From positions 128,001 through 192,000 of the forward strand of contig JBNRMN010000067.1 of NCBI GenBank assembly GCA_050309605.1: 64,000 nt of DNA. The letters are read 5' to 3'. The DNA is from Anaerohalosphaeraceae bacterium. Its GTDB lineage: Bacteria > Planctomycetota > Phycisphaerae > Sedimentisphaerales > Anaerohalosphaeraceae. Made by a program: the position numbers and the translations under genes. The first letter of the stretch is position 1, and each line of letters starts with the position of its first letter. Shown here in pieces: positions 1 to 64,000 of this stretch. The notes beneath the pieces are model-generated. The model had not been told where the DNA came from, did no database searches, and worked only from the letters and a program-made list of their open reading frames with translations.

Positions 1-807
1 GGCATTATCGGGTGCGGCAATATGGCCGAAGCCATCATTAAAGGGCTTATCAGCTCCGGGCTGTACAAGCCCGATCGTATTATGGCCTCGGACGTTCGCG
101 ACGAGCGGCTTCGTTATATCGCCGAGGAGTATCATATCAAAACGACCGCCCGCAATGAAGAGCTTGTCGCGCATGCGAAGGTACTGCTGATCTGTGTCAA
201 GCCGCAAAATGTCAAAGCGATGCTCCAGGGCATCCGGGGCAAAACGCAGGACAATTCCATCATCATTTCGATTGCCGCAGGCATTACCACCGATTATCTG
301 TCGCAGTCGCTGAGCAATTGTCAAATTATCCGGGCGATGCCCAACACGCCGGCGATGGTCGATGAGGGAGCCACGGCCATCTATTCGGCCAATGGCTCCG
401 ACGCCGCGGTCGAGCTTGCCCTCCAGTTGTTCTCGGCGGTGGGGCGCGCCGTCGTGGTCAATCAGGAGCACCTCATCGATGCGGTAACCGCGATCAGCGG
501 CTCAGGGCCGGCCTACTTTTATGTGCTGATGGAAGAGATGGTCAAGGCCGCCGTTGAGATGGGCATTCCGGTTGACAGTGCCGAGGAGTTGGTCTATCAG
601 ACTGCCAAAGGGGCCGGCGTGCTGGCCAAGCAGGCCTATGCCCGCGGCGAAAGCCCCGCCGAGCTGCGCCGCAAGGTCACCTCACCCGGCGGCACGACCG
701 AAGCGGCGATTGACGCCTTTAACAAACTCGGCCTGGGCAAGGTGCTGTTTGCCGGATTCGAGCGCGCCCGTCAGCGCAGCATCGAACTGTCGCAGGAAGC
801 CCAATAA
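1..807 (+). CDS. proC: pyrroline-5-carboxylate reductase (5'-truncated by window edge)
   Basis: Frame is open from base 1 (GIIGCGNMAEAI, Rossmann motif); RAMPNTP, SGSGPAY and VTSPGGTT motifs. Confidence 0.95.
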   Translation, partial: GIIGCGNMAEAIIKGLISSGLYKPDRIMASDVRDERLRYIAEEYHIKTTARNEELVAHAKVLLICVKPQNVKAMLQGIRGKTQDNSIIISIAAGITTDYLSQSLSNCQIIRAMPNTPAMVDEGATAIYSANGSDAAVELALQLFSAVGRAVVVNQEHLIDAVTAISGSGPAYFYVLMEEMVKAAVEMGIPVDSAEELVYQTAKGAGVLAKQAYARGESPAELRRKVTSPGGTTEAAIDAFNKLGLGKVLFAGFERARQRSIELSQEAQ

Positions 808-831
808 CGCTGCACGGAACGGCAGCGGCGG

Positions 832-2460
832 TCAGTCCATAAACGGATAACGATAATCGGTCGGCGGCGTGAATGCCTCTTTGATCGTCCGCACCGAGAC
901 CCACCGCAGCAGGTTCAGCATTGACCCGGCCTTGTCGTTGGTACCCGACCCCCGTCCTCCGCCGAACGGCTGCTGACCGACGACGGCGCCGGTGGGTTTA
1001 TCGTTGATATAGAAGTTGCCCGCCGAATGACGCAGAACCTCAAGCGCCTGGGCAATGGCATAGCGGTCGCGGGCAAAGACGCACCCGGTCAGCCCGTAGG
1101 GACTGGTCCGGTCGCACAGCCCCAGCGCCGCATCGTAGTCGGCGTCGTCATAAATATACGCCGTCAATACCGGCGCGAATAGTTCCTGCTCCATCGTCTC
1201 ATAGTGCGGGTCGTCCGTTTCGATGAGCGTCGGTTCGATGAAGTAGCCCGTCCGGTCGTCGCATCCGCTGCCGACCAAAATGCGAGCCGACGAGCTGGCC
1301 GCGGCGCGCTCAATATACCCTTGGGTATTGGTGAAGGACGCTTTGTCAATTACCGCATTCATAAAATTGCCGAACGCCTGCGGCGGACCGACCTGAATGG
1401 ATTGAATCTGCTCAATCAGCGGTGCTTTGATGGTTTTCCACAAACTTTTGGCGATGTACATCCGCGACAGAGCCGAGCATTTCTGCCCCTGATATTCATA
1501 CGCGCCGCGAATGATCGCTGCAATGGTCGCCTCCGGGTCAGCCGAGGCGTGCGCGACCATAAAATCTTTGCCGCCGGTTTCGCCGACGATCCGCGGATAG
1601 GATTTATAGTCGGCGATGCGGCCGCCGATCGTCTTCCACATCGACTGAAAAACCTCCGTACTGCCGGTAAAGTGCAGCCCGGCAAACAGCGGCGAGGCTA
1701 ACGCCGGATCGCCCACATCCGCGCCGGAGCCGGGCACAAAGTTAATTACGCCGTCCGGCAGCCCCGCCTCCTGAAGGATTTTCATCACCCAATAGGCCGG
1801 ATACACCGCCGTCGATGCCGGTTTCCACAAGACCGTATTGCCAAGCATTGCCGGTGCCGTGCAGAGATTGCCGCCAATAGAGACAAAGTTAAACGGTGTG
1901 ACCGCAAACACAAACCCCTCCAGCGGGCGGTATTCCACGCCGTTCAGCGTCCCGGCGGGCGAGTAGAGCGGCTGATCCTTATACAGTTCCTGGATATACC
2001 AGGCATTGAATCGCCAAAAATCAATCAGTTCACATGCGCTGTCGATCTCGGCCTGATACACGTTCTTGCTGAGATTGAGCATCGCGGCGGCATTAGCCCA
2101 ATAGCGATATGTGCTGCTAAGCAGCTCGGCGGCCTTGAAAAAAATCGACGCTCGCTGCGGGAAACTGAGGTTTTCCCAGTCTTTTTTTGCCTTCTGCGAG
2201 GCCTCAATCGCCAGATGGACCTCCTTTGGACCGGCCTTGTGAAAATGACCCAGCGAGCGGCTGTGGGCGTGAGGCTGGATGCAGGGCTGAGTCTTGCCCG
2301 TGCGAATTTCCCGCCCGCCGATGATCAATGGAATATCCAGGGGTTCACCTTCCAGTTGCCGGATTGCTTCTTGCAGTAAACGGCGAGGTGTCGTGTCCGG
2401 CGCGTAGGAAAAAACGGGTTCGTTGACGGGCTTGGGAATATTGCTGACGGTATTGTACAT
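832..2460 (-). CDS. pruA: L-glutamate gamma-semialdehyde (P5C) dehydrogenase
   Basis: ALDH motifs PFNF, FTGS, ETGGKDF, YQGQKCSA, and NDKPTGAVVGQQPFGG typical of P5CDH. Confidence 0.93.
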   Translation of the reverse strand: MYNTVSNIPKPVNEPVFSYAPDTTPRRLLQEAIRQLEGEPLDIPLIIGGREIRTGKTQPCIQPHAHSRSLGHFHKAGPKEVHLAIEASQKAKKDWENLSFPQRASIFFKAAELLSSTYRYWANAAAMLNLSKNVYQAEIDSACELIDFWRFNAWYIQELYKDQPLYSPAGTLNGVEYRPLEGFVFAVTPFNFVSIGGNLCTAPAMLGNTVLWKPASTAVYPAYWVMKILQEAGLPDGVINFVPGSGADVGDPALASPLFAGLHFTGSTEVFQSMWKTIGGRIADYKSYPRIVGETGGKDFMVAHASADPEATIAAIIRGAYEYQGQKCSALSRMYIAKSLWKTIKAPLIEQIQSIQVGPPQAFGNFMNAVIDKASFTNTQGYIERAAASSSARILVGSGCDDRTGYFIEPTLIETDDPHYETMEQELFAPVLTAYIYDDADYDAALGLCDRTSPYGLTGCVFARDRYAIAQALEVLRHSAGNFYINDKPTGAVVGQQPFGGGRGSGTNDKAGSMLNLLRWVSVRTIKEAFTPPTDYRYPFMD

Positions 2461-2703
2461 TCGATTTCTCCTGTTCGGTTCCGTGATCGCTGCTGTCGCG
2501 AACGTGAGGGACTATCCCTCCCTGCAATAGTGATAACCGATTATCTGTTTGCGATTATTGTACACGCATGTGCCTCAAAAACAAGACAGAGACTCGAAAA
2601 CTTTGTTCCCAAGCGGTCTGTTTTCAATTACAATACCGGCGAGTGCCGGGACGATGCCGTGAACAAGACGGTTCAGTACGATTGAATATGTTACGGAGGT
2701 TTT

Positions 2704-5070
2704 ATGATGAGGTTATGTGTGCAGAAGATCACTGTTCGCCTGTGGATAGCAACAATCGGGTTTGTGTTGTGGGGAGTCGGCGCTTATGCCGAACGTCAGC
2801 AGACCCTGTCGCTGTGGTATCAGCAGCCGGCTCGACGCTGGACCGAAGCACTGCCGGTCGGCAATGGTCGGCTCGGAGCGATGGTGTTCGGGGGGGTCCA
2901 AAACGAGCGTATTCAATTGAACATCGATTCGCTGTGGGCCGGTCCCCCTGTCCCGCAGCCGCCGCAGGGCGCCTATGAGGCACTCGTCGAGGCGCGCAAG
3001 CTGTTCTTTGAGGATCAATACGCCCAGGCCGAACGTATCATCGCCCGTCGTTTTTTAGGGCCGCGGATTTCGCCGCGCAGTCATCAGACCCTCGGCGACC
3101 TGCGGCTGGAAATGCGATTACCCGACACCGACATCAACACCTATCGGCGGGAACTGAATCTGGATACCGCTGTGGCAACGACGACGTTTGAAGTGGACGG
3201 CGTTACCTATAAACGCGAAGTATTTGCGTCTGCGCCGGATGAGGTTCTGGTGATTTCGCTGACGGCGTCCGAACCGGCGGCACTGAACTTGACGGTGCGT
3301 CTGGACAGACCGGCCGATTATGAAACCGTCGCCGTCGGCGACAGTATGCTGATGATCAGCGGCCAAGCCTCTCATAATGGAAGCCATAAAGGCGTGCGTT
3401 ATCATGCGACGCTGTATGCCGATGTGTCCGGCGGACGAAGCACGACCGAAGGCAATGCGCTGGCGATTCACGATGCCGATGCGGTGCGTCTGCTGCTGAC
3501 CGCGGCGACCGACTACAATCAAGACGATCCTTACGATCCGTTGACCGATGACCTCCGCGCCCGATGCGGCGGACGGTTGCTCGAGGCCCTGGCCCAATCG
3601 CACGAGACCCTTAAAACCGCCCATATCGACGACCATCGGCGGTTATTCCGGCGGGTTGAACTGGATTTGGGCGGTTCAGAAGCGGCCCGCATACCGACCG
3701 ACAAGCGGCTGGAGGCCGTCAGCGGCGGCGCACACGATCCGGCCCTGGTAATGCTCTATTTTCAATTCGGACGCTATTTGCTGATAGGCTCCTCGCGTCC
3801 GGGGACGTTGCCGGCCAATCTCCAGGGGCTGTGGAATGAACACATCGAAGCGCCGTGGAATGCCGACTATCACATCAACATCAATATGCAGATGAACTAC
3901 TGGCCGGCGGAAGTGACCAACTTGTCCGAATGCCACGACCCGTTTTTTGATTTGGTCGAAGCCCTCATTCCCTCAGGACAGAAAACCGCCCAGGAAGTCT
4001 ATCGCTGTCGCGGGTTTGTCGCTCACCACACCACCGACGCCTGGCTCTGGACCACACCCATCGGGGCGCCGTGGTGGGGTATGTGGCCGTTCGGCGGGGC
4101 GTGGTGTACGCAGCATTTTATGGAACGTTACCGATTTACACGGGATAAAGCGTTTTTGCGCGACCGCGCCTGGCCGGTGCTTAAAGAGGCGTCGCTGTTT
4201 TTCCTTGATTATCTGGTTGAGGATCCGCGCACCGGCAAACTGGTCGGCGGCCCGTCAAACTCCCCGGAAAATACATTTATCGGCCCGGACGGCCAGGCGG
4301 CCAGTCTGGACATGGGCGCGGCGATGAGCCAGCAGATTGTCTGGGACGTATTTACCAATGCGCTGGAGGCTGCCGAGATCCTCGGCATTGACGATACGCT
4401 GGTCGCTGAGATTCGTGCTGCTCGGACCAACCTGGCGATGCCGCAAATCGCCCCCGACGGTCGCCTGCTCGAATGGTCGCGCCCCTTCGAGGAGCGCGAG
4501 CCGGGGCATCGGCATATGTCCCATGTCTATGCCCTGCATCCGGGGCGGCAATTCACAGTCGAGCAAACGCCCGATCTGATCGACGCGATCCGCAAGAGTA
4601 TTGATCATCGGCTGGCACACGGCGGCGGACATACCGGCTGGAGTCGGGCCTGGATCATCAACATCTGGGCGCGCCTCCGCGAAGCGCAAAAAGCCTATGA
4701 CAATCTGCACGCGCTGCTGGCGCACTCGACGCTGCCGAATCTGTTTGATACGCACCCGCCGTTTCAGATTGACGGCAATTTCGGCGGAACCGCCGCGGTT
4801 GCCGAGATGCTGCTGCAAAGCCATGCCGGGTATGTGCATCTGCTGCCGGCGCTGCCCACGACCTGGGCCGACGGCTTGGTCAAAGGCCTGTGCGCCCGCG
4901 GGGGATTTGTGGTGGATATGCAGTGGAAGGACGGTCGGCTGACCGAAGTGCGACTGTTTTCTCGACAGGGCGGATCCTGTATTGTCCGTTACGGCGATCA
5001 AATCGCTGAAATCCATACGACTCCGGGACAAACAGTCGTACTGGACCGCCATTTGGCGATTCAGCGGTAA
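2704..5070 (+). CDS. glycoside hydrolase family 95 (alpha-L-fucosidase-like), secreted
   Basis: Signal peptide; [39 protein letters not shown] and [10 protein letters not shown] motifs. Confidence 0.93.
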
Positions 5071-5155
5071 GGGATCACACAACGGCTTTTCATCGCGCTA
5101 ATGTATGCAAATTGGCGCGATTTTTTTAAAATTATTATCAAACTTCGCGTTTTCG

Positions 5156-5173
5156 GCGGCGTCATCATCTATG
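5156..5173 (+). promoter_or_regulatory. copy 1 of GCGGCGTCnnCATCnATG motif (putative ECF promoter element)
   Basis: GCGGCGTCATCATCTATG upstream of the ECF sigma gene; near-identical copies at 11077-11094 (-) and 11221-11238 (+). Confidence 0.6.
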
Positions 5174-5264
5174 GAAACTTGCATACAGTCGGAAAAAATC
5201 CGGATTTTTTGGCTCTTTGATAATGAAATAAACACAGACAATGCTATTCTGTCATCGGATCGGA

Positions 5265-5293
5265 TTGATTATTTCTCTTAAAAAGCGTAGAAT
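5265..5293 (+). promoter_or_regulatory. sigma70-type promoter
   Basis: TTGATT-17 nt-TAGAAT, 30 nt before the GTG at 5324. Confidence 0.55.
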
Positions 5294-5323
5294 GAGAGAA
5301 AAACGACCTGCCGGCGGTGCATC

Positions 5324-5863
5324 GTGGAGAGTGAACAAACAAGAACGCCTCAGAATATGTCCGATAATGTAGATAAGGCTGCGCGTTTGTTTGCAGAACA
5401 GGAAACGTTTATCCGAGGAACCATCGGCTATTTTGTCAGCGACCGACAGGAACGGGAAGACATTTACCAGGAGTTGTTTGTTTATTTTGTCCGAAAACCG
5501 ATTCCTGAGGACATCTGCCGTCTCAGAACATGGCTGTATCGAGTCATTTTAGACCGCATCCGTGATCGAAAGCGTTCTCAGGCCCGTTACCAGCAGCATC
5601 TTCAGGCGTATGCCCAACAGCAGCTCAAAACGGAAATGCCGCCGCAGCGGGCTGTCGATCCCGACCAGATAGACGCATTGTTTGCTTTGATTCAGGAGCA
5701 TTTATCCCCCCATGAAGCGCGGGCAATTCGCTATAAATTTGTCCACCACTTGACTGTTCAACAGATCGCCCGCTCTATGAAGGTTAAATCCACCACCGTG
5801 TCGAATTATTTGGCGGTCGGGCTGAACAAGCTCCGAGCCTTACTGGACAAGGATGACACATAG
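5324..5863 (+). CDS. ECF RNA polymerase sigma factor
   Basis: Region 2 (EDIYQELFV..RTWLYRVILDRIRDRKR) and region 4 HTH (LTVQQIARSMKVKSTTV). Start could be ATG 5357. Confidence 0.88.
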   Translation: MESEQTRTPQNMSDNVDKAARLFAEQETFIRGTIGYFVSDRQEREDIYQELFVYFVRKPIPEDICRLRTWLYRVILDRIRDRKRSQARYQQHLQAYAQQQLKTEMPPQRAVDPDQIDALFALIQEHLSPHEARAIRYKFVHHLTVQQIARSMKVKSTTVSNYLAVGLNKLRALLDKDDT

Positions 5864-5880
5864 TCTGAAGGAGACACATT

Positions 5881-7134
5881 ATGGAATGCAAACAGGTTTG
5901 TGAATATTATTACAGTTATCTTGAAAAAGCGTATGAGTCCATCCCGCCGGCGCAGTTGAGCCATCTTCAGTCCTGCACGGCCTGTCAGCATGAAGTGGAA
6001 CGGCTGGCTCAGTCTCTTGCGGCCTCGGCCGAAGTGCAGAATCCGGCCTCGTGTCACTATCTGGCGCTGCATTACCGCATGTTGGGGCAATGGGTCGATT
6101 GTGCCGCGGCCAAGCCTTTTTTGCCCTGTCTGGCGATGGCGTCGCTGCCGCTGCACGCCCACACGCCGATCACGGCACATCGGGACGCCTGTTCGGCGTG
6201 CCGAGCCGACCAGGAGGCCATTGCGTCTTTGCATCTGTCCGATGAGCAATTGATGGATGCGTCGCGTTTTCTGGCCGGGCGCGGCGAGCTTGCCGAGGGC
6301 ATTTGCGAACAGGCACGGACCGTGCTGACGGCGATTCGCCGGCGGTCTTTGTCCGTCGTATTGACGCGCGCGTCGTTTTCCGAACCGGATGAGTCGAATG
6401 CGTTGCAGGTCGAGATCGCCGATGTTTCCTCGAAGCGGGCAAACGTTGCCTCTCGGCGCATGCCTCGACTGGTCGCCGCGACCGCGATGGCGGCGATGCT
6501 GATGGTGGCGGTGTTATTGTTTGTCCGATTGCCCTCGGTTGAAGCGCTGGATTTGCAGCGGTTCTATAACGCACTGGCGGATGCACAGACCATTTTGATT
6601 CGGACGGCTGTCCCCGAAGAAGACGCCCCCGTGCAGCGGATTTGGATTTCCCAGGCGCACGGACTGCGGCTTTTTGAGTCGCCGGAAAAAACGGTTTTGT
6701 ATGACGTTAATACCCAACGTCTGCTCCGGCGGGACAGCGCCCATTCCGGCGCGCAGGCAATACACGTTGCCGTCGCGGGCGCACCGGACTATCTGCAGCT
6801 TCCCTGGGGGCTGCTGCCGTTCAAAGACATTACCCAGTTGTCCGAGCATTGTCAGTGGACGCGACTGGATGACTTGTCCGATGAGCGGACCGTCGTTTAT
6901 GAGCTGTTCTGGGCCGAGACGATGTCCGCCGGTCGTGCCATTGAGAAAAAGTGGGTTGGATTTCTGGACAGAGCGACACATCTTCCCCACGCCATTCACC
7001 GATATGAGCGTCTTGCCGGTCAGTCGTCCTGGCGGCTGGTGATGACTACGGAAGTAGCCTATCCGGAGCCGTCGTCGGTGCTGGAGGCGGTGCGCAGCGC
7101 CCGCTTCGAGAGTTTCTACGGCGACCAGATGTAA
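5881..7134 (+). CDS. putative anti-sigma factor: two HxxxCxxC zinc motifs, one TM helix, extracytoplasmic domain
   Basis: HLQSCTAC and HRDACSAC; TM LVAATAMAAMLMVAVLLFV; directly downstream of the ECF sigma; GAAGGAG RBS. Confidence 0.75.
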   Translation: MECKQVCEYYYSYLEKAYESIPPAQLSHLQSCTACQHEVERLAQSLAASAEVQNPASCHYLALHYRMLGQWVDCAAAKPFLPCLAMASLPLHAHTPITAHRDACSACRADQEAIASLHLSDEQLMDASRFLAGRGELAEGICEQARTVLTAIRRRSLSVVLTRASFSEPDESNALQVEIADVSSKRANVASRRMPRLVAATAMAAMLMVAVLLFVRLPSVEALDLQRFYNALADAQTILIRTAVPEEDAPVQRIWISQAHGLRLFESPEKTVLYDVNTQRLLRRDSAHSGAQAIHVAVAGAPDYLQLPWGLLPFKDITQLSEHCQWTRLDDLSDERTVVYELFWAETMSAGRAIEKKWVGFLDRATHLPHAIHRYERLAGQSSWRLVMTTEVAYPEPSSVLEAVRSARFESFYGDQM

Positions 7135-7895
7135 AGCCGATTCGGTCCGCCGTCGTTGGGATCGCCCGCGGCCAGGAGCGACGCTTTCAGCGAGCGGGCG
7201 TACCCATCGGCAAACGCGACATTGATCGAATGTCCGGTGTGTCGGCCTCGAACGGCGTCGTGAAGCTGGGCCGGATCAATACGGCGGCGGCTGTTGTCGG
7301 CAAGACCGGGCAGATAGAACGCGCTGTCCCGTTTGGGATTTTCAAAGTCCGACCGTCCTGTCGGCAAGGCGGCCTTCCAGCTCATCAGTGCATAGCCTGA
7401 ATCGCACAGAAGTACCGTACGGGCCGGCTGTTTCAGTTGGCTTATTTTCAGCGGCGTCCCCTTGAATTCCGTTTCTTCGTCGGCGCTGCCGATTTTGTAA
7501 ATCGCATAATTGACGCCATAGTTGGCGCACAAAACATTGTCTGTCGGCGAGGTGGATGGACAGCTCAGCGAGGCGTCCTCGGTGGGATTGCGGCTGTCGC
7601 TGACCTGGTGAAACCACCACCACCCCTGCCAGTCCAATGCCGCATCCCCCACAAAACCGCCCGGCGGCGCTGAAGAAAAGCCCCCGATATGGCAAAACCC
7701 GAAAGGAAACCGGTCGTTGTTGTCTTGGGTAAATACCTGCGCGGCCATGGTATGTTGTCTGAGGTTGGACTGACAGACTACACGTTGCCCACGCTGTCTG
7801 CTGCTTATCAGCGCAGGCAACACAATTCCCAGCAATAAGGCAATCAGGGCAACGACCGTCACCAGTTCAATCAGCATAAAACCCCATCGGCGCAT
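7116..7895 (-). CDS. prepilin-type N-terminal cleavage/methylation protein with H-X9-DG motif (DUF1559-like)
   Basis: MRRWG|FMLIELVTVVALIALL, CQSNLRQ, RHTGHSINVAFADG; overlaps the convergent anti-sigma gene by 19 nt. Confidence 0.88.
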   Translation of the reverse strand: MRRWGFMLIELVTVVALIALLLGIVLPALISSRQRGQRVVCQSNLRQHTMAAQVFTQDNNDRFPFGFCHIGGFSSAPPGGFVGDAALDWQGWWWFHQVSDSRNPTEDASLSCPSTSPTDNVLCANYGVNYAIYKIGSADEETEFKGTPLKISQLKQPARTVLLCDSGYALMSWKAALPTGRSDFENPKRDSAFYLPGLADNSRRRIDPAQLHDAVRGRHTGHSINVAFADGYARSLKASLLAAGDPNDGGPNRLYIWSP

Positions 7896-7901
7896 ACATA
7901 C

Positions 7902-7930
7902 ATTATATGCGCTGAGGCCGTCCGATACAA
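7902..7930 (-). promoter_or_regulatory. sigma70 promoter positioned for a leaderless mRNA
   Basis: TTGTAT-17 nt-TATAAT-6 nt-ATG(7895) on the minus strand; no SD. Confidence 0.6.
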
Positions 7931-7931
7931 C

Positions 7932-7965
7932 CAAAAAAACAAAAACAGGACAAAGAATTTCCTGT
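7932..7965 (-). terminator. putative intrinsic terminator after the C39-domain gene
   Basis: AACAGGA...TCCTGTT stem followed by a T-rich tract on the minus strand. Confidence 0.5.
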
Positions 7966-7997
7966 TCTTGCCGTTGCCCCCGTGTACAACAGTCGCC

Positions 7998-9665
7998 TTA
8001 CATACACGCCCGAATATACCGGCTGTACCATCGACCGGTGATTTCACACCAGTTCGGGTAGTAGGGGTGGTTGATGCAATGGGTATAATCGTAGCCGATC
8101 ATCTTTTGTCCGGTGCAGGTCGTGCCGTAATAGTCTTCCCGACAGCCGTAGCGCAGCCAGAACCGATAGTACGCCCCGCCGCACAAACCGCCGATCGGTT
8201 CGGAACAAAGCCATTGTTCTTCGTTCTGGATCAATTCAGTGCAGGAATAGCCGATGTTGCCGCCGAGAATTTGCTGCTGACGGGCGTCATCAAGCAGTTC
8301 CACCTGTCCGCTGAGCACAATCGGCTGATCGGCCACCAGCAGCGCCACGCCGTCTTTCCAGTCCGCCAGCAATTCGCGTATCGGGCGTTTCCAGTAAAAT
8401 TTACGGTCGGTCAAGTCCACCGTCCAGACCGCATCTTTTTCGATGCGATCCAGCACCACGTAGTGCCGGGCGGTCGGGTAATGCAGAATGATCCCGTAGT
8501 TCTTGAATTCGGCCAGCGATTTGACATCCGTCTTGACGGCCGCACAATACAGCCCTGCGGCCTCCAGCGCTTGGCGGATGGCGTACAGACTGGTCATTTC
8601 AGGTTGTCCGGCCGCGGCCGGGGCGGGCGGATTTGGTGTTTCCGGCAGGCTCAGACTGATGTTCTTTGCGAAGCGTTTGGCAATATGCGCCACCGCCAGG
8701 ACCGCACAATTGGCCTGCTCCTTTTGAACCGATAACGTCATCACTTTTTGTTCGAGCATTCGAGTGATGTCCGCCGCTTCGGAAGCGTGGTACAGAAACG
8801 ACTTCATCTGCCCGTACGGCTGAAGCTCAACGACCGTGCCTTCGGCAAAGACCGGCTGATACGGTTCGGTCGGACGGTTCGCATCGACCGACAGAAACCG
8901 CCAGTCTTCATACGACACCAGCGTCGGGGTGTCGCCCTGCAAATGAAACCGTTCGACGACGATGATAAAGGGAATCCAGTTCTGTCCGATTTGTCGATAG
9001 TCTCGATAATGCTGTCGGATGGTTACCGCTTGGTTTTTCATGGTGTAGGAAAGAGGCAGGAAGGCTTTTTCCGGGTCGAGAACCATCGTCGTTTCAACAG
9101 GCGACCGGTCGGGGTTGTCGGTCAGCGTCAGCCGCATCAGCCGCCGTCCGTCTTCAACAAATGCCGCCGCCGAAGGATTCCTCTCGGCCAGTTTTTCGCG
9201 AGTGAACAGTCCCAGCCCCCACGGAATGACCCCTGCGGTAAACGGGCCGAACAGATTCATCGGCATTTCCTGTTGGTCCATCACCACGACGGCATAATCG
9301 GCGGATTTGTAATAGCGGGTGTAGGCGTTGCCGTCATACGCAAAAATCCGGTGTTTGTTACTTTGATGGTCCGGCCGCTCCACGTCCGGCGAGGCTGCAT
9401 CCGCCGGCGGATCCGCAAGGACAATCTCCCAATAAAACCGGTTTCCGTCAAACCGAAAAAGTTCCTGCGATTCATACGCCATTTCTTCGCCAATGCGATA
9501 TTCGAGATATTTGGCGCGGATCGTCCCAGCCTCAAGCCAGGTATGTTTCGGCGCAGCGGTCAACTCCTCAAGCAAGGCGTTGACCTGACTTTCATCAAGC
9601 GTTTGATCTGCCGCTGCCGCGGCGAGAACCGACCCCATTAATACAGCATAAACAAGCGTCTTCAT
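7998..9665 (-). CDS. secreted protein: unknown N-terminal domain, C39-type cysteine peptidase, double-glycine motif, 8-Cys C-terminal peptide
   Basis: Signal peptide MKTLVYAVLMGSVLAAAAA; QKEQANC (Cys320), IILHYPTARHYVVL (His401), VDL (Asp417); ELLDDARQQQILGG then an 86-aa tail; AGGAG RBS 7 nt upstream. Confidence 0.8.
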   Translation of the reverse strand: MKTLVYAVLMGSVLAAAAADQTLDESQVNALLEELTAAPKHTWLEAGTIRAKYLEYRIGEEMAYESQELFRFDGNRFYWEIVLADPPADAASPDVERPDHQSNKHRIFAYDGNAYTRYYKSADYAVVVMDQQEMPMNLFGPFTAGVIPWGLGLFTREKLAERNPSAAAFVEDGRRLMRLTLTDNPDRSPVETTMVLDPEKAFLPLSYTMKNQAVTIRQHYRDYRQIGQNWIPFIIVVERFHLQGDTPTLVSYEDWRFLSVDANRPTEPYQPVFAEGTVVELQPYGQMKSFLYHASEAADITRMLEQKVMTLSVQKEQANCAVLAVAHIAKRFAKNISLSLPETPNPPAPAAAGQPEMTSLYAIRQALEAAGLYCAAVKTDVKSLAEFKNYGIILHYPTARHYVVLDRIEKDAVWTVDLTDRKFYWKRPIRELLADWKDGVALLVADQPIVLSGQVELLDDARQQQILGGNIGYSCTELIQNEEQWLCSEPIGGLCGGAYYRFWLRYGCREDYYGTTCTGQKMIGYDYTHCINHPYYPNWCEITGRWYSRYIRACM

Positions 9666-9681
9666 TGTCATTCTCCTGTTT

Positions 9682-11040
9682 TTATTCAACTGACTCCATT
9701 TCAGCGGATTGTTTAACGGCTTCAACAAATTCCGTCCATTCGTCTTCATCGACGGTCTCCTGCAATTCGGGCGATTCATCCCAAATGGTCTCGAGTGCTT
9801 CGACCATTTCCTCGGTGGTCTTTTCCGTGGTCGTGTCGTCCTCGACGACGATCGGGTCGCCGGCGGACATCATCTGCATCTGACCTTCCGGTTCATACTG
9901 GTGCAGCACCATCGGCCCAAGAACCACCCGTTCCTCGTCCAGATGGGTGTACAGGCTCAGGGTGACGGTCCCCGGCATCATGGGCGTATAGACAAAGGAG
10001 GCAATCGGTCCGTCTTCGATCGGTCCGCTGAAGCTGGCGGCCAGGAACTGAATGCCTTCCTGCTGGATCTCGCCCGGCCCCCAGTAGTCAAAGAACGTGG
10101 AATGCGGCCAGGCCAGCAGCTCGGCGGTTCCGTCGCCCGGCGGGTCGTTGGGGTCATACGGCGTGTTGTCGATCCAGCCGAGATTCGGATCGGAAATCAG
10201 CACCTCAAGCCAGAATATCGCGACGTCGTTATCAATCGTTGTTTTGTCCAGATACAGCCGAACACTTTGACCGACGGGGATGGAGATTTCATCACGCCCG
10301 TTCGGGTCTGTAATGGAATAAAACAGCGTCGGCTCCGGCGCCGGCCCCGGCGTCACCTCAGGCGGCCATGTGGGCGTTCCCCACAGCCAGAAATCCGCAA
10401 ACATCAGTACATCCGACAGCCCCACTACGCCGTCGCGATCCAGATCAGCGCCGCCGCAGGTGTTCGGGTCGGCGCACTCGGTGAGCCAATACGATGAAAA
10501 AATCGCAAAATCCGCATAATTGACCACGCCGTCGTCGTTCAAATCCCGCGAGGCCGTATTGTCCAGTACGACCGTCTTATTGGGATCCGGCACCGTAAAC
10601 GACGAACTGTGATTGTAATAATGTATCAGGCACTCTCCCTCGTCCAGCGGTGTGTAATCCAGCACGAACCAATCGCCGGGCGTGCGGCTTAACTCATCGG
10701 TGTACAGATCAAAACCGCTCATCCACGAATCCCGCCAGTGCAGGAGAAAGGCCCGCCGGCCGGCTGCTTCCAGACCGCTGGCCTGTCCGGCCGGCGCATT
10801 GGGGTCGTCGCTGCGCCAACTGAGCATACCCGCAGGGCGATGTTCATTATGAATGAACAGGCCGCCGCTCCAGAGGTCGTTGGCGTCCGAATGCACCAGC
10901 AGGCTGACCTGTGAGCCGAGCATCACCTCGTGATGCCACAGCGGGCGCAGATGAACCGGATCGCAGACCGTTACGTTGACCGCTGCCCGGACCGACAGTA
11001 CGCCGACCAGGAGGATGCAAAACACGAACAGGTTTTTCAT
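9682..11040 (-). CDS. secreted protein with dockerin-like paired Ca-binding repeats and an acidic C-terminal helix
   Basis: Signal peptide; DLNDDGVVNYADFAIFSSYWL and DLDRDGVVGLSDVLMFADFWL; GAGGAG RBS. Confidence 0.8.
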   Translation of the reverse strand: MKNLFVFCILLVGVLSVRAAVNVTVCDPVHLRPLWHHEVMLGSQVSLLVHSDANDLWSGGLFIHNEHRPAGMLSWRSDDPNAPAGQASGLEAAGRRAFLLHWRDSWMSGFDLYTDELSRTPGDWFVLDYTPLDEGECLIHYYNHSSSFTVPDPNKTVVLDNTASRDLNDDGVVNYADFAIFSSYWLTECADPNTCGGADLDRDGVVGLSDVLMFADFWLWGTPTWPPEVTPGPAPEPTLFYSITDPNGRDEISIPVGQSVRLYLDKTTIDNDVAIFWLEVLISDPNLGWIDNTPYDPNDPPGDGTAELLAWPHSTFFDYWGPGEIQQEGIQFLAASFSGPIEDGPIASFVYTPMMPGTVTLSLYTHLDEERVVLGPMVLHQYEPEGQMQMMSAGDPIVVEDDTTTEKTTEEMVEALETIWDESPELQETVDEDEWTEFVEAVKQSAEMESVE

Positions 11041-11076
11041 AAAATTCAATCTCCTCACAAAAATAAATGATGTGTA

Positions 11077-11094
11077 CATCGATGGGGACGCCGC
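11077..11094 (-). promoter_or_regulatory. copy 2 of GCGGCGTCnnCATCnATG motif
   Basis: GCGGCGTCCCCATCGATG on the minus strand, preceded by AACATAGCGTTTTCGA (compare AACTTCGCGTTTTCG before copy 1); 36 nt before the dockerin-gene ATG. Confidence 0.6.
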
Positions 11095-11220
11095 TCGAAA
11101 ACGCTATGTTGGTGGTGTTTTGAGATTTTTTTGGAAAAAGTCCGAAAAAAAGGAAATTTTTGAAAATTTACCACATTTTTCACATTTTTTTCAAACTCAT
11201 CACACATATTACATCGCTGA

Positions 11221-11238
11221 GCGGCGTCAACATCAATG
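11221..11238 (+). promoter_or_regulatory. copy 3 of GCGGCGTCnnCATCnATG motif
   Basis: GCGGCGTCAACATCAATG; T7 tract 29 nt upstream (28 nt for copy 1). Confidence 0.55.
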
Positions 11239-11389
11239 AGAACGAATACACAGAGCGAACACAGCGGCAGGACGAGCGGTCGTGAGCCGACGGCGATGAA
11301 TTGAAAAATTCGGTGTGAAGTGTGGTTTGTGGACCGGGGCGATCAGGGAGGGATAGCAGACGCGGCAGAAGAGTTTGACGGTGAGGGGA

Positions 11390-11433
11390 AAAATTAAAAG
11401 GCGTTGTCATGGAAAACAACGCCTTAAGTTTTT
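11390..11433. terminator. intrinsic terminator, probably bidirectional
   Basis: AAGGCGTTGT/ACAACGCCTT stem with A/T tracts on both sides, just after the ETF-QO stop. Confidence 0.65.
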
Positions 11434-11451
11434 AAGGGCATTTTAGGGCGG

Positions 11452-13113
11452 TTACATCGTTTTATAGCGGGGCCCGCCCGTCGGTTCCGGTACCGTCCAG
11501 CGGATATTGTCATACGGACATTTCCGCTGACAGGTCTTGCAGTGCAGACAGTTGGACGGGTTGGCGGGTTTGAGCTGCTCATGGATGATCTCATAAACTC
11601 CCGCCGGACAGAAGGTTACGCACGGTGCATTGAATTTGGGGATGCATTGTTCCACACAAATTGCCGGATCGCTGATCAGCAGATGGCAGGGCTGTTCCTC
11701 GCGGTGCACGGTGGCCGCCATGGCGGTAAAGGTATCCTTATCAAATCGGACCGGCGGTTTCAGGCGATACCGGTCTGTGGTCAGGGTCTGATAATCGGGC
11801 TCGATGTGGAATTTCGGCAGCCAGCTGCCCAAAACCGATAACGGCATACCCTGAAGCGGGCCGAACCGAGCGACGGTCTGGCGGAAGTTTTTGGCGGTTT
11901 CCAGCTCTTTCAGGACGCCGGTTTCATCCAGGAGGCGGGTGTAGCATTGCGCCACCGCCATGGGGGTCTCGAGGTTGTCGGACGCGGCGGTGCCGGCGGC
12001 GATGCCCGACTCAATGGCATTGTGCAGGCCTTTGATTTTGAGCATATTGACAAACCCGGCGCTGTCGCCGATGAGCACGACGTTGCCCCGTCCAATGGCT
12101 TCGGTCTGCGGACAGCGCGGCACGGCATACAGACCGCCTTCGGGGATCATCTTGGCCCCGGCCTCGGTGATCTGGCCGCCGTCGATGAACGGCTTGACCC
12201 AGGCGTGTTGTTTGAACAGCGTCAGGGCATCCTGGGGGTTGAAGTCGCAGTATTTGTAATCCAGCCCGACGATCATCCCCACTGCAATGTGGTTGTCGCC
12301 CATCGGGTACATAATCCCGCCGCCGAACATCGATGGACCGACCAGCGGTCGCCAGAGCGGCCAGCCCATCGCGTGCACCACGCGCCCTTCAGTGAATTTT
12401 TGATATTGTTCGTCGCTCACACGAATCAGTTCCTTCACCCCCAGTGAATAAAGCTGATTGCCCTGACGAACCAAGCCGGCTTTGTGGATGAACGATTCGC
12501 TGAGCAGGCCGTCGCAGCCCTCGGCCAGAATCACCACATCGGCGGTAACGGTTTCCCCGGCCAGATAGTTGCGTTCTTTGTGCCCGTGCGGATTCATCCC
12601 CTGATCGACGAGTTTGACGCCGGTTGCGCGGTGTGCGACACCATCCCAGAGAATCTCTTCGGCGGCAAAACCGTGCATCACTTCCACGCCAACCGCCCCG
12701 GCGATACCGGACAGCCACGCGGTCAGCTTGCTGATCGAGCAGATATAGTCGCCTTCGTGCATCATCTGCCCGAAGGCCAGCTTCAGCCCGCGGGCCATTT
12801 TCAGCATCGGCAGCATAGAAAACGCCCGCTGTTGTCCGCAGAAGAATAGAATGTCGTCTTTTTCGACCGTGGCCGAGAGCACGGCTTTGGCTGCGTCGCT
12901 GTCGCGCCACTGCGGATCGACCGGGTCAAGCAGCTTGCCCAGGGCCTTGGCCTCCAGTACCGCCCCGGACAGATTATGATTGCCGGGCGCGGCGGCTTTG
13001 TCGATGACACAGACATCCGCCTTGGGGTTAAGCCGTTTGGCGGTGATTCCGGCTGCCAGACCTGCCGGTCCGCCGCCGACGATTAAAACCGATACATGTG
13101 TGTAGTCCTGCAT
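11452..13113 (-). CDS. electron transfer flavoprotein:quinone oxidoreductase (FixC-like FAD domain plus C-terminal 4Fe-4S ferredoxin)
   Basis: VLIVGGGPAGL, GHNLSGA-like motif, GAKMIPEGG, IGDSAGFVN..IKGLH, CPAGVYE..NCLHCKTC. Confidence 0.9.
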   Translation of the reverse strand: MQDYTHVSVLIVGGGPAGLAAGITAKRLNPKADVCVIDKAAAPGNHNLSGAVLEAKALGKLLDPVDPQWRDSDAAKAVLSATVEKDDILFFCGQQRAFSMLPMLKMARGLKLAFGQMMHEGDYICSISKLTAWLSGIAGAVGVEVMHGFAAEEILWDGVAHRATGVKLVDQGMNPHGHKERNYLAGETVTADVVILAEGCDGLLSESFIHKAGLVRQGNQLYSLGVKELIRVSDEQYQKFTEGRVVHAMGWPLWRPLVGPSMFGGGIMYPMGDNHIAVGMIVGLDYKYCDFNPQDALTLFKQHAWVKPFIDGGQITEAGAKMIPEGGLYAVPRCPQTEAIGRGNVVLIGDSAGFVNMLKIKGLHNAIESGIAAGTAASDNLETPMAVAQCYTRLLDETGVLKELETAKNFRQTVARFGPLQGMPLSVLGSWLPKFHIEPDYQTLTTDRYRLKPPVRFDKDTFTAMAATVHREEQPCHLLISDPAICVEQCIPKFNAPCVTFCPAGVYEIIHEQLKPANPSNCLHCKTCQRKCPYDNIRWTVPEPTGGPRYKTM

Positions 13114-13167
13114 CGAATATCCTTATCTTCGTGTATTTCTGTCGTCCTGCGTTCTTGTATGATTTTC

Positions 13168-15258
13168 CTACGCTTTCAGTGCCGCGGCCAGCTCCGGCAC
13201 CACTGTTTCGGCGTTGCCGACGATGTAATAGTCGCATTGCTTGAAAATCGGCGCGTGCGGGTCGGTGTTGACAGCGACAATGGTCTCGGTGTTGGCGACT
13301 CCGATCATATGCTGGATTGCGCCGGAAATACCGATGGCAACATACAGTTTCGGGCCGACGGCAGTGCCGGTCTGGCCGACTTGGCGAATCCGCTCGGCAA
13401 AGCCCTGCTCTACGGCGGTGCGCGTTGCGCCTTTTTCGACCGACACATCAAATCGCCCGCGGATCGCCTCACACAGCGAATCCAGCAGCCGGTCGTAGCT
13501 GTCGCGGTTCTGCATGCCCTTGCCGCCGCTGACAATGACCTCGCTGTCAAACTGGACGCTGCCGTGTCCGCGCTCGGTCTGCAGGACATTCAGACTCAGA
13601 TCGTCCTGGGTGATCTCGACCTGGCAGGCGATGATCTGCCCTTTGCGGCCGGGATCCGGCGGCAGGCGCTTCATCACGCCCGGTCGGGCTGTAGCCATCT
13701 GACAGGTGGAGTCTTTGGTGCAGATAGTCGCCATCACATTGCCGCCCAGCGCCGGACGGGTCTGCATCAGCACGGCGATTTGTCCCTTGCGGCTGCTGTC
13801 GCGGATGTCCAGCCCCGTACAGTCAGCCGTCAGCCCGCAGCCGACGCGATAGGACACCATCGGCGCCAGCACGCGGCCCTGGGGCGTGGCGCCGTAAAGG
13901 AATATTTGCGGACTATATTTCTCGAATGCCGCGGAAACGGCCTTGCGATAGCTGAACGGGTCAAACTGCTCCAGCAGGGGATGCTCGATGAGATAAACGG
14001 CATCAGCGCCGGCGGCGATCAGGTCATCGGCCAGCGGTTTGACTTTGTTGCCGACCAGTACCACGCCGACCTTGACCTCCAGCGAATCGGCCAATTGACG
14101 TGCTTTGCCGGTCAACTCAAACGTCGCGGCGTTGATTTGACCGTCCTGATGCTCGGCCATCACCCACACATCGCCGCTGTAGCTCGGCTCGGTATGGCGA
14201 TAGCCTTCGATCATGTCGTCGAAGGCTTTTTTGTGGAATGAGATTTCATCACAAGCCAGTATTTTTTCTTTGATTTCGTCGGTGATTTGTTCCGGCTGGG
14301 TAATGTTGAGTTTTGTGAGCTGCTCAGCCAGTGCTCGGTAATCTTCGATTTCCTTTTCCGTGCCTTCATACGACCGGTCAAAGACCGATCTGCGTTTGGA
14401 CGGCAGCACATAGGCCGGCTGCTGTGCGGTCTGTTGAATGTCCTGTTCGTCCGATGCGGACAGGTGTTTGCTTATGCACTGAGCCAGTTGAGCGACCGAG
14501 TCAACCTGTTGACATTTACGGGTGGTTTTACCCGGCGGAAAGACGCGGATGACGCGGGTTTTGGAGCCGGCCACACCCATGGCGGTGGCGTTGACTTCGG
14601 CGGCACCCCATTGGGTCGATGGATGGCGATTGGCTCGCCGGGTCGCGGCAAATGAGGCGAACAGCGGATATTCGTATTTGGCCACGGTGATAATTGCCGG
14701 TGTATGCAGCGGCTCGACGATCTGACTGCCGCCGGAAATGATGCGGGTAAATCGGAAATGACCGTTTTCGTATTCCGCTTCAGTGGCATAGGGCACGCAG
14801 GGGATGCCCAGCTCCTCGGCGATCTGGGCGGGAACCTGTGCCGTGTCGCCGTCCACCGACTGCATTCCGGCCACGACATAATAATCCGTTGTCCCATGGA
14901 GCATCTCGGCGGTGATTTTGCGAATGGCATAGGCCAGGGGGTTGGCCGTGGCCCAGGTATCCGCACCGCCCAAGGCCCGGTCGGTCAGCAGCACGGCGTC
15001 ATCGGCGTGGCGACTCAGCCCGTAGTGCAGCACCTCGGCGGCCATCGGCGGACCCATCGTCAGGCAAATCAGTTTGCTGTCGGGATTGCCCGACAGTGTC
15101 TTCATCCACCATGCGTACGCCAGTGCCTGGGCGTCCAGTTCATTGATGACGCTCGGAAGACGGGTGCGGATCAGATTGCCGGTGTTGGGGTCGAACGCGT
15201 TGTCGGTAATCTGCGAGACATCCGGTACTTGTTTGACCAGTACTATATAATGGCTCAT
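13168..15258 (-). CDS. fused electron transfer flavoprotein beta+alpha subunits
   Basis: N-half EtfB (VKQVPD, TMGPP, GADTWAT, DGDTAQV); C-half EtfA (GLTADCT, QVGQTG, GISGAIQH, VNTDPHAPIF). Confidence 0.9.
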   Translation of the reverse strand: MSHYIVLVKQVPDVSQITDNAFDPNTGNLIRTRLPSVINELDAQALAYAWWMKTLSGNPDSKLICLTMGPPMAAEVLHYGLSRHADDAVLLTDRALGGADTWATANPLAYAIRKITAEMLHGTTDYYVVAGMQSVDGDTAQVPAQIAEELGIPCVPYATEAEYENGHFRFTRIISGGSQIVEPLHTPAIITVAKYEYPLFASFAATRRANRHPSTQWGAAEVNATAMGVAGSKTRVIRVFPPGKTTRKCQQVDSVAQLAQCISKHLSASDEQDIQQTAQQPAYVLPSKRRSVFDRSYEGTEKEIEDYRALAEQLTKLNITQPEQITDEIKEKILACDEISFHKKAFDDMIEGYRHTEPSYSGDVWVMAEHQDGQINAATFELTGKARQLADSLEVKVGVVLVGNKVKPLADDLIAAGADAVYLIEHPLLEQFDPFSYRKAVSAAFEKYSPQIFLYGATPQGRVLAPMVSYRVGCGLTADCTGLDIRDSSRKGQIAVLMQTRPALGGNVMATICTKDSTCQMATARPGVMKRLPPDPGRKGQIIACQVEITQDDLSLNVLQTERGHGSVQFDSEVIVSGGKGMQNRDSYDRLLDSLCEAIRGRFDVSVEKGATRTAVEQGFAERIRQVGQTGTAVGPKLYVAIGISGAIQHMIGVANTETIVAVNTDPHAPIFKQCDYYIVGNAETVVPELAAALKA

Positions 15259-15617
15259 GGCGGTTCCTGAACTCCTGTAACATAGTTGCGTTTTGTTCCA
15301 ACCCGTTCTGCGACACGAATCATAGCGAATCCGGCGGGGTTGTCTATCGAAATCCACCAGTGGTAAATTTTTAACACACCCGTTCAACTCGCGCAGGGTT
15401 GTTTTTCAGCCGCCTGCCTATTCAAACGGCAGAGGGGCTGAATACGAACAACCGGCATTATACGCTCTTAATCCTGCGGAAAGTGTTTTATTTGTGCCTC
15501 TTTTTAGACCAATTCTGTCAAAATGTCCGTCGGGGGTTGATTTTTTTGGAGTCAATGAGTACAAAAGGTGCGGAAATAATACGTTAACCCAATTTTGAAC
15601 AGACAATGAGGTGAAAC

Positions 15618-16244
15618 ATGGCAGACCTGAAGGTGTTGTGTGATGCAATTATCAAAGGCGATCAAAAGACCGCCGTGGATGTGACCAAAGCGGCGCTGAG
15701 CGAGGGCATGGAACCGTCGGAGATTCTCAACGACGGACTGATTGCGGGGATGAACGTGGTCGGCGTGCGATTCAAGGCCAATGAGGTCTATATCCCCGAG
15801 GTGTTGATTGCCGCCCGCGCGATGAAAATGGCGATGGAGATACTGGAGCCGAAATTGATTGAAGCGGGTGTCAAGCCGCTGGGCAAGGCGATGATCGGCA
15901 CCGTTCAGGGCGATCTGCATGATATCGGCAAAAATCTGGTGGCGATGATGCTCAAGGGCGCCGGCTTTGAGGTGGTCGATTTGGGTGTGGATGTTTCGCC
16001 GGATAAGTTTGTTGCGATGGCCAAAGAAAACAGCCCCCAGATCGTGGGGCTTAGCGCGTTGCTGACCACGACGATGCCTGCGATGGAAAAGACGATTGTT
16101 GCGCTGAAAGAGTCCGGCGTTCCGGTCAAAACGATGATCGGCGGCGCCCCCGTGACCCAGGCCTATGCCGATAAAATCGGCGCCCACGGCTATGCCCCCG
16201 ACGCCGCCAGCGCAGTCGATCTGGCCAAAACGCTGCTGAATTAA
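15618..16244 (+). CDS. corrinoid (cobalamin-binding) methyltransferase protein
   Basis: B12 cap domain plus GDLHDIGKNLV, SALLTTTM and GGAP motifs. Confidence 0.92.
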   Translation: MADLKVLCDAIIKGDQKTAVDVTKAALSEGMEPSEILNDGLIAGMNVVGVRFKANEVYIPEVLIAARAMKMAMEILEPKLIEAGVKPLGKAMIGTVQGDLHDIGKNLVAMMLKGAGFEVVDLGVDVSPDKFVAMAKENSPQIVGLSALLTTTMPAMEKTIVALKESGVPVKTMIGGAPVTQAYADKIGAHGYAPDAASAVDLAKTLLN

Positions 16245-16319
16245 AGCGTGCTTTTGAACGCATTGCACGCTGCGCGCATACAGTTACAACGTAGGGCATA
16301 TGTCATCAACGAATCGTTC

Positions 16320-16348
16320 GCAGATGCCCGCATTCAGCGGGCATCTGC
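16320..16348. terminator. GC-rich hairpin between convergent genes
   Basis: GCAGATGCCCGC/GCGGGCATCTGC perfect 12-bp stem. Confidence 0.55.
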
Positions 16349-16370
16349 GTTGATGCAAAGAGCACGGCGG

Positions 16371-17177
16371 CTACGTGGTGTGCATATGCACATCGCGCTG
16401 CGGGTATGGGATTGAAATGCCGTGGTCGTCAAAGGTCAGTTTGATTCGTTCGGTCAGGTCGAATTTCAATCCCCAATAATCCGATGTTTTCACCCAGGGA
16501 CGCACGACAAAGTCAACGCTGCTGTCCGCCAGTTCCGACACCGCGATTGTCGGCGCAGGCTCTTGAAGGATGCGGGCATCGTCGGCTATGATCTCTTGAA
16601 GAATCTGTTTGGCTTTTCTCAGGTCGGATTCATAAGAAACGCTTGCGACCAGATCAAGCCGCCGCGTGCCGGTGGCGGTATAGTTGGTGATGCTGCCGGC
16701 GGTTATCTGCCCGTTCGGCACGATAATAAGCAGATTATCGGGCGAGGTGAGGATGGTGTTGAAGATCTGTATTTCTTTCACTGTTCCGGCTTTGCCTGCC
16801 GCTTCGATATAGTCGCCCACCTTGAATGGTTTGAACATAATCAGCATCACACCCGCCGCGAAATTGGCAAGCGAGCCTTGCAGTGCAAAGCCGATGGCCA
16901 GCCCCGCCGCTCCAATGACGACGGCCAACGAGGTGGTGTCAAACCCCAGCGCATTCAGAGCCGCGATAATCACATAGGTCAGCAACCCGATATAGCACAG
17001 TTTCTCTATAAAGAGGCCAAGCGTTTTTTCAACTTTGGCTCGCGTGAGCAATCGACCGACGATTTTCGTGACTAATTTGGCGACCCACCGTCCGACAACG
17101 ACGATAAGAATCGCGGCCACGATTTGCAGTCCGTACGTTGCAAGGTACTCATAAATCTTGTCCAGTACATTTTCCAT
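16371..17177 (-). CDS. mscS: small-conductance mechanosensitive channel
   Basis: Three TM helices; GLAIGFALQGSLANFAAG, KPFKVGD, IPYPQRDVH. Confidence 0.93.
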   Translation of the reverse strand: MENVLDKIYEYLATYGLQIVAAILIVVVGRWVAKLVTKIVGRLLTRAKVEKTLGLFIEKLCYIGLLTYVIIAALNALGFDTTSLAVVIGAAGLAIGFALQGSLANFAAGVMLIMFKPFKVGDYIEAAGKAGTVKEIQIFNTILTSPDNLLIIVPNGQITAGSITNYTATGTRRLDLVASVSYESDLRKAKQILQEIIADDARILQEPAPTIAVSELADSSVDFVVRPWVKTSDYWGLKFDLTERIKLTFDDHGISIPYPQRDVHMHTT

Positions 17178-17351
17178 TGTGCCTTCCTTTCAGGTTTAAG
17201 AAGTGGGCTATGCGAACTGATTTGTTGGGGGATATTCTCCGCATCCGGCAGCGGCCCACACCCAGAGGTCTTGGGCCTGTATTATGGTATCTTCGTTTCT
17301 CCTCTTAAGGTCAGACGGTCAATGACAGTCCATCTCTGTTGATAACGGAAT

Positions 17352-17379
17352 ATTATAATCTTGCGGCAAAGAAAGTCAA
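17352..17379 (-). promoter_or_regulatory. sigma70 promoter for mscS
   Basis: TTGACT-16 nt-TATAAT on the minus strand. Confidence 0.55.
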
Positions 17380-17549
17380 TATGACACTTTTCGCTTCAAT
17401 TTTTTCCTGAAACGCGATATAGTGGGGGTAGGGAGAGCGTTTTGTTTATTATCTAAGGTGCTCTGAGAAAACAGCTTATAGCATGAGGGACCCAGCGAGT
17501 TAGAGCAGGCTCCTCGACATGGTCATAACCGGCAAAGAATGAGAAAAAG

Positions 17550-18584
17550 GTGTCTGGAATGAGAAAATGGACAATTGGTGTTATCGGGGCCGGGTCGATT
17601 GCACGGGTGCATGCTCAGGTCGCCGCGCAGTTGCCCAATGCGATGTTTGCCGGCTGCTGCGACGGCGGCTCGGGCCGGGCCAAGGGGATCTGTGCTGAAT
17701 TCGGCGGGCGGGCGTATGCCGATTACGATGCGATGATGGCCGATGAGTCGATTGACGTGGTGATGATTGCTACGCCCAGCGGACGGCATATGGAACCGGC
17801 GGTCGCGGCCGCCAAAGCGGGCAAGCACGTCCTGTGCGAAAAGCCGCTGGAGATTACGCCGGAACGCATTGATGCGATGATCGCCGCCCACGACAAGGCC
17901 GGCACGTATCTGGGCGGCATCTTTCAGAATCGTTTTACCGACGGCGTGCGTCATCTGCGCGAGGCGATTGCGCAGGGGCGGTTCGGACGGATTTCCTATG
18001 CCGGTGTGTATGTCCCCTGGTGGCGGCCGCAACGCTATTACGACGGCACGTGGCGCGGCACGTGGGCGCTGGACGGCGGCGGGGCGCTGATGAATCAGGC
18101 CATCCACATGGTCGATATGCTGTGCGACTTAATGGGGCCGGTCGTCGAGGTCAAGGCCGTGGCCGATACGCTGGGGCATACCATCGAGGCCGAGGATACC
18201 GCCGCGGCGGTGGTGCGGTTTGAAAACGACGCGGTCGGTCTGATTTACGGCACGACCGCCTCCTGGCCCGGCCGGCCCAGACGCTTTGAGATCACCGGCA
18301 CGCAGGGCACGGCGATCTATACCGATGATCGGCTGACCGTCTGGGAGTTTGCCGAGCCGCAGCCGGACGATGAGGCGATTCTCAAAGGGATGCAGGCGAG
18401 CAATCGCACCGGCGGCGCGGCCGACCCCAAAGACATCAGCTCGGACTATCATCGCCGTAATCTGGCCGCATTTCTGGAGGCCATCGAACAGAACAAGCCG
18501 TTTGAGCTGGACGGTCGCGAAGCTCGAAAATCCGTCGAGCTGATTTTGAAGATCTATGCCGACGCCCATATCGGCAAAGTCTGA
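17550..18584 (+). CDS. Gfo/Idh/MocA family oxidoreductase
   Basis: GVIGAGSIA, HVLCEKP, GGGALMNQAIH; start may be ATG 17559. Confidence 0.9.
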   Translation: MSGMRKWTIGVIGAGSIARVHAQVAAQLPNAMFAGCCDGGSGRAKGICAEFGGRAYADYDAMMADESIDVVMIATPSGRHMEPAVAAAKAGKHVLCEKPLEITPERIDAMIAAHDKAGTYLGGIFQNRFTDGVRHLREAIAQGRFGRISYAGVYVPWWRPQRYYDGTWRGTWALDGGGALMNQAIHMVDMLCDLMGPVVEVKAVADTLGHTIEAEDTAAAVVRFENDAVGLIYGTTASWPGRPRRFEITGTQGTAIYTDDRLTVWEFAEPQPDDEAILKGMQASNRTGGAADPKDISSDYHRRNLAAFLEAIEQNKPFELDGREARKSVELILKIYADAHIGKV

Positions 18585-18645
18585 TTACCCGCTTGATTTG
18601 TCTTTAAGTGCACATACAAACGACAATGCCAATACAGGATGCCAA

Positions 18646-20775
18646 ATGACTTCAGCACGAATAACACGGTCCGAATCATTCCTTTCCCCCACCCTTTTGC
18701 CGGTCGGCGCTGCATTGCTTGTGTTCTTGATAGCAGGTGGTTGGGCACGCGACGGTCTTGCGGCGGCGGTCGAATATGACCTGTCCACATCGCTGATTTC
18801 AAACGGCGGTGCCGAAGCGGGCTTAGCCGGCTGGCAGACCGACGGGGCGGTTTCGGTTCAAAGCGATGATTCGGCGTCAGGCCGCTGGTTTCAACTGGTC
18901 GCCTCCGACCGGGCTGCGATACTGCAAACGCCGCCGCTGCCGGTGCGGCGCAGCGAAGCGATCCGACTGAACTATCGCCTCAAGGCCGATATTCAACCTA
19001 TCGCCGCCGTGATCCTCCGCAATTGGGCCGCCGACGGACAAACGCCGCTCAGCCAAATCCGTTTGCCGCTCGAAGAGACCGGCGGACGGTGGCGTCAACA
19101 GACCCATCACATCACCACCGATCCAAAGGCGTATTTTGTGGATGTTCGGTTCGTGCTGAATCCGTCGGCCCCTTCGTCGGCGTCTGTTTTTATTGACGAT
19201 GTGGTGCTGTCTCGTGAAATCCGGTATGAGCCGATGTATGCCGATATCCAACCGTTGTCTGCAAACGATACGCTCTATGTCTTTACCAAAGGGCCGGATC
19301 GAGAAAACAATCAGTTTGTCGCCATCCAGACGCTTCAGGGCGTGACGGCCCGCACGGATCGGCCGCGGCTGTGGATTGATATGGGCGATGACACCTTCGT
19401 TCGCGACTTGGAGCGGCGGTATCAGATTCGATTTGACCGGTCGATGGCTCGCGATTGTGCAGGTCTGCTCAAGACGCTCAAGCCTTATACCAGCGGCCGC
19501 TATGTGCTGTATTCGATGCGGGATCGGGCGTCGCTGTCGGCGGCGGCCACCCTGGCCGGGATTCTGGATGCGGTGGCGGTCGATACCGACCTTGAACAGA
19601 CCGTCATCGACCTGGGTTACACCCTGGCGGTCGATGTCCGCGGCAAGGACGGACAGTGGGTGTTTGAGAACTACCGGGAACAGATCAATGACAATTTGAT
19701 TATCGTTCACACCAACGATCCTCGTTTTCACCGCAGCGCGTATCATCTCAAGGATTGGCCGGCCGCCACGCAGGCCCTGTCGTGGTGGCACAACGATGAG
19801 GCTCTCTCACGCCGGGTCTTTGGCGGTATGGCGCCGTGTTCACCGGTTTATGGCTGGCTCAATCCGGTTACCGGCCGGGACGAGGGGCTGGCCGTACGGC
19901 TGCACTCGGAGCAAGGGCTGTTTCAGATTCCCAGCGACTGGATGGTGAACCTGTCCGTGCACGCTTCAATGGGGCACGCCTTAAAAGACAAGACGTTCAG
20001 GCAGATCGCCCCGCGCCGGTCGCCCGTTACCGAAAAGGAGGTGCATTACGTTACATTCATCATGAGCGATATGGATAATATTCTGACCGAGATCGGCACG
20101 AATTCATTTTATTCGACGCGGAAGTTTTATCGCAGCCCTCATCGCGGCACATTCCCGATGACGTGGGGAATGGCCCCGTCGCTGGTGGAACTGTCGCCCA
20201 ACGGCGTGGCGATGTGGTATCGCGATGCGACACCCAACGATGTGTTCATTGCCTATTGTGGGCTGGGGTATTCGTATAACAGCGTCTCGCCGTATTTGCA
20301 GACGCACGCCAAACGGCTCGGCGAATGGATGGAGCGTGCCGACTTGCGGGTGCTGCTGCTGATAGATTACGTCCTGCCGCACGATACGCTGGACGACAGC
20401 TATTACGAATCGGCCCGGTGGTTTACCGCCCTGGAGCAGGTTGAGGGGCTGATTTATCTTGAATACATTCAGTACGCCCCGCACGATGGAAAGATCCTCT
20501 GGTTTGACGGCAAGCCGATGGTGACGGCACGGTTTGATTTTCGCCAGGAGACGTTTTACCCGGCGGTGCGGCCGACCGCCGCGGCTCTGGCCGAGAGCAT
20601 CAACGCACTGCCGGCCGATCCGTCCCGCCCGGACGGCTATACGGCGGTGACCGTTCATGCCTGGAGCAAAGGGATGGACGATATTGCCGAGGTCATTGGA
20701 TTGCTGGATGACGATGTACGTGTCGTGGATGCCGAGACCTTTATCCGGCTCATTCGGCGGAATCTGAAACCGTAA
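18646..20775 (+). CDS. GxGYxYP-family putative glycoside hydrolase with N-terminal CBM-like domain
   Basis: Signal/TM segment, LISNGGAE CBM-like start, TLQG, PSDW..NLSVH, YVTFIMSD, GLGYSY, VTVHAWS; start uncertain. Confidence 0.75.
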   Translation: MTSARITRSESFLSPTLLPVGAALLVFLIAGGWARDGLAAAVEYDLSTSLISNGGAEAGLAGWQTDGAVSVQSDDSASGRWFQLVASDRAAILQTPPLPVRRSEAIRLNYRLKADIQPIAAVILRNWAADGQTPLSQIRLPLEETGGRWRQQTHHITTDPKAYFVDVRFVLNPSAPSSASVFIDDVVLSREIRYEPMYADIQPLSANDTLYVFTKGPDRENNQFVAIQTLQGVTARTDRPRLWIDMGDDTFVRDLERRYQIRFDRSMARDCAGLLKTLKPYTSGRYVLYSMRDRASLSAAATLAGILDAVAVDTDLEQTVIDLGYTLAVDVRGKDGQWVFENYREQINDNLIIVHTNDPRFHRSAYHLKDWPAATQALSWWHNDEALSRRVFGGMAPCSPVYGWLNPVTGRDEGLAVRLHSEQGLFQIPSDWMVNLSVHASMGHALKDKTFRQIAPRRSPVTEKEVHYVTFIMSDMDNILTEIGTNSFYSTRKFYRSPHRGTFPMTWGMAPSLVELSPNGVAMWYRDATPNDVFIAYCGLGYSYNSVSPYLQTHAKRLGEWMERADLRVLLLIDYVLPHDTLDDSYYESARWFTALEQVEGLIYLEYIQYAPHDGKILWFDGKPMVTARFDFRQETFYPAVRPTAAALAESINALPADPSRPDGYTAVTVHAWSKGMDDIAEVIGLLDDDVRVVDAETFIRLIRRNLKP

Positions 20776-20779
20776 GGCG

Positions 20780-22324
20780 GTGATGAATGAAAGCGAGGGG
20801 TTGCGGATGAGACGATTCAAACAAGTCGTATGCCTGGCCGCGGTATTCATGGTCGGGGTGATGGCGGCCGGTTTTGCGTCAACGCTGCCTGAACCAAGGC
20901 CGGACTCACTGCCGCGCTGGCGAGGGTTTAATCTGCTTGAAAAATTCATCAAGGGCGGTTCGAGCGGCGGGCCGTATCGGCAGGAGGATTTCCGGCTTAT
21001 TTCCGAGTGGGGATTTAACTTTGTTCGCCTGCCGATGGACTATCGGTTCTGGATCAAAGACGGCGACTGGACGCAGATTGACGAAACGGCTTTTGCCGAT
21101 ATCGATCAGGCCATCGCCTTCGGTCGCAAGTACGACATCCACGTCTGTATTAATTTTCACCGCGCACCGGGCTATACCGTTGCTCAGCCGCCTGAACCGG
21201 CCGATCTGTGGACGGATTCGCAGGCTCAGCACGTTTGTGCAAAGCATTGGGCGTATTTTGCCCGTCGATACAAAGACGTGCCCAACACCCATTTGAGTTT
21301 CAATCTGCTCAACGAGCCGGCGGATATCGACGGCCGGACGTACTATCGTGTGGTCGAAAAGCTCGTCGCGGCTATTCGGGCAGAGGATCCGAATCGGCTG
21401 ATTATTGCCGATGGACTGAACTGGGGCAAACAGCCGTGCGAGGAACTGTTCCGCCTTGGCGTTGCGCAAGCGGCGCGCGGCTATGAGCCGTTTGCGCTGA
21501 CGCACTACAAGGCAAGCTGGGTCGCCGGTTCGCAGTCCTGGCCGGTTCCGCAGTGGCCTGCGCCGGTGGCCGGCGGCGGTTATCTGTACGGCCCGACCAA
21601 GCCCGAACTGCGTTCACCGATGAGGCTCAATGTGAATCTTCACGCCCCGGCCACGCTGACGCTGACGGTCGGGACGGTTTCGGCTTCAGCACATCTGGTC
21701 GTGTGGCAAGGCGACGAAGAACTCTGGTCGCAGACCTTCACGCCCGGCCCCGGCGAGGGGCCGTGGAAAGAGGTGGTCTTTCGACCCGAATGGAATGTGT
21801 ATCAAAATGTTTATGATCGGTCTTATGAGGTTTCGCTTTCGGCCGGACGTTATCTCCTGACGCTGGACAATGTCCGGGGCGATTGGCTGACCCTGACCGG
21901 TCTAAAACTGAGGACGCAGGACGGCACGGCTGTCGATTTTCCGATTCGTCCGGAGTGGGGCCGGCCCAATGAACCGCTCCGGGTCGAATCGGATGCGAAC
22001 GGCTGCCGATTTGTCGCGCCGCGCCGTCAGGATGCCCACTGGCTCTGGCAGACGGTATTTAGCCGCTGGCACACGGCACGTGGTCAGGGCATCGGCGTAA
22101 TGGTTGGCGAGTGGGGCGCGCACAACCGAACCCCGCACGAGGTGACGCTGCGCTGGATGGAGGATTGCTTAAAAACGTTTCAGCACGCCGAAATCGGCTG
22201 GGCACTGTGGAATTTTCGCGGTTCGTTCGGCATTCTTGACAGCGGACGAACCGATGTCCCATACGAAGACCTTGACGGCCTTAAACTCGACCGAAAAATG
22301 CTTGAGCTGCTTCGGCGATATTGA
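20780..22324 (+). CDS. glycoside hydrolase family 5 (cellulase family), secreted
   Basis: WRGFNL, GFNFVRLP, FNLLNEP (acid/base), VMVGEWG (nucleophile), GWALWNF; start may be ATG 20807. Confidence 0.9.
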   Translation: MMNESEGLRMRRFKQVVCLAAVFMVGVMAAGFASTLPEPRPDSLPRWRGFNLLEKFIKGGSSGGPYRQEDFRLISEWGFNFVRLPMDYRFWIKDGDWTQIDETAFADIDQAIAFGRKYDIHVCINFHRAPGYTVAQPPEPADLWTDSQAQHVCAKHWAYFARRYKDVPNTHLSFNLLNEPADIDGRTYYRVVEKLVAAIRAEDPNRLIIADGLNWGKQPCEELFRLGVAQAARGYEPFALTHYKASWVAGSQSWPVPQWPAPVAGGGYLYGPTKPELRSPMRLNVNLHAPATLTLTVGTVSASAHLVVWQGDEELWSQTFTPGPGEGPWKEVVFRPEWNVYQNVYDRSYEVSLSAGRYLLTLDNVRGDWLTLTGLKLRTQDGTAVDFPIRPEWGRPNEPLRVESDANGCRFVAPRRQDAHWLWQTVFSRWHTARGQGIGVMVGEWGAHNRTPHEVTLRWMEDCLKTFQHAEIGWALWNFRGSFGILDSGRTDVPYEDLDGLKLDRKMLELLRRY

Positions 22325-22493
22325 AGAGTATTCTTCTTTGTCCAGACCCCTTCAACCGGTGGCGTTTGATGCGGGCCTAAACCCAGTCGGGATGCAGAAA
22401 CAATGCCGGCTGCAAAATGGAATCGCAAAGGGGGAACGGTCCTGGAAGTCAGCGCTTGCGAAAATCCGAGCAAGCGCGGATAATAGGGGGGTT

Positions 22494-24137
22494 ATGAAGA
22501 TTCGGATTCATCATCCTGCGTTGCGAGAATTGTTCGATCAGTTTCGCTTTGCGCCGACTCGCCAGCAGCACAAATATATGGCCGCGGCCGAGAAGCTGAT
22601 GCTGATCATCGATCCTGATCAGGAATACCCTTATGAGTTCATTGTTTTTCGAATCACCGGGTTTCGTCCGACCGGATTCAAATATGAAGACTGCCTGATC
22701 GCCGGACGCGAGTTATTGGCGGATTTGCGGGTCTGGCTGTCGCAGGTCAGCGGACGGCTGGAAGTGCCGACCGCGATGCAGCAGGAGCGAATCTTCACCG
22801 TCGAAGCGTTGGCCGGGCGGTTTTCGGTCTCGGAAAAAACCATCCGCCGCTGGGAAAAGCGGGGGTTGACCGGTCGGATTTATGTGTTTGAAGACGGCAA
22901 AAAACGCAAAGGCTACGCCGAGTCGGCGGTGCTTCAGTTTGAGCGGGAACATCGCGGCTTAGTGACCCGCTCGGCGCGGTTTACCAAGCTGAATCAGGCC
23001 GAAAAGGAAACAATTTATCAATTGGCGCGCCGGTGGGCAGGCTCACAGCCGCTGCGCTCTCGAAACGAGCTGCTTAAACGGCTCAGCGAGCGCACCGGTC
23101 GGGCGCGCGAAACCCTTCGCGTCGTTCTGGAGCAGATGGAACAGCAGCACGGACCGTGCGGTGCGCTGCCGGTGTCGCGCGGACGTCTCAGCGCCCGTGA
23201 GGCGGCTCAGATTTACAAACTGCATCGTCAGGGCGTGCGTATGTGTGAACTGAGTGAGCGGTTCAACAAAAGCCGAAGCTCGCTGTATCGCATCATCAAT
23301 CAGCATCGCGCCCGCGAACTGCTCAACCGAAAAATCGATTATATCGACAGCCCTGCGTTTATCGCCCAAGACGCCGAAACCCGCCTGCTCAAGCCGCCGC
23401 TTGAGACGCTGCTGGCCGACTCAAAAGACGGCGGCGGTCTGCTGACCCGTACGCAGGAGTCGGCGCTGTTTTGCCGGTATAATTTTTTGAAATGTCTGGC
23501 CGCACGAGAACGCGCCAAACTACGCCCCAAACAGCCGGCCGTTGCCCGCTTACGGCGGATTGAGACGCTGCTGGAGCAGGCCGATCGCGTCAAACAGCAT
23601 ATCATCGGCGCCAATATGCCGTTGGTGGTCAGCATCGCCGGGCGTCATTTGTCGGCGGGATTGACCATCAATGAACTCATCGGTGAAGGCACCCTGTCGC
23701 TGATGGCGGCGGTGGAGAAGTTTGACTACACGCGCGGCTATCGGTTCAGCACCTATGCCGGCTGGGCGATTGCCAAAGACTTTGCCCGCAAGATTCCCGC
23801 CGAGGCTCATCGGCCCGACCGCGCCGGCGGTTCGGATGTCGCCGGTCTGCCGTATGATTTTCGGCTCGGCAATTTGCCCGATATCGCCGCGGTCGAGCAG
23901 GCGCAGCACGATTTAATCAGCGTGATCAACAGCAATCTTGATCAGCGTGAACGGTTTATTATCCTGAATCATTACCCGCTGGATACCGGCGTGATTAAGA
24001 AAAAGCCGATGACCCTCAAGCAGATCGGCGACGAACTGGGGCTGACCAAGGAGCGCGTCCGGCAAATTGAGCTGCAGGCCCTGCAGAAACTTCGCCACAG
24101 TCTCAGCCCCGAACAATTCGACCTGCTGACCGGCTGA
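22494..24137 (+). CDS. sigma-70 family factor with long N-terminal multi-HTH extension
   Basis: Region 2 AVEKFDYTRGYRFSTYAGWAI; region 4 TLKQIGDELGLTKERVRQIE; HTHs TVEALAGRFSVSEKTIRRW and MCELSERFNKSRSSLYRI. Confidence 0.85.
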   Translation: MKIRIHHPALRELFDQFRFAPTRQQHKYMAAAEKLMLIIDPDQEYPYEFIVFRITGFRPTGFKYEDCLIAGRELLADLRVWLSQVSGRLEVPTAMQQERIFTVEALAGRFSVSEKTIRRWEKRGLTGRIYVFEDGKKRKGYAESAVLQFEREHRGLVTRSARFTKLNQAEKETIYQLARRWAGSQPLRSRNELLKRLSERTGRARETLRVVLEQMEQQHGPCGALPVSRGRLSAREAAQIYKLHRQGVRMCELSERFNKSRSSLYRIINQHRARELLNRKIDYIDSPAFIAQDAETRLLKPPLETLLADSKDGGGLLTRTQESALFCRYNFLKCLAARERAKLRPKQPAVARLRRIETLLEQADRVKQHIIGANMPLVVSIAGRHLSAGLTINELIGEGTLSLMAAVEKFDYTRGYRFSTYAGWAIAKDFARKIPAEAHRPDRAGGSDVAGLPYDFRLGNLPDIAAVEQAQHDLISVINSNLDQRERFIILNHYPLDTGVIKKKPMTLKQIGDELGLTKERVRQIELQALQKLRHSLSPEQFDLLTG

Positions 24138-24149
24138 CGGCCGCGGGGG

Positions 24150-25202
24150 TTAGATTATCAGCATCGCATCGCCGTAGGAATAGAAGCGGTATCGTTGCGC
24201 GACCGCGTGGCGATAGGCGCCCAGCACCGTGTCCAACCCGGCAAACGCCGCCGCCAGCGCCAGCAGCGTAGAGCGAGGCAGGTGAAAATTGGTCACCATT
24301 GCATCGACGATGTTGAACGTATAGCCGGGCATAATAAACAGCCGCGTGCGTCCGGAGGCCGCCGCCAGCGTGCCGGCAGCGTCGGCAACGCTTTCAAGGG
24401 TGCGTACACTCGTCGTGCCCACGGCGATGATGCGGCCGCCGGCCCGGCGTGCGGCGTTAATGGTTGCGGCCGCTTCGGGGCTGACGTGGTAAAACTCCTC
24501 GTGCATCAGATGCGCATCAAGCGTGTCAGTCTGGACGGGGCGAAATGTGCCGATACCGACATGCAGCGTCACATAGGCCAGCCGAACGCCCGCGGCCTCA
24601 ATGCGTTCAAGCAGGGGTTTATCAAAATGCAGACCCGCCGTGGGGGCCGCCACCGCGCCGGGCTGAGCGGCATAAACCGTCTGATAGCGCCGCAAGTCCT
24701 CTTGCGTTTCAGGGCCGGCGGCGGCGCGTTTGATATAGGGCGGCAGGGGCGCAAAGCCGATCTGTTCAAGCAGGCCGTCCGGCGACTGGGTGCAGGCCGG
24801 TTCCAGTCGCCACAGGCCGTCTTTGAGCCGTTCGGATGCGACGGCCTCCATCGCGGGCTGACCGTCCCGATCCAGCAGGATCAGCGTATCACCCGGCCTG
24901 AGCTTGCGGGCGTTTTTGAGCAGAACCTGCCAGCGGCCGTCGGTCTCTTGCATAACGAACAACCCCTCCAGCCGCGCGCCGGTCGGTTTTTGAGCGTAAA
25001 AGCGGGCCGGCAGCACCTTGGTATTGTTCAGCACCAGACAGTCGCCCGCCCGTAAGTAGGAAGGCAGGTCGGTAAACATCCGGTCGCTCAGCGCCCCGTC
25101 GGTCCGGTTCAGCACCAGCAGCCGCGAGGCCCCGCGTTTGTCGGCCGGCTTTTGGGCGATCAGCTCATCCGGCAGCGTGTAATTCAGCAATTCGGTTTTC
25201 AT
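24150..25202 (-). CDS. queA: tRNA preQ1 S-adenosylmethionine ribosyltransferase-isomerase
   Basis: PLPPYIKR, YQTVYA..PGAVAAPTAGLHF, TNFHLPRSTL, YRFYSYGDAM. Confidence 0.97.
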   Translation of the reverse strand: MKTELLNYTLPDELIAQKPADKRGASRLLVLNRTDGALSDRMFTDLPSYLRAGDCLVLNNTKVLPARFYAQKPTGARLEGLFVMQETDGRWQVLLKNARKLRPGDTLILLDRDGQPAMEAVASERLKDGLWRLEPACTQSPDGLLEQIGFAPLPPYIKRAAAGPETQEDLRRYQTVYAAQPGAVAAPTAGLHFDKPLLERIEAAGVRLAYVTLHVGIGTFRPVQTDTLDAHLMHEEFYHVSPEAAATINAARRAGGRIIAVGTTSVRTLESVADAAGTLAAASGRTRLFIMPGYTFNIVDAMVTNFHLPRSTLLALAAAFAGLDTVLGAYRHAVAQRYRFYSYGDAMLII

Positions 25203-25312
25203 GGCCGCAAAGCGTATCCTAAACAGAGTGAGTTTTCAAGTTAATCGAGCCGCCAAAAACTCCGATAAAGCCCGAATGGACAAGACAACATTGATTTCGG
25301 AGTGATGGATAT

Positions 25313-25528
25313 ATGTTGATGGATGTAGATTTTGAGACGGCCTGTGCGAAAGTCACGGCGATGAGTAAATCCGAGGTGACCTGGCAACTGCTTCATTTTA
25401 ACGGTCCGCTTCATTTGGATTTTACCGCCGAGTACCTCAATACGCTGGATGTGGACAAACTCCGTCATATCCTTCTGGCCGCCCTGATTACGTCCCGCCG
25501 AAAGGAAATCAGCTGCCCAAGAAATTGA
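25313..25528 (+). CDS. small hypothetical protein
   Basis: 71-aa ORF with GGAG-like RBS, divergent from queA; plausible helical content (LHLDFTAEYLNTLDVDKLRHILLAAL). Confidence 0.6.
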   Translation: MLMDVDFETACAKVTAMSKSEVTWQLLHFNGPLHLDFTAEYLNTLDVDKLRHILLAALITSRRKEISCPRN

Positions 25529-25554
25529 ACCTTTAACTTAAAGGTTTTAAGAAG

Positions 25555-25809
25555 AGGTATTATGACCTAAAAAAACTTGAAGTTCTTGACCATTTTAAGG
25601 TGTGTGTGCAATTTGAGGACGGCACATCCGGAGAAGTGGATTTGGGCGAAATCATTCACGGCGGCGGTGTTTTTGAGGCACTCAAAGATCGTCGGCTTTT
25701 TGAGCAGGCTTATATCGACCCTGATTGGAAAGTACTTTGCTGGCCGGGCGAGATTGATATTGCTCCGGAAACGCTTTATGAATGTTTGAATGCTTCAAAG
25801 AAGACTTAA
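25555..25809 (+). pseudogene. DUF2442-like protein lacking a start codon
   Basis: Frame reads AGG-YYDLKKLEVLDHFKVCVQFEDGTSGEVDL...WPGEIDIAPETLY; AGG at the expected Met position, with an in-frame stop upstream. Confidence 0.65.
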
Positions 25810-25845
25810 AAACCCTTTTTTGTCCCCTTTTCTTATTTCTGCGCA

Positions 25846-25880
25846 ATAAAAAAGGGCCGGATTCGAGGGGTCCGGCCCTT
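25846..25880 (-). terminator. intrinsic terminator
   Basis: AAGGGCCGGA/TCCGGCCCTT stem followed by TTTTTT on the minus strand. Confidence 0.75.
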
Positions 25881-25984
25881 GCTGAGATGCAAATCGTATT
25901 TTTAATATATCAACAGGTATAACCTACATCTCAGCACCGAAGAAACACATAGAGCTATAAGAAGAAAAAGAGCAATTATTTCAC
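25846..25984 (-). ncRNA. candidate small RNA (about 140 nt)
   Basis: TTGAAT-16-TATAAT promoter (26017-25990), internal TGCTGAGATG/CATCTCAGCA stem, terminator; no credible ORF. Confidence 0.4.
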
Positions 25985-26139
25985 TCTTGATTATACGCGA
26001 AATATCGGTCGATTCAAGCAAAAAGTTGAAACTTTTTTCGATTTTTCCAAAAAATACTTGTTTTCAGCACAAAAAACACGGTTTTTTTCATTTAAGCTCC
26101 GACGGATTTTGCGTTTCCTTCGATGGCCGCCCGATGATT

Positions 26140-27063
26140 TCAGGCGAATAGGGCCTCGACAAAGCCGTCCGGATCAAATTCGGCGATATCGTCGGGGGTT
26201 TCTCCCAATCCGACAAACTTGACCGGAATATCGAGCATATCTTTAATGGCGATGACGATCCCGCCACGAGCGGTACCGTCGAGCTTGGCCAGAAAGATGC
26301 CGGTAACCCGGATCGACTCGGTAAAGATTTTGGCCTGCATAATGGCGTTCTGTCCGGTGGTCGCGTCGATGACCAGCAGCACTTCATGAGGGGCGCCGGG
26401 GATTTGTTTGGCCACGACGCTGCGGATTTTGCTCAGCTCTTCCATCAGGTGTTTTTGGGTATGCAGCCGACCGGCTGTATCGACAATCAGGAAATCCGCC
26501 CCGCGCGACACGGCCGCCTGACAGGCGTCATAAGCGACCGCGGCCGGGTCGGCGCCGGATTTGTGTTTGACAATCTGCACGCCCGTGCGTTCGGCCCAGA
26601 TGCTCAATTGCTCGACCGCCGCCGCTCGAAAGGTATCGCAGGCCGCGACGATGACGGATTTGCCATTGCCGCGCAGATTGGCGGCCAGTTTGGCGATACT
26701 GGTGGTCTTGCCGGAGCCGTTGATGCCGGCGACCAGAATCACCGTCGGGCCGGACGGCGCGATGTTGAGCTGACGGTCGCGGTCGGGCCAGTACGATTTC
26801 ATCCGGGTCTTCAGGAACGGAATGATGTCGTCGCTTTGCGTGATCTGACCGGCTTTCCAGGCTGAGCGCAGGTCGTCGATCAGCCGCTCGGTGGTCTCCA
26901 CGCCGATGTCGTCGCTGATCAGCGTTGCCTCCAGGTCGTCCAGTAATTCATTGTCAATCCTTCGTCCCATCGGCAGCACCGCCGCCAGACTGGACGAAAT
27001 CCGTGAGCGCGTCTTGCTCAGGTGGTCTTTCAGGTATTGGACCGTTTTCGTGAAAAAACCCAT
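26140..27063 (-). CDS. ftsY: signal recognition particle receptor
   Basis: GINGSGKTT, DTFRAAA, DTAGRL, DATTGQN, KLDGTARGG. Confidence 0.96.
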   Translation of the reverse strand: MGFFTKTVQYLKDHLSKTRSRISSSLAAVLPMGRRIDNELLDDLEATLISDDIGVETTERLIDDLRSAWKAGQITQSDDIIPFLKTRMKSYWPDRDRQLNIAPSGPTVILVAGINGSGKTTSIAKLAANLRGNGKSVIVAACDTFRAAAVEQLSIWAERTGVQIVKHKSGADPAAVAYDACQAAVSRGADFLIVDTAGRLHTQKHLMEELSKIRSVVAKQIPGAPHEVLLVIDATTGQNAIMQAKIFTESIRVTGIFLAKLDGTARGGIVIAIKDMLDIPVKFVGLGETPDDIAEFDPDGFVEALFA

Positions 27064-27141
27064 CGATATCTCCGCAAAATTATAGTTTGAGAAACCGGTA
27101 TTCTAACGATACCGACGGATTTTTCAAGCCGTATCTGACCC

Positions 27142-28110
27142 TTACAGCGCGTTGATGATGCCCTCGGCGATGGCTGAAGCGATGCGTTCCTGATAGCCGC
27201 CGTCCAGGAGCATCGCCGCTTCGTTGGGGTTGGACAAAAAGCCCGTTTCGACCAGAACCGCGGGACATCGGGTTTGCACCAGCACGCGGTAATCGGCCGA
27301 GCGAAGCCCTTTACTGGGGATGCCGATGTGGGACAGGGTGTTCTCAAGGCTTCGTCCGACTTGCCGGGATGTGTTGCTGGCCGAGCGTGCGACATAGACG
27401 GTAAATCCCTGATGCACGCGGTCGTTGTGTGAGTCGGCGTGGATGCTGACGAATAAATCGGCGTCGGCGCGGTTGGCAATGGCCGCCCGTTCTTCCAGTT
27501 CAACAAAGGTATCGTCGCGGCGGGTCATAATGACCTCCACGCCGCGGCGCTGGAGGATTGAGGCCAATCGCCGAGAAATCTGCAAGACAATGTCTTTTTC
27601 GTGGTGTCCCAAATAGCTGATGGCGCCCGGGTCTTTGCCGCCGTGGCCGGGGTCAATCACAACCCGTCCAATGTTGGTACGGGGCGTCCAAGGGGTTGGT
27701 GACGGCGTCGGCGTCGGTGTCCAGGTGCTTTGGCCGGACTGAAGATAGGGGCGAATCTGCGACAACAGGATTTCAGAGACATAGTAGGTCCCGTTGACAT
27801 CCACCACCGGTCCGACCGAGGCGACCGAGGAGCCGTTGACATACACCTTCCCATTGTCGTACATAAACAGCAAAACACGGTTGGATGCGTTTTTCAGTTC
27901 ATAATAGGGATTGCCCGCCGTAGTGACCGACAACCCCAGTCGGCTGCCCAGATCGTTTACCGAGAGCATATATGACGGCGGGGTGCTGCTCTTTCTGATG
28001 GCCGGGCCGCCGGACGTTTGCGTTGGTTCCTGACAGCCGGCCAGGGCAATTGCCAAAACAGCCCACCCGACACAGCCGATCAACCGGTTCAATGGAATTT
28101 TATTGACCAC
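27142..28110 (-). CDS. N-acetylmuramoyl-L-alanine amidase (Amidase_3), lipoprotein
   Basis: Lipobox LAGC; IDPGHGGKDPGA, FVSIHAD, VLVETGFLSN; PT-rich linker. Confidence 0.92.
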   Translation of the reverse strand: MVNKIPLNRLIGCVGWAVLAIALAGCQEPTQTSGGPAIRKSSTPPSYMLSVNDLGSRLGLSVTTAGNPYYELKNASNRVLLFMYDNGKVYVNGSSVASVGPVVDVNGTYYVSEILLSQIRPYLQSGQSTWTPTPTPSPTPWTPRTNIGRVVIDPGHGGKDPGAISYLGHHEKDIVLQISRRLASILQRRGVEVIMTRRDDTFVELEERAAIANRADADLFVSIHADSHNDRVHQGFTVYVARSASNTSRQVGRSLENTLSHIGIPSKGLRSADYRVLVQTRCPAVLVETGFLSNPNEAAMLLDGGYQERIASAIAEGIINAL

Positions 28111-28325
28111 AAAAAACCTCTTAAAATTTGCAGAATTCTTATGCCATCCCCAAGCAGGCCGTATTCAATGATGTCAATGGACGATTTTCTTTGCATCGTC
28201 AAAACACAAGATGATTCTTTAAGTTTCCGCGTGTTTTATCTGAAATCAATCGGCCTTGCAAGCGAAAAACGCCGGAAGGAGCCTTTGTAGAACACACGCA
28301 AAGACAGGTGTTATATGTCCGAATT

Positions 28326-29039
28326 TCAGAAACGTCGTATCAAAGACCATCCGCCTGCCAACAGGAGCACCAGCGTCGTCGGCTCCGGCACAACGTGGAA
28401 CTGAAACACCGCCTGGTGGGTCAGCCGATCGCCTTCGGCTGACAGCGCCGATGCTTCAAAGGTAATCCAGTAGTTGCCGGGCTGCGAAAAGGCAAGGTTG
28501 TAATGGCTGTGGGCGCCGGCCGGGACGGTTACTCGATCGTCGGCTAAGATACCGTCGCTGTCGGCCATAAAAACCACAGGCAATCCGAAACTGACTTTAT
28601 ACACGCTAAAATATCCGGGGCCATCGACTGCTATTAACGTAAGATCAAGTTGGTCGTTCAGGAAGATGCCCGTATCCACCTCTTCGGCCCCGATGCCGAC
28701 AAACGGCGAGGCGAAGGTTTCCGCGTCGGTTCGACTTTGCGGCAGACGCCACGTGTCATCGCCGGCCGCATTGCCCAAAAAATCCCATTCGGCACCCGCA
28801 GGGCGCGCAAAAACAGTGGAATTCGGCACAACGATGATTATCTCGTCGGGTTCGTATTCGGCATCGTGCGACAGGGCGAGGCCGTTGATGGTCGCTCCGG
28901 AATGAGCGTGCAGGTGCAATTCGAGAGCGTCGTGTTCACCCAGCCCGATATCCGCGTGGCCGGCGGTATATTCAACGTGTGCATCAACCGAACCAAGAAA
29001 TAACGCCGTCATAGTGAGCATCAAAACACCGGTTTTCAT
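28326..29039 (-). CDS. PEP-CTERM surface protein with choice-of-anchor-M-like His-motif domain
   Basis: YTAGHADIG, HSHYNLAFSQPGNYWITF; C-terminal VPEPTTLVLLLAGGWSLIRRF. Confidence 0.8.
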   Translation of the reverse strand: MKTGVLMLTMTALFLGSVDAHVEYTAGHADIGLGEHDALELHLHAHSGATINGLALSHDAEYEPDEIIIVVPNSTVFARPAGAEWDFLGNAAGDDTWRLPQSRTDAETFASPFVGIGAEEVDTGIFLNDQLDLTLIAVDGPGYFSVYKVSFGLPVVFMADSDGILADDRVTVPAGAHSHYNLAFSQPGNYWITFEASALSAEGDRLTHQAVFQFHVVPEPTTLVLLLAGGWSLIRRF

Positions 29040-29092
29040 TGAAGGGGTTCCTTTCTATCGAGAGAGTTTGTTTGTTCATAGAGTATATTGGA

Positions 29093-30034
29093 TTACGGAC
29101 ATTCGGATTCAAACGGAGTGCCGCACAGCAGCCACTGCGTTGCCAATTCGCACAGATCGTCCATCGTGACCTGTCCGGATTCGGTGATGTCGGCCCGGCC
29201 GCAGTCCGGCTGCCCGGCACAGGCGTCGCGCAGCCAGTGTGCGGCAAGCAAGGCAAAGTCGGCCCAATCGACCCTGCAATTACCGTTGATATCCGCCGTC
29301 AGCGCCGCATCGCAGCGGACATACGTTGAGATCTGAAGTTCCACCTCATACCGCCCCGGACGGGTAAACGCCCAACTGTTATGCGCGTGTTGACCGGCGG
29401 GAATGTAAAATACGTCCGACTCGGTGATACCGCCGTCGAAGGTGGAAAAGAACACCGTCGGCGCTGTACCGGCCTCCTGCCACATTGCGATATGGCCGTC
29501 TTTGGGACCGCGGACTTCGACAAGATGGACGCGCAGCCAGCGAGCGGGAGTGTTTGCGCTGCGAGTCGGATCATTCGGATCCCACAGACAAAGGGCGTTG
29601 CGTTCGTCGGCGGTCATATCCTGCGAGTCAAATCCCGGCGCCGGCGGCCGTTCCTGATCGTAGTGCCAGAAGGTTTCTCCCGGTACGGCGCCGATGAAGG
29701 CAAACGCCGGCGGCACGGCGCCCTGAAAAGCGAACCGATGTTCGGTCCCCAGCGCGAAGTATGCCTGCTCGGCTTCGATGCGGGTATCGGTCGCCGGGCG
29801 GTCGGTCTTGATGTGCACATCCCATCCGGAAAAACGCAGCGGGATTTCGATGTCCGTATGTGCCGCCGGTATCATCTGCGCCGCGTTCGGGTCGGACGGC
29901 GATGTTTCCACGCCGAAGTGCAGCGTGACGACAGGGCTTTGGCTCAGGACACAGTAATCGCCATAGACGGCCGCATTGCCATATAACGCAACGCACAAAC
30001 AGGACACACGGACAAAAAAGTTCAGCGGTTTCAT
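29093..30034 (-). CDS. choice-of-anchor-M-like protein with C-terminal dockerin-like domain
   Basis: Signal peptide; AHTDI, QHAHNSWAFTRPGRYEV; ADINGNCRVDWADF and ADITESGQVTMDDL. Confidence 0.75.
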   Translation of the reverse strand: MKPLNFFVRVSCLCVALYGNAAVYGDYCVLSQSPVVTLHFGVETSPSDPNAAQMIPAAHTDIEIPLRFSGWDVHIKTDRPATDTRIEAEQAYFALGTEHRFAFQGAVPPAFAFIGAVPGETFWHYDQERPPAPGFDSQDMTADERNALCLWDPNDPTRSANTPARWLRVHLVEVRGPKDGHIAMWQEAGTAPTVFFSTFDGGITESDVFYIPAGQHAHNSWAFTRPGRYEVELQISTYVRCDAALTADINGNCRVDWADFALLAAHWLRDACAGQPDCGRADITESGQVTMDDLCELATQWLLCGTPFESECP

Positions 30035-30047
30035 GGAATCTGTTCCT

Positions 30048-30773
30048 CTATCGGCTTGGTTTTGCAAAATTGAAATTGCGGTCAGACATGTCTTTGACGG
30101 CTTCGGCGGTGATGACCTCGGTGCGGGTATCGGCGTACAGAAACAGCGTAGAGCCGCGGGTGTTGTCTTCGTTGGGGCTGCCGGTTCGATAGCGGTCCGG
30201 CTGGATGTCGGCACGTATGGCGGTCCATCGCTGCTCGGCTTCGTCGGATACGAACCAACTGCGCGAGTGGGTATGATCCGCCCCTGCGTCAATCGCGTTC
30301 CAGCGGTCGGCGGCGACAAAGACGGTTATTGCGGTGTCTTTGCGCCGAAGACGATGGAGGTTATGAAACGATTCGTCGGCGACAAGCTGACCGAATCGAT
30401 ACCACGGCGTCATATAGTCATTCATAATATAGCTGGTGGTGTTGTTTTCAAGCCGTTCTTTGCCCTGCGGATCGGCCGGGCAAATACGGATTTGATCGAC
30501 ATTGGACAGATACGGCGACAGGGTGTAAATCCAGGTCTGCCGCACATCGGAGACGGTATGAGTGGTCAGCGGAAAATCTCCTTCATAGTCGTCGGCGTAA
30601 AGCGTCATCGCGATGCCGATCTGCCGCAGATTGCTCATTGACACAAGGCGTTTGGCCGTTGTTCGCGCAGTGCGCAGGCCGGGCATAACGATGGCCAGCA
30701 GCATCGCAACAATCGCAATCACCACCAGCAATTCAATCAGGGTAAACCCTTTGGAAGGAATTGTCGTACGCAT
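30048..30773 (-). CDS. prepilin-type N-terminal cleavage/methylation protein (DUF1559-like)
   Basis: KG|FTLIELLVVIAIVAML, SNLRQIGIA, DHTH motif, degenerate C-terminal LFLYAD motif; start could be 30803. Confidence 0.88.
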   Translation of the reverse strand: MRTTIPSKGFTLIELLVVIAIVAMLLAIVMPGLRTARTTAKRLVSMSNLRQIGIAMTLYADDYEGDFPLTTHTVSDVRQTWIYTLSPYLSNVDQIRICPADPQGKERLENNTTSYIMNDYMTPWYRFGQLVADESFHNLHRLRRKDTAITVFVAADRWNAIDAGADHTHSRSWFVSDEAEQRWTAIRADIQPDRYRTGSPNEDNTRGSTLFLYADTRTEVITAEAVKDMSDRNFNFAKPSR

Positions 30774-30857
30774 GAGACCTGCTTTCTTTGTGGACAGACG
30801 CATGGTCTGAAAACAAGAATGTCCGTAATCCGTAAAACGAACAGATCGATTGTTGGA

Positions 30858-31214
30858 TTAGGCGACAGGCGGCGCGCGGGCAATCGCGGCGTGCAAGAAA
30901 GCGGTGCGGACTGAAAAAGACCGGCAAGCAGCCTGACCCCCTTGCCCTTCGTCGATTAAACAAATCGGCTGCGGCAGGGAGGAAAAACCGGTGTCAATCA
31001 GTGATTTTAAGAGATGACAGGTGCCGCACCGGGTTGGCGCATGGCTGCCGAGAGGGTCGGGTTGATCATCCTGATTGTGTCGGTCGCACTCGGCGGGCTG
31101 GATATGGCAGGCGGATAAATGCAGCGACAGCAGCACAGAAGGGCTTGCCGTTGTCAAGCACAACAGGCTTACAAGGAGAACGAGCAGCGGGATGTTCAAA
31201 AGCCGTTTGTTCAT
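30858..31214 (-). CDS. DUF2946-like small exported protein with CxxC and C-terminal RAPP
   Basis: Hydrophobic N-terminus, H/C-rich segment, CGTCH, ends IARAPPVA. Confidence 0.72.
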   Translation of the reverse strand: MNKRLLNIPLLVLLVSLLCLTTASPSVLLSLHLSACHIQPAECDRHNQDDQPDPLGSHAPTRCGTCHLLKSLIDTGFSSLPQPICLIDEGQGGQAACRSFSVRTAFLHAAIARAPPVA

Positions 31215-31216
31215 GG

Positions 31217-31636
31217 TTATTGGCACAGGGCGCAAAGTCCTTCAATTCGAATTTGCTGGCGGTGCATCGTCAGGCCGTCGGGCAGCTTGACCAGCGGGGC
31301 CTCAATGCCGATCAGGCATTCGGTGCGCCGGCAGCGCACGCAGGTAAAATGCGGGTGGCACTGGGTTGCCGTGCAATGATGCGCCGGCTCAAAATGCCAT
31401 TGCCGCTGCTGCACGAACGCCTTGTGGACCAGATTGGTCTTAACCAGGCTCATCAGCGTGCGGTAAATGGTCGTCTTGTCCGGCGCATCATGGCCCAGAC
31501 GTTCGGCGATTTGCTGTTGGGTTAAGGGGCAGCCGGCCTGCAGCAGGGCCGTCATCACCGCCACCCGCGGCGTGGTGATGCGCAGCCGTTTTTGTTTCAG
31601 CATGGCCACGGCCAGAGGGTCAGTGTTGTGTTTCAT
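31217..31636 (-). CDS. Fur family transcriptional regulator (Zur-like)
   Basis: LRITTPR, TTIYRTL, HPHFTCVRC, GLCALC; ATGA overlap with the upstream gene. Confidence 0.9.
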   Translation of the reverse strand: MKHNTDPLAVAMLKQKRLRITTPRVAVMTALLQAGCPLTQQQIAERLGHDAPDKTTIYRTLMSLVKTNLVHKAFVQQRQWHFEPAHHCTATQCHPHFTCVRCRRTECLIGIEAPLVKLPDGLTMHRQQIRIEGLCALCQ

Positions 31637-32391
31637 GGGGCGGTCTCCTTTGGCTCTGCCGGGTCGTGCTTTCCGCATAGCACACAGCTATGGCGGCCCA
31701 AATGGACGCCGTCGGCACGGAGAAACAGCGTCGGAAACACAATATCGCTCAGACAGCACGGCAGCCAGACGGCCAAAAACAGGACAATAAACATCCCTAA
31801 AAGCAATCCAAAGCTCAACTGGTCGGGGCTGCTGATCAGCATAAAACTGGCTGAGGCCCACGTGCTGACCAGGATATGCCCGGCGTGTGGAATTTTGGTC
31901 AATGGACGGAAATAGGCCAGTACCACGCCCAGCAAGGCGGCCGGAGTGACCAGATACCACTCTTCGATAAACCCCAGATGCAGGTGGGGTTCGTGGCCGT
32001 GATCGCAGTCCGGGCCGTGGGCATGGTCGCTGTCGTCGAGGGTGTGCAGGGCGGCATGGGTCGGAATCGCCGCCCCAAGAACCGATTGCCCCAGATACGG
32101 TAAAAGCGAGTCGCTTAATGTCGCAATGCCGATAGAGCCGACATAGCCGATCACTAAAATAACCAAAAAACTGCTTGCCTTGCGGTGGAGTTTGAACAAT
32201 GCGGCGGTGACCATCGCGCTGAGCACCACGTGCAAAGGATGAAAAACCGAAAACAGCCGCAGGGCATTCTCCTTGCTGATGTCTTTAAACAGCAGCATAA
32301 ATCCAATCCCCAGAGCGGCACCGAGCAGGGTAAACGGACTATGGGCTTTCAGTTCCAGCCCGATGTGTTTGAATCGATCCCATACGCTCAT
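31633..32391 (-). CDS. His-rich multi-pass membrane protein (putative metal permease)
   Basis: About six TM helices; HSPFT, FHPLHV, DHAHGPDCDHGHEPHLH loop, PCCLSD. Confidence 0.7.
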   Translation of the reverse strand: MSVWDRFKHIGLELKAHSPFTLLGAALGIGFMLLFKDISKENALRLFSVFHPLHVVLSAMVTAALFKLHRKASSFLVILVIGYVGSIGIATLSDSLLPYLGQSVLGAAIPTHAALHTLDDSDHAHGPDCDHGHEPHLHLGFIEEWYLVTPAALLGVVLAYFRPLTKIPHAGHILVSTWASASFMLISSPDQLSFGLLLGMFIVLFLAVWLPCCLSDIVFPTLFLRADGVHLGRHSCVLCGKHDPAEPKETAP

Positions 32392-32420
32392 ATCTCTGCC
32401 TGCCTGAAAAAGGGCTTCTT

Positions 32421-32439
32421 TTTGCAACTTAGTTGCAAA
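32421..32439. promoter_or_regulatory. perfect 9-1-9 palindrome, putative Fur/Zur operator
   Basis: TTTGCAACT-T-AGTTGCAAA just downstream of a minus-strand TTGAAA-16-TATAAA promoter (32472-32445). Confidence 0.75.
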
Positions 32440-32480
32440 TACAATTTATACTCTGATTTTGTTCATTTTCAACCACAAAA

Positions 32481-32867
32481 TTATGAATTTTGTACGGCCG
32501 TGGCGATGATTTCCACCGCCGCTCCGGCCGGCAGGGCCGCGACGGCATAGGCGGCACGGGCGGGGTAGGGCGGCTTAAAAAAATCTTTATAAAGTGCGTT
32601 TATCGCACCAAAATCATCTATATGAGTCATTAACACCACGACTTGAACCACATCGGCCACGGCAAAGCCGGCCGCATCAAGGATGGCCTGGATGTTCTTC
32701 AGCGCCTGAGCGGCCTGAGCGGCGGTATCGGCGGAAACCAGTTTGCCGGTGGTTGGATCAAGGCCGAGCTGACCCGACAGATACAGGGTGTTCCCGACCT
32801 GAATTGCCTGAGAATAGGGGCCGATGGCCGCCGGGGCGGCGTCCGTTCGGATGGCTTTCGGGGGCAT
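32481..32867 (-). CDS. ridA: RidA family reactive intermediate deaminase
   Basis: APAAIGPYSQA, YLSGQL, PARAAY..LP..VEI. Confidence 0.92.
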   Translation of the reverse strand: MPPKAIRTDAAPAAIGPYSQAIQVGNTLYLSGQLGLDPTTGKLVSADTAAQAAQALKNIQAILDAAGFAVADVVQVVVLMTHIDDFGAINALYKDFFKPPYPARAAYAVAALPAGAAVEIIATAVQNS

Positions 32868-33039
32868 TGTTATCCTTTCTTTTTGCATTGTTTGACCCGT
32901 TTTTCAATTGTTTTCGCAGATTTTGCCGCAAACATCCACGTTCTCAGCCGCCTATTGTATCTCAAGACGGCCTGAAGGAAAGGCTTGCTCGGTCCGCGTG
33001 AGCATTGTATGATGCTACTTTTATTTGTGGGAAACGCAA

Positions 33040-34011
33040 ATGCAGATTGCTGAATCGATTGAACAAATCAGCCAACTGCCTCGGGGTATGGCGCTGAGTA
33101 TTGGCAACTTTGACGGTGTGCATCGCGGGCACCAGACGATCATTGCCGCGGCCAAACGCGCCGCCGAGCAGCGCGGCGCGCAAACGGCGGTGATGACGTT
33201 TGATCCGCACCCGGCGGCGATATTACGGCCCGACAAGGCGCCGGGGGTGTTGACGCCTCTGCCGCAAAAGCTGCGTCTGCTCCAGGCGGCCGGGGTGGAT
33301 GTCGTGATTGTGATTCGCGACAGTTTGAGTCTGCTGAATCTGTCGCCGAGCGATTTTGTTGATCGGTTCCTGATGTCGCATCTGTCGCCGTCGGTGATTG
33401 TCGAAGGGCCGAATTTTACGTTCGGCTACGGTCGCAGCGGCACAATGCAGACGCTGCGCAAACTCGGTGCCGAGCGCGGTTTTGAGGTCATCGAGGCGCC
33501 GTTTACCGAGGTGCGGCTGGGCAAAGATCGGCGTGCGGCGACCTGTTCCAGCTCGCTGATTCGCGAGATGCTCGAAAAAGGCGCTGTCTTTGAGGCCGCC
33601 CAACTGCTGAGCCGTCCGTACCGATTGGCCGGATCGGTGGTGACCGGTCGCGGCATTGGACGAACCCTTGGGTTTCCGACCGCCAATGTGCATCCGGCTG
33701 GGCAAATTCTGCCGTCCGAGGGCGTGTATGCGGGCTATGTCGTGGTCGGCGGTTCGTTTGAGGACGTGTGCTTTGGCGGTCAGCGACGCCCGGCGGCGCT
33801 GAGCATCGGACGGGCCAAGACGTTCATTACCGATTATCCGCTGCTGCTGGAGGCGCATTTGCTGGAGGATAATGTTGAAAATCTCTACGGCCAATGGGTC
33901 GGACTGGACTTTATGGAGTGGCTGCGCAATCAGCGGCGGTTCACCTCACGGGAAGATCTGTCTGAGCAAATCGCCCAGGATTGCCGCGACGCTTTGGCGG
34001 TGCTGATATGA
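33040..34011 (+). CDS. ribF: bifunctional riboflavin kinase/FAD synthetase
   Basis: GNFDGVHRGH, TFDPHP, SSSLIRE, GRTLGFPTAN, LEAHLL. Confidence 0.95.
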   Translation: MQIAESIEQISQLPRGMALSIGNFDGVHRGHQTIIAAAKRAAEQRGAQTAVMTFDPHPAAILRPDKAPGVLTPLPQKLRLLQAAGVDVVIVIRDSLSLLNLSPSDFVDRFLMSHLSPSVIVEGPNFTFGYGRSGTMQTLRKLGAERGFEVIEAPFTEVRLGKDRRAATCSSSLIREMLEKGAVFEAAQLLSRPYRLAGSVVTGRGIGRTLGFPTANVHPAGQILPSEGVYAGYVVVGGSFEDVCFGGQRRPAALSIGRAKTFITDYPLLLEAHLLEDNVENLYGQWVGLDFMEWLRNQRRFTSREDLSEQIAQDCRDALAVLI

Positions 34012-34042
34012 GGTCAGAAGACAGAGGTCAGAGGACAGAGGT
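34010..34042 (+). repeat. 7-nt-period repeat (AGAGGTC/AGAAGAC/AGAGGAC), left arm of cassette
   Basis: gaggtcagaagacagaggtcagaggacagaggt; inverted partner at 34326-34352. Confidence 0.8.
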
Positions 34043-34046
34043 TGGA

Positions 34047-34297
34047 ATGGACGGTGCGATTCGAAACGTGAATGATTTGAAAGTTTATCGACTTGCTTAT
34101 CAAGACGCTACCTTCAGGTTTTTATACGTCACCTCAACGATGCTTTGGGGTCTGGAGAAGAAACGCGAGGCTGGCTGAATTTCTCTATGGATTGTGATTA
34201 TATCAACAAGGAGCAATTTCAGCGGCTGGACAGCCGCTACGATGAAGTGAATGCAATGTTGTATAGGTTAATGAATGGATGGAAAGACAGAAAGTAA
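34047..34297 (+). pseudogene. four-helix-bundle (23S rRNA IVS protein-like) gene with internal deletion and frameshift
   Basis: MDGAIRNVNDLKVYRLAYQ joined out of frame to RRYLQVFIRHLNDALGSGEETRGWLNFSMDCDYI..YDEVNAMLYRLM*. Confidence 0.8.
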
Positions 34298-34325
34298 AAT
34301 GAAGAAGGCAAAGGTTCGATTATCT

Positions 34326-34352
34326 CGACCTCTGACTTCTGTTCTCTGTCTT
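34326..34352 (-). repeat. 7-nt-period repeat, right (inverted) arm
   Basis: cgacctctgacttctgttctctgtctt is approximately the reverse complement of the left arm. Confidence 0.75.
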
Positions 34353-34383
34353 CAGTTCAAGAAAACAAGGAATATGATTTAGA

Positions 34384-35412
34384 ATGCCGAGCAACACGGA
34401 TTATGATCAAGTGGTGAAGGTATTGATGAACGCCGAGCGTGTGCTGTTGACGACGCATCTGCGTCCGGACGGGGACGGGTGCGGGTGTATGCGGGCGTTG
34501 ATGGAACATTTAACGTCCGCCGGCAAGACGGTGCATCCGCTGGTGCTCTCGCCGCTGGCCAATTGGTACGCGGAGTTGTTTGACGGCCCGGTGCCGGTGC
34601 TGGGCAATGACGTCCGGCCCGACGACCTGCCGCGGGTTTATGGCGATTGCGATTTGATGGTGATCGTCGATACAAACAGTCTGGTTCAGCTTCCGGGGCT
34701 GGAGGCCTTTATCGCGCATAGCCGCACGGCCGGTCGCCCGAAGATATTAGTCATTGATCACCATATTACCGGCGATCATCTGGGCGATGTGGAATTGCTT
34801 GATCCGGCTGCGGCTGCGGCCGGAGAAATCGTTTATGATTTGTTCAAGACGGTCGGGTGGGACATGACGCCGCGAATTGCCGAGGCGATTTTTGTTGCGC
34901 TGGCGACCGATACCGGCTGGTTCAAGTACGGCAACGCCGACAGCCGCATCTTTCATACCGCCGCCGAGCTGGTCAGCATCGGCGTGCATCCCAACGAGAT
35001 GTATCGACGGTTGTATCAGAGTTTTTCGCCCGCCCGGCTGGCACTGATGACACGGATGCTTGAGCACCTGGCCCTCCACGCCGACGGACGAATCGCCACC
35101 CAGTATATTCTGCGCAGGGATTTTGATGAAACAGGCGCATCCGGACCCGATACCGAAAATCTCATCGATGAATGCCAGCGGATCGGTACGGTTGAAGTGG
35201 CGGTGCTGCTGGTGGAGCTGTCCGACGGGCGGTTTCGCTGTTCGCTGCGAAGCAAAGGCGATGTGGATGTGCGGGCGATTGCCCAGGCCTATGGCGGCGG
35301 GGGTCATACGCTGGCGGCCGGGGTGACCATGGACGGGCCGCTTGATGCGGCGATGGAGCGGCTGGTGGAGGATGTCCGAGGTCAGATGGCAGAGGGCAGG
35401 TTCGGAATTTGA
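34384..35412 (+). CDS. nrnA: DHH family phosphoesterase (NrnA-like oligoribonuclease/PAP phosphatase)
   Basis: HLRPDGD, VDT, IDHH, TDTG, SLRS, GGGGH. Confidence 0.88.
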   Translation: MPSNTDYDQVVKVLMNAERVLLTTHLRPDGDGCGCMRALMEHLTSAGKTVHPLVLSPLANWYAELFDGPVPVLGNDVRPDDLPRVYGDCDLMVIVDTNSLVQLPGLEAFIAHSRTAGRPKILVIDHHITGDHLGDVELLDPAAAAAGEIVYDLFKTVGWDMTPRIAEAIFVALATDTGWFKYGNADSRIFHTAAELVSIGVHPNEMYRRLYQSFSPARLALMTRMLEHLALHADGRIATQYILRRDFDETGASGPDTENLIDECQRIGTVEVAVLLVELSDGRFRCSLRSKGDVDVRAIAQAYGGGGHTLAAGVTMDGPLDAAMERLVEDVRGQMAEGRFGI

Positions 35413-35462
35413 AATCTGAAAATTGAGATCAGATTTGAAATCATAGGATTTACAATTTGAGA
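35378..35462 (+). repeat. stacked 7-nt-period repeats (GAGGTCA/GATGGCA then ATTTGAA/ATCTGAA)
   Basis: Visible periodicity across the nrnA 3' end and the intergenic gap. Confidence 0.6.
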
Positions 35463-35468
35463 TGAGTA

Positions 35469-36806
35469 TTGGGTATCGGACCTCGAAAATACCAATTTGA
35501 TGTGTTGTCCGGTCGGTTTCTGGCGGCTCGGCTTCCGCTGCTGGCGGCGTCGGTGCTGCTGGTGTGTTTGAGTCTGGTGACGATTTATGCCATCGGACAT
35601 CCGCAGGTCGAGCCGGACAATCCGGCCGAGGCCGCCGAGCAGACGGGCCGGGACGAAGCATCGGTTCGCAGCGCGGCCGCGACCGGCCGCTATGCGGGCT
35701 ACTGGCTGCGGCAGGCGGGGTTCGCGGTGGTGGGGCTGGGGTGTTTGGTCGGCGTTAACCTCTTTGATTACAGGCGGTTAGGGCCATACAGCTACACGCT
35801 TTACGCGGTCATTCTGGCGCTGTTGATGGTGCTGATGATCGACAAATACATTGACCTGCCGTTTGTGCCGGTGGTCAACAATGCCCGGCGGTGGATTCGT
35901 GTAACGATTATGGGGCGCGATTTGCTCAACATCCAGCCGTCGGAGTTCTGCAAGGTTGGCTTTATTATTGCGTTGGCGTGGTATCTTCGGTTTCGCGAGA
36001 ATTATCGGACGTTCAAGGGACTGGTCGGGCCGTTCGCGATTACGCTGCTGGCGATTGTGCTGATTTTGCGGCAGCCGGACTTGGGGACGGTGATGCTGCT
36101 GATGCCGATCTTGTTTGCGATGCTGTTCGTGGCCGGGGCGCGGGTCAAGCATCTGTTGTTCATTATAATGATGGCGGCGCTGGCGGCGCCGGTCTTGTGG
36201 AATTTTATGCACAGTTACCAGCGAATGCGGATTGCGTCGGTGGCACTGCAGAATGAACGGATTTTTGAAGCGGTGCGGTCGCGTCCTCGGCTGGCCAATT
36301 ATCTGGTGGGCGACGCCGAGCGGCTGCGGACGTGGCGGCGGGACGAGGGCTACCACCTGCTGCACTCCAAACAGGCCATTGCGTCCGGCGGTCTGTGGGG
36401 GTATGGGCTGGGCAAAGGGCCGTACATACGCTACGATTACCTGCCCGAACGGCACAACGACTTTATTTTCGCGGCCATTGCCCATCAATTGGGCCTGGGC
36501 GGGTGTGTGGTGGTCTTGCTGCTGTATGCGGTGATTATTGCCACGGCGATGGAGATTGCATGGCTGAATACCGATGCGTTTGGTCGGCTTGTGGCCGCCG
36601 GCATCGGGGCGATGTTTGCGGTGGAGGTGTTGGTCAATATCAATATGACGCTGGGGCTGATGCCGATTACAGGATTGACGCTGCCGCTGTTGAGCTACGG
36701 CGGCTCGAGTATGGTCGTGCATATGATCGCTATTGGGCTGCTCAATAATATCGGACGCGACCGGCCGTTCTCCGTGGCCAAAAAGCCGTTTGAGTTTCAA
36801 AATTAG
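35469..36806 (+). CDS. SEDS family peptidoglycan glycosyltransferase (RodA/FtsW)
   Basis: ARRWI, IQPSEFCK, QPDLGT, YLPERHNDFIF, PITGLTLPLLSYGGSS; start uncertain. Confidence 0.92.
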   Translation: MGIGPRKYQFDVLSGRFLAARLPLLAASVLLVCLSLVTIYAIGHPQVEPDNPAEAAEQTGRDEASVRSAAATGRYAGYWLRQAGFAVVGLGCLVGVNLFDYRRLGPYSYTLYAVILALLMVLMIDKYIDLPFVPVVNNARRWIRVTIMGRDLLNIQPSEFCKVGFIIALAWYLRFRENYRTFKGLVGPFAITLLAIVLILRQPDLGTVMLLMPILFAMLFVAGARVKHLLFIIMMAALAAPVLWNFMHSYQRMRIASVALQNERIFEAVRSRPRLANYLVGDAERLRTWRRDEGYHLLHSKQAIASGGLWGYGLGKGPYIRYDYLPERHNDFIFAAIAHQLGLGGCVVVLLLYAVIIATAMEIAWLNTDAFGRLVAAGIGAMFAVEVLVNINMTLGLMPITGLTLPLLSYGGSSMVVHMIAIGLLNNIGRDRPFSVAKKPFEFQN

Positions 36807-36819
36807 AGGTCAGAAGACA

Positions 36820-37347
36820 CCAGCGCGGCACACCAGCGCGCACAACAGCGCGGCGGCGCAAGGGCGCGGTACAATAGCGCGGCGGCGCGAGCCGCCCGAT
36901 AAGGGGATGCGGGTGTATGGAGCGTTTTGCAAGTCGCCACATAATCCGGCCGCTTGCGCGGCTCGGCTGTTGTACGATGACGCGGCGCAACAGCGCGGCG
37001 GCGCAAGCCGCCCGATACGGGGATGCGGATAAATGGGACGTTTTCCAAGACGCCACAGGATCCGGCCGCTTGCGCGGCTCGGCTATTGTACGATGGCGCG
37101 GCGCAACAGCGCGGCACAATAGCGCGGCGGCGAAAGCCGCCCGATAGGGGGATGCGGATGGATGGGGCGTTTTCCAAGTCGCCACATAATCCGGCCGCTT
37201 GCGCGGCTCGGCTATTGTACGATGACGCGGCGCAACATCGCGGCACAACAGCGCGGCGGCGCGAGCCGCCCGATACGGGGATGCGGATAGATGGAGCGTT
37301 TTGCAAGTCGCCACATAATCCGGCCGCTTGCGCGGCTCGGCTGTTGT
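36820..37347. repeat. tandem array of four REP-doublet (BIME/REPIN-like) units, 117-129 bp period
   Basis: Each unit has a GCGGC-GMRA-GCCGC hairpin, a conserved ~45-nt spacer, and an inverted GCCGC-TTGC-GCGGC hairpin; units begin near 36871, 36988, 37116 and 37245. Confidence 0.88.
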
Positions 37348-37497
37348 GGGTATCGTCATCCGGCCGGTGGTGGGTAGCCGGATGCTGATTTTCAGGCTGA
37401 TAATGGGGGTTGTGAATAAAAATACGACGTAGCAGTACTGAAAAAGGCTGTTTTTTCGGGGTTTTTCAAAATTTTTTGTTCCTTCGGCAATTTTTTC

Positions 37498-37526
37498 TTG
37501 CAATGCATCGCGTTTTTTAGTATTAT
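37498..37526 (+). promoter_or_regulatory. sigma70 promoter
   Basis: TTGCAA-17 nt-TATTAT preceded by A/T tracts. Confidence 0.6.
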
Positions 37527-37712
37527 CAGCAGAGTACCAAGGAAGCTGAATTTCGGATGGGAGAATCCGGGGCGGTTTCGTGGCACACAGCGCGGCGAGC
37601 CGACAGGTTTGCCCGAAGCGAAAAAATGCGAGCGAGATGCCTTCGAGGCGCGGGGCCTTGAGGGTGATGTAAAATAGAGTAACCGAAGAAAAAGAGAAAG
37701 GGATGGTGTCAA

Positions 37713-38441
37713 ATGAGAAAAGTTCTGTTAAGTTTGCTCGTTATGGCTCTGGCAGTCCCGGCGTTCGCGGCGGTTGAGTTTTCCGCGGTGGACAACGGGG
37801 ATGGAACCGTGTCGGTGGTGATTGACACGGCTGATGTCGTGCGCGGTCTGGCCCTGAAGGTGACCTGCAGCGAAGGCGCTGAGCTGGTCGATCTGGAGCC
37901 GGAAGTCAACGCGGCGTTCAACACGTTCATCGACTTTGCTTTTACGACCGAAGCGGGTGCTCCGGGCACGTATGAAGTCGGCGACGGGCATCCGTTTGCG
38001 CTGGCTGATGAGGCCGGTGTGGCCGCGGCGGGCGCAACCGAGTTCAGCATCAGCATGGGCGTGCTGGATGAGGGCGGCAATCAGGAAGGCTTTGTCTCCG
38101 AAATCGGCGGCGAAGTGCTGATTACCTTCAAGACCGGCGCGGGAATGGTGTGCTTTGAGCTGGATACCCTTCGCGGCGGCGTGGTCGGCGATGAGGCCCT
38201 GACCACCAACCTCGACGATGAAGGCATCTGTGTCGCGGTCACCGATGGCCCGGAATGCTGGAACTACCCGAGGTTTGGCGAAGGCGATGGAAATGGCGAT
38301 GGTGTGATCACTTTTGCGGATTTACAGATATTGATTAATGCGTGGGCACCCAATCCTTACAATCCGTGTGCGGACTTCAACAAGGATGGTGTGGTTACAT
38401 TTGCGGACCTGCAGATTCTCATTAATAACTGGCCGCAATAG
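37713..38441 (+). CDS. secreted acidic protein with C-terminal dockerin-like domain
   Basis: Signal peptide ..VPAFA; DGNGDGVITFADLQILINAW and DFNKDGVVTFADLQILINNW. Confidence 0.85.
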   Translation: MRKVLLSLLVMALAVPAFAAVEFSAVDNGDGTVSVVIDTADVVRGLALKVTCSEGAELVDLEPEVNAAFNTFIDFAFTTEAGAPGTYEVGDGHPFALADEAGVAAAGATEFSISMGVLDEGGNQEGFVSEIGGEVLITFKTGAGMVCFELDTLRGGVVGDEALTTNLDDEGICVAVTDGPECWNYPRFGEGDGNGDGVITFADLQILINAWAPNPYNPCADFNKDGVVTFADLQILINNWPQ

Positions 38442-38588
38442 TATTGAGAAATAGAGTTTTTCATGTTTTAATGATTCACTCTAAATCAGTATAAGATAAA
38501 ATTAACACACACTTTACACCAAGTAAGTTAACGTTAACGTGAGTTTTGTTCGAACAAAAACAACAACAAGTTTTTCGAAAGGGGAACG

Positions 38589-39086
38589 ATGATGAAGAAG
38601 TTAATGGTTTTGAGTTTGGTTTTGGCAGTTGGTTCGATGGCGACAGCAGGTTTGTCTCTGACACCGTCGGAGCCACTCTTGTCTGGGACTTTGTCGATAG
38701 TCTTTGAGAAAACTGAAGCCGGTAACTTGGAAGGTTACGACTTGATCCTTCGAGTAGTCAGTGGCTCAGTCGTTTTCGGCGATGCATCATTAAGTGAAAA
38801 AGGTAATTGGATGGTTGCTCCTGCTTTTGTAGCCGGCGATCAACTGCGCATTTCAGCAGGGGCCTTCCCGGGTTTTGGTTTTTTAGGTCTGACCGAAGCT
38901 GATTCAATTTTGACCGTCGATTATGCTGGTGAAGAAGGTTCTGTAATTGAACTTTGGTCAGTAGCTACGACCATCGGTGGCGTTGACTATAACCAAACCA
39001 CTTTTGATTCTGTCACGTTGGTTCCCGAGCCGATGACGATGGGTCTGCTGGGTGTTGGCGCTCTGTTCCTGCGTCGGCGCAAATAA
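38589..39086 (+). CDS. PEP-CTERM sorting domain protein
   Basis: Signal peptide; VPEPMTMGLLGVGALFLRRRK. Confidence 0.9.
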   Translation: MMKKLMVLSLVLAVGSMATAGLSLTPSEPLLSGTLSIVFEKTEAGNLEGYDLILRVVSGSVVFGDASLSEKGNWMVAPAFVAGDQLRISAGAFPGFGFLGLTEADSILTVDYAGEEGSVIELWSVATTIGGVDYNQTTFDSVTLVPEPMTMGLLGVGALFLRRRK

Positions 39087-39130
39087 GCGAGACCGAACCG
39101 CTTAACCAAACTCGTAAAGACAATGTGTGT

Positions 39131-39167
39131 AAAGAGGCGCAGCCGCTGAGGCGGGCGCCTCTTTTTA
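39131..39167 (+). terminator. intrinsic terminator
   Basis: AAAGAGGCGC..GCGCCTCTTT stem followed by TTTTT. Confidence 0.75.
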
Positions 39168-39174
39168 TGTTTAA

Positions 39175-39500
39175 GCTCCTCCCCTGTCAAGGGGAGGTGG
39201 CCGCGCAGCGGCCGGAGGGGTATATTACAACCTCCGGTGCAGGCGGCTCATTAATTGTTTACCTTTTGGATGCCGCCCTATGCTGTATGTCACCATAGAG
39301 GCGCTCAGGTCGCTTCCCAGCGTTGCCTTATCCTCCCTATGGCAAAGGCATTATAGCCTGCCCTGCTGGAGTCTTAAAGCGTTAAATCCAAAATACTTAT
39401 AGTTTTCAAAGAGCATTTTTTATCAACTTTATTGGATAAGAGCCTACTTTTTTACACCCCCTCCCCCCTTCGGGGTACTCCCCCTTTGCAGGGGGAGAGC
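39175..39500. repeat. pair of inverted REP-like palindromes (CTCCCC..GGGGAG..GGGG family) enclosing a non-coding insert
   Basis: 39175-39221 and 39456-39500 are related double hairpins in inverted orientation. Confidence 0.7.
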
Positions 39501-39610
39501 ATTTAGCCGCGAGGCTGTGCCTCTTTTTTATTGACCAATGACGATTTAGAGTTTAGAATTATATTCGTGCCAATCCGTGCAATCTGTGGTTGAAAAGAGG
39601 GTAACGAGAC

Positions 39611-39895
39611 ATGCTCTAACAATCGAACAAATTAAACAGGCAGCCCAAAAAGCTGCATTGCATTATCCTATCCGCAAAGTTTTCCTGTTCGGGTCGTATG
39701 CGGCCGGATATGCGGATGAGACCAGTGACGTGGATATGCTGGTGGAATTTGCGGCCCATCCAATATCCCTTTTTGAATTGGCGGGCTTTAATCAGGAATT
39801 GCGGGACGAGTTGAATACATCGGTAGATACCGTGAAACTTCCGCTTAAGCAGGACAGCATTATTGATATAAATCAGGCGATTTGCTTGTATGAAC
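39611..39895 (+). pseudogene. MNT nucleotidyltransferase antitoxin with start out of frame
   Basis: LFGSYA.G.ADETSDVDMLVEF; the SD-preceded ATG at 39611 is out of frame (ATG CTC TAA, apparent 2-nt duplication); the natural stop appears lost. Confidence 0.7.
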
Positions 39896-39970
39896 GTATG
39901 GGAAACCGCAATAAAAAGCATTCCCGAATTGGGCAGGCAATTATGCGACATATTACGAGACGACCAATAA
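39890..39970 (+). pseudogene. remnant of a HepT/DUF86 HEPN toxin
   Basis: MN-VWETAIKSIPELGRQLCDILRDDQ*: start overlaps the MNT end and is fused to a DUF86-like C-terminal helix; RxxxxH core absent. Confidence 0.65.
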
Positions 39971-40124
39971 ACCTCTCGACTATCGAAATCCGAAACAAAT
40001 TCAAATGACAAAAAACGCAATGCTCCAAACCGGATCAAAACCTGATTAAAATTCTTCGTGCTCTTTGTGTCCTTCGTGGTATAATTCAGAAGTCAGAAGA
40101 CAGAGTTCAGAAAGGAACATTTTC

Positions 40125-40328
40125 ATGAAACTTCGTATTGTGTTGGAACCCAGCGACGAGGGCGGTTATACAGCTATCGTTCCGGTTCTTCCCGGCTGTA
40201 TCAGTCAGGGCGACACCCGTCAGCAAGCGCTGGAGAATATTCAGGAAGCCATCGCGCTTTATCTGGAACCGGTGGACGATGACTATAGCTTAAACGCCGA
40301 ATCGGAAGTTTTAGAGATCGCTGTATGA
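40125..40328 (+). CDS. hicB: HicB family antitoxin (short form)
   Basis: DEGGYTAIVPVLPGCISQGDTRQQALENIQEAIALYL; AAAGGAA RBS. Confidence 0.88.
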   Translation: MKLRIVLEPSDEGGYTAIVPVLPGCISQGDTRQQALENIQEAIALYLEPVDDDYSLNAESEVLEIAV

Positions 40329-40551
40329 GCAAGGTCCCCAGCCTGGATTATCGACAGGTTATTAATGCACTGAAGCGCGACGGGTGGGTTGTAGTGCGGC
40401 AAAAGGGCGTCATATTCGACTGCACAAGCATACGGCCGACAATATGCTGAAAATTACCATACCTGCCCACAAACCAATCAAGCGATCTACTTTGTCGCAT
40501 ATTCTAAAGCATGCACGAATACGTGTCGATAGATTGAATAAATTGCTGTAA
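40325..40551 (+). pseudogene. hicA: HicA mRNA interferase with a 1-nt deletion
   Basis: MSKVPSLDYRQVINALKRDGWVVVRQKG/(S)HIRLHK..ITIPAHKPIKRSTLSHILK; 227 nt long, with the frameshift at the G-S-H motif. Confidence 0.8.
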
Positions 40552-40725
40552 AATGATTGGTTTGTGTCAGGGGTTTAGATTTACCACGGAGAGCACGAAG
40601 GTCATGAAGTAAAGAGATAGAGATAAAAAAGAATGAATTTGAATTCTTCGTGCTCTTTGTGTCCTTTGTGGTTCATATAAATCCGTGTCCATCTGTGTAA
40701 TCCGCGGTTGATAGAGGAACAGACA

Positions 40726-41247
40726 ATGAACAATTCAACATTAAAAATTGCGTTTTTCCTTTTGCCTTTTGCCCTTTGCCTTTTGTCCGGCTGTCAGTCT
40801 TCGGTGCACAATATGCAGACGGCTTTTCCGAAAGAACTGGCGGGCGTTTGGCAGGTGGATTCAGGCCGTAAAGCGGTGGAACTGGACGAGGCGGGCAATC
40901 TTGTTTCATTTACCTTAGCGTCAGGTCTGAAGATTAATATTGCGGAGGGCGGATTGCATAAAAAAGGCCCGACTCAGGGTTCTATGCTTATGATAATCTT
41001 GGGGGAGGCGCCAGTTGAATTTGATCACAACACACGAGCTTTAAAGATTGCTATTCATTTTGAGGATTATCGGATTGAACTGCCCGGAGTTGATTTTTCC
41101 GGTACGATGACGGAAATTCTTGAAGGAACAGTCAACAAACACAATACGGAATGGCTGGCCACTTCAACCGTTACCGGTACGGTTGAAAATCTACCGCAGA
41201 TGGACGATACGACAGATACTCTTTATCTGTTTCGAAAGGTCAACTAA
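40726..41247 (+). CDS. hypothetical lipoprotein
   Basis: Lipobox LSGC; ELAGVWQ lipocalin-like start; GAGGA RBS. Confidence 0.75.
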   Translation: MNNSTLKIAFFLLPFALCLLSGCQSSVHNMQTAFPKELAGVWQVDSGRKAVELDEAGNLVSFTLASGLKINIAEGGLHKKGPTQGSMLMIILGEAPVEFDHNTRALKIAIHFEDYRIELPGVDFSGTMTEILEGTVNKHNTEWLATSTVTGTVENLPQMDDTTDTLYLFRKVN

Positions 41248-41253
41248 TCTGCG

Positions 41254-41793
41254 TTAATAGGCATAGAAGTTTACACCTTCCGAGTCGGTTTCCGGATAAT
41301 CAAGGCGCACTTCTTTAGTTTTGGGTTTGTATATCCAGCCGTACTCTCCCGATGCCTCGGCGGGAAAAGATTCCGAATCGCCAAGAATCCGAAAATCATC
41401 TTTTTTATTGAAAGGGTTTTTCGGCAATTCGTTAAAATAAGGACCATAGATATATGAACCACTTTTTGTTTTTTGCAAAATGGTGTCGCCGTTAATGTTG
41501 GTACAATAGAGAAGTTGCGCATTTACAATAAATGTATGATCCGAGAATACACCGTTCAAGTAGCCTGGCGGCATTCCGTTGTGTTCGGCGGTGTATCTTT
41601 CGATGGCTTCTCTGAGGAGTTTTAGGTTGGCTTTGGCCTGGGTTTCTTTTGCTTTTTGTTGGTGGTTTTGGAATTCGGGGATGACGACGGCGGCCAGGAT
41701 GCCGAGGATGGAGACGACGATCATCAATTCCACGAGCGTGAACGCTCGTGGAATTAGTTTTGAGTTTTGAGTTTTGAGTTTTGAGTTTTTCAA
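41254..41793 (-). CDS. type II secretion/type IV pilin-like protein (GspG-like)
   Basis: RA|FTLVELMIVVSILGILAAVVIP, YGPYFNELPKNPF; start uncertain. Confidence 0.85.
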   Translation of the reverse strand: MKNSKLKTQNSKLIPRAFTLVELMIVVSILGILAAVVIPEFQNHQQKAKETQAKANLKLLREAIERYTAEHNGMPPGYLNGVFSDHTFIVNAQLLYCTNINGDTILQKTKSGSYIYGPYFNELPKNPFNKKDDFRILGDSESFPAEASGEYGWIYKPKTKEVRLDYPETDSEGVNFYAY

Positions 41794-42025
41794 GTTTTTT
41801 AGTTCGCAGTTTTTGGTTTATTATATCTTTTTTTATGTCGTCATATCTATACACGGTGTACTTATCGGCCTGTTTTTTGCACGGATTCACTGATTTTCAC
41901 TGATTTTTAACCGCGGATTACGGGGCTTGCGGGGATTTTTTATTTTTCTATTTAATCCTTATGATTTATAGTTTGGTTTACTCTGTGTAATCCGTGAAAT
42001 CTGTGGTTTCAATGAAGAGGTTATT

Positions 42026-43291
42026 ATGAATGTTTTATTGGTTGGCAGCGGGGGTCGCGAGCACGCGCTGGCGTGGAAGTTGGCTCAATCAAAGAAGTTA
42101 GATCATTTGTACATTGCGCCGGGCAATCCGGGGACAGCGGCATTCGGGACAAATGTCGATATTGCAGACACAGAAATTGATCGTCTGGTTGAATTCGCCC
42201 AGGGCAAGCAGGTTGATCTGGCGGTGATTGGGCCGGAAGATCCGCTGGCGGCCGGGGCGGTGGACGCCTTCGAGGCCGCGGGCATCAAGGCGTTCGGGCC
42301 GAGCAAGGCCGCGGCCAAGCTGGAGGCCGACAAGGCATTTGCCAAGCAGATTATGCGGGCCAACAGTATTCCCACGGCTGAAAGCCGGACGTTTACCGAT
42401 TTCAAGGACGCCAAGGCGTATATCGCCAGTCGGGATGAGGCGGTGGTGGTCAAGGCTGCCGGGCTGGCCAAGGGCAAGGGGGTGTTCGTGTGTGATGAGC
42501 CGTCCGAGGCGATTTTGGCCGCCGAGCGGATTATGGTCGATGGCCTCTTCGGCGACGCGGGGCGGGTGGTTGTGGTTGAGGATAAGCTGCTGGGACAGGA
42601 GGCGTCGATTCTGGCATTTGTGGATGGGCGGAGTATCTATGTAATGGAAAGTGCCCAGGATCACAAGCCCATCGGCGAGGGGGATACGGGCGATAATACC
42701 GGCGGGATGGGGGCGTACAGTCCGGCGCCGATTGTGACGGAGAAATTGCTGGCTCAGATTGTGCGCGAGGTGCTGGTGCCGACGGTTGATGGGATGAATC
42801 GCAACGAGACGCCGTACAAGGGGGTGCTGTATGCGGGGATGATGCTGACCCAGGGCGGGCCGCGTGTGCTGGAGTTTAATGTGCGGTTCGGCGATCCGGA
42901 GACGCAGCCGATTTTGATGCGGATGAAGGGGGATTTGCTGGAGGTGATGCTGGCGGTGTGCGAGGGCAGGCTGGATCAGGTGAGTCTGGATTGGGACAAG
43001 CGTCCGGCGGTGTGTGTGGTGATGGCCTCGGGCGGATATCCGGGAGCGTATGAGAAGGGCAAAGAGATTTTGGGGCTGGAGGAAGCGGGGAAAATGGAAG
43101 ATGTGATGGTGTTTCATGCCGGTACGGCCACACGCGACGGGCAGATTGTCACCAGCGGCGGGCGTGTGCTGGGGGTAACGGCACTGGGCGAAACGATAGC
43201 CCGGGCCAAGTCACGGGCCTATGAGGCGGTGGACAAGATTTCGTTTGAGGGGGCATACTATCGTCGGGATATTGCGGATAAGGCGATTTGA
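42026..43291 (+). CDS. purD: phosphoribosylamine--glycine ligase
   Basis: GSGGREHA, APGNPG, GLAKGKGV, QDHK, NTGGMGAYSP, EFNVRFGDPE. Confidence 0.98.
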   Translation: MNVLLVGSGGREHALAWKLAQSKKLDHLYIAPGNPGTAAFGTNVDIADTEIDRLVEFAQGKQVDLAVIGPEDPLAAGAVDAFEAAGIKAFGPSKAAAKLEADKAFAKQIMRANSIPTAESRTFTDFKDAKAYIASRDEAVVVKAAGLAKGKGVFVCDEPSEAILAAERIMVDGLFGDAGRVVVVEDKLLGQEASILAFVDGRSIYVMESAQDHKPIGEGDTGDNTGGMGAYSPAPIVTEKLLAQIVREVLVPTVDGMNRNETPYKGVLYAGMMLTQGGPRVLEFNVRFGDPETQPILMRMKGDLLEVMLAVCEGRLDQVSLDWDKRPAVCVVMASGGYPGAYEKGKEILGLEEAGKMEDVMVFHAGTATRDGQIVTSGGRVLGVTALGETIARAKSRAYEAVDKISFEGAYYRRDIADKAI

Positions 43292-43365
43292 TTGTTGTTC
43301 GTTTGCAGGTCGTCGTTTTGAGTTTTGAATTGGATTGGTCAGCGGCGTTCGATTGATGTTAACAG

Positions 43366-46300
43366 ATGGGTAAGATGCGCAGGGTTATGCGATGGCTGGG
43401 GCGGTGGCTGCTGCGGCTTGCGGTGTGGTCGGCGGTGACGGCGGGGCTTGCGTATGGGGCGAGCCGATGGTATCTGCCGGCGGTGGTGCAGCGTCAGCTT
43501 TCGCAGCGATTGCCGGAGGCGGCGGTGGCGGTGCAGGGGGCGCGGTTCAGCGGTCTGGGCGTGCTGATTAAGGGGCTGTCGGTTGCGGAGGATGAATCGC
43601 TATTGGCCAATTCACCGATTTTTTTTGCGGAACGTGTGCGGGTCAGTTATACGCCGGGCAAGTTGGTGCAGCGTCAGTTGTCAATCGGTTCGGCGGTGGT
43701 CGCCGATGCGGTGCTGACGATTGAATATGAGAAGGGCAAAGGCTGGAATGTGCAGCGGTTGGGAGCGGTTGCCGGCGAAGCGTCCGCCGCTGGGCTGCCG
43801 CTGGTGCGTGTGGAGCGTGCGGCGGTTCGCGTGCGGCGGAACGAGGCGGGCAACGTGGAGACGATTACGGCGGTGGGGCTGAACGGGCGGATGGCCGCGG
43901 CGGGCGATGAGGGGTTGTATGGGTTTTCCTTTCAGGCGGATGATCGGCTGGCGCTGTCGGGCAGTTGGGCGGAAGGGACGTTACGCCTCGGCGATGGCGA
44001 GGTGATGCATCGTCTGCGTTTGACGGGGCAATTACGGATGCCGCGGACGCGGATACTGGACAATGCCTGGAATGTGGATGATGTTCAGTTGGCCTGTGCG
44101 TTTGACGCCGAGTCGGTGGAGGTTGAGCGTTTGACGTTTCGGATGGGTCAGGGTGTGGGCGAAGCTTCAGGACGTGCGAAGCTCTTGCGAGAAGGAGGGT
44201 TTGAGGCGTCGGTTGATCTGACGGGGTTTTCGTTGACGGATGCGCCGGCGGTTGACGCCGTGGTGTACGGGCAGTCGGTGCTGGAGTTGCTGGGGCCGGC
44301 GGCGTCGCGATTTTTGAATCGTTTTCGGCCGCGGGGGGCAGGCGATGTGCATCTGCAAGTCCGCGGGCGATGGGATCATCTGCGAGAGGCGGAGGTGTAC
44401 GGGCAGGTGATCTGTCGGGACATTTCGGTGCAGGACGAGCGGTTTCCCTATCGATTGGAGCACATGGCCGGGACGATTGAGTTTTCGGGGCGGTCCCTGA
44501 CGCTCAATCGGCTTGTGTGTCGGCACGGCGAGTCGGAGTTTGCCATTGAGGGTGGTGTTGATGGGTTCGGTCCGAATGCGGAGCTTTGGCTGCGCGTGGT
44601 CAGCGGGCAGATTCGGTTTGATGAGGATGTCTATCGGGCGCTGGGGCCGGAGGCCAAGCGGCTGTGGTTTACATTTATGCCGTCGGGGACGGGGGCGATT
44701 GATCATCGGTACCGGCGGTTCGGCGATGGTCGGCGAACGCGGCGGCTGGAGGTCGAATTGATTGATGCGGCGGTGATGTATGAGCATTTTCCCTATCCGC
44801 TGGAGCATTTGACAGGGCGCGTGGTGTTTGAGCCGAATTGGGTTATGCTGTCAAATGTCAGGGCGGCCTATCCGGACGGCCGCAGCGTGGCGATTAGCGG
44901 AACGGCGGCGGGCAGCGACGATTTTTCGATTCGTATTCACGCGAATCGGATACCGGTGGACGCGATGCTGCTTGAGGCGATGATGGCAACGCAGCGGGAT
45001 TATTTGGAGCGGTTTGAAATCGACGGAGGGATGGTGTCCGCTGAAATTAATGTGTTTGCCGATCCGTCGGGCGAGCGCCCGTTTGATTATCGGATTGACA
45101 CGGAGGTGTCGGCGGATCGCTTCGTGTACGCAGATTTTGCGGTGCCGCTGGAGGATGTGCGGATTACGGCCGAAGCAAAGCCCCGGACAATTGAATTGGA
45201 ACGGTTGACGGGCCGCAGCGGACAGGGTCGCTTATCGTTGTCCGGGCGTTTAACAGAGCAGGGTGTTGATCCCGATTTGCCCGGCGTGTGTCTGGATATT
45301 GAGGCGACGGCGTTTCCGCTGACAGAGGCTTTCTGGGCGGCTGCTGAACGGCATATCCGGGCGGATATGTTTAAGATCAGGCCGTATGGCCCGGTCCATG
45401 TCTCAGGTCGCTGGGGTCGGAATCTACCTGAAGCGGAGTGTGCGCCAATGGATGTGACCGTGGTCTGTCATGCGACGCCGCTGCGGATGGACGGGCAAAC
45501 GGCCGGCGAGGCCTTCGGGACGGTGCGGATAGAAAAGCAGCATGTTCGACTGGAGCATTTTCGTATTGAGCAGGCGGCACTGACTGAGTCACTGGCCGCG
45601 GTCATGCCGGATCGGATGCGACAGGCTTATGAGCCAATGGACCTGTCGGGACGGATTGATGTGTCGGTTTCGACGGCGGTGCTGACGCTGGACGAAGAGG
45701 GATTTAGCGGTTTGGAAGCGGCCGGGCGATTGTCCATGAAGGAGGTCAAGAGTCGAACGACGGATTTTGTGGAACGGCTGAACGGATCTATTGAAGGACG
45801 TTTTTCTGTTGACGCCGATCAGGTTGTCCAGGAACTGGAGGCGTTTTACCAAATGGAAGGATTTCGTTTCCGCGGACGTGACATTGACCGGCTTTCGGGG
45901 CAGGTGGTGTTTGATCCGAATGACGGAGTACTCGTGAGTCGGAATTTTTCAGCGGTGCTGGGGCAAGGCATTGCAAACGGTTCATTGACGATGGATATTC
46001 AGGGGTCTCAGTCGTTTTTAGACTATACACTTGACCTGATGTTTGAGGGGCTTGATGTGGCTCGGCTGGTTTCAGCCGGTCAGGTATTTGAACGGAACGA
46101 TACCGGGGAGCGAGGAAAAGTGAAAGGAACGCTGAGCCTTCAGGGGCGCGCCGGGCGGAGCGAAATGAAACAAGGTCGGTTGATCGCGACGGTTTCCGAG
46201 ATGAGGCTTGGCAGACAGTCGCTGATCGGTAAGGTTCTGACGGCGATCCAGTTCCGCGAGCCGAAAGATTATGTTTTCAATCGGATGGAACTGGATGCCT

Positions 46301-46584
46301 TTATTCGAGGCGACGAAGCGGTGCTGGACCGTATTCGGATTGTGGGGCGGCCGTTTGTTTTTCACGGAGACGGGCGGTTGAATCTGAAGACCTATCGCGT
46401 TGCGGTGGATCTGGTGGCATTGGGGGGACTGGCGGGAACGGAAACGGTGATTCTGGATTCGCTGCTGCGGGGACTGGGGTCGGCGTTCTGGAAAATTGAG
46501 ATACGAGATGATATGCGCGATCCGACGATTCGGACGATTTCGCTGCCCATCCTGCAATTGCCGCTGGACTTGCTGAGGCGATAG
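43366..46584 (+). CDS. large AsmA/YhdP-like beta-rich protein with N-terminal TM anchor
   Basis: N-terminal TM, repeated beta-rich units (two FPY.LEH..G copies), AsmA-like C-terminus. Confidence 0.7.
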   Translation: MGKMRRVMRWLGRWLLRLAVWSAVTAGLAYGASRWYLPAVVQRQLSQRLPEAAVAVQGARFSGLGVLIKGLSVAEDESLLANSPIFFAERVRVSYTPGKLVQRQLSIGSAVVADAVLTIEYEKGKGWNVQRLGAVAGEASAAGLPLVRVERAAVRVRRNEAGNVETITAVGLNGRMAAAGDEGLYGFSFQADDRLALSGSWAEGTLRLGDGEVMHRLRLTGQLRMPRTRILDNAWNVDDVQLACAFDAESVEVERLTFRMGQGVGEASGRAKLLREGGFEASVDLTGFSLTDAPAVDAVVYGQSVLELLGPAASRFLNRFRPRGAGDVHLQVRGRWDHLREAEVYGQVICRDISVQDERFPYRLEHMAGTIEFSGRSLTLNRLVCRHGESEFAIEGGVDGFGPNAELWLRVVSGQIRFDEDVYRALGPEAKRLWFTFMPSGTGAIDHRYRRFGDGRRTRRLEVELIDAAVMYEHFPYPLEHLTGRVVFEPNWVMLSNVRAAYPDGRSVAISGTAAGSDDFSIRIHANRIPVDAMLLEAMMATQRDYLERFEIDGGMVSAEINVFADPSGERPFDYRIDTEVSADRFVYADFAVPLEDVRITAEAKPRTIELERLTGRSGQGRLSLSGRLTEQGVDPDLPGVCLDIEATAFPLTEAFWAAAERHIRADMFKIRPYGPVHVSGRWGRNLPEAECAPMDVTVVCHATPLRMDGQTAGEAFGTVRIEKQHVRLEHFRIEQAALTESLAAVMPDRMRQAYEPMDLSGRIDVSVSTAVLTLDEEGFSGLEAAGRLSMKEVKSRTTDFVERLNGSIEGRFSVDADQVVQELEAFYQMEGFRFRGRDIDRLSGQVVFDPNDGVLVSRNFSAVLGQGIANGSLTMDIQGSQSFLDYTLDLMFEGLDVARLVSAGQVFERNDTGERGKVKGTLSLQGRAGRSEMKQGRLIATVSEMRLGRQSLIGKVLTAIQFREPKDYVFNRMELDAFIRGDEAVLDRIRIVGRPFVFHGDGRLNLKTYRVAVDLVALGGLAGTETVILDSLLRGLGSAFWKIEIRDDMRDPTIRTISLPILQLPLDLLRR

Positions 46585-46807
46585 GTCGGAGGCTTGGATT
46601 TTGGATTGGGGTGAACCGGTGTGCGTCGGCGGGAGTATATTATAAAAAGCGGGAGTTTTTTTGTCTGGCAGCGGGGAAAATCGATAATTTCCTTCTGCAA
46701 GCGTTTGACGGGCTGTTTTTTTGTGATAGTATGGAGGCGGTTTGGTCGAAGATATCGATTAGATGTCGGTTTTTTTCGCACTCGTAGATATAGGAATGGG
46801 TTTGCCG

Positions 46808-49036
46808 ATGCGCTGGCTTGTGACGCTGTTTTTTCTTGGGATCGTGGTTCTGCCGTATCCACTTTCGGCGGCGGAACCGTCTGTGTCCGCAACGGCGTCT
46901 GAGGATGATCCCGCCCGTCAGTTGCGGATTTATCGGGAGGCGCTTCTTCAGGGCAGTACGGAAGAGATTCGTATCGACGCGGCCGTAGGGTTGCTATTGA
47001 ATCGGGATTCCGCCGGTCGTGATCTGTTAATTTCAGCGTTGCGTATGCCTGATAACACGGCGGCCACGCGGGCTGTTTGTCGTGCCTTGATTAAGACCCG
47101 CGCCGCGGGCACAAGCATTGGTTCGCGGGAGATGTTTATGGCGCCGCTGGTGGATCTTCTGATCGGTGCTGACGGGGAATCGGCGCGGCTTGCGGCCGAG
47201 GCGCTGCTGGTTTTTGGGTTTGACGATCTCAGTGACCGTCTGTATGCCTTGTCACGGGATACCTCATTGGACCGACGTGCGAGGCAAAATGTGATTTATG
47301 CCCTTCAAATTCGTCCGGAACCGGCGGCTCTTAGCGAACTGATCCGGCTATTGGATGAGCCGGATGCCGAAGTGGCCCGCGCGGCAGAAGCGGCGCTTCA
47401 GGAGGCGTTCGGTATTCCGGTGGGGACGAGTCGGCAGGTTTGGAAACAAATACTGGATGATTTGAGGCAGAAAAGCCCAAATGAGATTCGGCGCGAGCGT
47501 CTGCTGCGTCAGGAAATGAAGCTGCGTGAAATGCAGGCCGAGCGCGATCGCTGGCAGCGATTGTATCTCGAGTCGCTGGACAAGCAGTATGAAACCGCCG
47601 ATGAAACGGCGCGGACGACGATGATCCTGAGTCGGCTGGATTCGGAGATGGCGGCGATTCGTGTGTGGGCGCTGGATAAAATTGATCGTTATCCGTCCGA
47701 CGGACAGGCCGCGATGCGTGAAAAGCTGCTGGCGCTGCTGGCCGATGAGTCGCGTTTGGTTCGGCTCAAAACCGCACGGGTGTTGAACAATATGAGTGCC
47801 TTGAATCCGGCTGAAAAATTACTGGAGCGGCTGCGCCTTGAGGAGGATTCGGAGGTGGCACTGGCGATGTTTGAGGCGCTGGGCGAGGCGTGTTTTTTTG
47901 CGTTTTCGCCGGGGTCGAAGATAGAACTGCCCGAAGCGATTAAACATCAGACGCTCGAAATAGCGGAGACATATCTGGATTCGGATAATATTGAGACTGC
48001 TAAGAAAGGCGCCGAAATAGTACGTAAGTTGCTGGAGTTAAACGGCTTGCCGCCGGAAAAGTCAATGCATTATTTGACGCTTCTGGCCAAGCGTTACGAG
48101 ATTTCGGTGCAGCGCACTTCTGCCTTGCGGGGTGAACTGCTTGGGATGATGGCGCGGTTGTGCGGTCAGGGTGCTCAACGGGAGCGTGCGGCGGGGCTGT
48201 ATCAGCCGTACTTTGTCGAGGCGATTGGGATTGACGATAATCTGCCGGTGCGTTTGGCGGCGGCAAGAGGGCTGTCGAATCTGGATAAGTCCGAGGCGCT
48301 GAAACTGTATAAGCAGCATAATTTGACCCAAAAAGGCAGTGCGGCTGTGTTACAGCTTGTGATTGAAGCGGCCGCTCAGGCGGGGCGACCAGAAGATCTT
48401 GAGTGGCTGGCCGGGTTTTTGACTTCAAATGGACATTCGGAGTCATCTATTCAGGCTTTTCGTGCGATTTGTCAGCGTGCCGGAGCCGGGATTTGTGCGG
48501 AGTGGGCGAATCGACTGGCTAATGATGGATTACAGATCGGTCTTGTTCGGGAATTATTGGAGCTTGCCGAGCAGAAGGCCATCGTCGAAAAGAATGAGCT
48601 TTTGCTGGCGGATGTGCGAATCCGTCTGGCCGAGCGATTTGTGGAGCGGCAGATGCCCGATCAGCTTGCCGGGTATGTGCAGCGGCTCAAGGCCGCAGGC
48701 GGGAATCTGGCGTTTCCGGATGCTGTGGCCGGACGCGTAGTCGAGGTGCTGGTGAGGGGTGGTTTTTTTGATGCGGCCTGTGATCTGGTGCGCGTTCGGC
48801 TGGATCGGGAAAGCCTGCACAAGGATTCTGATATTGTGGTTAAACTGGATGAATTTTTCCACTCTGAGTTAATCCATCGCGAGGCGAAAGCCAGTCTGCT
48901 GGAAAAATTGTCGGGATTGGGCGGGTATGCCGAAAATGGACTTTTTTCGTCTATGATCAGGGTTTGGCAGGAGCATGTGGCGGTTTTGCCTGTGGCCGTG
49001 AGCGCGTCGGAATCAAACGAGCTGCAAAGGCCGTAA
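46808..49036 (+). CDS. HEAT-repeat protein with signal peptide
   Basis: Signal peptide then helical repeats (LIRLLDEPDAEVARAAEAAL, LLADESRLVRLKTARVL); start uncertain. Confidence 0.75.
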   Translation: MRWLVTLFFLGIVVLPYPLSAAEPSVSATASEDDPARQLRIYREALLQGSTEEIRIDAAVGLLLNRDSAGRDLLISALRMPDNTAATRAVCRALIKTRAAGTSIGSREMFMAPLVDLLIGADGESARLAAEALLVFGFDDLSDRLYALSRDTSLDRRARQNVIYALQIRPEPAALSELIRLLDEPDAEVARAAEAALQEAFGIPVGTSRQVWKQILDDLRQKSPNEIRRERLLRQEMKLREMQAERDRWQRLYLESLDKQYETADETARTTMILSRLDSEMAAIRVWALDKIDRYPSDGQAAMREKLLALLADESRLVRLKTARVLNNMSALNPAEKLLERLRLEEDSEVALAMFEALGEACFFAFSPGSKIELPEAIKHQTLEIAETYLDSDNIETAKKGAEIVRKLLELNGLPPEKSMHYLTLLAKRYEISVQRTSALRGELLGMMARLCGQGAQRERAAGLYQPYFVEAIGIDDNLPVRLAAARGLSNLDKSEALKLYKQHNLTQKGSAAVLQLVIEAAAQAGRPEDLEWLAGFLTSNGHSESSIQAFRAICQRAGAGICAEWANRLANDGLQIGLVRELLELAEQKAIVEKNELLLADVRIRLAERFVERQMPDQLAGYVQRLKAAGGNLAFPDAVAGRVVEVLVRGGFFDAACDLVRVRLDRESLHKDSDIVVKLDEFFHSELIHREAKASLLEKLSGLGGYAENGLFSSMIRVWQEHVAVLPVAVSASESNELQRP

Positions 49037-49099
49037 TGGGCCGGCGTGATTGAAGGGGCTTGTTTTTTTGATTTTTTTGAAAAAATCAAATTTTTCTGT

Positions 49100-49128
49100 T
49101 TGATTTTGCGAGGCGGCAACTATATACT
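49100..49128 (+). promoter_or_regulatory. sigma70 promoter of the tRNA-Thr/tuf operon
   Basis: TTGATT-17 nt-TATACT with an AT-rich UP region. Confidence 0.65.
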
Positions 49129-49269
49129 CTCCCTTTTGCAATGGTTGCAGGACGAAGAATCCCTCTTTAGAAACAGCGAGCCGATGCAATCGGCGGGTGG
49201 TGAGCAGGGTCAGACGGGTTGATTTCCGACGGACGGAAACAACCTGAAGTATTTTATTTACAGGCAGTT

Positions 49270-49342
<73 letters not shown>

Positions 49343-49496
49343 CGGTAATCCAAACAGACCGGCGGATATTGCGGGGCGGTTTTGCCCGGCAAGAGTCGGT
49401 ATTTTTTTGAATAGGCGGCAAGCGATCAGCGGTTAACAATAAACCAGGAAACTTAGCAGATTAGAGGAATCAACCGAATATCAGGAGATTGTAAAA

Positions 49497-50711
49497 ATGG
49501 CTAAGGGTGTATTTCAGCGTACAAAACCACACGTGAACATCGGGACTGTCGGTCATATTGACCACGGGAAAACGACGTTGACCGCAGCGATTACGATGCG
49601 TATGGCGGTCAAGCACGGCAGCGGCAATATCCGCAAGTATGATGATATTGACAATGCGCCGGAAGAAAAAGAACGCGGTATTACGATTAACACGGCTCAT
49701 GTCGAATATGAGACCGCCAATCGCCATTACGCGCACGTGGACTGCCCCGGTCACGCGGACTATATCAAGAACATGATTACCGGCGCGGCCCAGATGGATG
49801 GCGCCATTCTGGTGGTGGCGGCCAGTGACGGCCCGATGCCTCAGACCCGTGAGCACATCCTGCTGGCTCGTCAGGTGAACGTGCCGCGCATCGTGGTGTT
49901 CCTGAACAAGACCGACCAGGTGGACGATCCGGAGCTGATTGACCTGGTGGAAATGGAACTGCGCGAGCTGTTGAGCAAGTACGAATTTCCGGGTGATGAT
50001 ATTCCGATTATTCGCGGCTCGGCCCTGAAGGCTATGGAAAGCGAAGGCAGCGACGACGAGGCCTGTAAATGCATTGATGAGCTGATGGAAGCGGTGGACG
50101 ATTACATTCCGGTTCCGGAGCGTGCGGTCGATCAGCCGTTCCTGATGCCGGTCGAGGATGTGTTCAGCATTAAAGGTCGCGGGACGGTCGGTACCGGTCG
50201 TGTTGAGCGCGGCATTGTCAAAGTCGGCGATGAAGTTGAGGTTGTGGGTTTATCCAAGGAAATTCGCAAGACGACCTGTACGGGCGTTGAGATGTTCAAT
50301 AAGACGCTGGATCAGGGTCAGGCCGGCGATAACGTGGGTCTGCTGCTTCGGGGTGTTGAGAAGAAAGAACTGGAGCGCGGTCAGGTGATCGCCAAGCCCG
50401 GTTCGATTACGCCGCATACCAAGTTCAATGCCGAAGTGTACGTGCTGACCAAGGACGAAGGCGGCCGTCATACGCCGTTCTTTCCTGGGTATCGCCCGCA
50501 GTTCTTCTTCCGGACAACGGATGTTACGGGCGCGATTACCGAGATTCGCAGCCGTGAAGGCAAACCGGTCGAGATGTGTATGCCGGGCGACAATATCGAA
50601 ATGGCGGCTGAAATCATTGCTCCGATCGCGATGGAAGAAGGCCTTCGCTTTGCGATTCGCGAGGGTGGACGAACGGTTGGCGCCGGCGTTGTCACCAAGA
50701 TTGTTGAATAA
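49497..50711 (+). CDS. tuf: elongation factor Tu
   Basis: [38 protein letters not shown]. Confidence 0.99.
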
Positions 50712-50729
50712 CGATTGACTAACTCGGAC

Positions 50730-50763
50730 GGCGCCGCACGGGTGTGAGTGCGGCGCCTCTTTT
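50730..50763 (+). terminator. intrinsic terminator after tuf
   Basis: GGCGCCGCAC/GTGCGGCGCC stem followed by TCTTTT. Confidence 0.7.
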
Positions 50764-50823
50764 AACCTTTCCGCGGCGTCAAGGGGCGGGGAGGTTGTCG
50801 TGTTTAGAGAGGATTAGCAGTAT

Positions 50824-50991
50824 ATGGCCAAGGCACAGAAAACCGAATGGGTTTGGCTTGAGTGTAAAGAGTGCGGCGACCGCAATTATCGTACGCCCGT
50901 CAATGTTCAGGGCGGTGTGCCGAAGATTGAATTGAAGAAATTCTGCAAGCGCGACCGCACGCATACGGTTCATAAGATCCGTCGCAAGTAG
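50824..50991 (+). CDS. rpmG: 50S ribosomal protein L33
   Basis: MAKAQKTEWVWLECKECGDRNYRT..IELKKFCKRDRTHTVHK; below the ORF-track length cutoff. Confidence 0.95.
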   Translation: MAKAQKTEWVWLECKECGDRNYRTPVNVQGGVPKIELKKFCKRDRTHTVHKIRRK

Positions 50992-50999
50992 CGGCACAC

Positions 51000-51072
<73 letters not shown>

Positions 51073-51126
51073 TTTTTATCGGCACCGTGATACCGAACGA
51101 GACGACGGCGATCCTGTTTCTATGAG

Positions 51127-51528
51127 GTGGCATCGACAATGAATCTTAAGATATATAAACGCGGACAAGGCAAAAATACCCGTCTGTGGACCGGTTTGGT
51201 GTGTTTTGTGATAGCGGCCTACGGGTGTGTGGTGCTTCATCAGAAGCTTCAGGCGGCCACCGATAATGTGTGGATTGAGACGCTGCTTCCGGCCGGCGTG
51301 TGTGCGGTGTTTGCGTCGCTGATCTGGTGGCTGAGCAATCGTCCGTCGGTGGCGGATTTCCTGATTGCCGCCGAGGGCGAAATCAAGAAGGTCAGTTGGT
51401 CGAGTCGCAGGGAAATCGTCAACTCGACGATTGTGGTCATTATTGTCGTGGCGGTGATGTCGGCGGGTATCGGTTTTTGGGATATTCTGCTGGGCTATTT
51501 CTTCAGCGGGATTGTCGGTCTTTATTAA
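51127..51528 (+). CDS. secE: preprotein translocase subunit SecE
   Basis: EIKKVSWSSRRE motif, TM helices, conserved position. Confidence 0.92.
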   Translation: MASTMNLKIYKRGQGKNTRLWTGLVCFVIAAYGCVVLHQKLQAATDNVWIETLLPAGVCAVFASLIWWLSNRPSVADFLIAAEGEIKKVSWSSRREIVNSTIVVIIVVAVMSAGIGFWDILLGYFFSGIVGLY

Positions 51529-51560
51529 CAGCAGCGGGCTTGGTCAAGGACACAGCGTCA

Positions 51561-52106
51561 ATGGCAATGCAATGGTTTGTATTACGGGTCGCTTCGAATA
51601 AGGAAGAGCAGGTGCGCGAAGCGCTGGCGCGGAAGATGCAGGTGGAAGGCGTCGAGAGCGTCGGTCGCATCCTGGTTCCGAGCGAACAGGTCAAGCGGAT
51701 TCGCGGCGGCAAACAGCGGGTTCATAAGCGCAAGCTGTATCCGGGTTATGTGTTTATGGAGATGGAGCTGAAAGAAGACGGTCGCGTGCCGGAGGATGCC
51801 TGGTACGTGATCAAGGATACGATGGGCGTGGGCGATTTTATCGGGACCGAAGGGATTCCGACGCCGATGCGCGATACCGATGTGGCCAAGATGCTCAAAG
51901 AAGCGGAAAAACCGGAAGATACGCCGAATATCAAGGTGGAGTTTCAAAAGGGAGATATGGTCAAGATTCGCGAGGGGGCGTTTGAGAATTTTGAGGGGAC
52001 GGTCGATTATATCGACGCCGAACGCGGTGTGGTGCGTGTGATTGTGACGATATTCGGTCGCAGCACGCCGCTGGATATTGAGTACTGGCAGATTGAGAAA
52101 GTGTAG
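51561..52106 (+). CDS. nusG: transcription termination/antitermination factor NusG
   Basis: WFVLRVASNKE, LYPGYVF, KOW motif, VTIFGRSTP. Confidence 0.97.
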   Translation: MAMQWFVLRVASNKEEQVREALARKMQVEGVESVGRILVPSEQVKRIRGGKQRVHKRKLYPGYVFMEMELKEDGRVPEDAWYVIKDTMGVGDFIGTEGIPTPMRDTDVAKMLKEAEKPEDTPNIKVEFQKGDMVKIREGAFENFEGTVDYIDAERGVVRVIVTIFGRSTPLDIEYWQIEKV

Positions 52107-52208
52107 GGTGTGCCCGCGGGGCGGTTTGCCCCTTAATGCATACCTGGATTTTTGATGGGTTGAGGCCCATTTTGTGAGAGACAGGCACCTATTATCGGGA
52201 TTTGTTCA

Positions 52209-52634
52209 ATGGCTAAAGAAGTAAAAGCGGTCATCAAGCTTCAGGCGCCGGGCGGTAAAGCGACGCCGGCGCCTCCGATTGGTCCGGCGTTGGGTCAGCA
52301 CGGCGTGAATATCGGTCAGTTTGTTTCGCAGTTCAACGAGCGAACACGGGACGCCGACGGAATGACGATACCGGTTGAAATTACGGTGTACGGGGATCGT
52401 TCATTTGATTTTATTGTCAAAAGTCCGCCGGCGGCGGTGCTGCTGAAGAAAGAGGCGAATCTGGCCAAGGGCAGCGGCGTGCCGAATAAGGAAAAAGTCG
52501 GCAAAGTGACCCGGGCGCAGATTCGCAAGATCGCGGAAACGAAATTCAACGACTTGAACGCGTATGATCTTGAGCAGGCCGACCGAATTATTGAAGGCAC
52601 GGCCCGAAGCATGGGCATCGAAGTAGAAGGTTAA
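52209..52634 (+). CDS. rplK: 50S ribosomal protein L11
   Basis: [22 protein letters not shown]. Confidence 0.98.
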
Positions 52635-52638
52635 GAGA

Positions 52639-52769
52639 AAATTTGAAATATGAAATTCTAAATCCGAAACAAGTGTCATATTCAAATCACAAACGATTCA
52701 ACCAGATTGAGCGGAAGTGTTATGAGTGTTTGGATTTGTTTCGAATTTCGATATTTGAATTTCGATATT
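52639..52769. repeat. inverted pair of 7-nt-period AAATxxG arrays
   Basis: aaatttgaaatatgaaattctaaatccgaaacaa ... ttgtttcgaatttcgatatttgaatttcgatatt. Confidence 0.75.
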
Positions 52770-52850
52770 AGACTGTGATGTTCTGAAAAGAACCTGCAAA
52801 CCACGGCAGCGACGGTGGGAGCGAAACGACATTTTTTCGCGGAGAACAAG

Positions 52851-53537
52851 ATGCAATTTCGAAGTAAACGTTACAAGGCCGACGCCCAGAAAGCGGTCAA
52901 AGAGCCGCTGAGTCTGAACGAGGGCGTCAAGAAAGTGAAAACTTTTGCCAGCACCAAGTTTGATCAGACGGTTGAATGCGTGATGCATCTGGGTATCGAT
53001 CCCAAGCAGGCCGACCAGATGATTCGCGGCGCAATCAGTCTGCCGCACGGTATCGGCAAATCGCGTCGTGTGGTCGCCTTTTGCGACGATTCGGAGGTCG
53101 AAGCGGCCCTGGCCGCCGGTGCGATTGAGGCCGGCAGCGATGAGCTGATCAAGAAGATTTCAGACGGCTGGCTGGATTTTGATGTGGCGATTGCCTCACC
53201 GAAGGTGATGGGCAAAGTCGGCAAACTGGGTCGAGTGCTCGGCCCGCAGGGCAAGATGCCTTCGCCCAAGAACGGGACGGTGACGGCCGATGTGGTGACG
53301 GCCATCAAGGAATTTGCGGCCGGCAAGGTCGAGTTTCGCAATGATTCGGGTGGCAATGTGCACGGCGTGGTCGGCAAGCTGAGTTTTGACGACGCGAAGC
53401 TGAAGGAGAATATCCAGGCGTTTATCGATCACATTAAACGCAGCAAGCCCAGCGGCGCCAAAGGGACGTATATCAAAAAGGTGTGTATCAGCGCGACGAT
53501 GAGTCCGTCGGTGGTGCTGGACGTGGGTGGTGCGTAA
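52851..53537 (+). CDS. rplA: 50S ribosomal protein L1
   Basis: [29 protein letters not shown]. Confidence 0.98.
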
Positions 53538-53574
53538 GAATAACATAAACAGTCAACGGTAAAAAGGCCAAAGT

Positions 53575-54108
53575 ATGAGTTATTTTGTAAAAGAACTGAT
53601 TCAGAGCGATTACAGCGCGAAGTTTGCCGGGATGACGGAGTTTGTGGTGATTTCCACGATGGGCGTCAGCGGGATCAATAACAATGTGATGCGCGGCGAG
53701 TTGAAGCAAAAGGGGATGCGTGCGGTTGTCGTTCGCAACAATTTGATGCGTCGGGCATTGGATGAGCTGGGGTTGTCGCCGGCTGCCGGGTTGTTCGCGT
53801 CGGGGCAGTGTACGGTGGTGTTCGGCGGCGACGGGGCCGGCAGCGTCGCCAAGGAAGTGGTCGAATGGGCTAAAAAGCTCAAGACGATTCAGCTCAAAGG
53901 CGCGTTCGTTGAAGGTACCGTGATGGACGGCGAAGCGGGCGTCAAGGCGCTGGCGGCGATGCCGACGCGAGCCGAGCTTCAGGGTCGCGTGGTGCAAATT
54001 GCTCTCTCGCCGGGCAGCAACGTGGCCGGGGCGATTTTGGGCGCTGGCAGTACGATTGCCGGCTGCATCAAGAGCCTGATCGAGCAGCGCGAAAAAGAAG
54101 CGGCATAA
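53575..54108 (+). CDS. rplJ: 50S ribosomal protein L10
   Basis: VVRNNLMRRAL, LAAMPTRAEL; conserved position. Confidence 0.93.
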   Translation: MSYFVKELIQSDYSAKFAGMTEFVVISTMGVSGINNNVMRGELKQKGMRAVVVRNNLMRRALDELGLSPAAGLFASGQCTVVFGGDGAGSVAKEVVEWAKKLKTIQLKGAFVEGTVMDGEAGVKALAAMPTRAELQGRVVQIALSPGSNVAGAILGAGSTIAGCIKSLIEQREKEAA

Positions 54109-54351
54109 GTAAATTAAAAAGGCAAAAGGCAGATGGCAAACGTGTGGAGCCGACCTTTGGCCGCGGATGTTTTGATTTAAGGTCAGTCATTTGAAGCTTG
54201 GGATTTGAGGTGACGGATAGCGCCAAGCTCAAATCCAAGAGCTAAGAACTAAGAACTAATTCGGATTGCTGCAGAGTTGCCCGAGCAAGCGGTTAAACGG
54301 ACGGCGGAGTCCGGCTACTTTGCGGCGCAGTGTATAACAGGAGTTTATAAA

Positions 54352-54753
54352 ATGTCGGAACGTGAATTTGCAGCGGACATCAAAGAACTGGGAGACAAGA
54401 TTGCGGGGTTGACCCTGATTCAGGCCAAGGAACTGGCGGATTATCTGAAGGACGCCTATGACATCGAGCCGGCTTCGGGCGGCGCGGTGATGGTGGCCGG
54501 TCCGGCGGCGGGCGGCGGCGAAGGCGATCAGGCCGAAGAGAAGACCAGCTTTACGGTGATGCTCAAGAGCATCGGCGATAAGAAGATCCAGGTGATCAAG
54601 GAAGTGCGCGCCCTGACCAATCTGGGGCTGAAGGAAGCCAAAGACCTGGTCGATGGCGCTCCCAAGCCTGTCAAGGAAAACGTCAGCAAGGACGAGGCCG
54701 AGGCGGCCAAGAAGCAGCTTGAAGAAGCCGGCGCGACGGTGGAACTGGTTTAA
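54352..54753 (+). CDS. rplL: 50S ribosomal protein L7/L12
   Basis: [28 protein letters not shown]. Confidence 0.98.
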
Positions 54754-55058
54754 CGGTGTTGATGGGTACGGAGGTTTTATGCCGCGCGGCCGGTTGAACC
54801 GGCGCGGCCGGAATAACGAGGCAGCGACCGCGTTGTTCGAAATAAAGACCGATAACATAAGCCCGAACGGCGGCCGGGACAAACGTTCCGGCCGCTGCGG
54901 GTCTTGATGTTTTTAGGGGGCAGGCGGGCGGTTGTCACGGAACCGGGACGCTTGTGCCTTGAAATTCGGATTCCGAGTTGAGCGTTTTGTCGATAAGCGC
55001 TGTTTGTGTAATTATTCAATAGTTAATGAACGCATCAAGCATAATGGAGACTGGTCGC

Positions 55059-58000
55059 ATGAGATCACGAACACTCCGTAATTTTGCGAAAATCGCGGAT
55101 GCCATTGAAGTTCCCGATCTGATAGAAGTGCAGCTGAAAGGCTACGAGCGTTTTCTGCAGTCCGATGCGGCGCCGGATCAGCGCGCCGATATCGGTCTGG
55201 AGTCGCTGTTTCGGGAAGTGTTTCCGATCGTCAGCTATGACAAGACGGTTGAGCTGGAATATCTGGGCTACGAGCTGGAGAAGCCGCGTTATACCATTGA
55301 ACAGTGCAAGGAATTGCGTCTGAGCTATGCCTATCCGCTGAAAGTGCACTGTCGGCTGAAACGCAAGGATGCGCCCGATGTGGCCGAGCAGGGGATTTAT
55401 CTGGGCGAGATTCCGGCGATGATCGGCGGCGGCGAGTTTATCATCAACGGGGCCGAGCGTGTCATCGTCAATCAGCTTCACCGCAGTCCGGGTGTGGATT
55501 TTGTGATTGACAACAAGGACGGCGACCGGCTGCTGCACGGGGCGCGGATTATTCCCGAACGCGGAAGCTGGATCGAGATGAGCGTGACCAAAAAAGACGT
55601 GCTGGTGATTCGCATTGACCAGTCCAGCAAGATTCCGGCCACGGCGTTTCTGCGGGCGATGGATGAAAAATACGGCAAGACCGAAGAGATTCTGCGTCTG
55701 TTTTACAAGACCCAGAAGATCAAGACCAAGAAGCTGGAGCCGACGATGTGGGCGGTCGGGCCGGTTGTCGATACCGAAACCGGCGAGATTCTCGTGGAGG
55801 CCGGCACGCAGATCGGCGATGCGATTACGGCGCTTCAGGCCAGCAGTCTGGACGCGGTGGAAGTGATTGCTCAAGTGCTTGATCCGCTGGTACTGAATAC
55901 GGTTGCCGAGGACGGTTGTGAGACGCATGATGAGGCATTGCTGAAGATTTATTCGCGTCTGCGTCCGGGCAACCCGGCCAATCTTGAGAAGGCCAAACAG
56001 CTCTTTGAGGAGAAATTCTACGATACCAATCGGTATCGTCTCGGTGCGGTCGGTCGATTTCGTCTGAATCGCAAGTTCGGCACCGACATTGAGTTGAGCG
56101 AGATGCGGTTGTGTGCTGAGGACTTTTTGCAGACGATGAAGTATATTCTCGGCCTGCGCAACGGCGAAGGGGAGATTGACGATATTGACCATCTGGGCAA
56201 CCGTCGGGTACGGACGATTGATGAGCTGGCGGCCGGCGAGGTGCGCAAAGGCCTGCTCAAGCTGCGGCGAACGGTCCAGGAACGGATGAGTATGAAATCG
56301 CCCGAAGAGATCGCGCGGATCGCGGATCTGGTCAACAGCAAGAGCGTTTCGAGCAGCATTGAGTTTTTCTTCGGTCGGGGTGAACTGAGTCAGGTGGTCG
56401 ATCAGACCAATGCGCTGAGTCAGTTGACGCATGAACGGCGTTTGAGTGCACTGGGGCCGGGCGGGTTGAACCGCAAACGCGCCGGCTTTGAGGTGCGCGA
56501 CGTGCACATCAGTCACTACGGCCGTGTGTGTCCGATTGAGACGCCGGAAGGGACGAACATCGGGCTGATCGTGTCGCTGGGGATATTCTCCAAGGTCGAT
56601 GAATACGGCTTTTTGATTACGCCGTATCGCAAGGTCAAAAATAAGCAGGTCGTCGATGAAATTGCTTATCTGCGGGCCGACGAGGAAATGAAGGCGATTT
56701 TTGCGCCGCCGAGTATGGTCGATACCTCGACCAATCGACTGCACGAAGGGCTGGTGCTGGCGCGGCAGGAAGGCGACTTGACGCAGGTGGACAGCAGTCA
56801 GGTCGATTATGTTGACGTCTCGCCGCGACAGACGGTGGGTGTTTCAGCGGCGTTGATTCCGTTTTTGGAGCACGACGACGCCAACCGCGCGCTGATGGGG
56901 TCCAATATGCAGCGTCAGTCGGTGCCGCTGCTGACCACCGAGCCGCCGCTGGTGGGGACGGGTATGGAAGTGGAAGTAGCCAGGCATTCGAGCATGGTCG
57001 TGCGGGCGCGACAGGCCGGGACGGTCACGGCGGTTGATGGGTCGTGCATCGTGATTGATCAAACCGATGAGTATCCGCTCAGGAAGTTTGTCGGTCTGAA
57101 TGAGCGGACGTGTCTGAATCAAAGGCCCGTCGTGACGCTGGGCCAAAAGGTTGAAAAGGGCCAGATCATCGCCGACGGCGGAGGCACCAGCGAGGGAGTG
57201 CTGGCGCTGGGACGGAATGTGCTGGCGGCATTTGTGCCGTTTGACGGGTATAACTTCGAGGATGCGATTTTGATCAGCGAACGGCTGGTCAAAGACGACG
57301 TGTTCACGAGTGTTCATATTGATGAGTTCAGCATTGAAGTGCGCGAGACCAAGCTGGGGCGTGAAGAATTCACGCGGGATATTCCCAACGTCAGCGAAAA
57401 GGCGCTGCGCAATCTGGATGAATACGGCGTCGTCCGCGAAGGGACGCGGGTTGCGCCGGGCGATATTCTGGTCGGCAAGGTGTCGCCCAAGAGCAAGACC
57501 GAACTGACGCCGGAAGAAAAGCTGCTGCATGCGATTTTCGGACGCGCCGGCGAAGATGTCAAAAACGATTCACTGGAGGTGCCGCACGGCTACGAAGGCG
57601 TGGTCATCAAGACGCGGCATTTCCGCCGTCGGGCTGCCGAGACCGACGAGCAGCGCAAGCTCCTCAAAGAGCAGATGAAGCGCCGCGAGCGCGAAATGAC
57701 CGCCCGCGAATGCGAGGTGTTCAAACGGATGATGGAGACGATTCATTCGGAGCTGCAGATTGAGGTGGTCGATCCGACCAGTCGTCAGAAGGTCGGCGCC
57801 AGCGACGATGTGGATGTGATTTATGAGCAGATTGAAAACTTTGATATTGAATGGGTCAAGCCTGCATCCAAACGCGGCGACGCGCAGAAGATCGTCGATC
57901 GGTATTGGCCCAAGCTGGTGGAACTGAAAGACCAGAAGAAGCGCGAGCTGGAGCGGCTCAAACACGGCGACGAGCTGCCCAGCGGGGTGCTGGAGATGGT

Positions 58001-58814
58001 CAAGGTTTATATTGCGACCAAACGGACGTTGTCGGTCGGCGACAAGATGGCCGGACGGCACGGTAACAAGGGCGTGATCGCCAAGATTATGCCGGTGGAA
58101 GATATGCCGTATCTTGAGGACGGTACGCCGGTGGATCTCTGTCTGAATCCGCTGGGCGTGCCCAGTCGTATGAACGTCGGTCAGATTCTGGAAACGCTGT
58201 TGGGCTGGTCGGCCAACGTGCTGGGCTTTCGCGCGATCACGCCGGTGTTTGCCGGCGCCAGCGAGGATGACATTGTCGCGGCGATCGAAGAGGCCAACGC
58301 CCATGTTCGCAGTCGGGTTCAGGAGATTGAGCAGCAAAAGGCCGTACCGCCGGCGGATGAGATTTTTGCGCAGATGCCGCCGTCGCTCAAGATGCCGCTG
58401 TATGACGGACGAACGGGCGAGCCGTTTTTGCAGGAAGTGACGGTCGGGTATATGTATATTCTGAAGCTGCACCATCTGGTGGACGACAAGATTCACGCGC
58501 GTTCGACCGGACCGTACAGCCTGATTACGCAGCAGCCGCTGGGCGGCAAGGCGCGAACGGGCGGACAGCGTTTCGGCGAGATGGAAGTCTGGGCGCTGGA
58601 GGCGTACGGTGCGGCCTATACGCTTCAGGAATTGCTGACGGTCAAGAGCGACGACATCGAAGGCCGGACCAAGATTTATGAGTCGATGGTCAAGGGCACG
58701 AACACCCTTGAGGCCGGTACGCCGATTTCGTTTGATGTCTTGTGCAATGAAATTCGCGGGCTGGGCCTGAATATCCAGCTTGAAAAGAAACGGATCGGCG
58801 TAACGCCCTTGTAA
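55059..58814 (+). CDS. rpoB: RNA polymerase beta subunit
   Basis: [47 protein letters not shown]. Confidence 0.99.
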
Positions 58815-58849
58815 GAATTAAGAATTAAGAATTCAAAATTAAGAATTAA
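58813..58849 (+). repeat. AAGAATT 7-mer tandem repeat between rpoB and rpoC
   Basis: aagaatt aagaatt aagaatt caaaatt aagaatt. Confidence 0.8.
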
Positions 58850-58882
58850 TGATAAGTGGACGTTAAATCGGAGTAGAGCCAC

Positions 58883-63157
<4,275 letters not shown>

Positions 63158-63275
63158 GGGATATGCGATTCAAGGGATGATTTTACATCTTGTCGAAATT
63201 CGGATAAGAGACAAAAATCCGTGCTTATATTTAAGGTGAAAGAGAGATGAACATAAAGAAGTTTTTGGAGAGAAT

Positions 63276-63644
63276 ATGCCAACTATAAATCAGTTAGTGA
63301 GCAAAGGCCGAAAGGGAAAAGGCAAAAAGCGCGTTTCGGATATCGCCGGCTCGCCGCAGAAGCGTGGTGTGTGTCTGATCGTGCGGACGCAGACGCCCAA
63401 GAAGCCCAATTCCGCGTTACGTAAGATCGCTCGTGTGCGTCTGACCAACGGCAAGGAAGTGACGGCTTATATTCCGGGCATTGATCACAACCTGCAGGAA
63501 CACAGTACGGTGCTGATCCGGGGTGGTCGAGTACGGGACCTGCCGGGTGTGCGTTATCATATTGTTCGCGGCGTGCTGGATACCGGCGGGGTGAGCGGGC
63601 GCAAGCAGGGACGCAGCAAGTATGGCGCCAAACAGGGCAAATAG
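63276..63644 (+). CDS. rpsL: 30S ribosomal protein S12
   Basis: [22 protein letters not shown]. Confidence 0.99.
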
Positions 63645-63761
63645 AAAATATTAGGAATCTAAAATATTCAAAGACAGCCTTTGGTCGTTACGGGTTTTCA
63701 GGATAAAAGAACAGCGGGTTTCAGATCTGCGATTAAGGTTACTTGTATAAGGTAAAATGGC

Positions 63762-64000
63762 ATGGCCAAGAAATTTACAGCGTCGTATGAACAATTAAAA
63801 CCGGATCCGGTTTATCAAAGTAAGCTGGCGTCCAAGTTTATTAATTGCCTGATGTGGGACGGCAAAAAGAGCGTTGCATCGAATGTTTTTTATGATGCAA
63901 TGAAAGAAATCGAGAAGAAGATTTCAGATGTGTCGCCGATTGAGGTGTTTGAGACGGCGGTCAACAATGTCAAGCCGATGCTTGAGGTTCGCAGTAAGCG
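63762..64000 (+). CDS. rpsG: 30S ribosomal protein S7 (3'-truncated by window edge)
   Basis: [38 protein letters not shown]. Confidence 0.95.

Follow-up and report, generated by a model that had tools for sequence, protein, structure and literature searches.

A predicted C39 peptidase, a double-glycine-type leader and an eight-cysteine core in one Sec-type secreted protein: a candidate self-processing precursor from anaerobic Phycisphaerae

In the stretch of DNA analysed here (the window; 64,000 nucleotides of contig JBNRMN010000067.1 from an Anaerohalosphaeraceae bacterium), one gene codes for a protein of 555 amino acids that consists, from the N- to the C-terminus, of a Sec-type signal peptide, a domain of the LolA/RseB fold, a C39 peptidase, a double-glycine-type leader and a core with eight cysteines. 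Judged from its sequence, the fusion protein probably cuts itself outside the cytoplasm and thereby frees the 8-Cys mini-protein. To the reading that the gene is a self-contained precursor-plus-protease, which would cleave itself and release the core without a peptidase-ABC exporter, we assign a probability of about 0.58. In the textbook view, bacteriocins, pheromones and RiPPs mature through a C39 peptidase paired with a double-glycine leader, whereby a cytoplasmic enzyme located on an ABC exporter acts on a separate small precursor. In the literature searched, no description of a fused arrangement of protease, leader and cargo was found.

The translation contains no internal stop, and the open frame extends beyond the Met at 9665, up to 9779. 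This Met is the likely start codon, since an AGGAG sequence is located 7 nt upstream and the N-termini of the relatives align there. The signal peptide was assigned by eye from the letters and from the family consensus, in which the N-terminal hydrophobic segment with its Ala-rich end is kept. A first-pass annotation of this DNA had described a signal peptide, an N-terminal domain, a C39-like domain, a double-glycine site and a Cys-rich tail in one secreted protein. This observation was borne out, with all five parts present in the 555-aa frame, with Q314, C320, H401, D417, G468 and G469 located where they had been placed, and with a signal peptide that, by eye, is conserved among the relatives. 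Its interpretation as a self-processing precursor was supported in part: the double-glycine site and the catalytic residues stood, whereas a cargo more variable than the enzyme and Gln314 as a feature of the family did not. The coordinates of all features are collected in Table 1.

Table 1. Features of the fusion gene and of its conserved neighbours, in positions of the window
Feature	Position	Strand	Basis or remark
ECF-type sigma factor	5324..5863	(+)	Pfam Sigma70_r2 and Sigma70_r4_2
Anti-sigma-like membrane protein, convergent	5881..7134	(+)	Cys-rich N-terminus, one hydrophobic span, periplasmic C-domain
Prepilin-type pseudopilin, DUF1559 (H-x9-DG) C-terminus, downstream operon gene	7116..7934	(-)	NCBIfam GspG N-terminus, E 3e-6; weak DUF1559 match
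C39-core fusion gene	7998..9665	(-)	555 aa and stop
8-Cys core, residues 470-555, 86 aa, predicted released product	8001..8258	(-)	8 Cys invariant
Double-glycine-type leader, residues 448-469	8259..8324	(-)	ends G468-G469 (8259-8264); predicted cut after G469
C39 cysteine peptidase domain, about residues 296-447	8325..8780	(-)	Pfam match 312-447, PDB profile, Foldseek
Asp417 codon	8415..8417	(-)	kept 113/113; aligns with catalytic Asp
His401 codon	8463..8465	(-)	kept 113/113; aligns with catalytic His
Cys320 codon, predicted nucleophile	8706..8708	(-)	kept 113/113; aligns with catalytic Cys of PCAT1 and ComA
LolA/LolB/RseB-fold domain, about residues 22-295	8781..9602	(-)	AF2 model and Foldseek
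Sec-type signal peptide, residues 1-21 (MKTLVYAVLMGSVLAAAAA/DQ)	9603..9665	(-)	basic n-region, hydrophobic core, Ala-rich c-region
Shine-Dalgarno-like AGGAG	9673..9677	(-)	7 nt before ATG at 9665; sequence reading, function inferred
Secreted protein, conserved N-terminal domain and dockerin-like module, upstream operon gene	9682..11079	(-)	Pfam Dockerin_1, E 2.3e-6

As a check on the peptidase, the first-pass annotation had suggested an HMM search with Peptidase_C39, and it had named catalytic residues that fail to align with C39 as evidence against its proposal. The Pfam model (PF03412) gave a significant match, with an E value of 4.1e-11 and 43.3 bits against the curated cut-off of 22, and in a PDB profile search the family profile placed the catalytic residues of PCAT1 and ComA opposite Cys320, His401 and Asp417. 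The papain-like C39 fold of the domain was matched by Foldseek to that of LahT150, PCAT1 and ComA (6mpz, LahT150, TMt 0.71 with an rmsd of 3.2 over 133 columns; 5xe9, TMt 0.71; 7n87, TMt 0.65), at a sequence identity of about 18%. That the three residues are invariant among the 113 non-redundant relatives, on which the residue counts of the fusion family are based, is difficult to account for unless the domain is catalytic. The Gln six residues before Cys and the Asp 16 residues after His are present in the window protein as claimed, but the Gln spacing is shared by only 2 of the 113 relatives. A Gln at this distance forms the oxyanion hole in ComA and PCAT1. In the relatives, Gln is found instead at -2 (61 of 113) or at -4 (51 of 113) relative to the catalytic Cys, with Asn at -1 in 112, and therefore the catalytic machinery appears to differ from the canon.

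Transmembrane and ABC ATPase domains were not found in the 555-aa protein with Pfam and NCBIfam, and TIGR01193 and NF045998 match only partially, on the peptidase part of homologues. The FapD family model NF058616, which has a cut-off of 330 bits, did not match the window protein, and two homologues reached only 13.7 and 14.3 bits. In the genome, which is 99.7% complete, only two C39 matches were identified, one in an open frame of 623 aa and one in a frame of 278 aa, and no C39-ABC transporter fusion was found, in agreement with the first-pass inference of export without a dedicated ABC transporter.

The leader located directly behind the peptidase (VELLDDARQQQILGG) has I at -4, L at -12 and V at -15, which fit the pattern of C39 substrates, and Q at -7, which does not, exactly as it had been read before. 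In the accessible part of PMC10885120, hydrophobic residues at -4, -7, -12 and -15 and the double-glycine site are the positions named for these substrates, and the consensus of the family, F-x2-I-x4-L-x2-I-x-G-[G/A/S], fits this canonical pattern. The columns of the 113 relatives contain G (56), A (37) or S (14) at -1, G at -2 (107), I at -4 (99), L (84), Q (20) or M (5) at -7, I (79) or L (28) at -12 and F at -15 (61). A GG motif that is not conserved in homologues had been named as refuting the proposal, and this outcome did not occur: 107 of the 113 relatives keep the Gly at -2, and 107 also have G, A or S at -1. G-[G/A/S] with a hydrophobic -4 is present in 107 relatives and absent from 6 (A-S, G-L, G-N); all four hydrophobic positions are present in 71, and in 20 only -7 is missing, like in the window protein.

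A leader regular expression, deliberately loose and built post hoc, occurred 257 times in the 4.49 million residues of the six-frame open reading frames of the genome. Because this expression is rare (about 6e-5 per residue) and the motif is kept in the 113 relatives, the resemblance appears to be more than chance. When 70 tails of the family were scanned with NCBIfam, the top four families were all precursor families with GG leaders (TIGR04149 with 11 matches, TIGR01847 with 4, plantaricin C and mersacidin with 2 each); these matches are weak, with a best E of 0.0026 overall and of 0.0076 for TIGR01847, for which P0024 reached 15.1 bits against a cut-off of 15.7. The tail of the window protein itself matched none of the GG-leader models of NCBIfam, including TIGR01847 and TIGR04149. 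A leader-only HMM, which is a short and weak model, gave no other convincing leader among 45,967 six-frame open reading frames of the genome, and its best match was the fusion protein itself, with 13.0 bits. In the predicted structures, the leader has a pLDDT of 90-93 in the full-length model versus 72-80 in the tail-only model, and residues 467-468 are in a strand state in the former and not in the latter. On these models the leader looks held in place by the rest of the protein, and the high pLDDT would mean only that it packs against something. When the C39 domain (296-448) and the leader (449-482) were predicted as a complex, without controls, the scores were 0.27 and 0.25 against a mark of 0.32.

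The 86-aa tail had been characterized as bearing eight Cys and many Tyr and Trp, and this is confirmed: it contains 12 Tyr and 4 Trp, with a mass of 10.26 kDa. All eight Cys are invariant in the 113 relatives and also in 12 stand-alone or differently fused homologues, and the length of the core ranges from 79 to 98 aa across the family. The first-pass annotation had suggested examining whether GG motif and Cys spacing are kept while the cargo varies. GG-type site and Cys are kept, but the cargo does not vary more than the enzyme: the mean pairwise identity is 0.42 for the core versus 0.43-0.45 for the enzyme, an equal rate that would suit a structural domain which is never released as well. 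In the model of the tail alone, which is rich in beta structure, the pLDDT is 89. A solved fold for the core was not found by Foldseek in the PDB at E <=0.001, and a VIA-align comparison over 48,161 chains gave a best Z of 3.7 and none of at least 5, by which a new fold is not thereby proven. No second copy of the tail was identified in the 99.7%-complete genome. By these searches, no other candidate substrate is present there: the tail occurs once, a C39-ABC fusion is missing, and the fusion protein has the sole convincing leader.

The core was also found outside the fusion, in sequences drawn from a library without genomic context or names. In P0143, P0162 and P0174, a signal peptide is followed by the core within a few residues, so that about 2-9 residues are left before the first Cys after signal peptidase (sites read by eye with the -3/-1 rule), compared to 5 after the predicted GG cut in the window protein. 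In P0159, P0161, P0177 and P0185, a signal peptide is followed by a GG leader and then by the core, and in P0125, P0169, P0186 and P0190 the core is C-terminal to other, unrelated N-domains. Since the core also occurs stand-alone behind a signal peptide, these sequences suggest that the free core is the product; and since stand-alone precursors carry a signal peptide and then a GG leader, they suggest that recognition of the leader takes place beyond the membrane, outside the cytoplasm.

Within the sampled genomes of the phylum (401) and of the class (401), only fused forms were identified, in open frames of 550-629 aa. The gene of the cassette described below was found in one order of Phycisphaerae, as a single copy per genome, and a frame matching the family profile was present in 80 of 80 fetched loci. 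A first search yielded 45 homologues, all with PF03412 and all with the tail except one 332-aa fragment, and a metagenome scan with a closer alignment gave one locus, with a fused form of 596 aa. The tail profile identified 151 proteins among 1.84 billion representatives; 75 of the 146 that were new beyond the first search have at least 540 aa, and the match reaches the C-terminus, or to within a few residues of it, in nearly all of 150 rows. By these comparisons, enzyme and tail travel together in evolution. Most short tail-profile matches (for example, those starting MDW...) are not split genes but fragments beginning at an internal Met of the C39 domain, and among 490 candidates no short stand-alone relative of the C39 domain was found at E <=0.001. 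One record in the family list, L047 from Anaerohalosphaeraceae bacterium U12dextr, carries no MAG label, and therefore a culture may exist.

The N-terminal domain of about 290 aa had been listed as being of unknown function, and for residues 22-295 neither Pfam nor NCBIfam gives a match. Its fold can nevertheless be assigned as LolA/LolB/RseB-like, an open beta-barrel with plug: the AF2 model (pLDDT 87.4, pTM 0.85) was matched by Foldseek to LolA3 (9tp6, E 2e-8) and also to NE2245 (3buu), LolB (9tpm), LolA, RseB and MucB, with E values from 2e-8 to 7e-4. For LolA3, NE2245, LolB and LolA the probability was 1.00, E was 2e-8 to 1e-5 and TMt 0.39-0.53, and E was 6.5e-5 to 2e-4 for RseB and MucB. 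RseB and MucB bind anti-sigma factors. The N-domain may serve as a chaperone for the product or as a link to an anti-sigma factor. The first-pass annotation mentioned neither the LolA fold nor the conserved cassette that includes ECF sigma and anti-sigma genes.

The conserved cassette comprises the gene for the secreted dockerin-like protein, the C39-core gene and the gene for the DUF1559 pseudopilin, with the ECF sigma/anti-sigma pair convergent to them. The stop of the dockerin-like gene lies 16 nt before the start of the C39-core gene, and this gene is found upstream in 55 of the 65 loci whose flank is long enough. The pseudopilin, with the ATG at 7895 as the probable start, is located downstream in 63 of 71 loci; the sigma gene is present in 52 and the anti-sigma-like gene in 55 of 57. 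The latter product has only a weak RsrA-type match (E 0.071) and would be an anti-sigma factor by its architecture and position. The regions before the operon and before the sigma gene were compared for a common ECF-type promoter, and none was found: dyad counts and k-mer enrichment gave only AT-rich, RBS and sigma-70-like words, and a scan of the window gave no more sites than shuffled sequences. A contig from an RNA library covers only 7100-7374, and a second run, which is probably DNA, covers 9123-9470. An Rfam search of the low-GC stretch at 36500-42500 gave no match. The periplasmic domain of the anti-sigma-like protein was considered as a paralogue of the LolA-like domain on account of a shared PWGL-like motif, and was rejected at a profile-profile probability of 0.4%.

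This association allows a different reading, in which the protease is gated by a pseudosubstrate: the leader would be an autoinhibitory plug in the C39 groove, cleaved or not, the 8-Cys domain a cap, and the real substrate another protein. The enzyme might then act as a site-1 protease on the periplasmic domain of the anti-sigma factor, bound via the RseB-like domain, or on the dockerin-like neighbour. Such a role is consistent with the retention of the sigma/anti-sigma pair in the cassette loci (52 of 57), with the fold shared with the anti-sigma-binding RseB and MucB, with a core as conserved as the enzyme and with a leader confidently packed in the full-length model. The dockerin-like protein has, in addition, a conserved W-x-G-G, followed by G, A or S in 52 of 59 sequences and with a hydrophobic -4 in 53 of 59; however, a hydrophobic -7 is present in only 3 of 59. 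In the anti-sigma and pseudopilin families no conserved G-[G/A/S] with leader-like spacing was found, and the profile comparison of the anti-sigma family with the fusion family was empty (probability 0.4%). Moreover, a core that served as nothing but a cap would have no need to function by itself, and yet the stand-alone cores behind a signal peptide show that it can. We consider a gated protease unlikely.

Some of the same evidence bears on the possibility that the protein is a multidomain secreted protein that stays uncleaved, with the leader-like helix as a linker docked on an idle or repurposed C39 domain and the core as a permanent domain, for example for binding to surfaces or glycans. 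The loss of the canonical spacing of the oxyanion Gln, the uniform evolutionary rate across the domains and the occurrence of the core behind unrelated N-domains (the P0125 group), like a binding module, would agree with this, and a C39-fold protein with a non-peptidase activity is reported in the accessible part of PMC13642728. However, an idle domain does not account for Cys, His and Asp in 113 of 113 relatives, and a linker would hardly keep exactly the positions that are read by C39 enzymes, including G, A or S at -1. The same leader is present between signal peptide and core in the stand-alone precursors. A protein that is never cut is thus regarded as distinctly unlikely. Lastly, an ordinary bacteriocin or RiPP precursor served by a cytoplasmic peptidase-ABC exporter encoded elsewhere, with the N-terminus as a membrane anchor or a mis-called start, is disfavoured and very improbable, for although C39 domains and GG leaders are normally cytoplasmic, as the accessible parts of PMC5557850 and PMC10885120 describe, the two C39 domains of the genome (in frames of 623 and 278 aa) both lack an ABC transporter fusion, a hydrophobic N-terminal segment that ends Ala-rich is kept among the relatives, the start at 9665 is preceded by an RBS, and a LolA fold together with eight cysteines that never vary would suit a protein located outside the cytoplasm.

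For the self-cleaving precursor, the closest known systems are the C39 domains of PCAT transporters, the periplasmic FapD and the cis-autoprocessing StbD-CT. With the PCAT/AMS group (ComA, PCAT1, LahT150, CvaB) the fusion protein shares the C39 fold, the Cys/His/Asp triad and, in the accessible parts of the sources, the substrate signature of G-[G/A/S] at -2/-1 with hydrophobic residues at -4, -7, -12 and -15. It differs in that transmembrane and ATPase domains are lacking, a signal peptide and a LolA-fold domain precede C39, the substrate is in the same polypeptide, C-terminal to the enzyme, and the Gln at -6 is not kept; the PCAT peptidase is cytoplasmic, whereas the fusion protein has a conserved Sec-type signal peptide (by eye). 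FapD, from the Fap amyloid system of Pseudomonas, is an active periplasmic C39 peptidase (PMC5557850) that is exported by Sec without an ABC partner, as predicted for the fusion protein. In contrast, the accessible part of that source presents FapD as a stand-alone enzyme of another operon, with an unidentified substrate and no canonical leader. StbD-CT, a C39 peptidase toxin of the CdiA type, was shown to cut its own chain in cis after Gly-Gly, dependent on the catalytic Cys, and to be processed only under reducing conditions (bioRxiv 10.64898/2026.05.07.723447, accessible part). Both proteins combine C39 and a Gly-Gly site in one chain, the in-cis cut being demonstrated for StbD-CT and predicted for the fusion protein. 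However, by the same part of that preprint, the site in StbD-CT is N-terminal to the protease, in a linker that lacks a long amphipathic leader, and the toxin delivered is the protease, which acts in the reducing cytosol; Cys-rich cargo and LolA domain are missing, and the secretion route is another one. The GG leader peptides of TIGR01847 (bacteriocin_sig) and TIGR04149 (GG-type rSAM RiPP precursors) resemble the leader in motif and spacing, whereas the latter is internal (448-469 of 555) and not N-terminal on a small separate precursor, and the core of the fusion family is a large disulfide protein (79-98 aa, disulfides predicted). With LolA, LolB, RseB and MucB, residues 22-295 share the fold and, as for RseB and MucB, the association with sigma/anti-sigma genes; here, the N-domain differs in being without a family match on the sequence level, in being joined to a protease and in the absence of a lipoprotein signal.

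As a mechanism, it is proposed that the 555-aa protein would be exported by Sec and that the core would fold after export, either in the periplasm or beyond the cell, where its cysteines would presumably form four disulfides. The C39 domain of the same protein, with Cys320, His401 and Asp417, would then recognise the amphipathic double-glycine-type leader directly behind it and cut after Gly468-Gly469, in cis or between two copies. The cut would release an 86-aa, about 10-kDa, Tyr/Trp-rich beta-protein starting at Asn470, which may be a toxin or a signal as the first-pass annotation had suggested, the LolA/RseB-fold N-domain would remain with the protease, and a peptidase-ABC exporter would play no part in the release. 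It counts against self-cleavage outside the cytoplasm that the protease, a thiol enzyme, would have to remain reduced there while the eight cysteines next to it are oxidised. The fusion gene would work inside the conserved five-gene cassette, in one operon with the dockerin-like protein and the DUF1559 pseudopilin. Whether the cassette as a whole forms a complete signalling circuit free of an ABC exporter, with a periplasmic self-cut, exit of the core aided by the pseudopilin, sensing by the anti-sigma factor gated by the RseB-like domain and an ECF sigma factor that answers the cell's own or its neighbours' product, is a far more speculative matter, and we consider it improbable. If true, diderm bacteria would possess an autoinducer or surface-signalling system of a new, self-processing class.

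Enzyme, leader and predicted product are located on one polypeptide with a Sec signal, and an order of anaerobic Phycisphaerae has kept this arrangement. Should self-cleavage prove real, the processing of GG leaders can shift to the periplasm, uncoupled from transport, and a compact one-gene module for the release of a disulfide-rich protein would exist. It would also provide a concrete substrate for an extracytoplasmic C39 peptidase, which FapD still lacks, and identify a family of 86-aa four-disulfide proteins without a detectable solved relative. In planctomycetes, the family of DUF1559 pseudopilins is hugely expanded, for which we know of no explanation. Through the tight linkage of the fusion gene to a DUF1559 pseudopilin and to an ECF sigma/anti-sigma pair, the function of this expanded planctomycete protein family becomes approachable for the first time.

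An open frame of 555 codons on the minus strand encodes the fusion protein, and a longer frame of the same gene extends to 9779. An AGGAG motif is located 7 nt upstream of the Met codon at 9665, the stop of the upstream gene lies 16 nt ahead of this Met, and the relatives have N-termini that align with it; it is therefore likely to be the start. In the protein, Pfam assigns residues 312-447 to Peptidase_C39, with 43.3 bits (cut-off 22) and E 4.1e-11. The last 86 residues (10.26 kDa) contain 8 Cys, 12 Tyr and 4 Trp, and the only cysteines outside this tail are C320 and C374. The first-pass annotation had described a C39-like domain followed by an 86-residue tail with 8 Cys; since the Pfam match, the tail composition and the positions of Q314, C320, H401, D417, G468 and G469 all agree with it, this observation was correct as written. 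It had further listed an N-terminal domain of unknown function. In a confident full-length AlphaFold2 model (mean pLDDT 87.4, pTM 0.85), residues 22-295 matched the LolA/LolB/RseB/MucB fold by Foldseek (top match LolA3, 9tp6, E 2e-8), so that the fold of this domain is a known one. The C39 part of the model matches LahT150 with leader (6mpz, TMt 0.71), PCAT1 and ComA. The core was modelled as a small beta-rich domain with pLDDT above 90, for which Foldseek retrieved no solved structure at E 0.001 or better (best VIA Z 3.7).

The most likely mechanism, with a probability of about 0.58, is that the protein would be exported via Sec, that its core would fold and become oxidised, and that the C39 domain would cleave after Gly469, either in cis or in an adjacent copy of the protein, setting the 86-residue core free. 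This self-cleavage is proposed because the triad is invariant and the leader keeps exactly what C39 enzymes read, because tail and enzyme are strictly coupled, with no other substrate or exporter and with free-standing cores, and because two precedents exist. FapD is described as an active periplasmic C39 (PMC5557850), and StbD-CT as making a Cys-dependent cis cut of its own chain after Gly-Gly (bioRxiv 10.64898/2026.05.07.723447). By score, the fusion protein is not a member of the FapD family. With StbD-CT it would share autoprocessing in cis after GG, but it differs in topology, leader and purpose. The proposed way of working resembles that of a PCAT peptidase and its substrate, whereas the fusion protein has no transporter, is predicted to be located outside the cytoplasm and carries its substrate in cis. 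The literature searched, which covers few subscription journals, gave no account of the five-gene cassette, of a fusion between LolA and C39, or of a C39 domain carrying its own leader and cargo.

A word-indexed search gave 45 proteins, nearly all of 543-623 residues and all containing the C39 Pfam domain; 44 of the 45 were aligned, with the identical P0002 and the 332-residue fragment P0011 excluded. A scan of species-representative genomes identified 119 loci encoding a relative, and 80 of these were used; by record title all come from Planctomycetota and mostly from Phycisphaerae, Sedimentisphaerales, Anaerohalosphaeraceae. In each of the 80, an ORF matched the family profile (72 of at least 545 residues). 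After merging and deduplication, 113 sequences were compared. Cys320, His401 and Asp417 are each present in 113/113, Asn319 in 112/113, and none of the tail's eight Cys varies. In a profile alignment, the Cys, His and Asp fall on the catalytic positions of PCAT1 and ComA, as the first-pass annotation had expected of a C39 enzyme. Its assignment of the Gln to the active site did not extend to the family: in a gap-free count the Gln is found at -6 from the Cys, its position in PCAT1 and ComA, in only 2/113, at -2 in 61/113 and at -4 in 51/113. This non-canonical spacing of the oxyanion Gln would count against self-cleavage.

For the leader, positions were numbered backwards, starting at the cut predicted to follow residue 469. 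Position -1 is G in 56, A in 37 and S in 14 of the 113 sequences, -2 is G in 107, -4 is I in 99, -7 is L in 84, Q in 20 and M in 5, -8 is Q in 46 and E in 31, -12 is I in 79 and L in 28, and -15 is F in 61, followed by L, V and I. The proposed GG site was thus upheld in the form G-[G/A/S] with a hydrophobic -4 in 107/113 (gap-free count), the other 6 having deviating sites such as A-S, G-L or G-N. All four hydrophobic positions are kept in 71/113; in 20/113, as in the fusion protein itself, only -7 is non-hydrophobic. This motif matches exactly the pattern of C39 substrates, GG, GA or GS with hydrophobic -4, -7 and -12, given in a review on RiPP leader proteases (PMC10885120).

Scanning of 70 tails with curated models gave the most matches for TIGR04149 (11), TIGR01847 (4), plantaricin C (2) and the mersacidin family (2), in weak agreement (best E 0.0026); the tail of the fusion protein itself matched none of these four. 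All four are families of GG-leader precursors. To gauge chance roughly, a loose regex for the leader, set up post hoc, was counted; it occurred 257 times in the 4.49 million residues of the genome's six-frame ORFs. Leader residues 451-470 have a pLDDT of 90-93 in the full model, with 467-468 in strand state, and of 72-80 without strand in a model of the tail only. The leader is therefore predicted to be packed against the protein body, though not necessarily in the catalytic groove.

Features of the window and of its genome, with the conservation of cassette genes counted among loci with enough flank
Feature	Position	Strand	Observation
ECF sigma factor	5324-5863	+	convergent, together with the anti-sigma-like gene, in 52/57 loci
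Anti-sigma-like membrane protein	5881-7134	+	see ECF sigma factor
Prepilin-type DUF1559 pseudopilin	7116-7934	-	directly downstream in 63/71 loci
Fusion protein	7998-9665	-	
Secreted dockerin-like-module protein	9682-11079	-	directly upstream, same strand, in 55/65 loci
Terminator-like hairpin	11398-11425	both	strong, two-way; 10-11 pairs, with runs of T on each strand
Near-identical DNA in 13 runs	7100-11100		at least half of sampled words; labels poultry litter, soil, gut, biogas fermenter, sludge, unspecified metagenome; 2 of 13 may be the source of the window DNA; only a few single-base differences in the two DNA runs compared
Low-GC stretch	38000-42000		GC 0.43-0.48 (about 0.56 elsewhere); no ORF of at least 300 aa, no Rfam match
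Positive GC skew	34000-64000		persistent, 0.09-0.34; long ORFs almost all plus-strand
Second C39 protein, 274 aa	G000:C67:60704-61528 (L085:7704-8528), outside the window	+	hydrophobic N-terminal half, then C39 (Pfam E 2.6e-10); Gln six residues ahead of Cys; no ABC domain; no Cys-rich gene seen within ~5 kb

Neighbour clusters from the 80 loci define a cassette of five genes, all present in the window. The flanking genes for a GH95 glycosidase and an ETF-ubiquinone oxidoreductase are outside the recurring clusters. The hairpin separates the cassette operon's first gene from that of the ETF-ubiquinone oxidoreductase and thus marks the cassette edge. In an even sample of the class, the tail was identified in 39/401 genomes, with one match per genome and always in open frames of 550-629 residues. 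These genomes belong to four families of the window's order (23/28, 2/4, 10/20 and 3/6); a fifth family of that order (0/5) and the sampled families outside the order gave no match. A sample of the phylum gave 7/401, all within the order. Two different fusion copies, sharing 41% and 31% identity with the query, were seen at loci L004 and L080, which by record names belong to one MAG assembly (JACNGQ01...); some genomes may therefore carry two cassettes, though the sampled genomes gave single matches.

The neighbours also bear on an unlikely alternative, a pseudosubstrate-gated protease with the anti-sigma factor or the dockerin-like neighbour as its real target. No leader-like conserved G-[G/A/S] site was found in the anti-sigma factor or the pseudopilin. 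The upstream dockerin-like protein contains a conserved W-x-G-G at about residues 69-74 (G in 59/65, next residue G/A/S in 52/59, hydrophobic -4 in 53/59), lacking the -7/-12 helix signature. In the window's subfamily, this protein has a C-terminal extension of ~230 residues, absent from most relatives.

A multidomain protein that is never cleaved is a rather improbable reading. Mean pairwise identity is 0.43 for the LolA-like domain, 0.45 for the C39 domain, 0.35 for the leader and 0.42 for the core, and this uniform conservation would count against self-cleavage, as does the need for a thiol enzyme to function beside four presumed disulfides. The first-pass annotation had proposed to look for a conserved motif and Cys pattern with varying cargo: the GG site and the 8 Cys are conserved, and the cargo, of 79 to 98 residues, is not variable. 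Polymorphic toxins and diversifying bacteriocins do not show this pattern.

A conventional precursor depending on an exporter is highly improbable: the 3.4 Mb genome (99.7% complete) contains two C39 domains, in the fusion protein and in the 274-residue protein, and neither of them forms part of an ABC transporter fusion. Among 45,967 six-frame ORFs, a leader-only HMM ranked the fusion protein first and found no other convincing leader. Since the tail is also present in a single copy, it would be the only visible substrate for the C39 domain of the fusion protein in this genome.

A profile from 70 tails, scored against 1.84 billion representative proteins, gave only 151 matches, which in all but a few of 150 reach the C-terminus or stop a few residues short of it. 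The 146 newly found proteins comprise 75 of at least 540 residues, 14 of 300-539 and 57 shorter ones. Most of the short matches were rejected as split genes, being fragments that begin inside the C39 domain (for example MDW...). Twelve differ from these, and their eight Cys align in 12/12. Four (P0125, P0169, P0186 and P0190) have a putative signal peptide plus an unrelated N-terminal domain of ~130-190 residues ahead of the core. In P0159, P0161, P0177 and P0185, a putative signal peptide is followed by a GG leader and the core (for example ...VPDKEAAQVVGG/QGRTC); P0179 is similar, with a segment lacking GG. The 8-Cys core is thus seen as a mobile module, alone, behind a leader or behind unrelated domains. 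Where the signal peptide precedes the GG leader, the leader would be accessible only after Sec export. In P0143, P0162 and P0174 the core follows within a few residues of a signal peptide read by eye; by the -3/-1 rule, also applied by eye, the mature N-terminus would lie ~2-9 residues before the first Cys, compared with 5 left by the predicted GG cut in the fusion protein. The architecture of these three proteins shows that the core can be produced on its own, as a secreted mini-protein.

Follow-up and report, generated by a model that had tools for sequence, protein, structure and literature searches.

The window, i.e., the whole stretch of 64,000 nucleotides that was analysed, carries short periodic repeats in and around ribF, nrnA, rodA, a solo mntA, hicBA, a lipoprotein gene, a prepilin gene, purD, rplK, rplJ, rplL and rpoB. 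A first group consists of heptamers that accompany the remnant of a four-helix-bundle (4HB, 'S23p') gene:

34004..34042, forward strand: left purine-rich heptamer arm of the 4HB cassette (TRF, period 7/14; inverted pair; Azospirillum alignment)
34047..34297, forward strand: pseudogene of the 4HB protein (23S rRNA IVS protein, TIGR02436 family; PF05635; tblastn with P0001)
34326..34359, forward strand: right pyrimidine-rich arm, inverted complement of the left (inverted-pair search; RNA fold)
35378..35468, forward strand: about 13 heptamers in a single register (TRF; sequence reading)
36804..36818, forward strand: truncated orphan 4HB-type arm (AGAGGTCAGAAGAC) overlapping the rodA stop (sequence; alignment)
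40083..40112, forward strand: orphan 4HB-type arm TTCAGAA GTCAGAA GACAGAG TTCAGAA (TRF; alignment)

The left arm (GAGGTCA GAAGACA GAGGTCA GAGGACA GAGGT) begins inside the ribF stop codon and the right arm ends 25 nt upstream of the nrnA start. The gene between them has residues 22-60 deleted and changes frame; its C-terminal piece reached 32.3 bits with PF05635 (cut-off 33.8), and tblastn with the intact 124-aa relative P0001, which itself scores 106.5 bits on TIGR02436, recovered residues 1-21 at 95% and residues 61-124 at 100% identity. RNA folding paired both arms (-110.9 kcal/mol, z -3.48, 0/100 shuffles as good), and a separate pairing test of the flanks gave -48.3 kcal/mol vs -26.8 for shuffles, none of 200 being as good. 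Of the window's four 4HB-type arms, three stand alone. The array at 35378..35468 fills the nrnA 3' end and the entire nrnA-rodA spacer: first comes an orphan 4HB-type arm (GAGGTCA GATGGCA GAGGGCA), then units of the AATYTGA type. The last seven NrnA codons, past the conserved ...QM end, fall within this array. Of 120 NrnA relatives compared, 14 have tails of 4 aa or more, and in three of these the tail is a translation of this heptamer type. The arm at 40083..40112 precedes the hicB ATG by 16 nt. Single arms in the window abut stop or start codons.

A second group is built from arms of exactly three 9-nt units (3x9 arms):

39564..39590, forward strand: forward 3x9 arm (TTCGTGCC AATCCGTGC AATCTGTGGTT) at the mntA 5' end (motif count; alignment)
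39586..40008, forward strand: solo gene of an MntA-type nucleotidyltransferase antitoxin (Pfam; NCBIfam)
40045..40081, forward strand: forward 3x9 arm upstream of hicB (inverted- and direct-pair searches)
40128..40551, forward strand: intact hicB and hicA in two reading frames (Pfam; three-frame translation)
40581..40674, forward strand: 'empty' hairpin module, i.e., reverse 3x9 arm, 36-nt A-rich loop and forward 3x9 arm
40679..40706, forward strand: forward 3x9 arm of the AATCCGTG type (three-unit search; alignment)
41879..42005, forward strand: reverse arms, 40-nt A/T-rich spacer and forward 3x9 arm (CTCTGTGTA ATCCGTGAA ATCTGTGGTT)

A candidate GTG start for mntA may fall inside the first of these arms, and the tail of the ORF passes through AAATCCGAAAC-type repeats at ~39976. 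The MntA assignment scored 42.2 bits with NCBIfam (under the cut-off of 60) and no HepT remnant was found beside mntA (best E 0.89). The arm at 40045..40081 is the left member of two pairs around hicBA, namely a 28-nt inverted pair (75% complementary, 500 nt apart) and a 36-nt direct pair (92% identical). The empty module folds at -31.8 kcal/mol (z -4.5, 0/200 shuffles as good) and matches a covariance model built from three modules of the relative's locus L004 (40.1 bits, E 4e-7). The arm at 40679..40706 precedes the lipoprotein start by 20 nt, and the module at 41879..42005 separates purD from the divergent prepilin gene (fold z -2.73). No GxxExxY ORF is present in the window. The sequence-only reading had described four-helix, MNT-HEPN and HicBA cassettes as surrounded by repeats. 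Arms do enclose all three regions, and others enclose nothing, but the 4HB gene is a pseudogene, hicA is split and the 'MNT-HEPN' is MntA alone.

The remaining arrays are mostly A/T-rich heptamers:

40748..40785, forward strand: TTGCCTT x5.4, reverse complement of the AAAAGGC type (TRF; sequence reading)
41726..41791, reverse strand: CAAAACT x4.9 and a perfect 14-nt palindrome (TRF; inverted-pair search)
43315..43335, forward strand: degenerate GTTTTGA heptamers (sequence reading; relatives' loci)
52639..52770, forward strand: cargo-less inverted pair of A/T-rich heptamer arms (AAATTTG.../...CGAAATT)
54117..54140, forward strand: AAAAGGC AAAAGGC AGATGGC, 8 nt past the rplJ stop (TRF)
54237..54259, forward strand: CTAAGAA x3.3, upstream of rplL (TRF)
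58812..58849, forward strand: TAAGAAT x5.4 (TRF)

The TTGCCTT array is inside the lipoprotein signal peptide (FFLLPFALCLL) and the CAAAACT repeats together with the palindrome occupy the place where the prepilin gene would usually start with MKK, the prepilin starts in L038 and L043 reading ATGAAAAA(G/A)GC. The GTTTTGA heptamers lie 24 nt past the purD stop, and in L007 a full hairpin made of this unit follows purD. The pair at 52639..52770 begins 5 nt past the rplK stop, encloses 63 nt and folds weakly above chance (z -2.02, 8/200 shuffles as good), while the rpoB stop resides within the first TAAGAAT unit, as a consequence of which TAA occurs in all three frames; this array gave no significant fold (z -0.89). 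Overall the A/T-rich arrays fold at chance level or barely better (z -0.89 to -2.2), no cargo link was found for them within the window, and L005, the closest relative, has arrays neither at rplK-rplA nor at purD-yhdP. Those after rplK, rplJ and rpoB and around purD are placed outside both families described below; they could represent additional arm families or simple repeats enlarged by slippage.

The repeats are real and non-random, and every array listed by the sequence-only reading was recovered at, or within a few bases of, the position named there (TRF, sequence reading). A strict test across the window identified five period-7 arrays, all at 33 kb or beyond, with 0-2 arrays for each other period from 4 to 15 except period 14, which scores because the same period-7 arrays are detected again. 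A looser test gave eight period-7 arrays (mean 0.4, max 2 in 30 Markov shuffles), seven of them at 33 kb or beyond and one at 13822. This sole array below 33 kb is GC-rich and located within a coding region. Of the proposed 7- and 9-nt periodicity, period 7 is enriched, but period 9 as an open tandem repeat is not (three arrays, the flagged sites not among them); the 9-nt sites are fixed elements of exactly three units, five forward ones being present in the window vs 0.36 in shuffles. TYYGTG-N3-TYYGTG was matched eight times vs 0.13 expected, all within 39574-42005, and GTCAGARGACAGAG with up to two mismatches five times vs 0.35 expected. Three inverted pairs, an arrangement already noted by the sequence-only reading, were found: at ribF-nrnA (34004-34042/34326-34359), around hicBA (40054-40081/40582-40609) and after rplK (52645-52672/52736-52763). 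The noted placement at or just after stop codons was borne out too, as arrays start inside or at most 8 nt past the stops of ribF, rodA, rplK, rplJ and rpoB and the nrnA stop codon is within an array; for uniform placement in those five stop-adjacent spacers the joint chance is ~6e-7, a post hoc estimate from our own arithmetic. A G.U bias in the window favours sense-strand pairing, is confounded by strong GC skew and is absent in relatives. The description as transposase-free is upheld, as Pfam searches revealed no transposase, integrase, RAYT or other recombinase gene within the 64 kb.

Comparison with other genomes associated each arm type with its own cargo. A tblastn search with P0001 returned 40 plasmid records, ten of which, a non-random pick of our own, were examined: for nine of the ten 4HB genes the flanks pair better than all 200 shuffles, and for eight an upstream purine-rich array faces a downstream complement with periods of 7-9, while in two (L086, L088) the arrays are direct, not inverted. 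As a control, flanks beating all 100 shuffles were identified for 1 of 110 random small ORFs (L001-L080; drawn from other genomes, unverified ORFs included), and this single positive ORF turned out to be a 4HB gene too, its arms being ACAGCGT heptamers. Tyrosine recombinase genes adjoin four of the ten plasmid 4HB genes. In Azospirillum lipoferum AZO_p2, one of the ten, the 4HB ORF lies inside an LSU (23S) rRNA gene (Rfam, 525.7 bits) and its arms align with the window's GTCAGAR/GACAGAG arms, the left one with 34004..34042 and the right one with 34326..34359 (80% column identity). The unit sequences of 4HB arms vary by lineage (GACAGAG, CAGGGAG, GCAGGGGA, ACAGCGT, AAAGCTA; periods 7-9). On the protein level, 150 4HB cluster representatives were searched for at least two tetrapeptides of translated G[ATG]CAGA[AGT] arrays, which were found in 7/32 N-terminal extensions (shuffle mean 0.59, max 4); the reverse type occurred in 0/32 N-terminal and 4/62 C-terminal extensions (shuffle mean 0.21), with 1/150 and 0/150 for the domain cores as comparison. 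Two N-extensions and four C-tails among the 40 closest homologues translate such arrays.

For GxxExxY, eight plasmid records were found and six examined. Three-unit 9-nt arms reside on both sides of the gene in Gemmatirosa, Bacteroides and Sphingomonas and, by eye only, in Bernardetia; Treponema has one 9-nt unit per side and Persicobacter no 9-nt arms. Eleven forward arms, taken from the window and from four phyla-level groups, share 72% mean column identity, whereby T..G is invariant every 9 nt and a GYGGT end is common. Among 80 loci, all three 4HB or GxxExxY genes found (L003, L004, L036) are flanked by periodic arrays, those of the L036 GxxExxY gene being direct, not inverted; the predicted link to both gene types was seen in independent genomes. 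Cargo differs between relatives at the purD junction, where in L004 a GxxExxY gene, set among three hairpin modules, immediately precedes purD. A site filled in Sphingomonas parapaucimobilis (fabD-[arm-ORF-arm]-fabG) is empty in S. paeninsulae (fabD-30 nt-fabG), with no target-site duplication visible at fabD|fabG. In both L004 and Gemmatirosa, complete hairpin modules border the ORF, which is not inside any of them, and the insertion unit is therefore ambiguous. In relatives' loci, 2/22 array sites adjoin recognisable cargo (GxxExxY, both in L004) and most flank housekeeping genes, Pfam on the neighbours of 18 sites giving ordinary genes (gspD/gspE, manC/ruvX, apt/aroB, purD/yhdP, gyrA, purE). 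Nor do the five sequence types form one family, as there are at least two arm families, each with its own cargo family; and the idea that periodicity rather than sequence is conserved fits the 4HB units between lineages but not the arm sequence within a family, which is conserved across phyla.

Considering this, we regard it as reasonably probable that the majority of these repeats belong to two widespread families of very small cassettes located between co-directional genes, either as their terminal arms or as single arms left orphaned. Associations of arms with cargo, conservation across phyla, pairing potential of the arms, decay of cargo and presence or absence between relatives were shown. 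The first family would be a 4HB cassette whose ORF has a purine-rich array on its upstream side and the inverted complement of that array downstream, represented in the window by GTCAGAR/GACAGAG heptamers, with an internally deleted copy between ribF and nrnA and putative orphan left arms at the nrnA stop, at the rodA stop and before hicB. The second would be a GxxExxY (PD-(D/E)XK nuclease) cassette with exactly three 9-nt units per arm, CCAC(R)RAG... on one side and ...CTYYGTG...GTGGT on the other, to which the empty arm-loop-arm modules, the arms around hicB/psi-hicA and those flanking the solo mntA may be assigned. Neither an own promoter nor a transposase gene was found in either family. 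In the transcript the arms are expected to pair as a 25-30 bp stem, which RNase III would cleave in the way published for the intervening sequences of rRNA genes; a cassette inserted into an operon or rRNA gene would thereby be tolerated, with transcription supplied by the host promoter. Arms of tandem units could pair in several registers, so that the stem would survive copy-number slippage, and orphan arms would be remnants of lost cassettes. That insertion occurs by homing via the GxxExxY nuclease is a guess. Points that weigh against the two-family reading are the ordinary neighbours of most array sites in relatives, the solo state of three 4HB-type arms, the direct arrays, the ambiguous insertion unit, the lack of a visible target-site duplication, the poor folding of the A/T-rich arrays and the selected nature of the ten plasmid loci. 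The cassette insertion/exchange system suggested by the sequence-only reading is partly supported: inverted arms bracketing small selfish genes endure, a single system does not, and active exchange is conjecture.

Among the alternatives, it was considered whether replication slippage at each site produced the arrays as long simple-sequence repeats of the ordinary kind, their junction placement merely reflecting where non-coding DNA is, which we judge unlikely. On this view, loops of 5-11 nt escape repair, with heptamers as the commonest class. Heptanucleotides are the most abundant long simple repeats in many prokaryotes and polymerase slippage was proposed for them, according to the accessible parts of the sources (Mrazek 2007, via PMC4679880; PMC4692102). 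Many unit types, degenerate arrays, one whole spacer in a single register, the very uneven array density among related genomes (24 arrays in 16/80 loci, five in L007 alone) and the nrnA array, which is in register with native C-terminal codons ...RxQM and might have been seeded in place, are in line with this. However, it does not account for identical 14-mers at dispersed sites, inverted arm pairs around cassettes, arm sequences conserved together with cargo across phyla or 9-nt elements that always have three units, and slippage adds units but does not remove the sequence separating a stop codon from an array.

Improbable to a greater degree appears the idea that the arrays are post-transcriptional signals, i.e., binding sites for an RNA-binding protein or stand-by sites for ribosomes (GAGG repeats or A/U-rich tracts) tuning translation of the next cistron, with the lipoprotein and prepilin 5' arrays as frame-shifting phase-variation switches. 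A precedent is given by the TAACTGA repeats of Beggiatoaceae, intergenic heptamers some of which lie inside ribosomal-protein operons and for which translational regulation was proposed in the accessible part of PMC4679880. Forward 3x9 arms end 4-25 nt upstream of start codons (window, L004, L039, L043), purine-rich arms have GAGG every 7 nt, arrays are kept at the nrnA and purD 3' ends in relatives with 76-81% protein identity, and each 7-nt unit gained or lost in a coding 5' end shifts the frame. Against this, TAACTGA is absent (one match at three mismatches vs 1.7 expected), arrays in the window abut stops, not starts, L005 lacks them at the two junctions named above and no candidate binding protein was identified.

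That the hairpin modules are sites of a dedicated site-specific system (integron-like attC with a distant integrase, or REP/REPIN with RAYT) inserting and swapping promoter-less cassettes is very doubtful, for although modules and cargo alternate as in a cassette array (L004, Gemmatirosa, window), the imperfect 85-95 nt hairpins have regularly spaced mismatches, the cargo is of the kind typical of chromosomal integrons (toxin-antitoxin pairs, small nucleases) and tyrosine recombinase genes do occur beside plasmid 4HB genes, the 64 kb hold no integrase, RAYT or other recombinase, the arms end in GYGGT followed by variable bases without a consistent GTTRRRY, the attC core (by eye on the alignment), strict three-unit 9-nt periodicity is not a known feature of attC or REP, and the cassettes are scattered one by one among housekeeping genes instead of forming a single array beside attI. 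REPINs are likewise inverted doublets, of REP, in extragenic space, as given in the accessible part of PMC3116915.

Turning back to the two cassette families, with the cyanobacterial STRR a resemblance exists to the window's heptamer repeats only. The 4HB family is the same kind of element as the rRNA-gene "intervening sequence": in Coxiella, the accessible part of PMC4990558 describes a 23S IVS consisting of an S23p ORF and a 28-bp terminal inverted-repeat stem that is cut by RNase III, the sequence AGAAGA being followed by tandem GACAGAT heptamers whose copy number varies between strains.

The short-period repeats that the sequence-only reading had placed at gene junctions were confirmed: eight period-7 arrays were counted in the window against 0.4 expected (match-fraction test, Markov shuffles, shuffle maximum 2), and the 9-nt motif TYYGTG-N3-TYYGTG occurs eight times against 0.13 expected. 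Periods other than 7 were found near expectation, period 14 excepted, which re-detects the period-7 arrays. An open period-9 tandem repeat was rejected, period 9 not being enriched; the supposed 9-mers form a defined element of exactly three units, forward arrays of which were found five times against 0.36 in shuffles. The proposed periodicity stands for 7 nt as a tandem repeat, whereas for 9 nt it had to be recast as this three-unit element. The repeats had further gone unnoticed in the first 33 kb, and seven of the eight period-7 arrays are indeed located at or beyond 33 kb; the eighth, before 33 kb, is G+C-rich and lies within a coding region.

Genes and arrays of the window from 33 kb onward
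First block: ribF, remnant of a four-helix-bundle (4HB) gene, nrnA, rodA
After rodA: 129-nt tandem repeat, dockerin protein gene, PEP-CTERM protein gene
38.4-42.0 kb, low-G+C island: mntA, hicB, hicA, lipoprotein gene, prepilin gene
41254-41793, minus strand: the prepilin gene of this island
After the island: purD, yhdP-like gene, HEAT-repeat gene
Translation/transcription block: tRNA-Thr, tuf, tRNA-Trp, nusG, rplK, rplA, rplJ, rplL, rpoB, rpoC, rpsL
Period-7 and period-14 arrays (TRF): at 34010, 34330, 35378, 40086, 40748, 41756, 52739, 54117, 54237 and 58812
A/T-rich heptamer units: AAATYTG after rplK; AAAAGGC after rplJ; CTAAGAA before rplL; TAAGAAT at the rpoB stop; AGTTTTG around purD

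The window has a G+C content of about 56%, and its purD shows a best identity of 86%, to uncultured Phycisphaerae/Sedimentisphaerales, Anaerohalosphaeraceae-like genomes. From 33 kb onward, nearly all genes are carried by the plus strand. Over roughly the first 33 kb the GC skew stays near 0; from there to the window end it is +0.1 to +0.34, a rise that coincides with the change to genes lying all on the plus strand and with the first arrays. As had been claimed, arrays start inside or at most 8 nt past the stop codons of ribF, rodA, rplK, rplJ and rpoB, and the nrnA stop is part of an array, the nrnA-rodA spacer being one unbroken heptamer register. The same abutment recurs in the relatives' loci, with gaps to the upstream stop of 3 and -1 nt (two sites of L039), -16 nt (L007), -2 nt (L020), 4 nt (L024) and -13 nt (L069). 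A cargo gene, meaning a small ORF enclosed by arrays, adjoins two of the 22 array sites in these loci, both in locus L004 and both times GxxExxY, and the neighbours of 18 array sites are ordinary genes (Pfam); therefore, arrays lie at junctions much more commonly than around cargo. No array was matched by any Rfam family at gathering or E<=1 thresholds; the only weak match falls outside the arrays, at 39441-39501, where Chlorobi-1 scores 22.8 bits (gathering score 50). G-rich/C-rich hairpins were observed at 39170-39235 and 39440-39520 (CCCCTGTCAAGGGGAGG; CCCCCTTCGGGG...CCCCCTTTGCAGGGGGAG), followed by terminator-like stems, and one of them accounts for the weak Chlorobi-1 match. The 129-nt unit is repeated 3.9 times at 36853-37373, directly after rodA, each unit having its own 29-nt inverted repeat (CAACAGCGCGGCGGCGCAAGCCGCCCGAT and its complement); the array abuts a truncated AGAGGTCAGAAGAC arm and a 13-nt repeat (ACACCAGCGCGGC x3), and no Rfam family matches it.

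The purine-rich heptamers are the arms, i.e., the flanking short-unit arrays, of a 4HB cassette (S23p, TIGR02436/PF05635) of the type known as rRNA intervening sequence (IVS). The arrays 34004-34042 and 34326-34359 are inverted complements of each other (31 nt at 77% and 26 nt at 85%), and the RNA fold pairs both arms around the 4HB remnant with -110.9 kcal/mol and a z-score of -3.48. The window 4HB gene is broken: the remnant, scoring 32.3 bits on PF05635, just below the 33.8 cut-off, is 95-100% identical to residues 1-21 and 61-124 of P0001, an intact relative of 124 aa that reaches 106.5 bits on TIGR02436. Since these residues alone are covered, the deletion is internal and recent. The element sits between the protein-coding genes ribF and nrnA, and Rfam identified no rRNA gene in the window. 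Twelve window matches to (GACAGAT)2 within 3 mismatches were obtained, six of them inside arrays, and solitary left-arm copies are found in three places: the nrnA stop, the rodA stop and a site 16 nt ahead of hicB. Tails of NrnA relatives, e.g., SEVRSQKSEV and TEDRG, reveal that the left-arm type adjoins nrnA in at least three further genomes.

Comparable arms were identified at 4HB genes elsewhere. A tblastn search with P0001 returned 40 plasmid records, mostly from Nostocales and including plasmids of Nostoc sp. PCC 7120, of which ten were analysed for their flanks; in nine of these, the 60 nt upstream and 70 nt downstream of the gene pair better than all 200 shuffles. A purine-rich upstream array faces its downstream complement in eight loci, the arm units being CAGGGAG, GCAGGGGA or GACAGAG with periods of 7-9, and the arrays of the remaining two are direct instead of inverted. 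One of these two 4HB genes, on the Pseudanabaena galeata plasmid pPg_01 (locus L088, 167-863), lies between cas6 and cas4 and is flanked, in direct orientation, by (AAAGCTA)16 upstream and (AAAGCCA)10 downstream, with reverse-type units further upstream. The 4HB locus of the Azospirillum lipoferum plasmid AZO_p2 resides within an LSU rRNA gene (Rfam, 525.7 bits) and is a true IVS; its arms align with those of the window, the right arms with 80% column identity. In a blind control, one of 110 random small ORFs from the relatives' loci (L001-L080) had flanks beating all 100 shuffles, and this ORF is itself a 4HB gene with ACAGCGT heptamer arms. As gene callers sometimes run into flanks, protein extensions reveal flanking DNA: among 150 diverse 4HB representatives, translated G[ATG]CAGA[AGT] arrays were found in 7/32 N-terminal extensions (shuffle mean 0.59), reverse-type arrays in none of these 32 and in 4/62 C-terminal extensions (shuffle mean 0.21), and the domain cores gave 1/150 and 0/150. 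This tetrapeptide test took the place of an amino-acid period-7 test, which had been weakly positive (3/20 N- and 3/40 C-terminal extensions). A tyrosine recombinase gene was seen as immediate 4HB neighbour in four of the ten plasmid loci (L082, L084, L089 and L090, all Nostocales). A further housekeeping junction occupied by the 4HB family is that of guanylate kinase and nadD in two Flavobacterium columnare genomes, where such a gene, listed as 'four helix bundle protein', has spacers of some 35 nt (PMC5524665, Table 5).

The three-unit 9-nt elements (3x9) are the arms of a second cassette, carrying GxxExxY, which was defined from L004 and from plasmid loci. In L004, the GxxExxY (PD-(D/E)XK) gene immediately precedes purD and is set among three nearly identical hairpin modules, each made up of a reverse and then a forward arm with an A-rich loop between them; the two modules folded gave z-scores of -7.4 and -8.95. 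A block of about 130 nt (forward-arm end, 43 nt, complete module) is duplicated at 1-134 and 620-753, flanking the gene, and the contig terminates within it; blocks of this kind probably break assemblies. The window holds such a module at 40581-40674, after hicA, with a z-score of -4.5 and 40.1 bits on the L004-derived covariance model, which was built from the three L004 modules only because MAFFT mis-registered the window module by one unit; across 1.26 Mb, full modules were detected by the model in L004, the window and L039 alone. The tblastn search with the L004 protein returned eight plasmid records, and six were analysed. Gemmatirosa, Bacteroides finegoldii and Sphingomonas parapaucimobilis possess three-unit arms on both sides of the gene, which in Gemmatirosa form complete modules on both sides; in Bernardetia, three-unit arms were seen by eye only, Treponema has one 9-nt unit per side, and no 9-nt arm units were found in the flanks of the Persicobacter gene. 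The sites occupied are radA/FAD-dependent protein gene, ade/manC and fabD/fabG. At the last of these, S. parapaucimobilis holds an arm-ORF-arm cassette starting 8 nt past the fabD stop and Sphingomonas paeninsulae a gap of about 30 nt with no cassette, and no target duplication is visible in this filled/empty pair. An alignment of eleven forward arms, taken from the window, three relatives, Bacteroides and Gemmatirosa, has a mean column identity of 72%, with T..G invariant every 9 nt and a GYGGT end in common. The window arms conform to this arrangement, with CCAC...RAG on one side and CTYYGTG...GTGGT on the other, and the window modules are empty or enclose hicBA; a tblastn search with the L004 protein gave no GxxExxY (TIGR04256/PF13366) match in the window at E<=1. 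As the CAGARGWCAGAG arm type occurs in none of the 80 relatives' loci, it is not traceable in those relatives.

Within the island, hicB and the frameshifted hicA lie between 3x9 arms, both in the form of 28-nt inverted arms and in that of 36-nt direct copies; 3x9 arms further precede the solo mntA, the lipoprotein gene and purD. hicB is intact, whereas hicA (gene region 40325-40551) is split across two reading frames at about 40415. The window mntA (from 39586) lacks a HepT partner; the closest relative, L005, carries an intact MntA/HepT pair directly upstream of purD. The suggestion that the repeats bracket four-helix, MNT-HEPN and HicBA cassettes is borne out in that arms enclose or flank all three, but the cargo is not whole: the 4HB gene is broken, hicA split and HepT missing. 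Simple arrays were also identified at 5' ends of genes. TTGCCTT x5 at 40748-40785 encodes the lipoprotein signal peptide, and where the prepilin of L038 and L043 begins with MKK, the window gene has CAAAACT x5 (41756-41789) and a perfect 14-nt palindrome instead. The palindrome lies within 41726-41755, the codons immediately ahead of AFTLVEL being reverse-complementary to those of TLVEL; the usual ATG-AAA-AAR start of these relatives is absent, and a TTG, located upstream of the CAAAACT array, is the only start left in frame. The prepilin gene may be damaged or phase-variable, and both 5'-end arrays could be phase-variation switches or insertion damage. A comparison of strains for cargo swapping had been suggested. 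Relatives differ in the presence or absence of cassettes; the gene neighbourhood upstream of purD is rearranged across the order, so that most differences there are ordinary synteny loss, and only the window, L005, L038 and L043 (common prepilin-purD order) and L004 are informative.

For the A/T-rich heptamers, no cargo link was found in the window, and the folds of most of their arrays do not exceed chance. Between rplK and rplA, the pair forms an inverted element without cargo. The closest relative, L005, lacks it, and the L005 spacer is unrelated as far as a conserved leader that precedes rplA; after purD in L007, AGTTTTG forms a full hairpin. Promoters in the A/T-rich loops were considered and rejected, no loop containing a promoter-like site; such sites number 12 against 8.0 +/- 2.9 and are not enriched. 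Just upstream of rplA, a stretch is kept between window 52785-52850 and L005 12005-12070 (AACCTGC...ACCACGGCAG.GA..GTGGGAGCGAAACGA..TTTTTCGCGGAGA), which looks like an L1-binding leader placed before rplA instead of rplK; Rfam gave no match at E<=1.

The earlier idea of a single transposase-free exchange system survives as to cassettes with conserved periodic arms but not as to its unity, two or more families and other heptamer arrays being present; the search for a co-occurring recombinase came out negative, as none of the 51 window ORFs scanned with Pfam has a transposase, integrase or other recombinase domain. The better description is that of two (or more) junction-dwelling mini-cassette families with conserved periodic arms plus simple heptamer arrays. 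What the data show is an arm-cargo association that holds across phyla, arms capable of pairing, cargo in decay (internal deletion in 4HB, frameshift in hicA, loss of HepT) and relatives that differ in whether they carry cassettes. On the model of what has been published for rRNA IVSs, pairing of the arms would take place in the host transcript and RNase III would cut there, which would explain the tolerance of cassettes in rRNA genes and tight operons as well as their promoter-lessness; arms of tandem units might pair out of register, thereby buffering slippage. Selection for RNA pairing of the sense strand was considered: window stems favour the plus strand through G.U pairs, a bias not separable from GC-skew mutation bias, as the region is strongly GC-skewed and the relatives show no asymmetry. 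A far wider proposal, which we consider improbable in its full extent, would place rRNA IVSs, as merely its most familiar examples, in a general class of mini-cassettes that live in operons, with stem, spread, co-option and other cargo all included. Here, a small ORF (Avd-like four-helix bundle or GxxExxY nuclease) would lie between inverted arms of 7-9-nt tandem units forming a register-tolerant RNA stem, from which RNase III would excise the cassette out of highly transcribed host RNA, so that insertion between essential genes would be cheap (fabD|fabG, cas6|cas4, ribF|nrnA, rplK|rplA). The cassettes' own ORFs would spread them, by nuclease-driven homing for GxxExxY and possibly with a reverse-transcriptase partner for the Avd-like protein; orphan arms would be left behind and co-opted by hosts as spacers, leader peptides or switches, and other cargo (HicBA, MntA) could ride between the same arms.

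The origin and means of movement of rRNA IVSs have been an open question since about 1990 and are termed unclear in PMC4990558, and 4HB and GxxExxY are two very common 'hypothetical' gene families awaiting roles. Three results bring these questions within reach of comparative genomics and simple RNA work: each family has conserved inverted arms of its own, internally periodic, that travel with it; the IVS-type element also lives between protein-coding genes; and sites with and without a cassette are identifiable. The findings further account for a class of odd short-period repeats that clutter gene junctions, interrupt assemblies and, in gene calls from environmental bacteria, give rise to spurious N- and C-terminal extensions.

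The nearest known kind to the window 4HB element is the S23p-type IVS (Leptospira, Coxiella, Brucella and Xanthomonas types). Three features are common to both: the ORF family (TIGR02436/PF05635), the ORF decaying likewise; terminal inverted repeats of about 30 nt enclosing the ORF; and tandem heptamers of the GACAGAN family upstream of it. In the Coxiella IVS, these are described as a decaying S23p ORF, a 28-bp terminal inverted-repeat stem cleaved by RNase III, and AGAAGA followed by tandem GACAGAT heptamers in strain-variable number (PMC4990558). The S23p IVS is defined by its location in a helix of 23S (or 16S) rRNA, whereas the window copy lies between ribF and nrnA, and the window additionally has orphan arms at other gene junctions. 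A full-text literature search, its scope leaving aside subscription journals and database family notes, retrieved no link for heptanucleotide repeats in Planctomycetes or for 4HB or GxxExxY with heptamers or tandem repeats.

TAACTGA, an intergenic heptamer direct repeat of marine Beggiatoaceae, some Cyanobacteria and Bacteroidetes (MacGregor 2015, PMC4679880), and the cyanobacterial STRR share with the window tandem heptamers in spacers, including those of ribosomal-protein operons, a patchy phylogenetic distribution and the lack of a known mechanism. Unlike these, many window arrays are inverted pairs around small ORFs and abut stop codons, not starts; the portion of the TAACTGA account considered draws no link to 4HB or GxxExxY (PMC4679880). 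The unit itself is absent from the window, with one match at 3 mismatches against 1.7 expected, and the TAACTGA repeats are a parallel phenomenon with another unit.

REP/BIME/REPIN and MITE-type elements are, like the present ones, small, non-coding, hairpin-forming and extragenic, lie near gene ends, have more cargo-less than cargo-bearing copies and contain no transposase; Correia elements are an example of the MITE-type extragenic palindromes. The present arms differ in their internal periodicity (three 9-nt units, or tandem units of 7-9 nt), a 4HB or GxxExxY ORF is present in full-length versions, and neither a RAYT (IS200/IS605-like) transposase gene in the 64-kb window nor a target-site duplication at fabD|fabG was seen. 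Integron cassettes likewise are small, promoter-less and bounded by imperfect hairpins whose structure is better conserved than their sequence, and carry toxin-antitoxin cargo. Their attC core sites, R' GTTRRRY and R'' RYYYAAC, stand at the hairpin ends; judged by eye from the alignment, the present arms have no consistent core there, the ends reading GYGGT followed by variable bases, with GTTGAA in only some, and no integron integrase or attI was found beside the arrays (51 window ORFs, Pfam). Unlike integron cassettes, the present ones are scattered singly among housekeeping genes, and the likeness to REP/REPIN, MITE and integron cassettes is one of architecture only.
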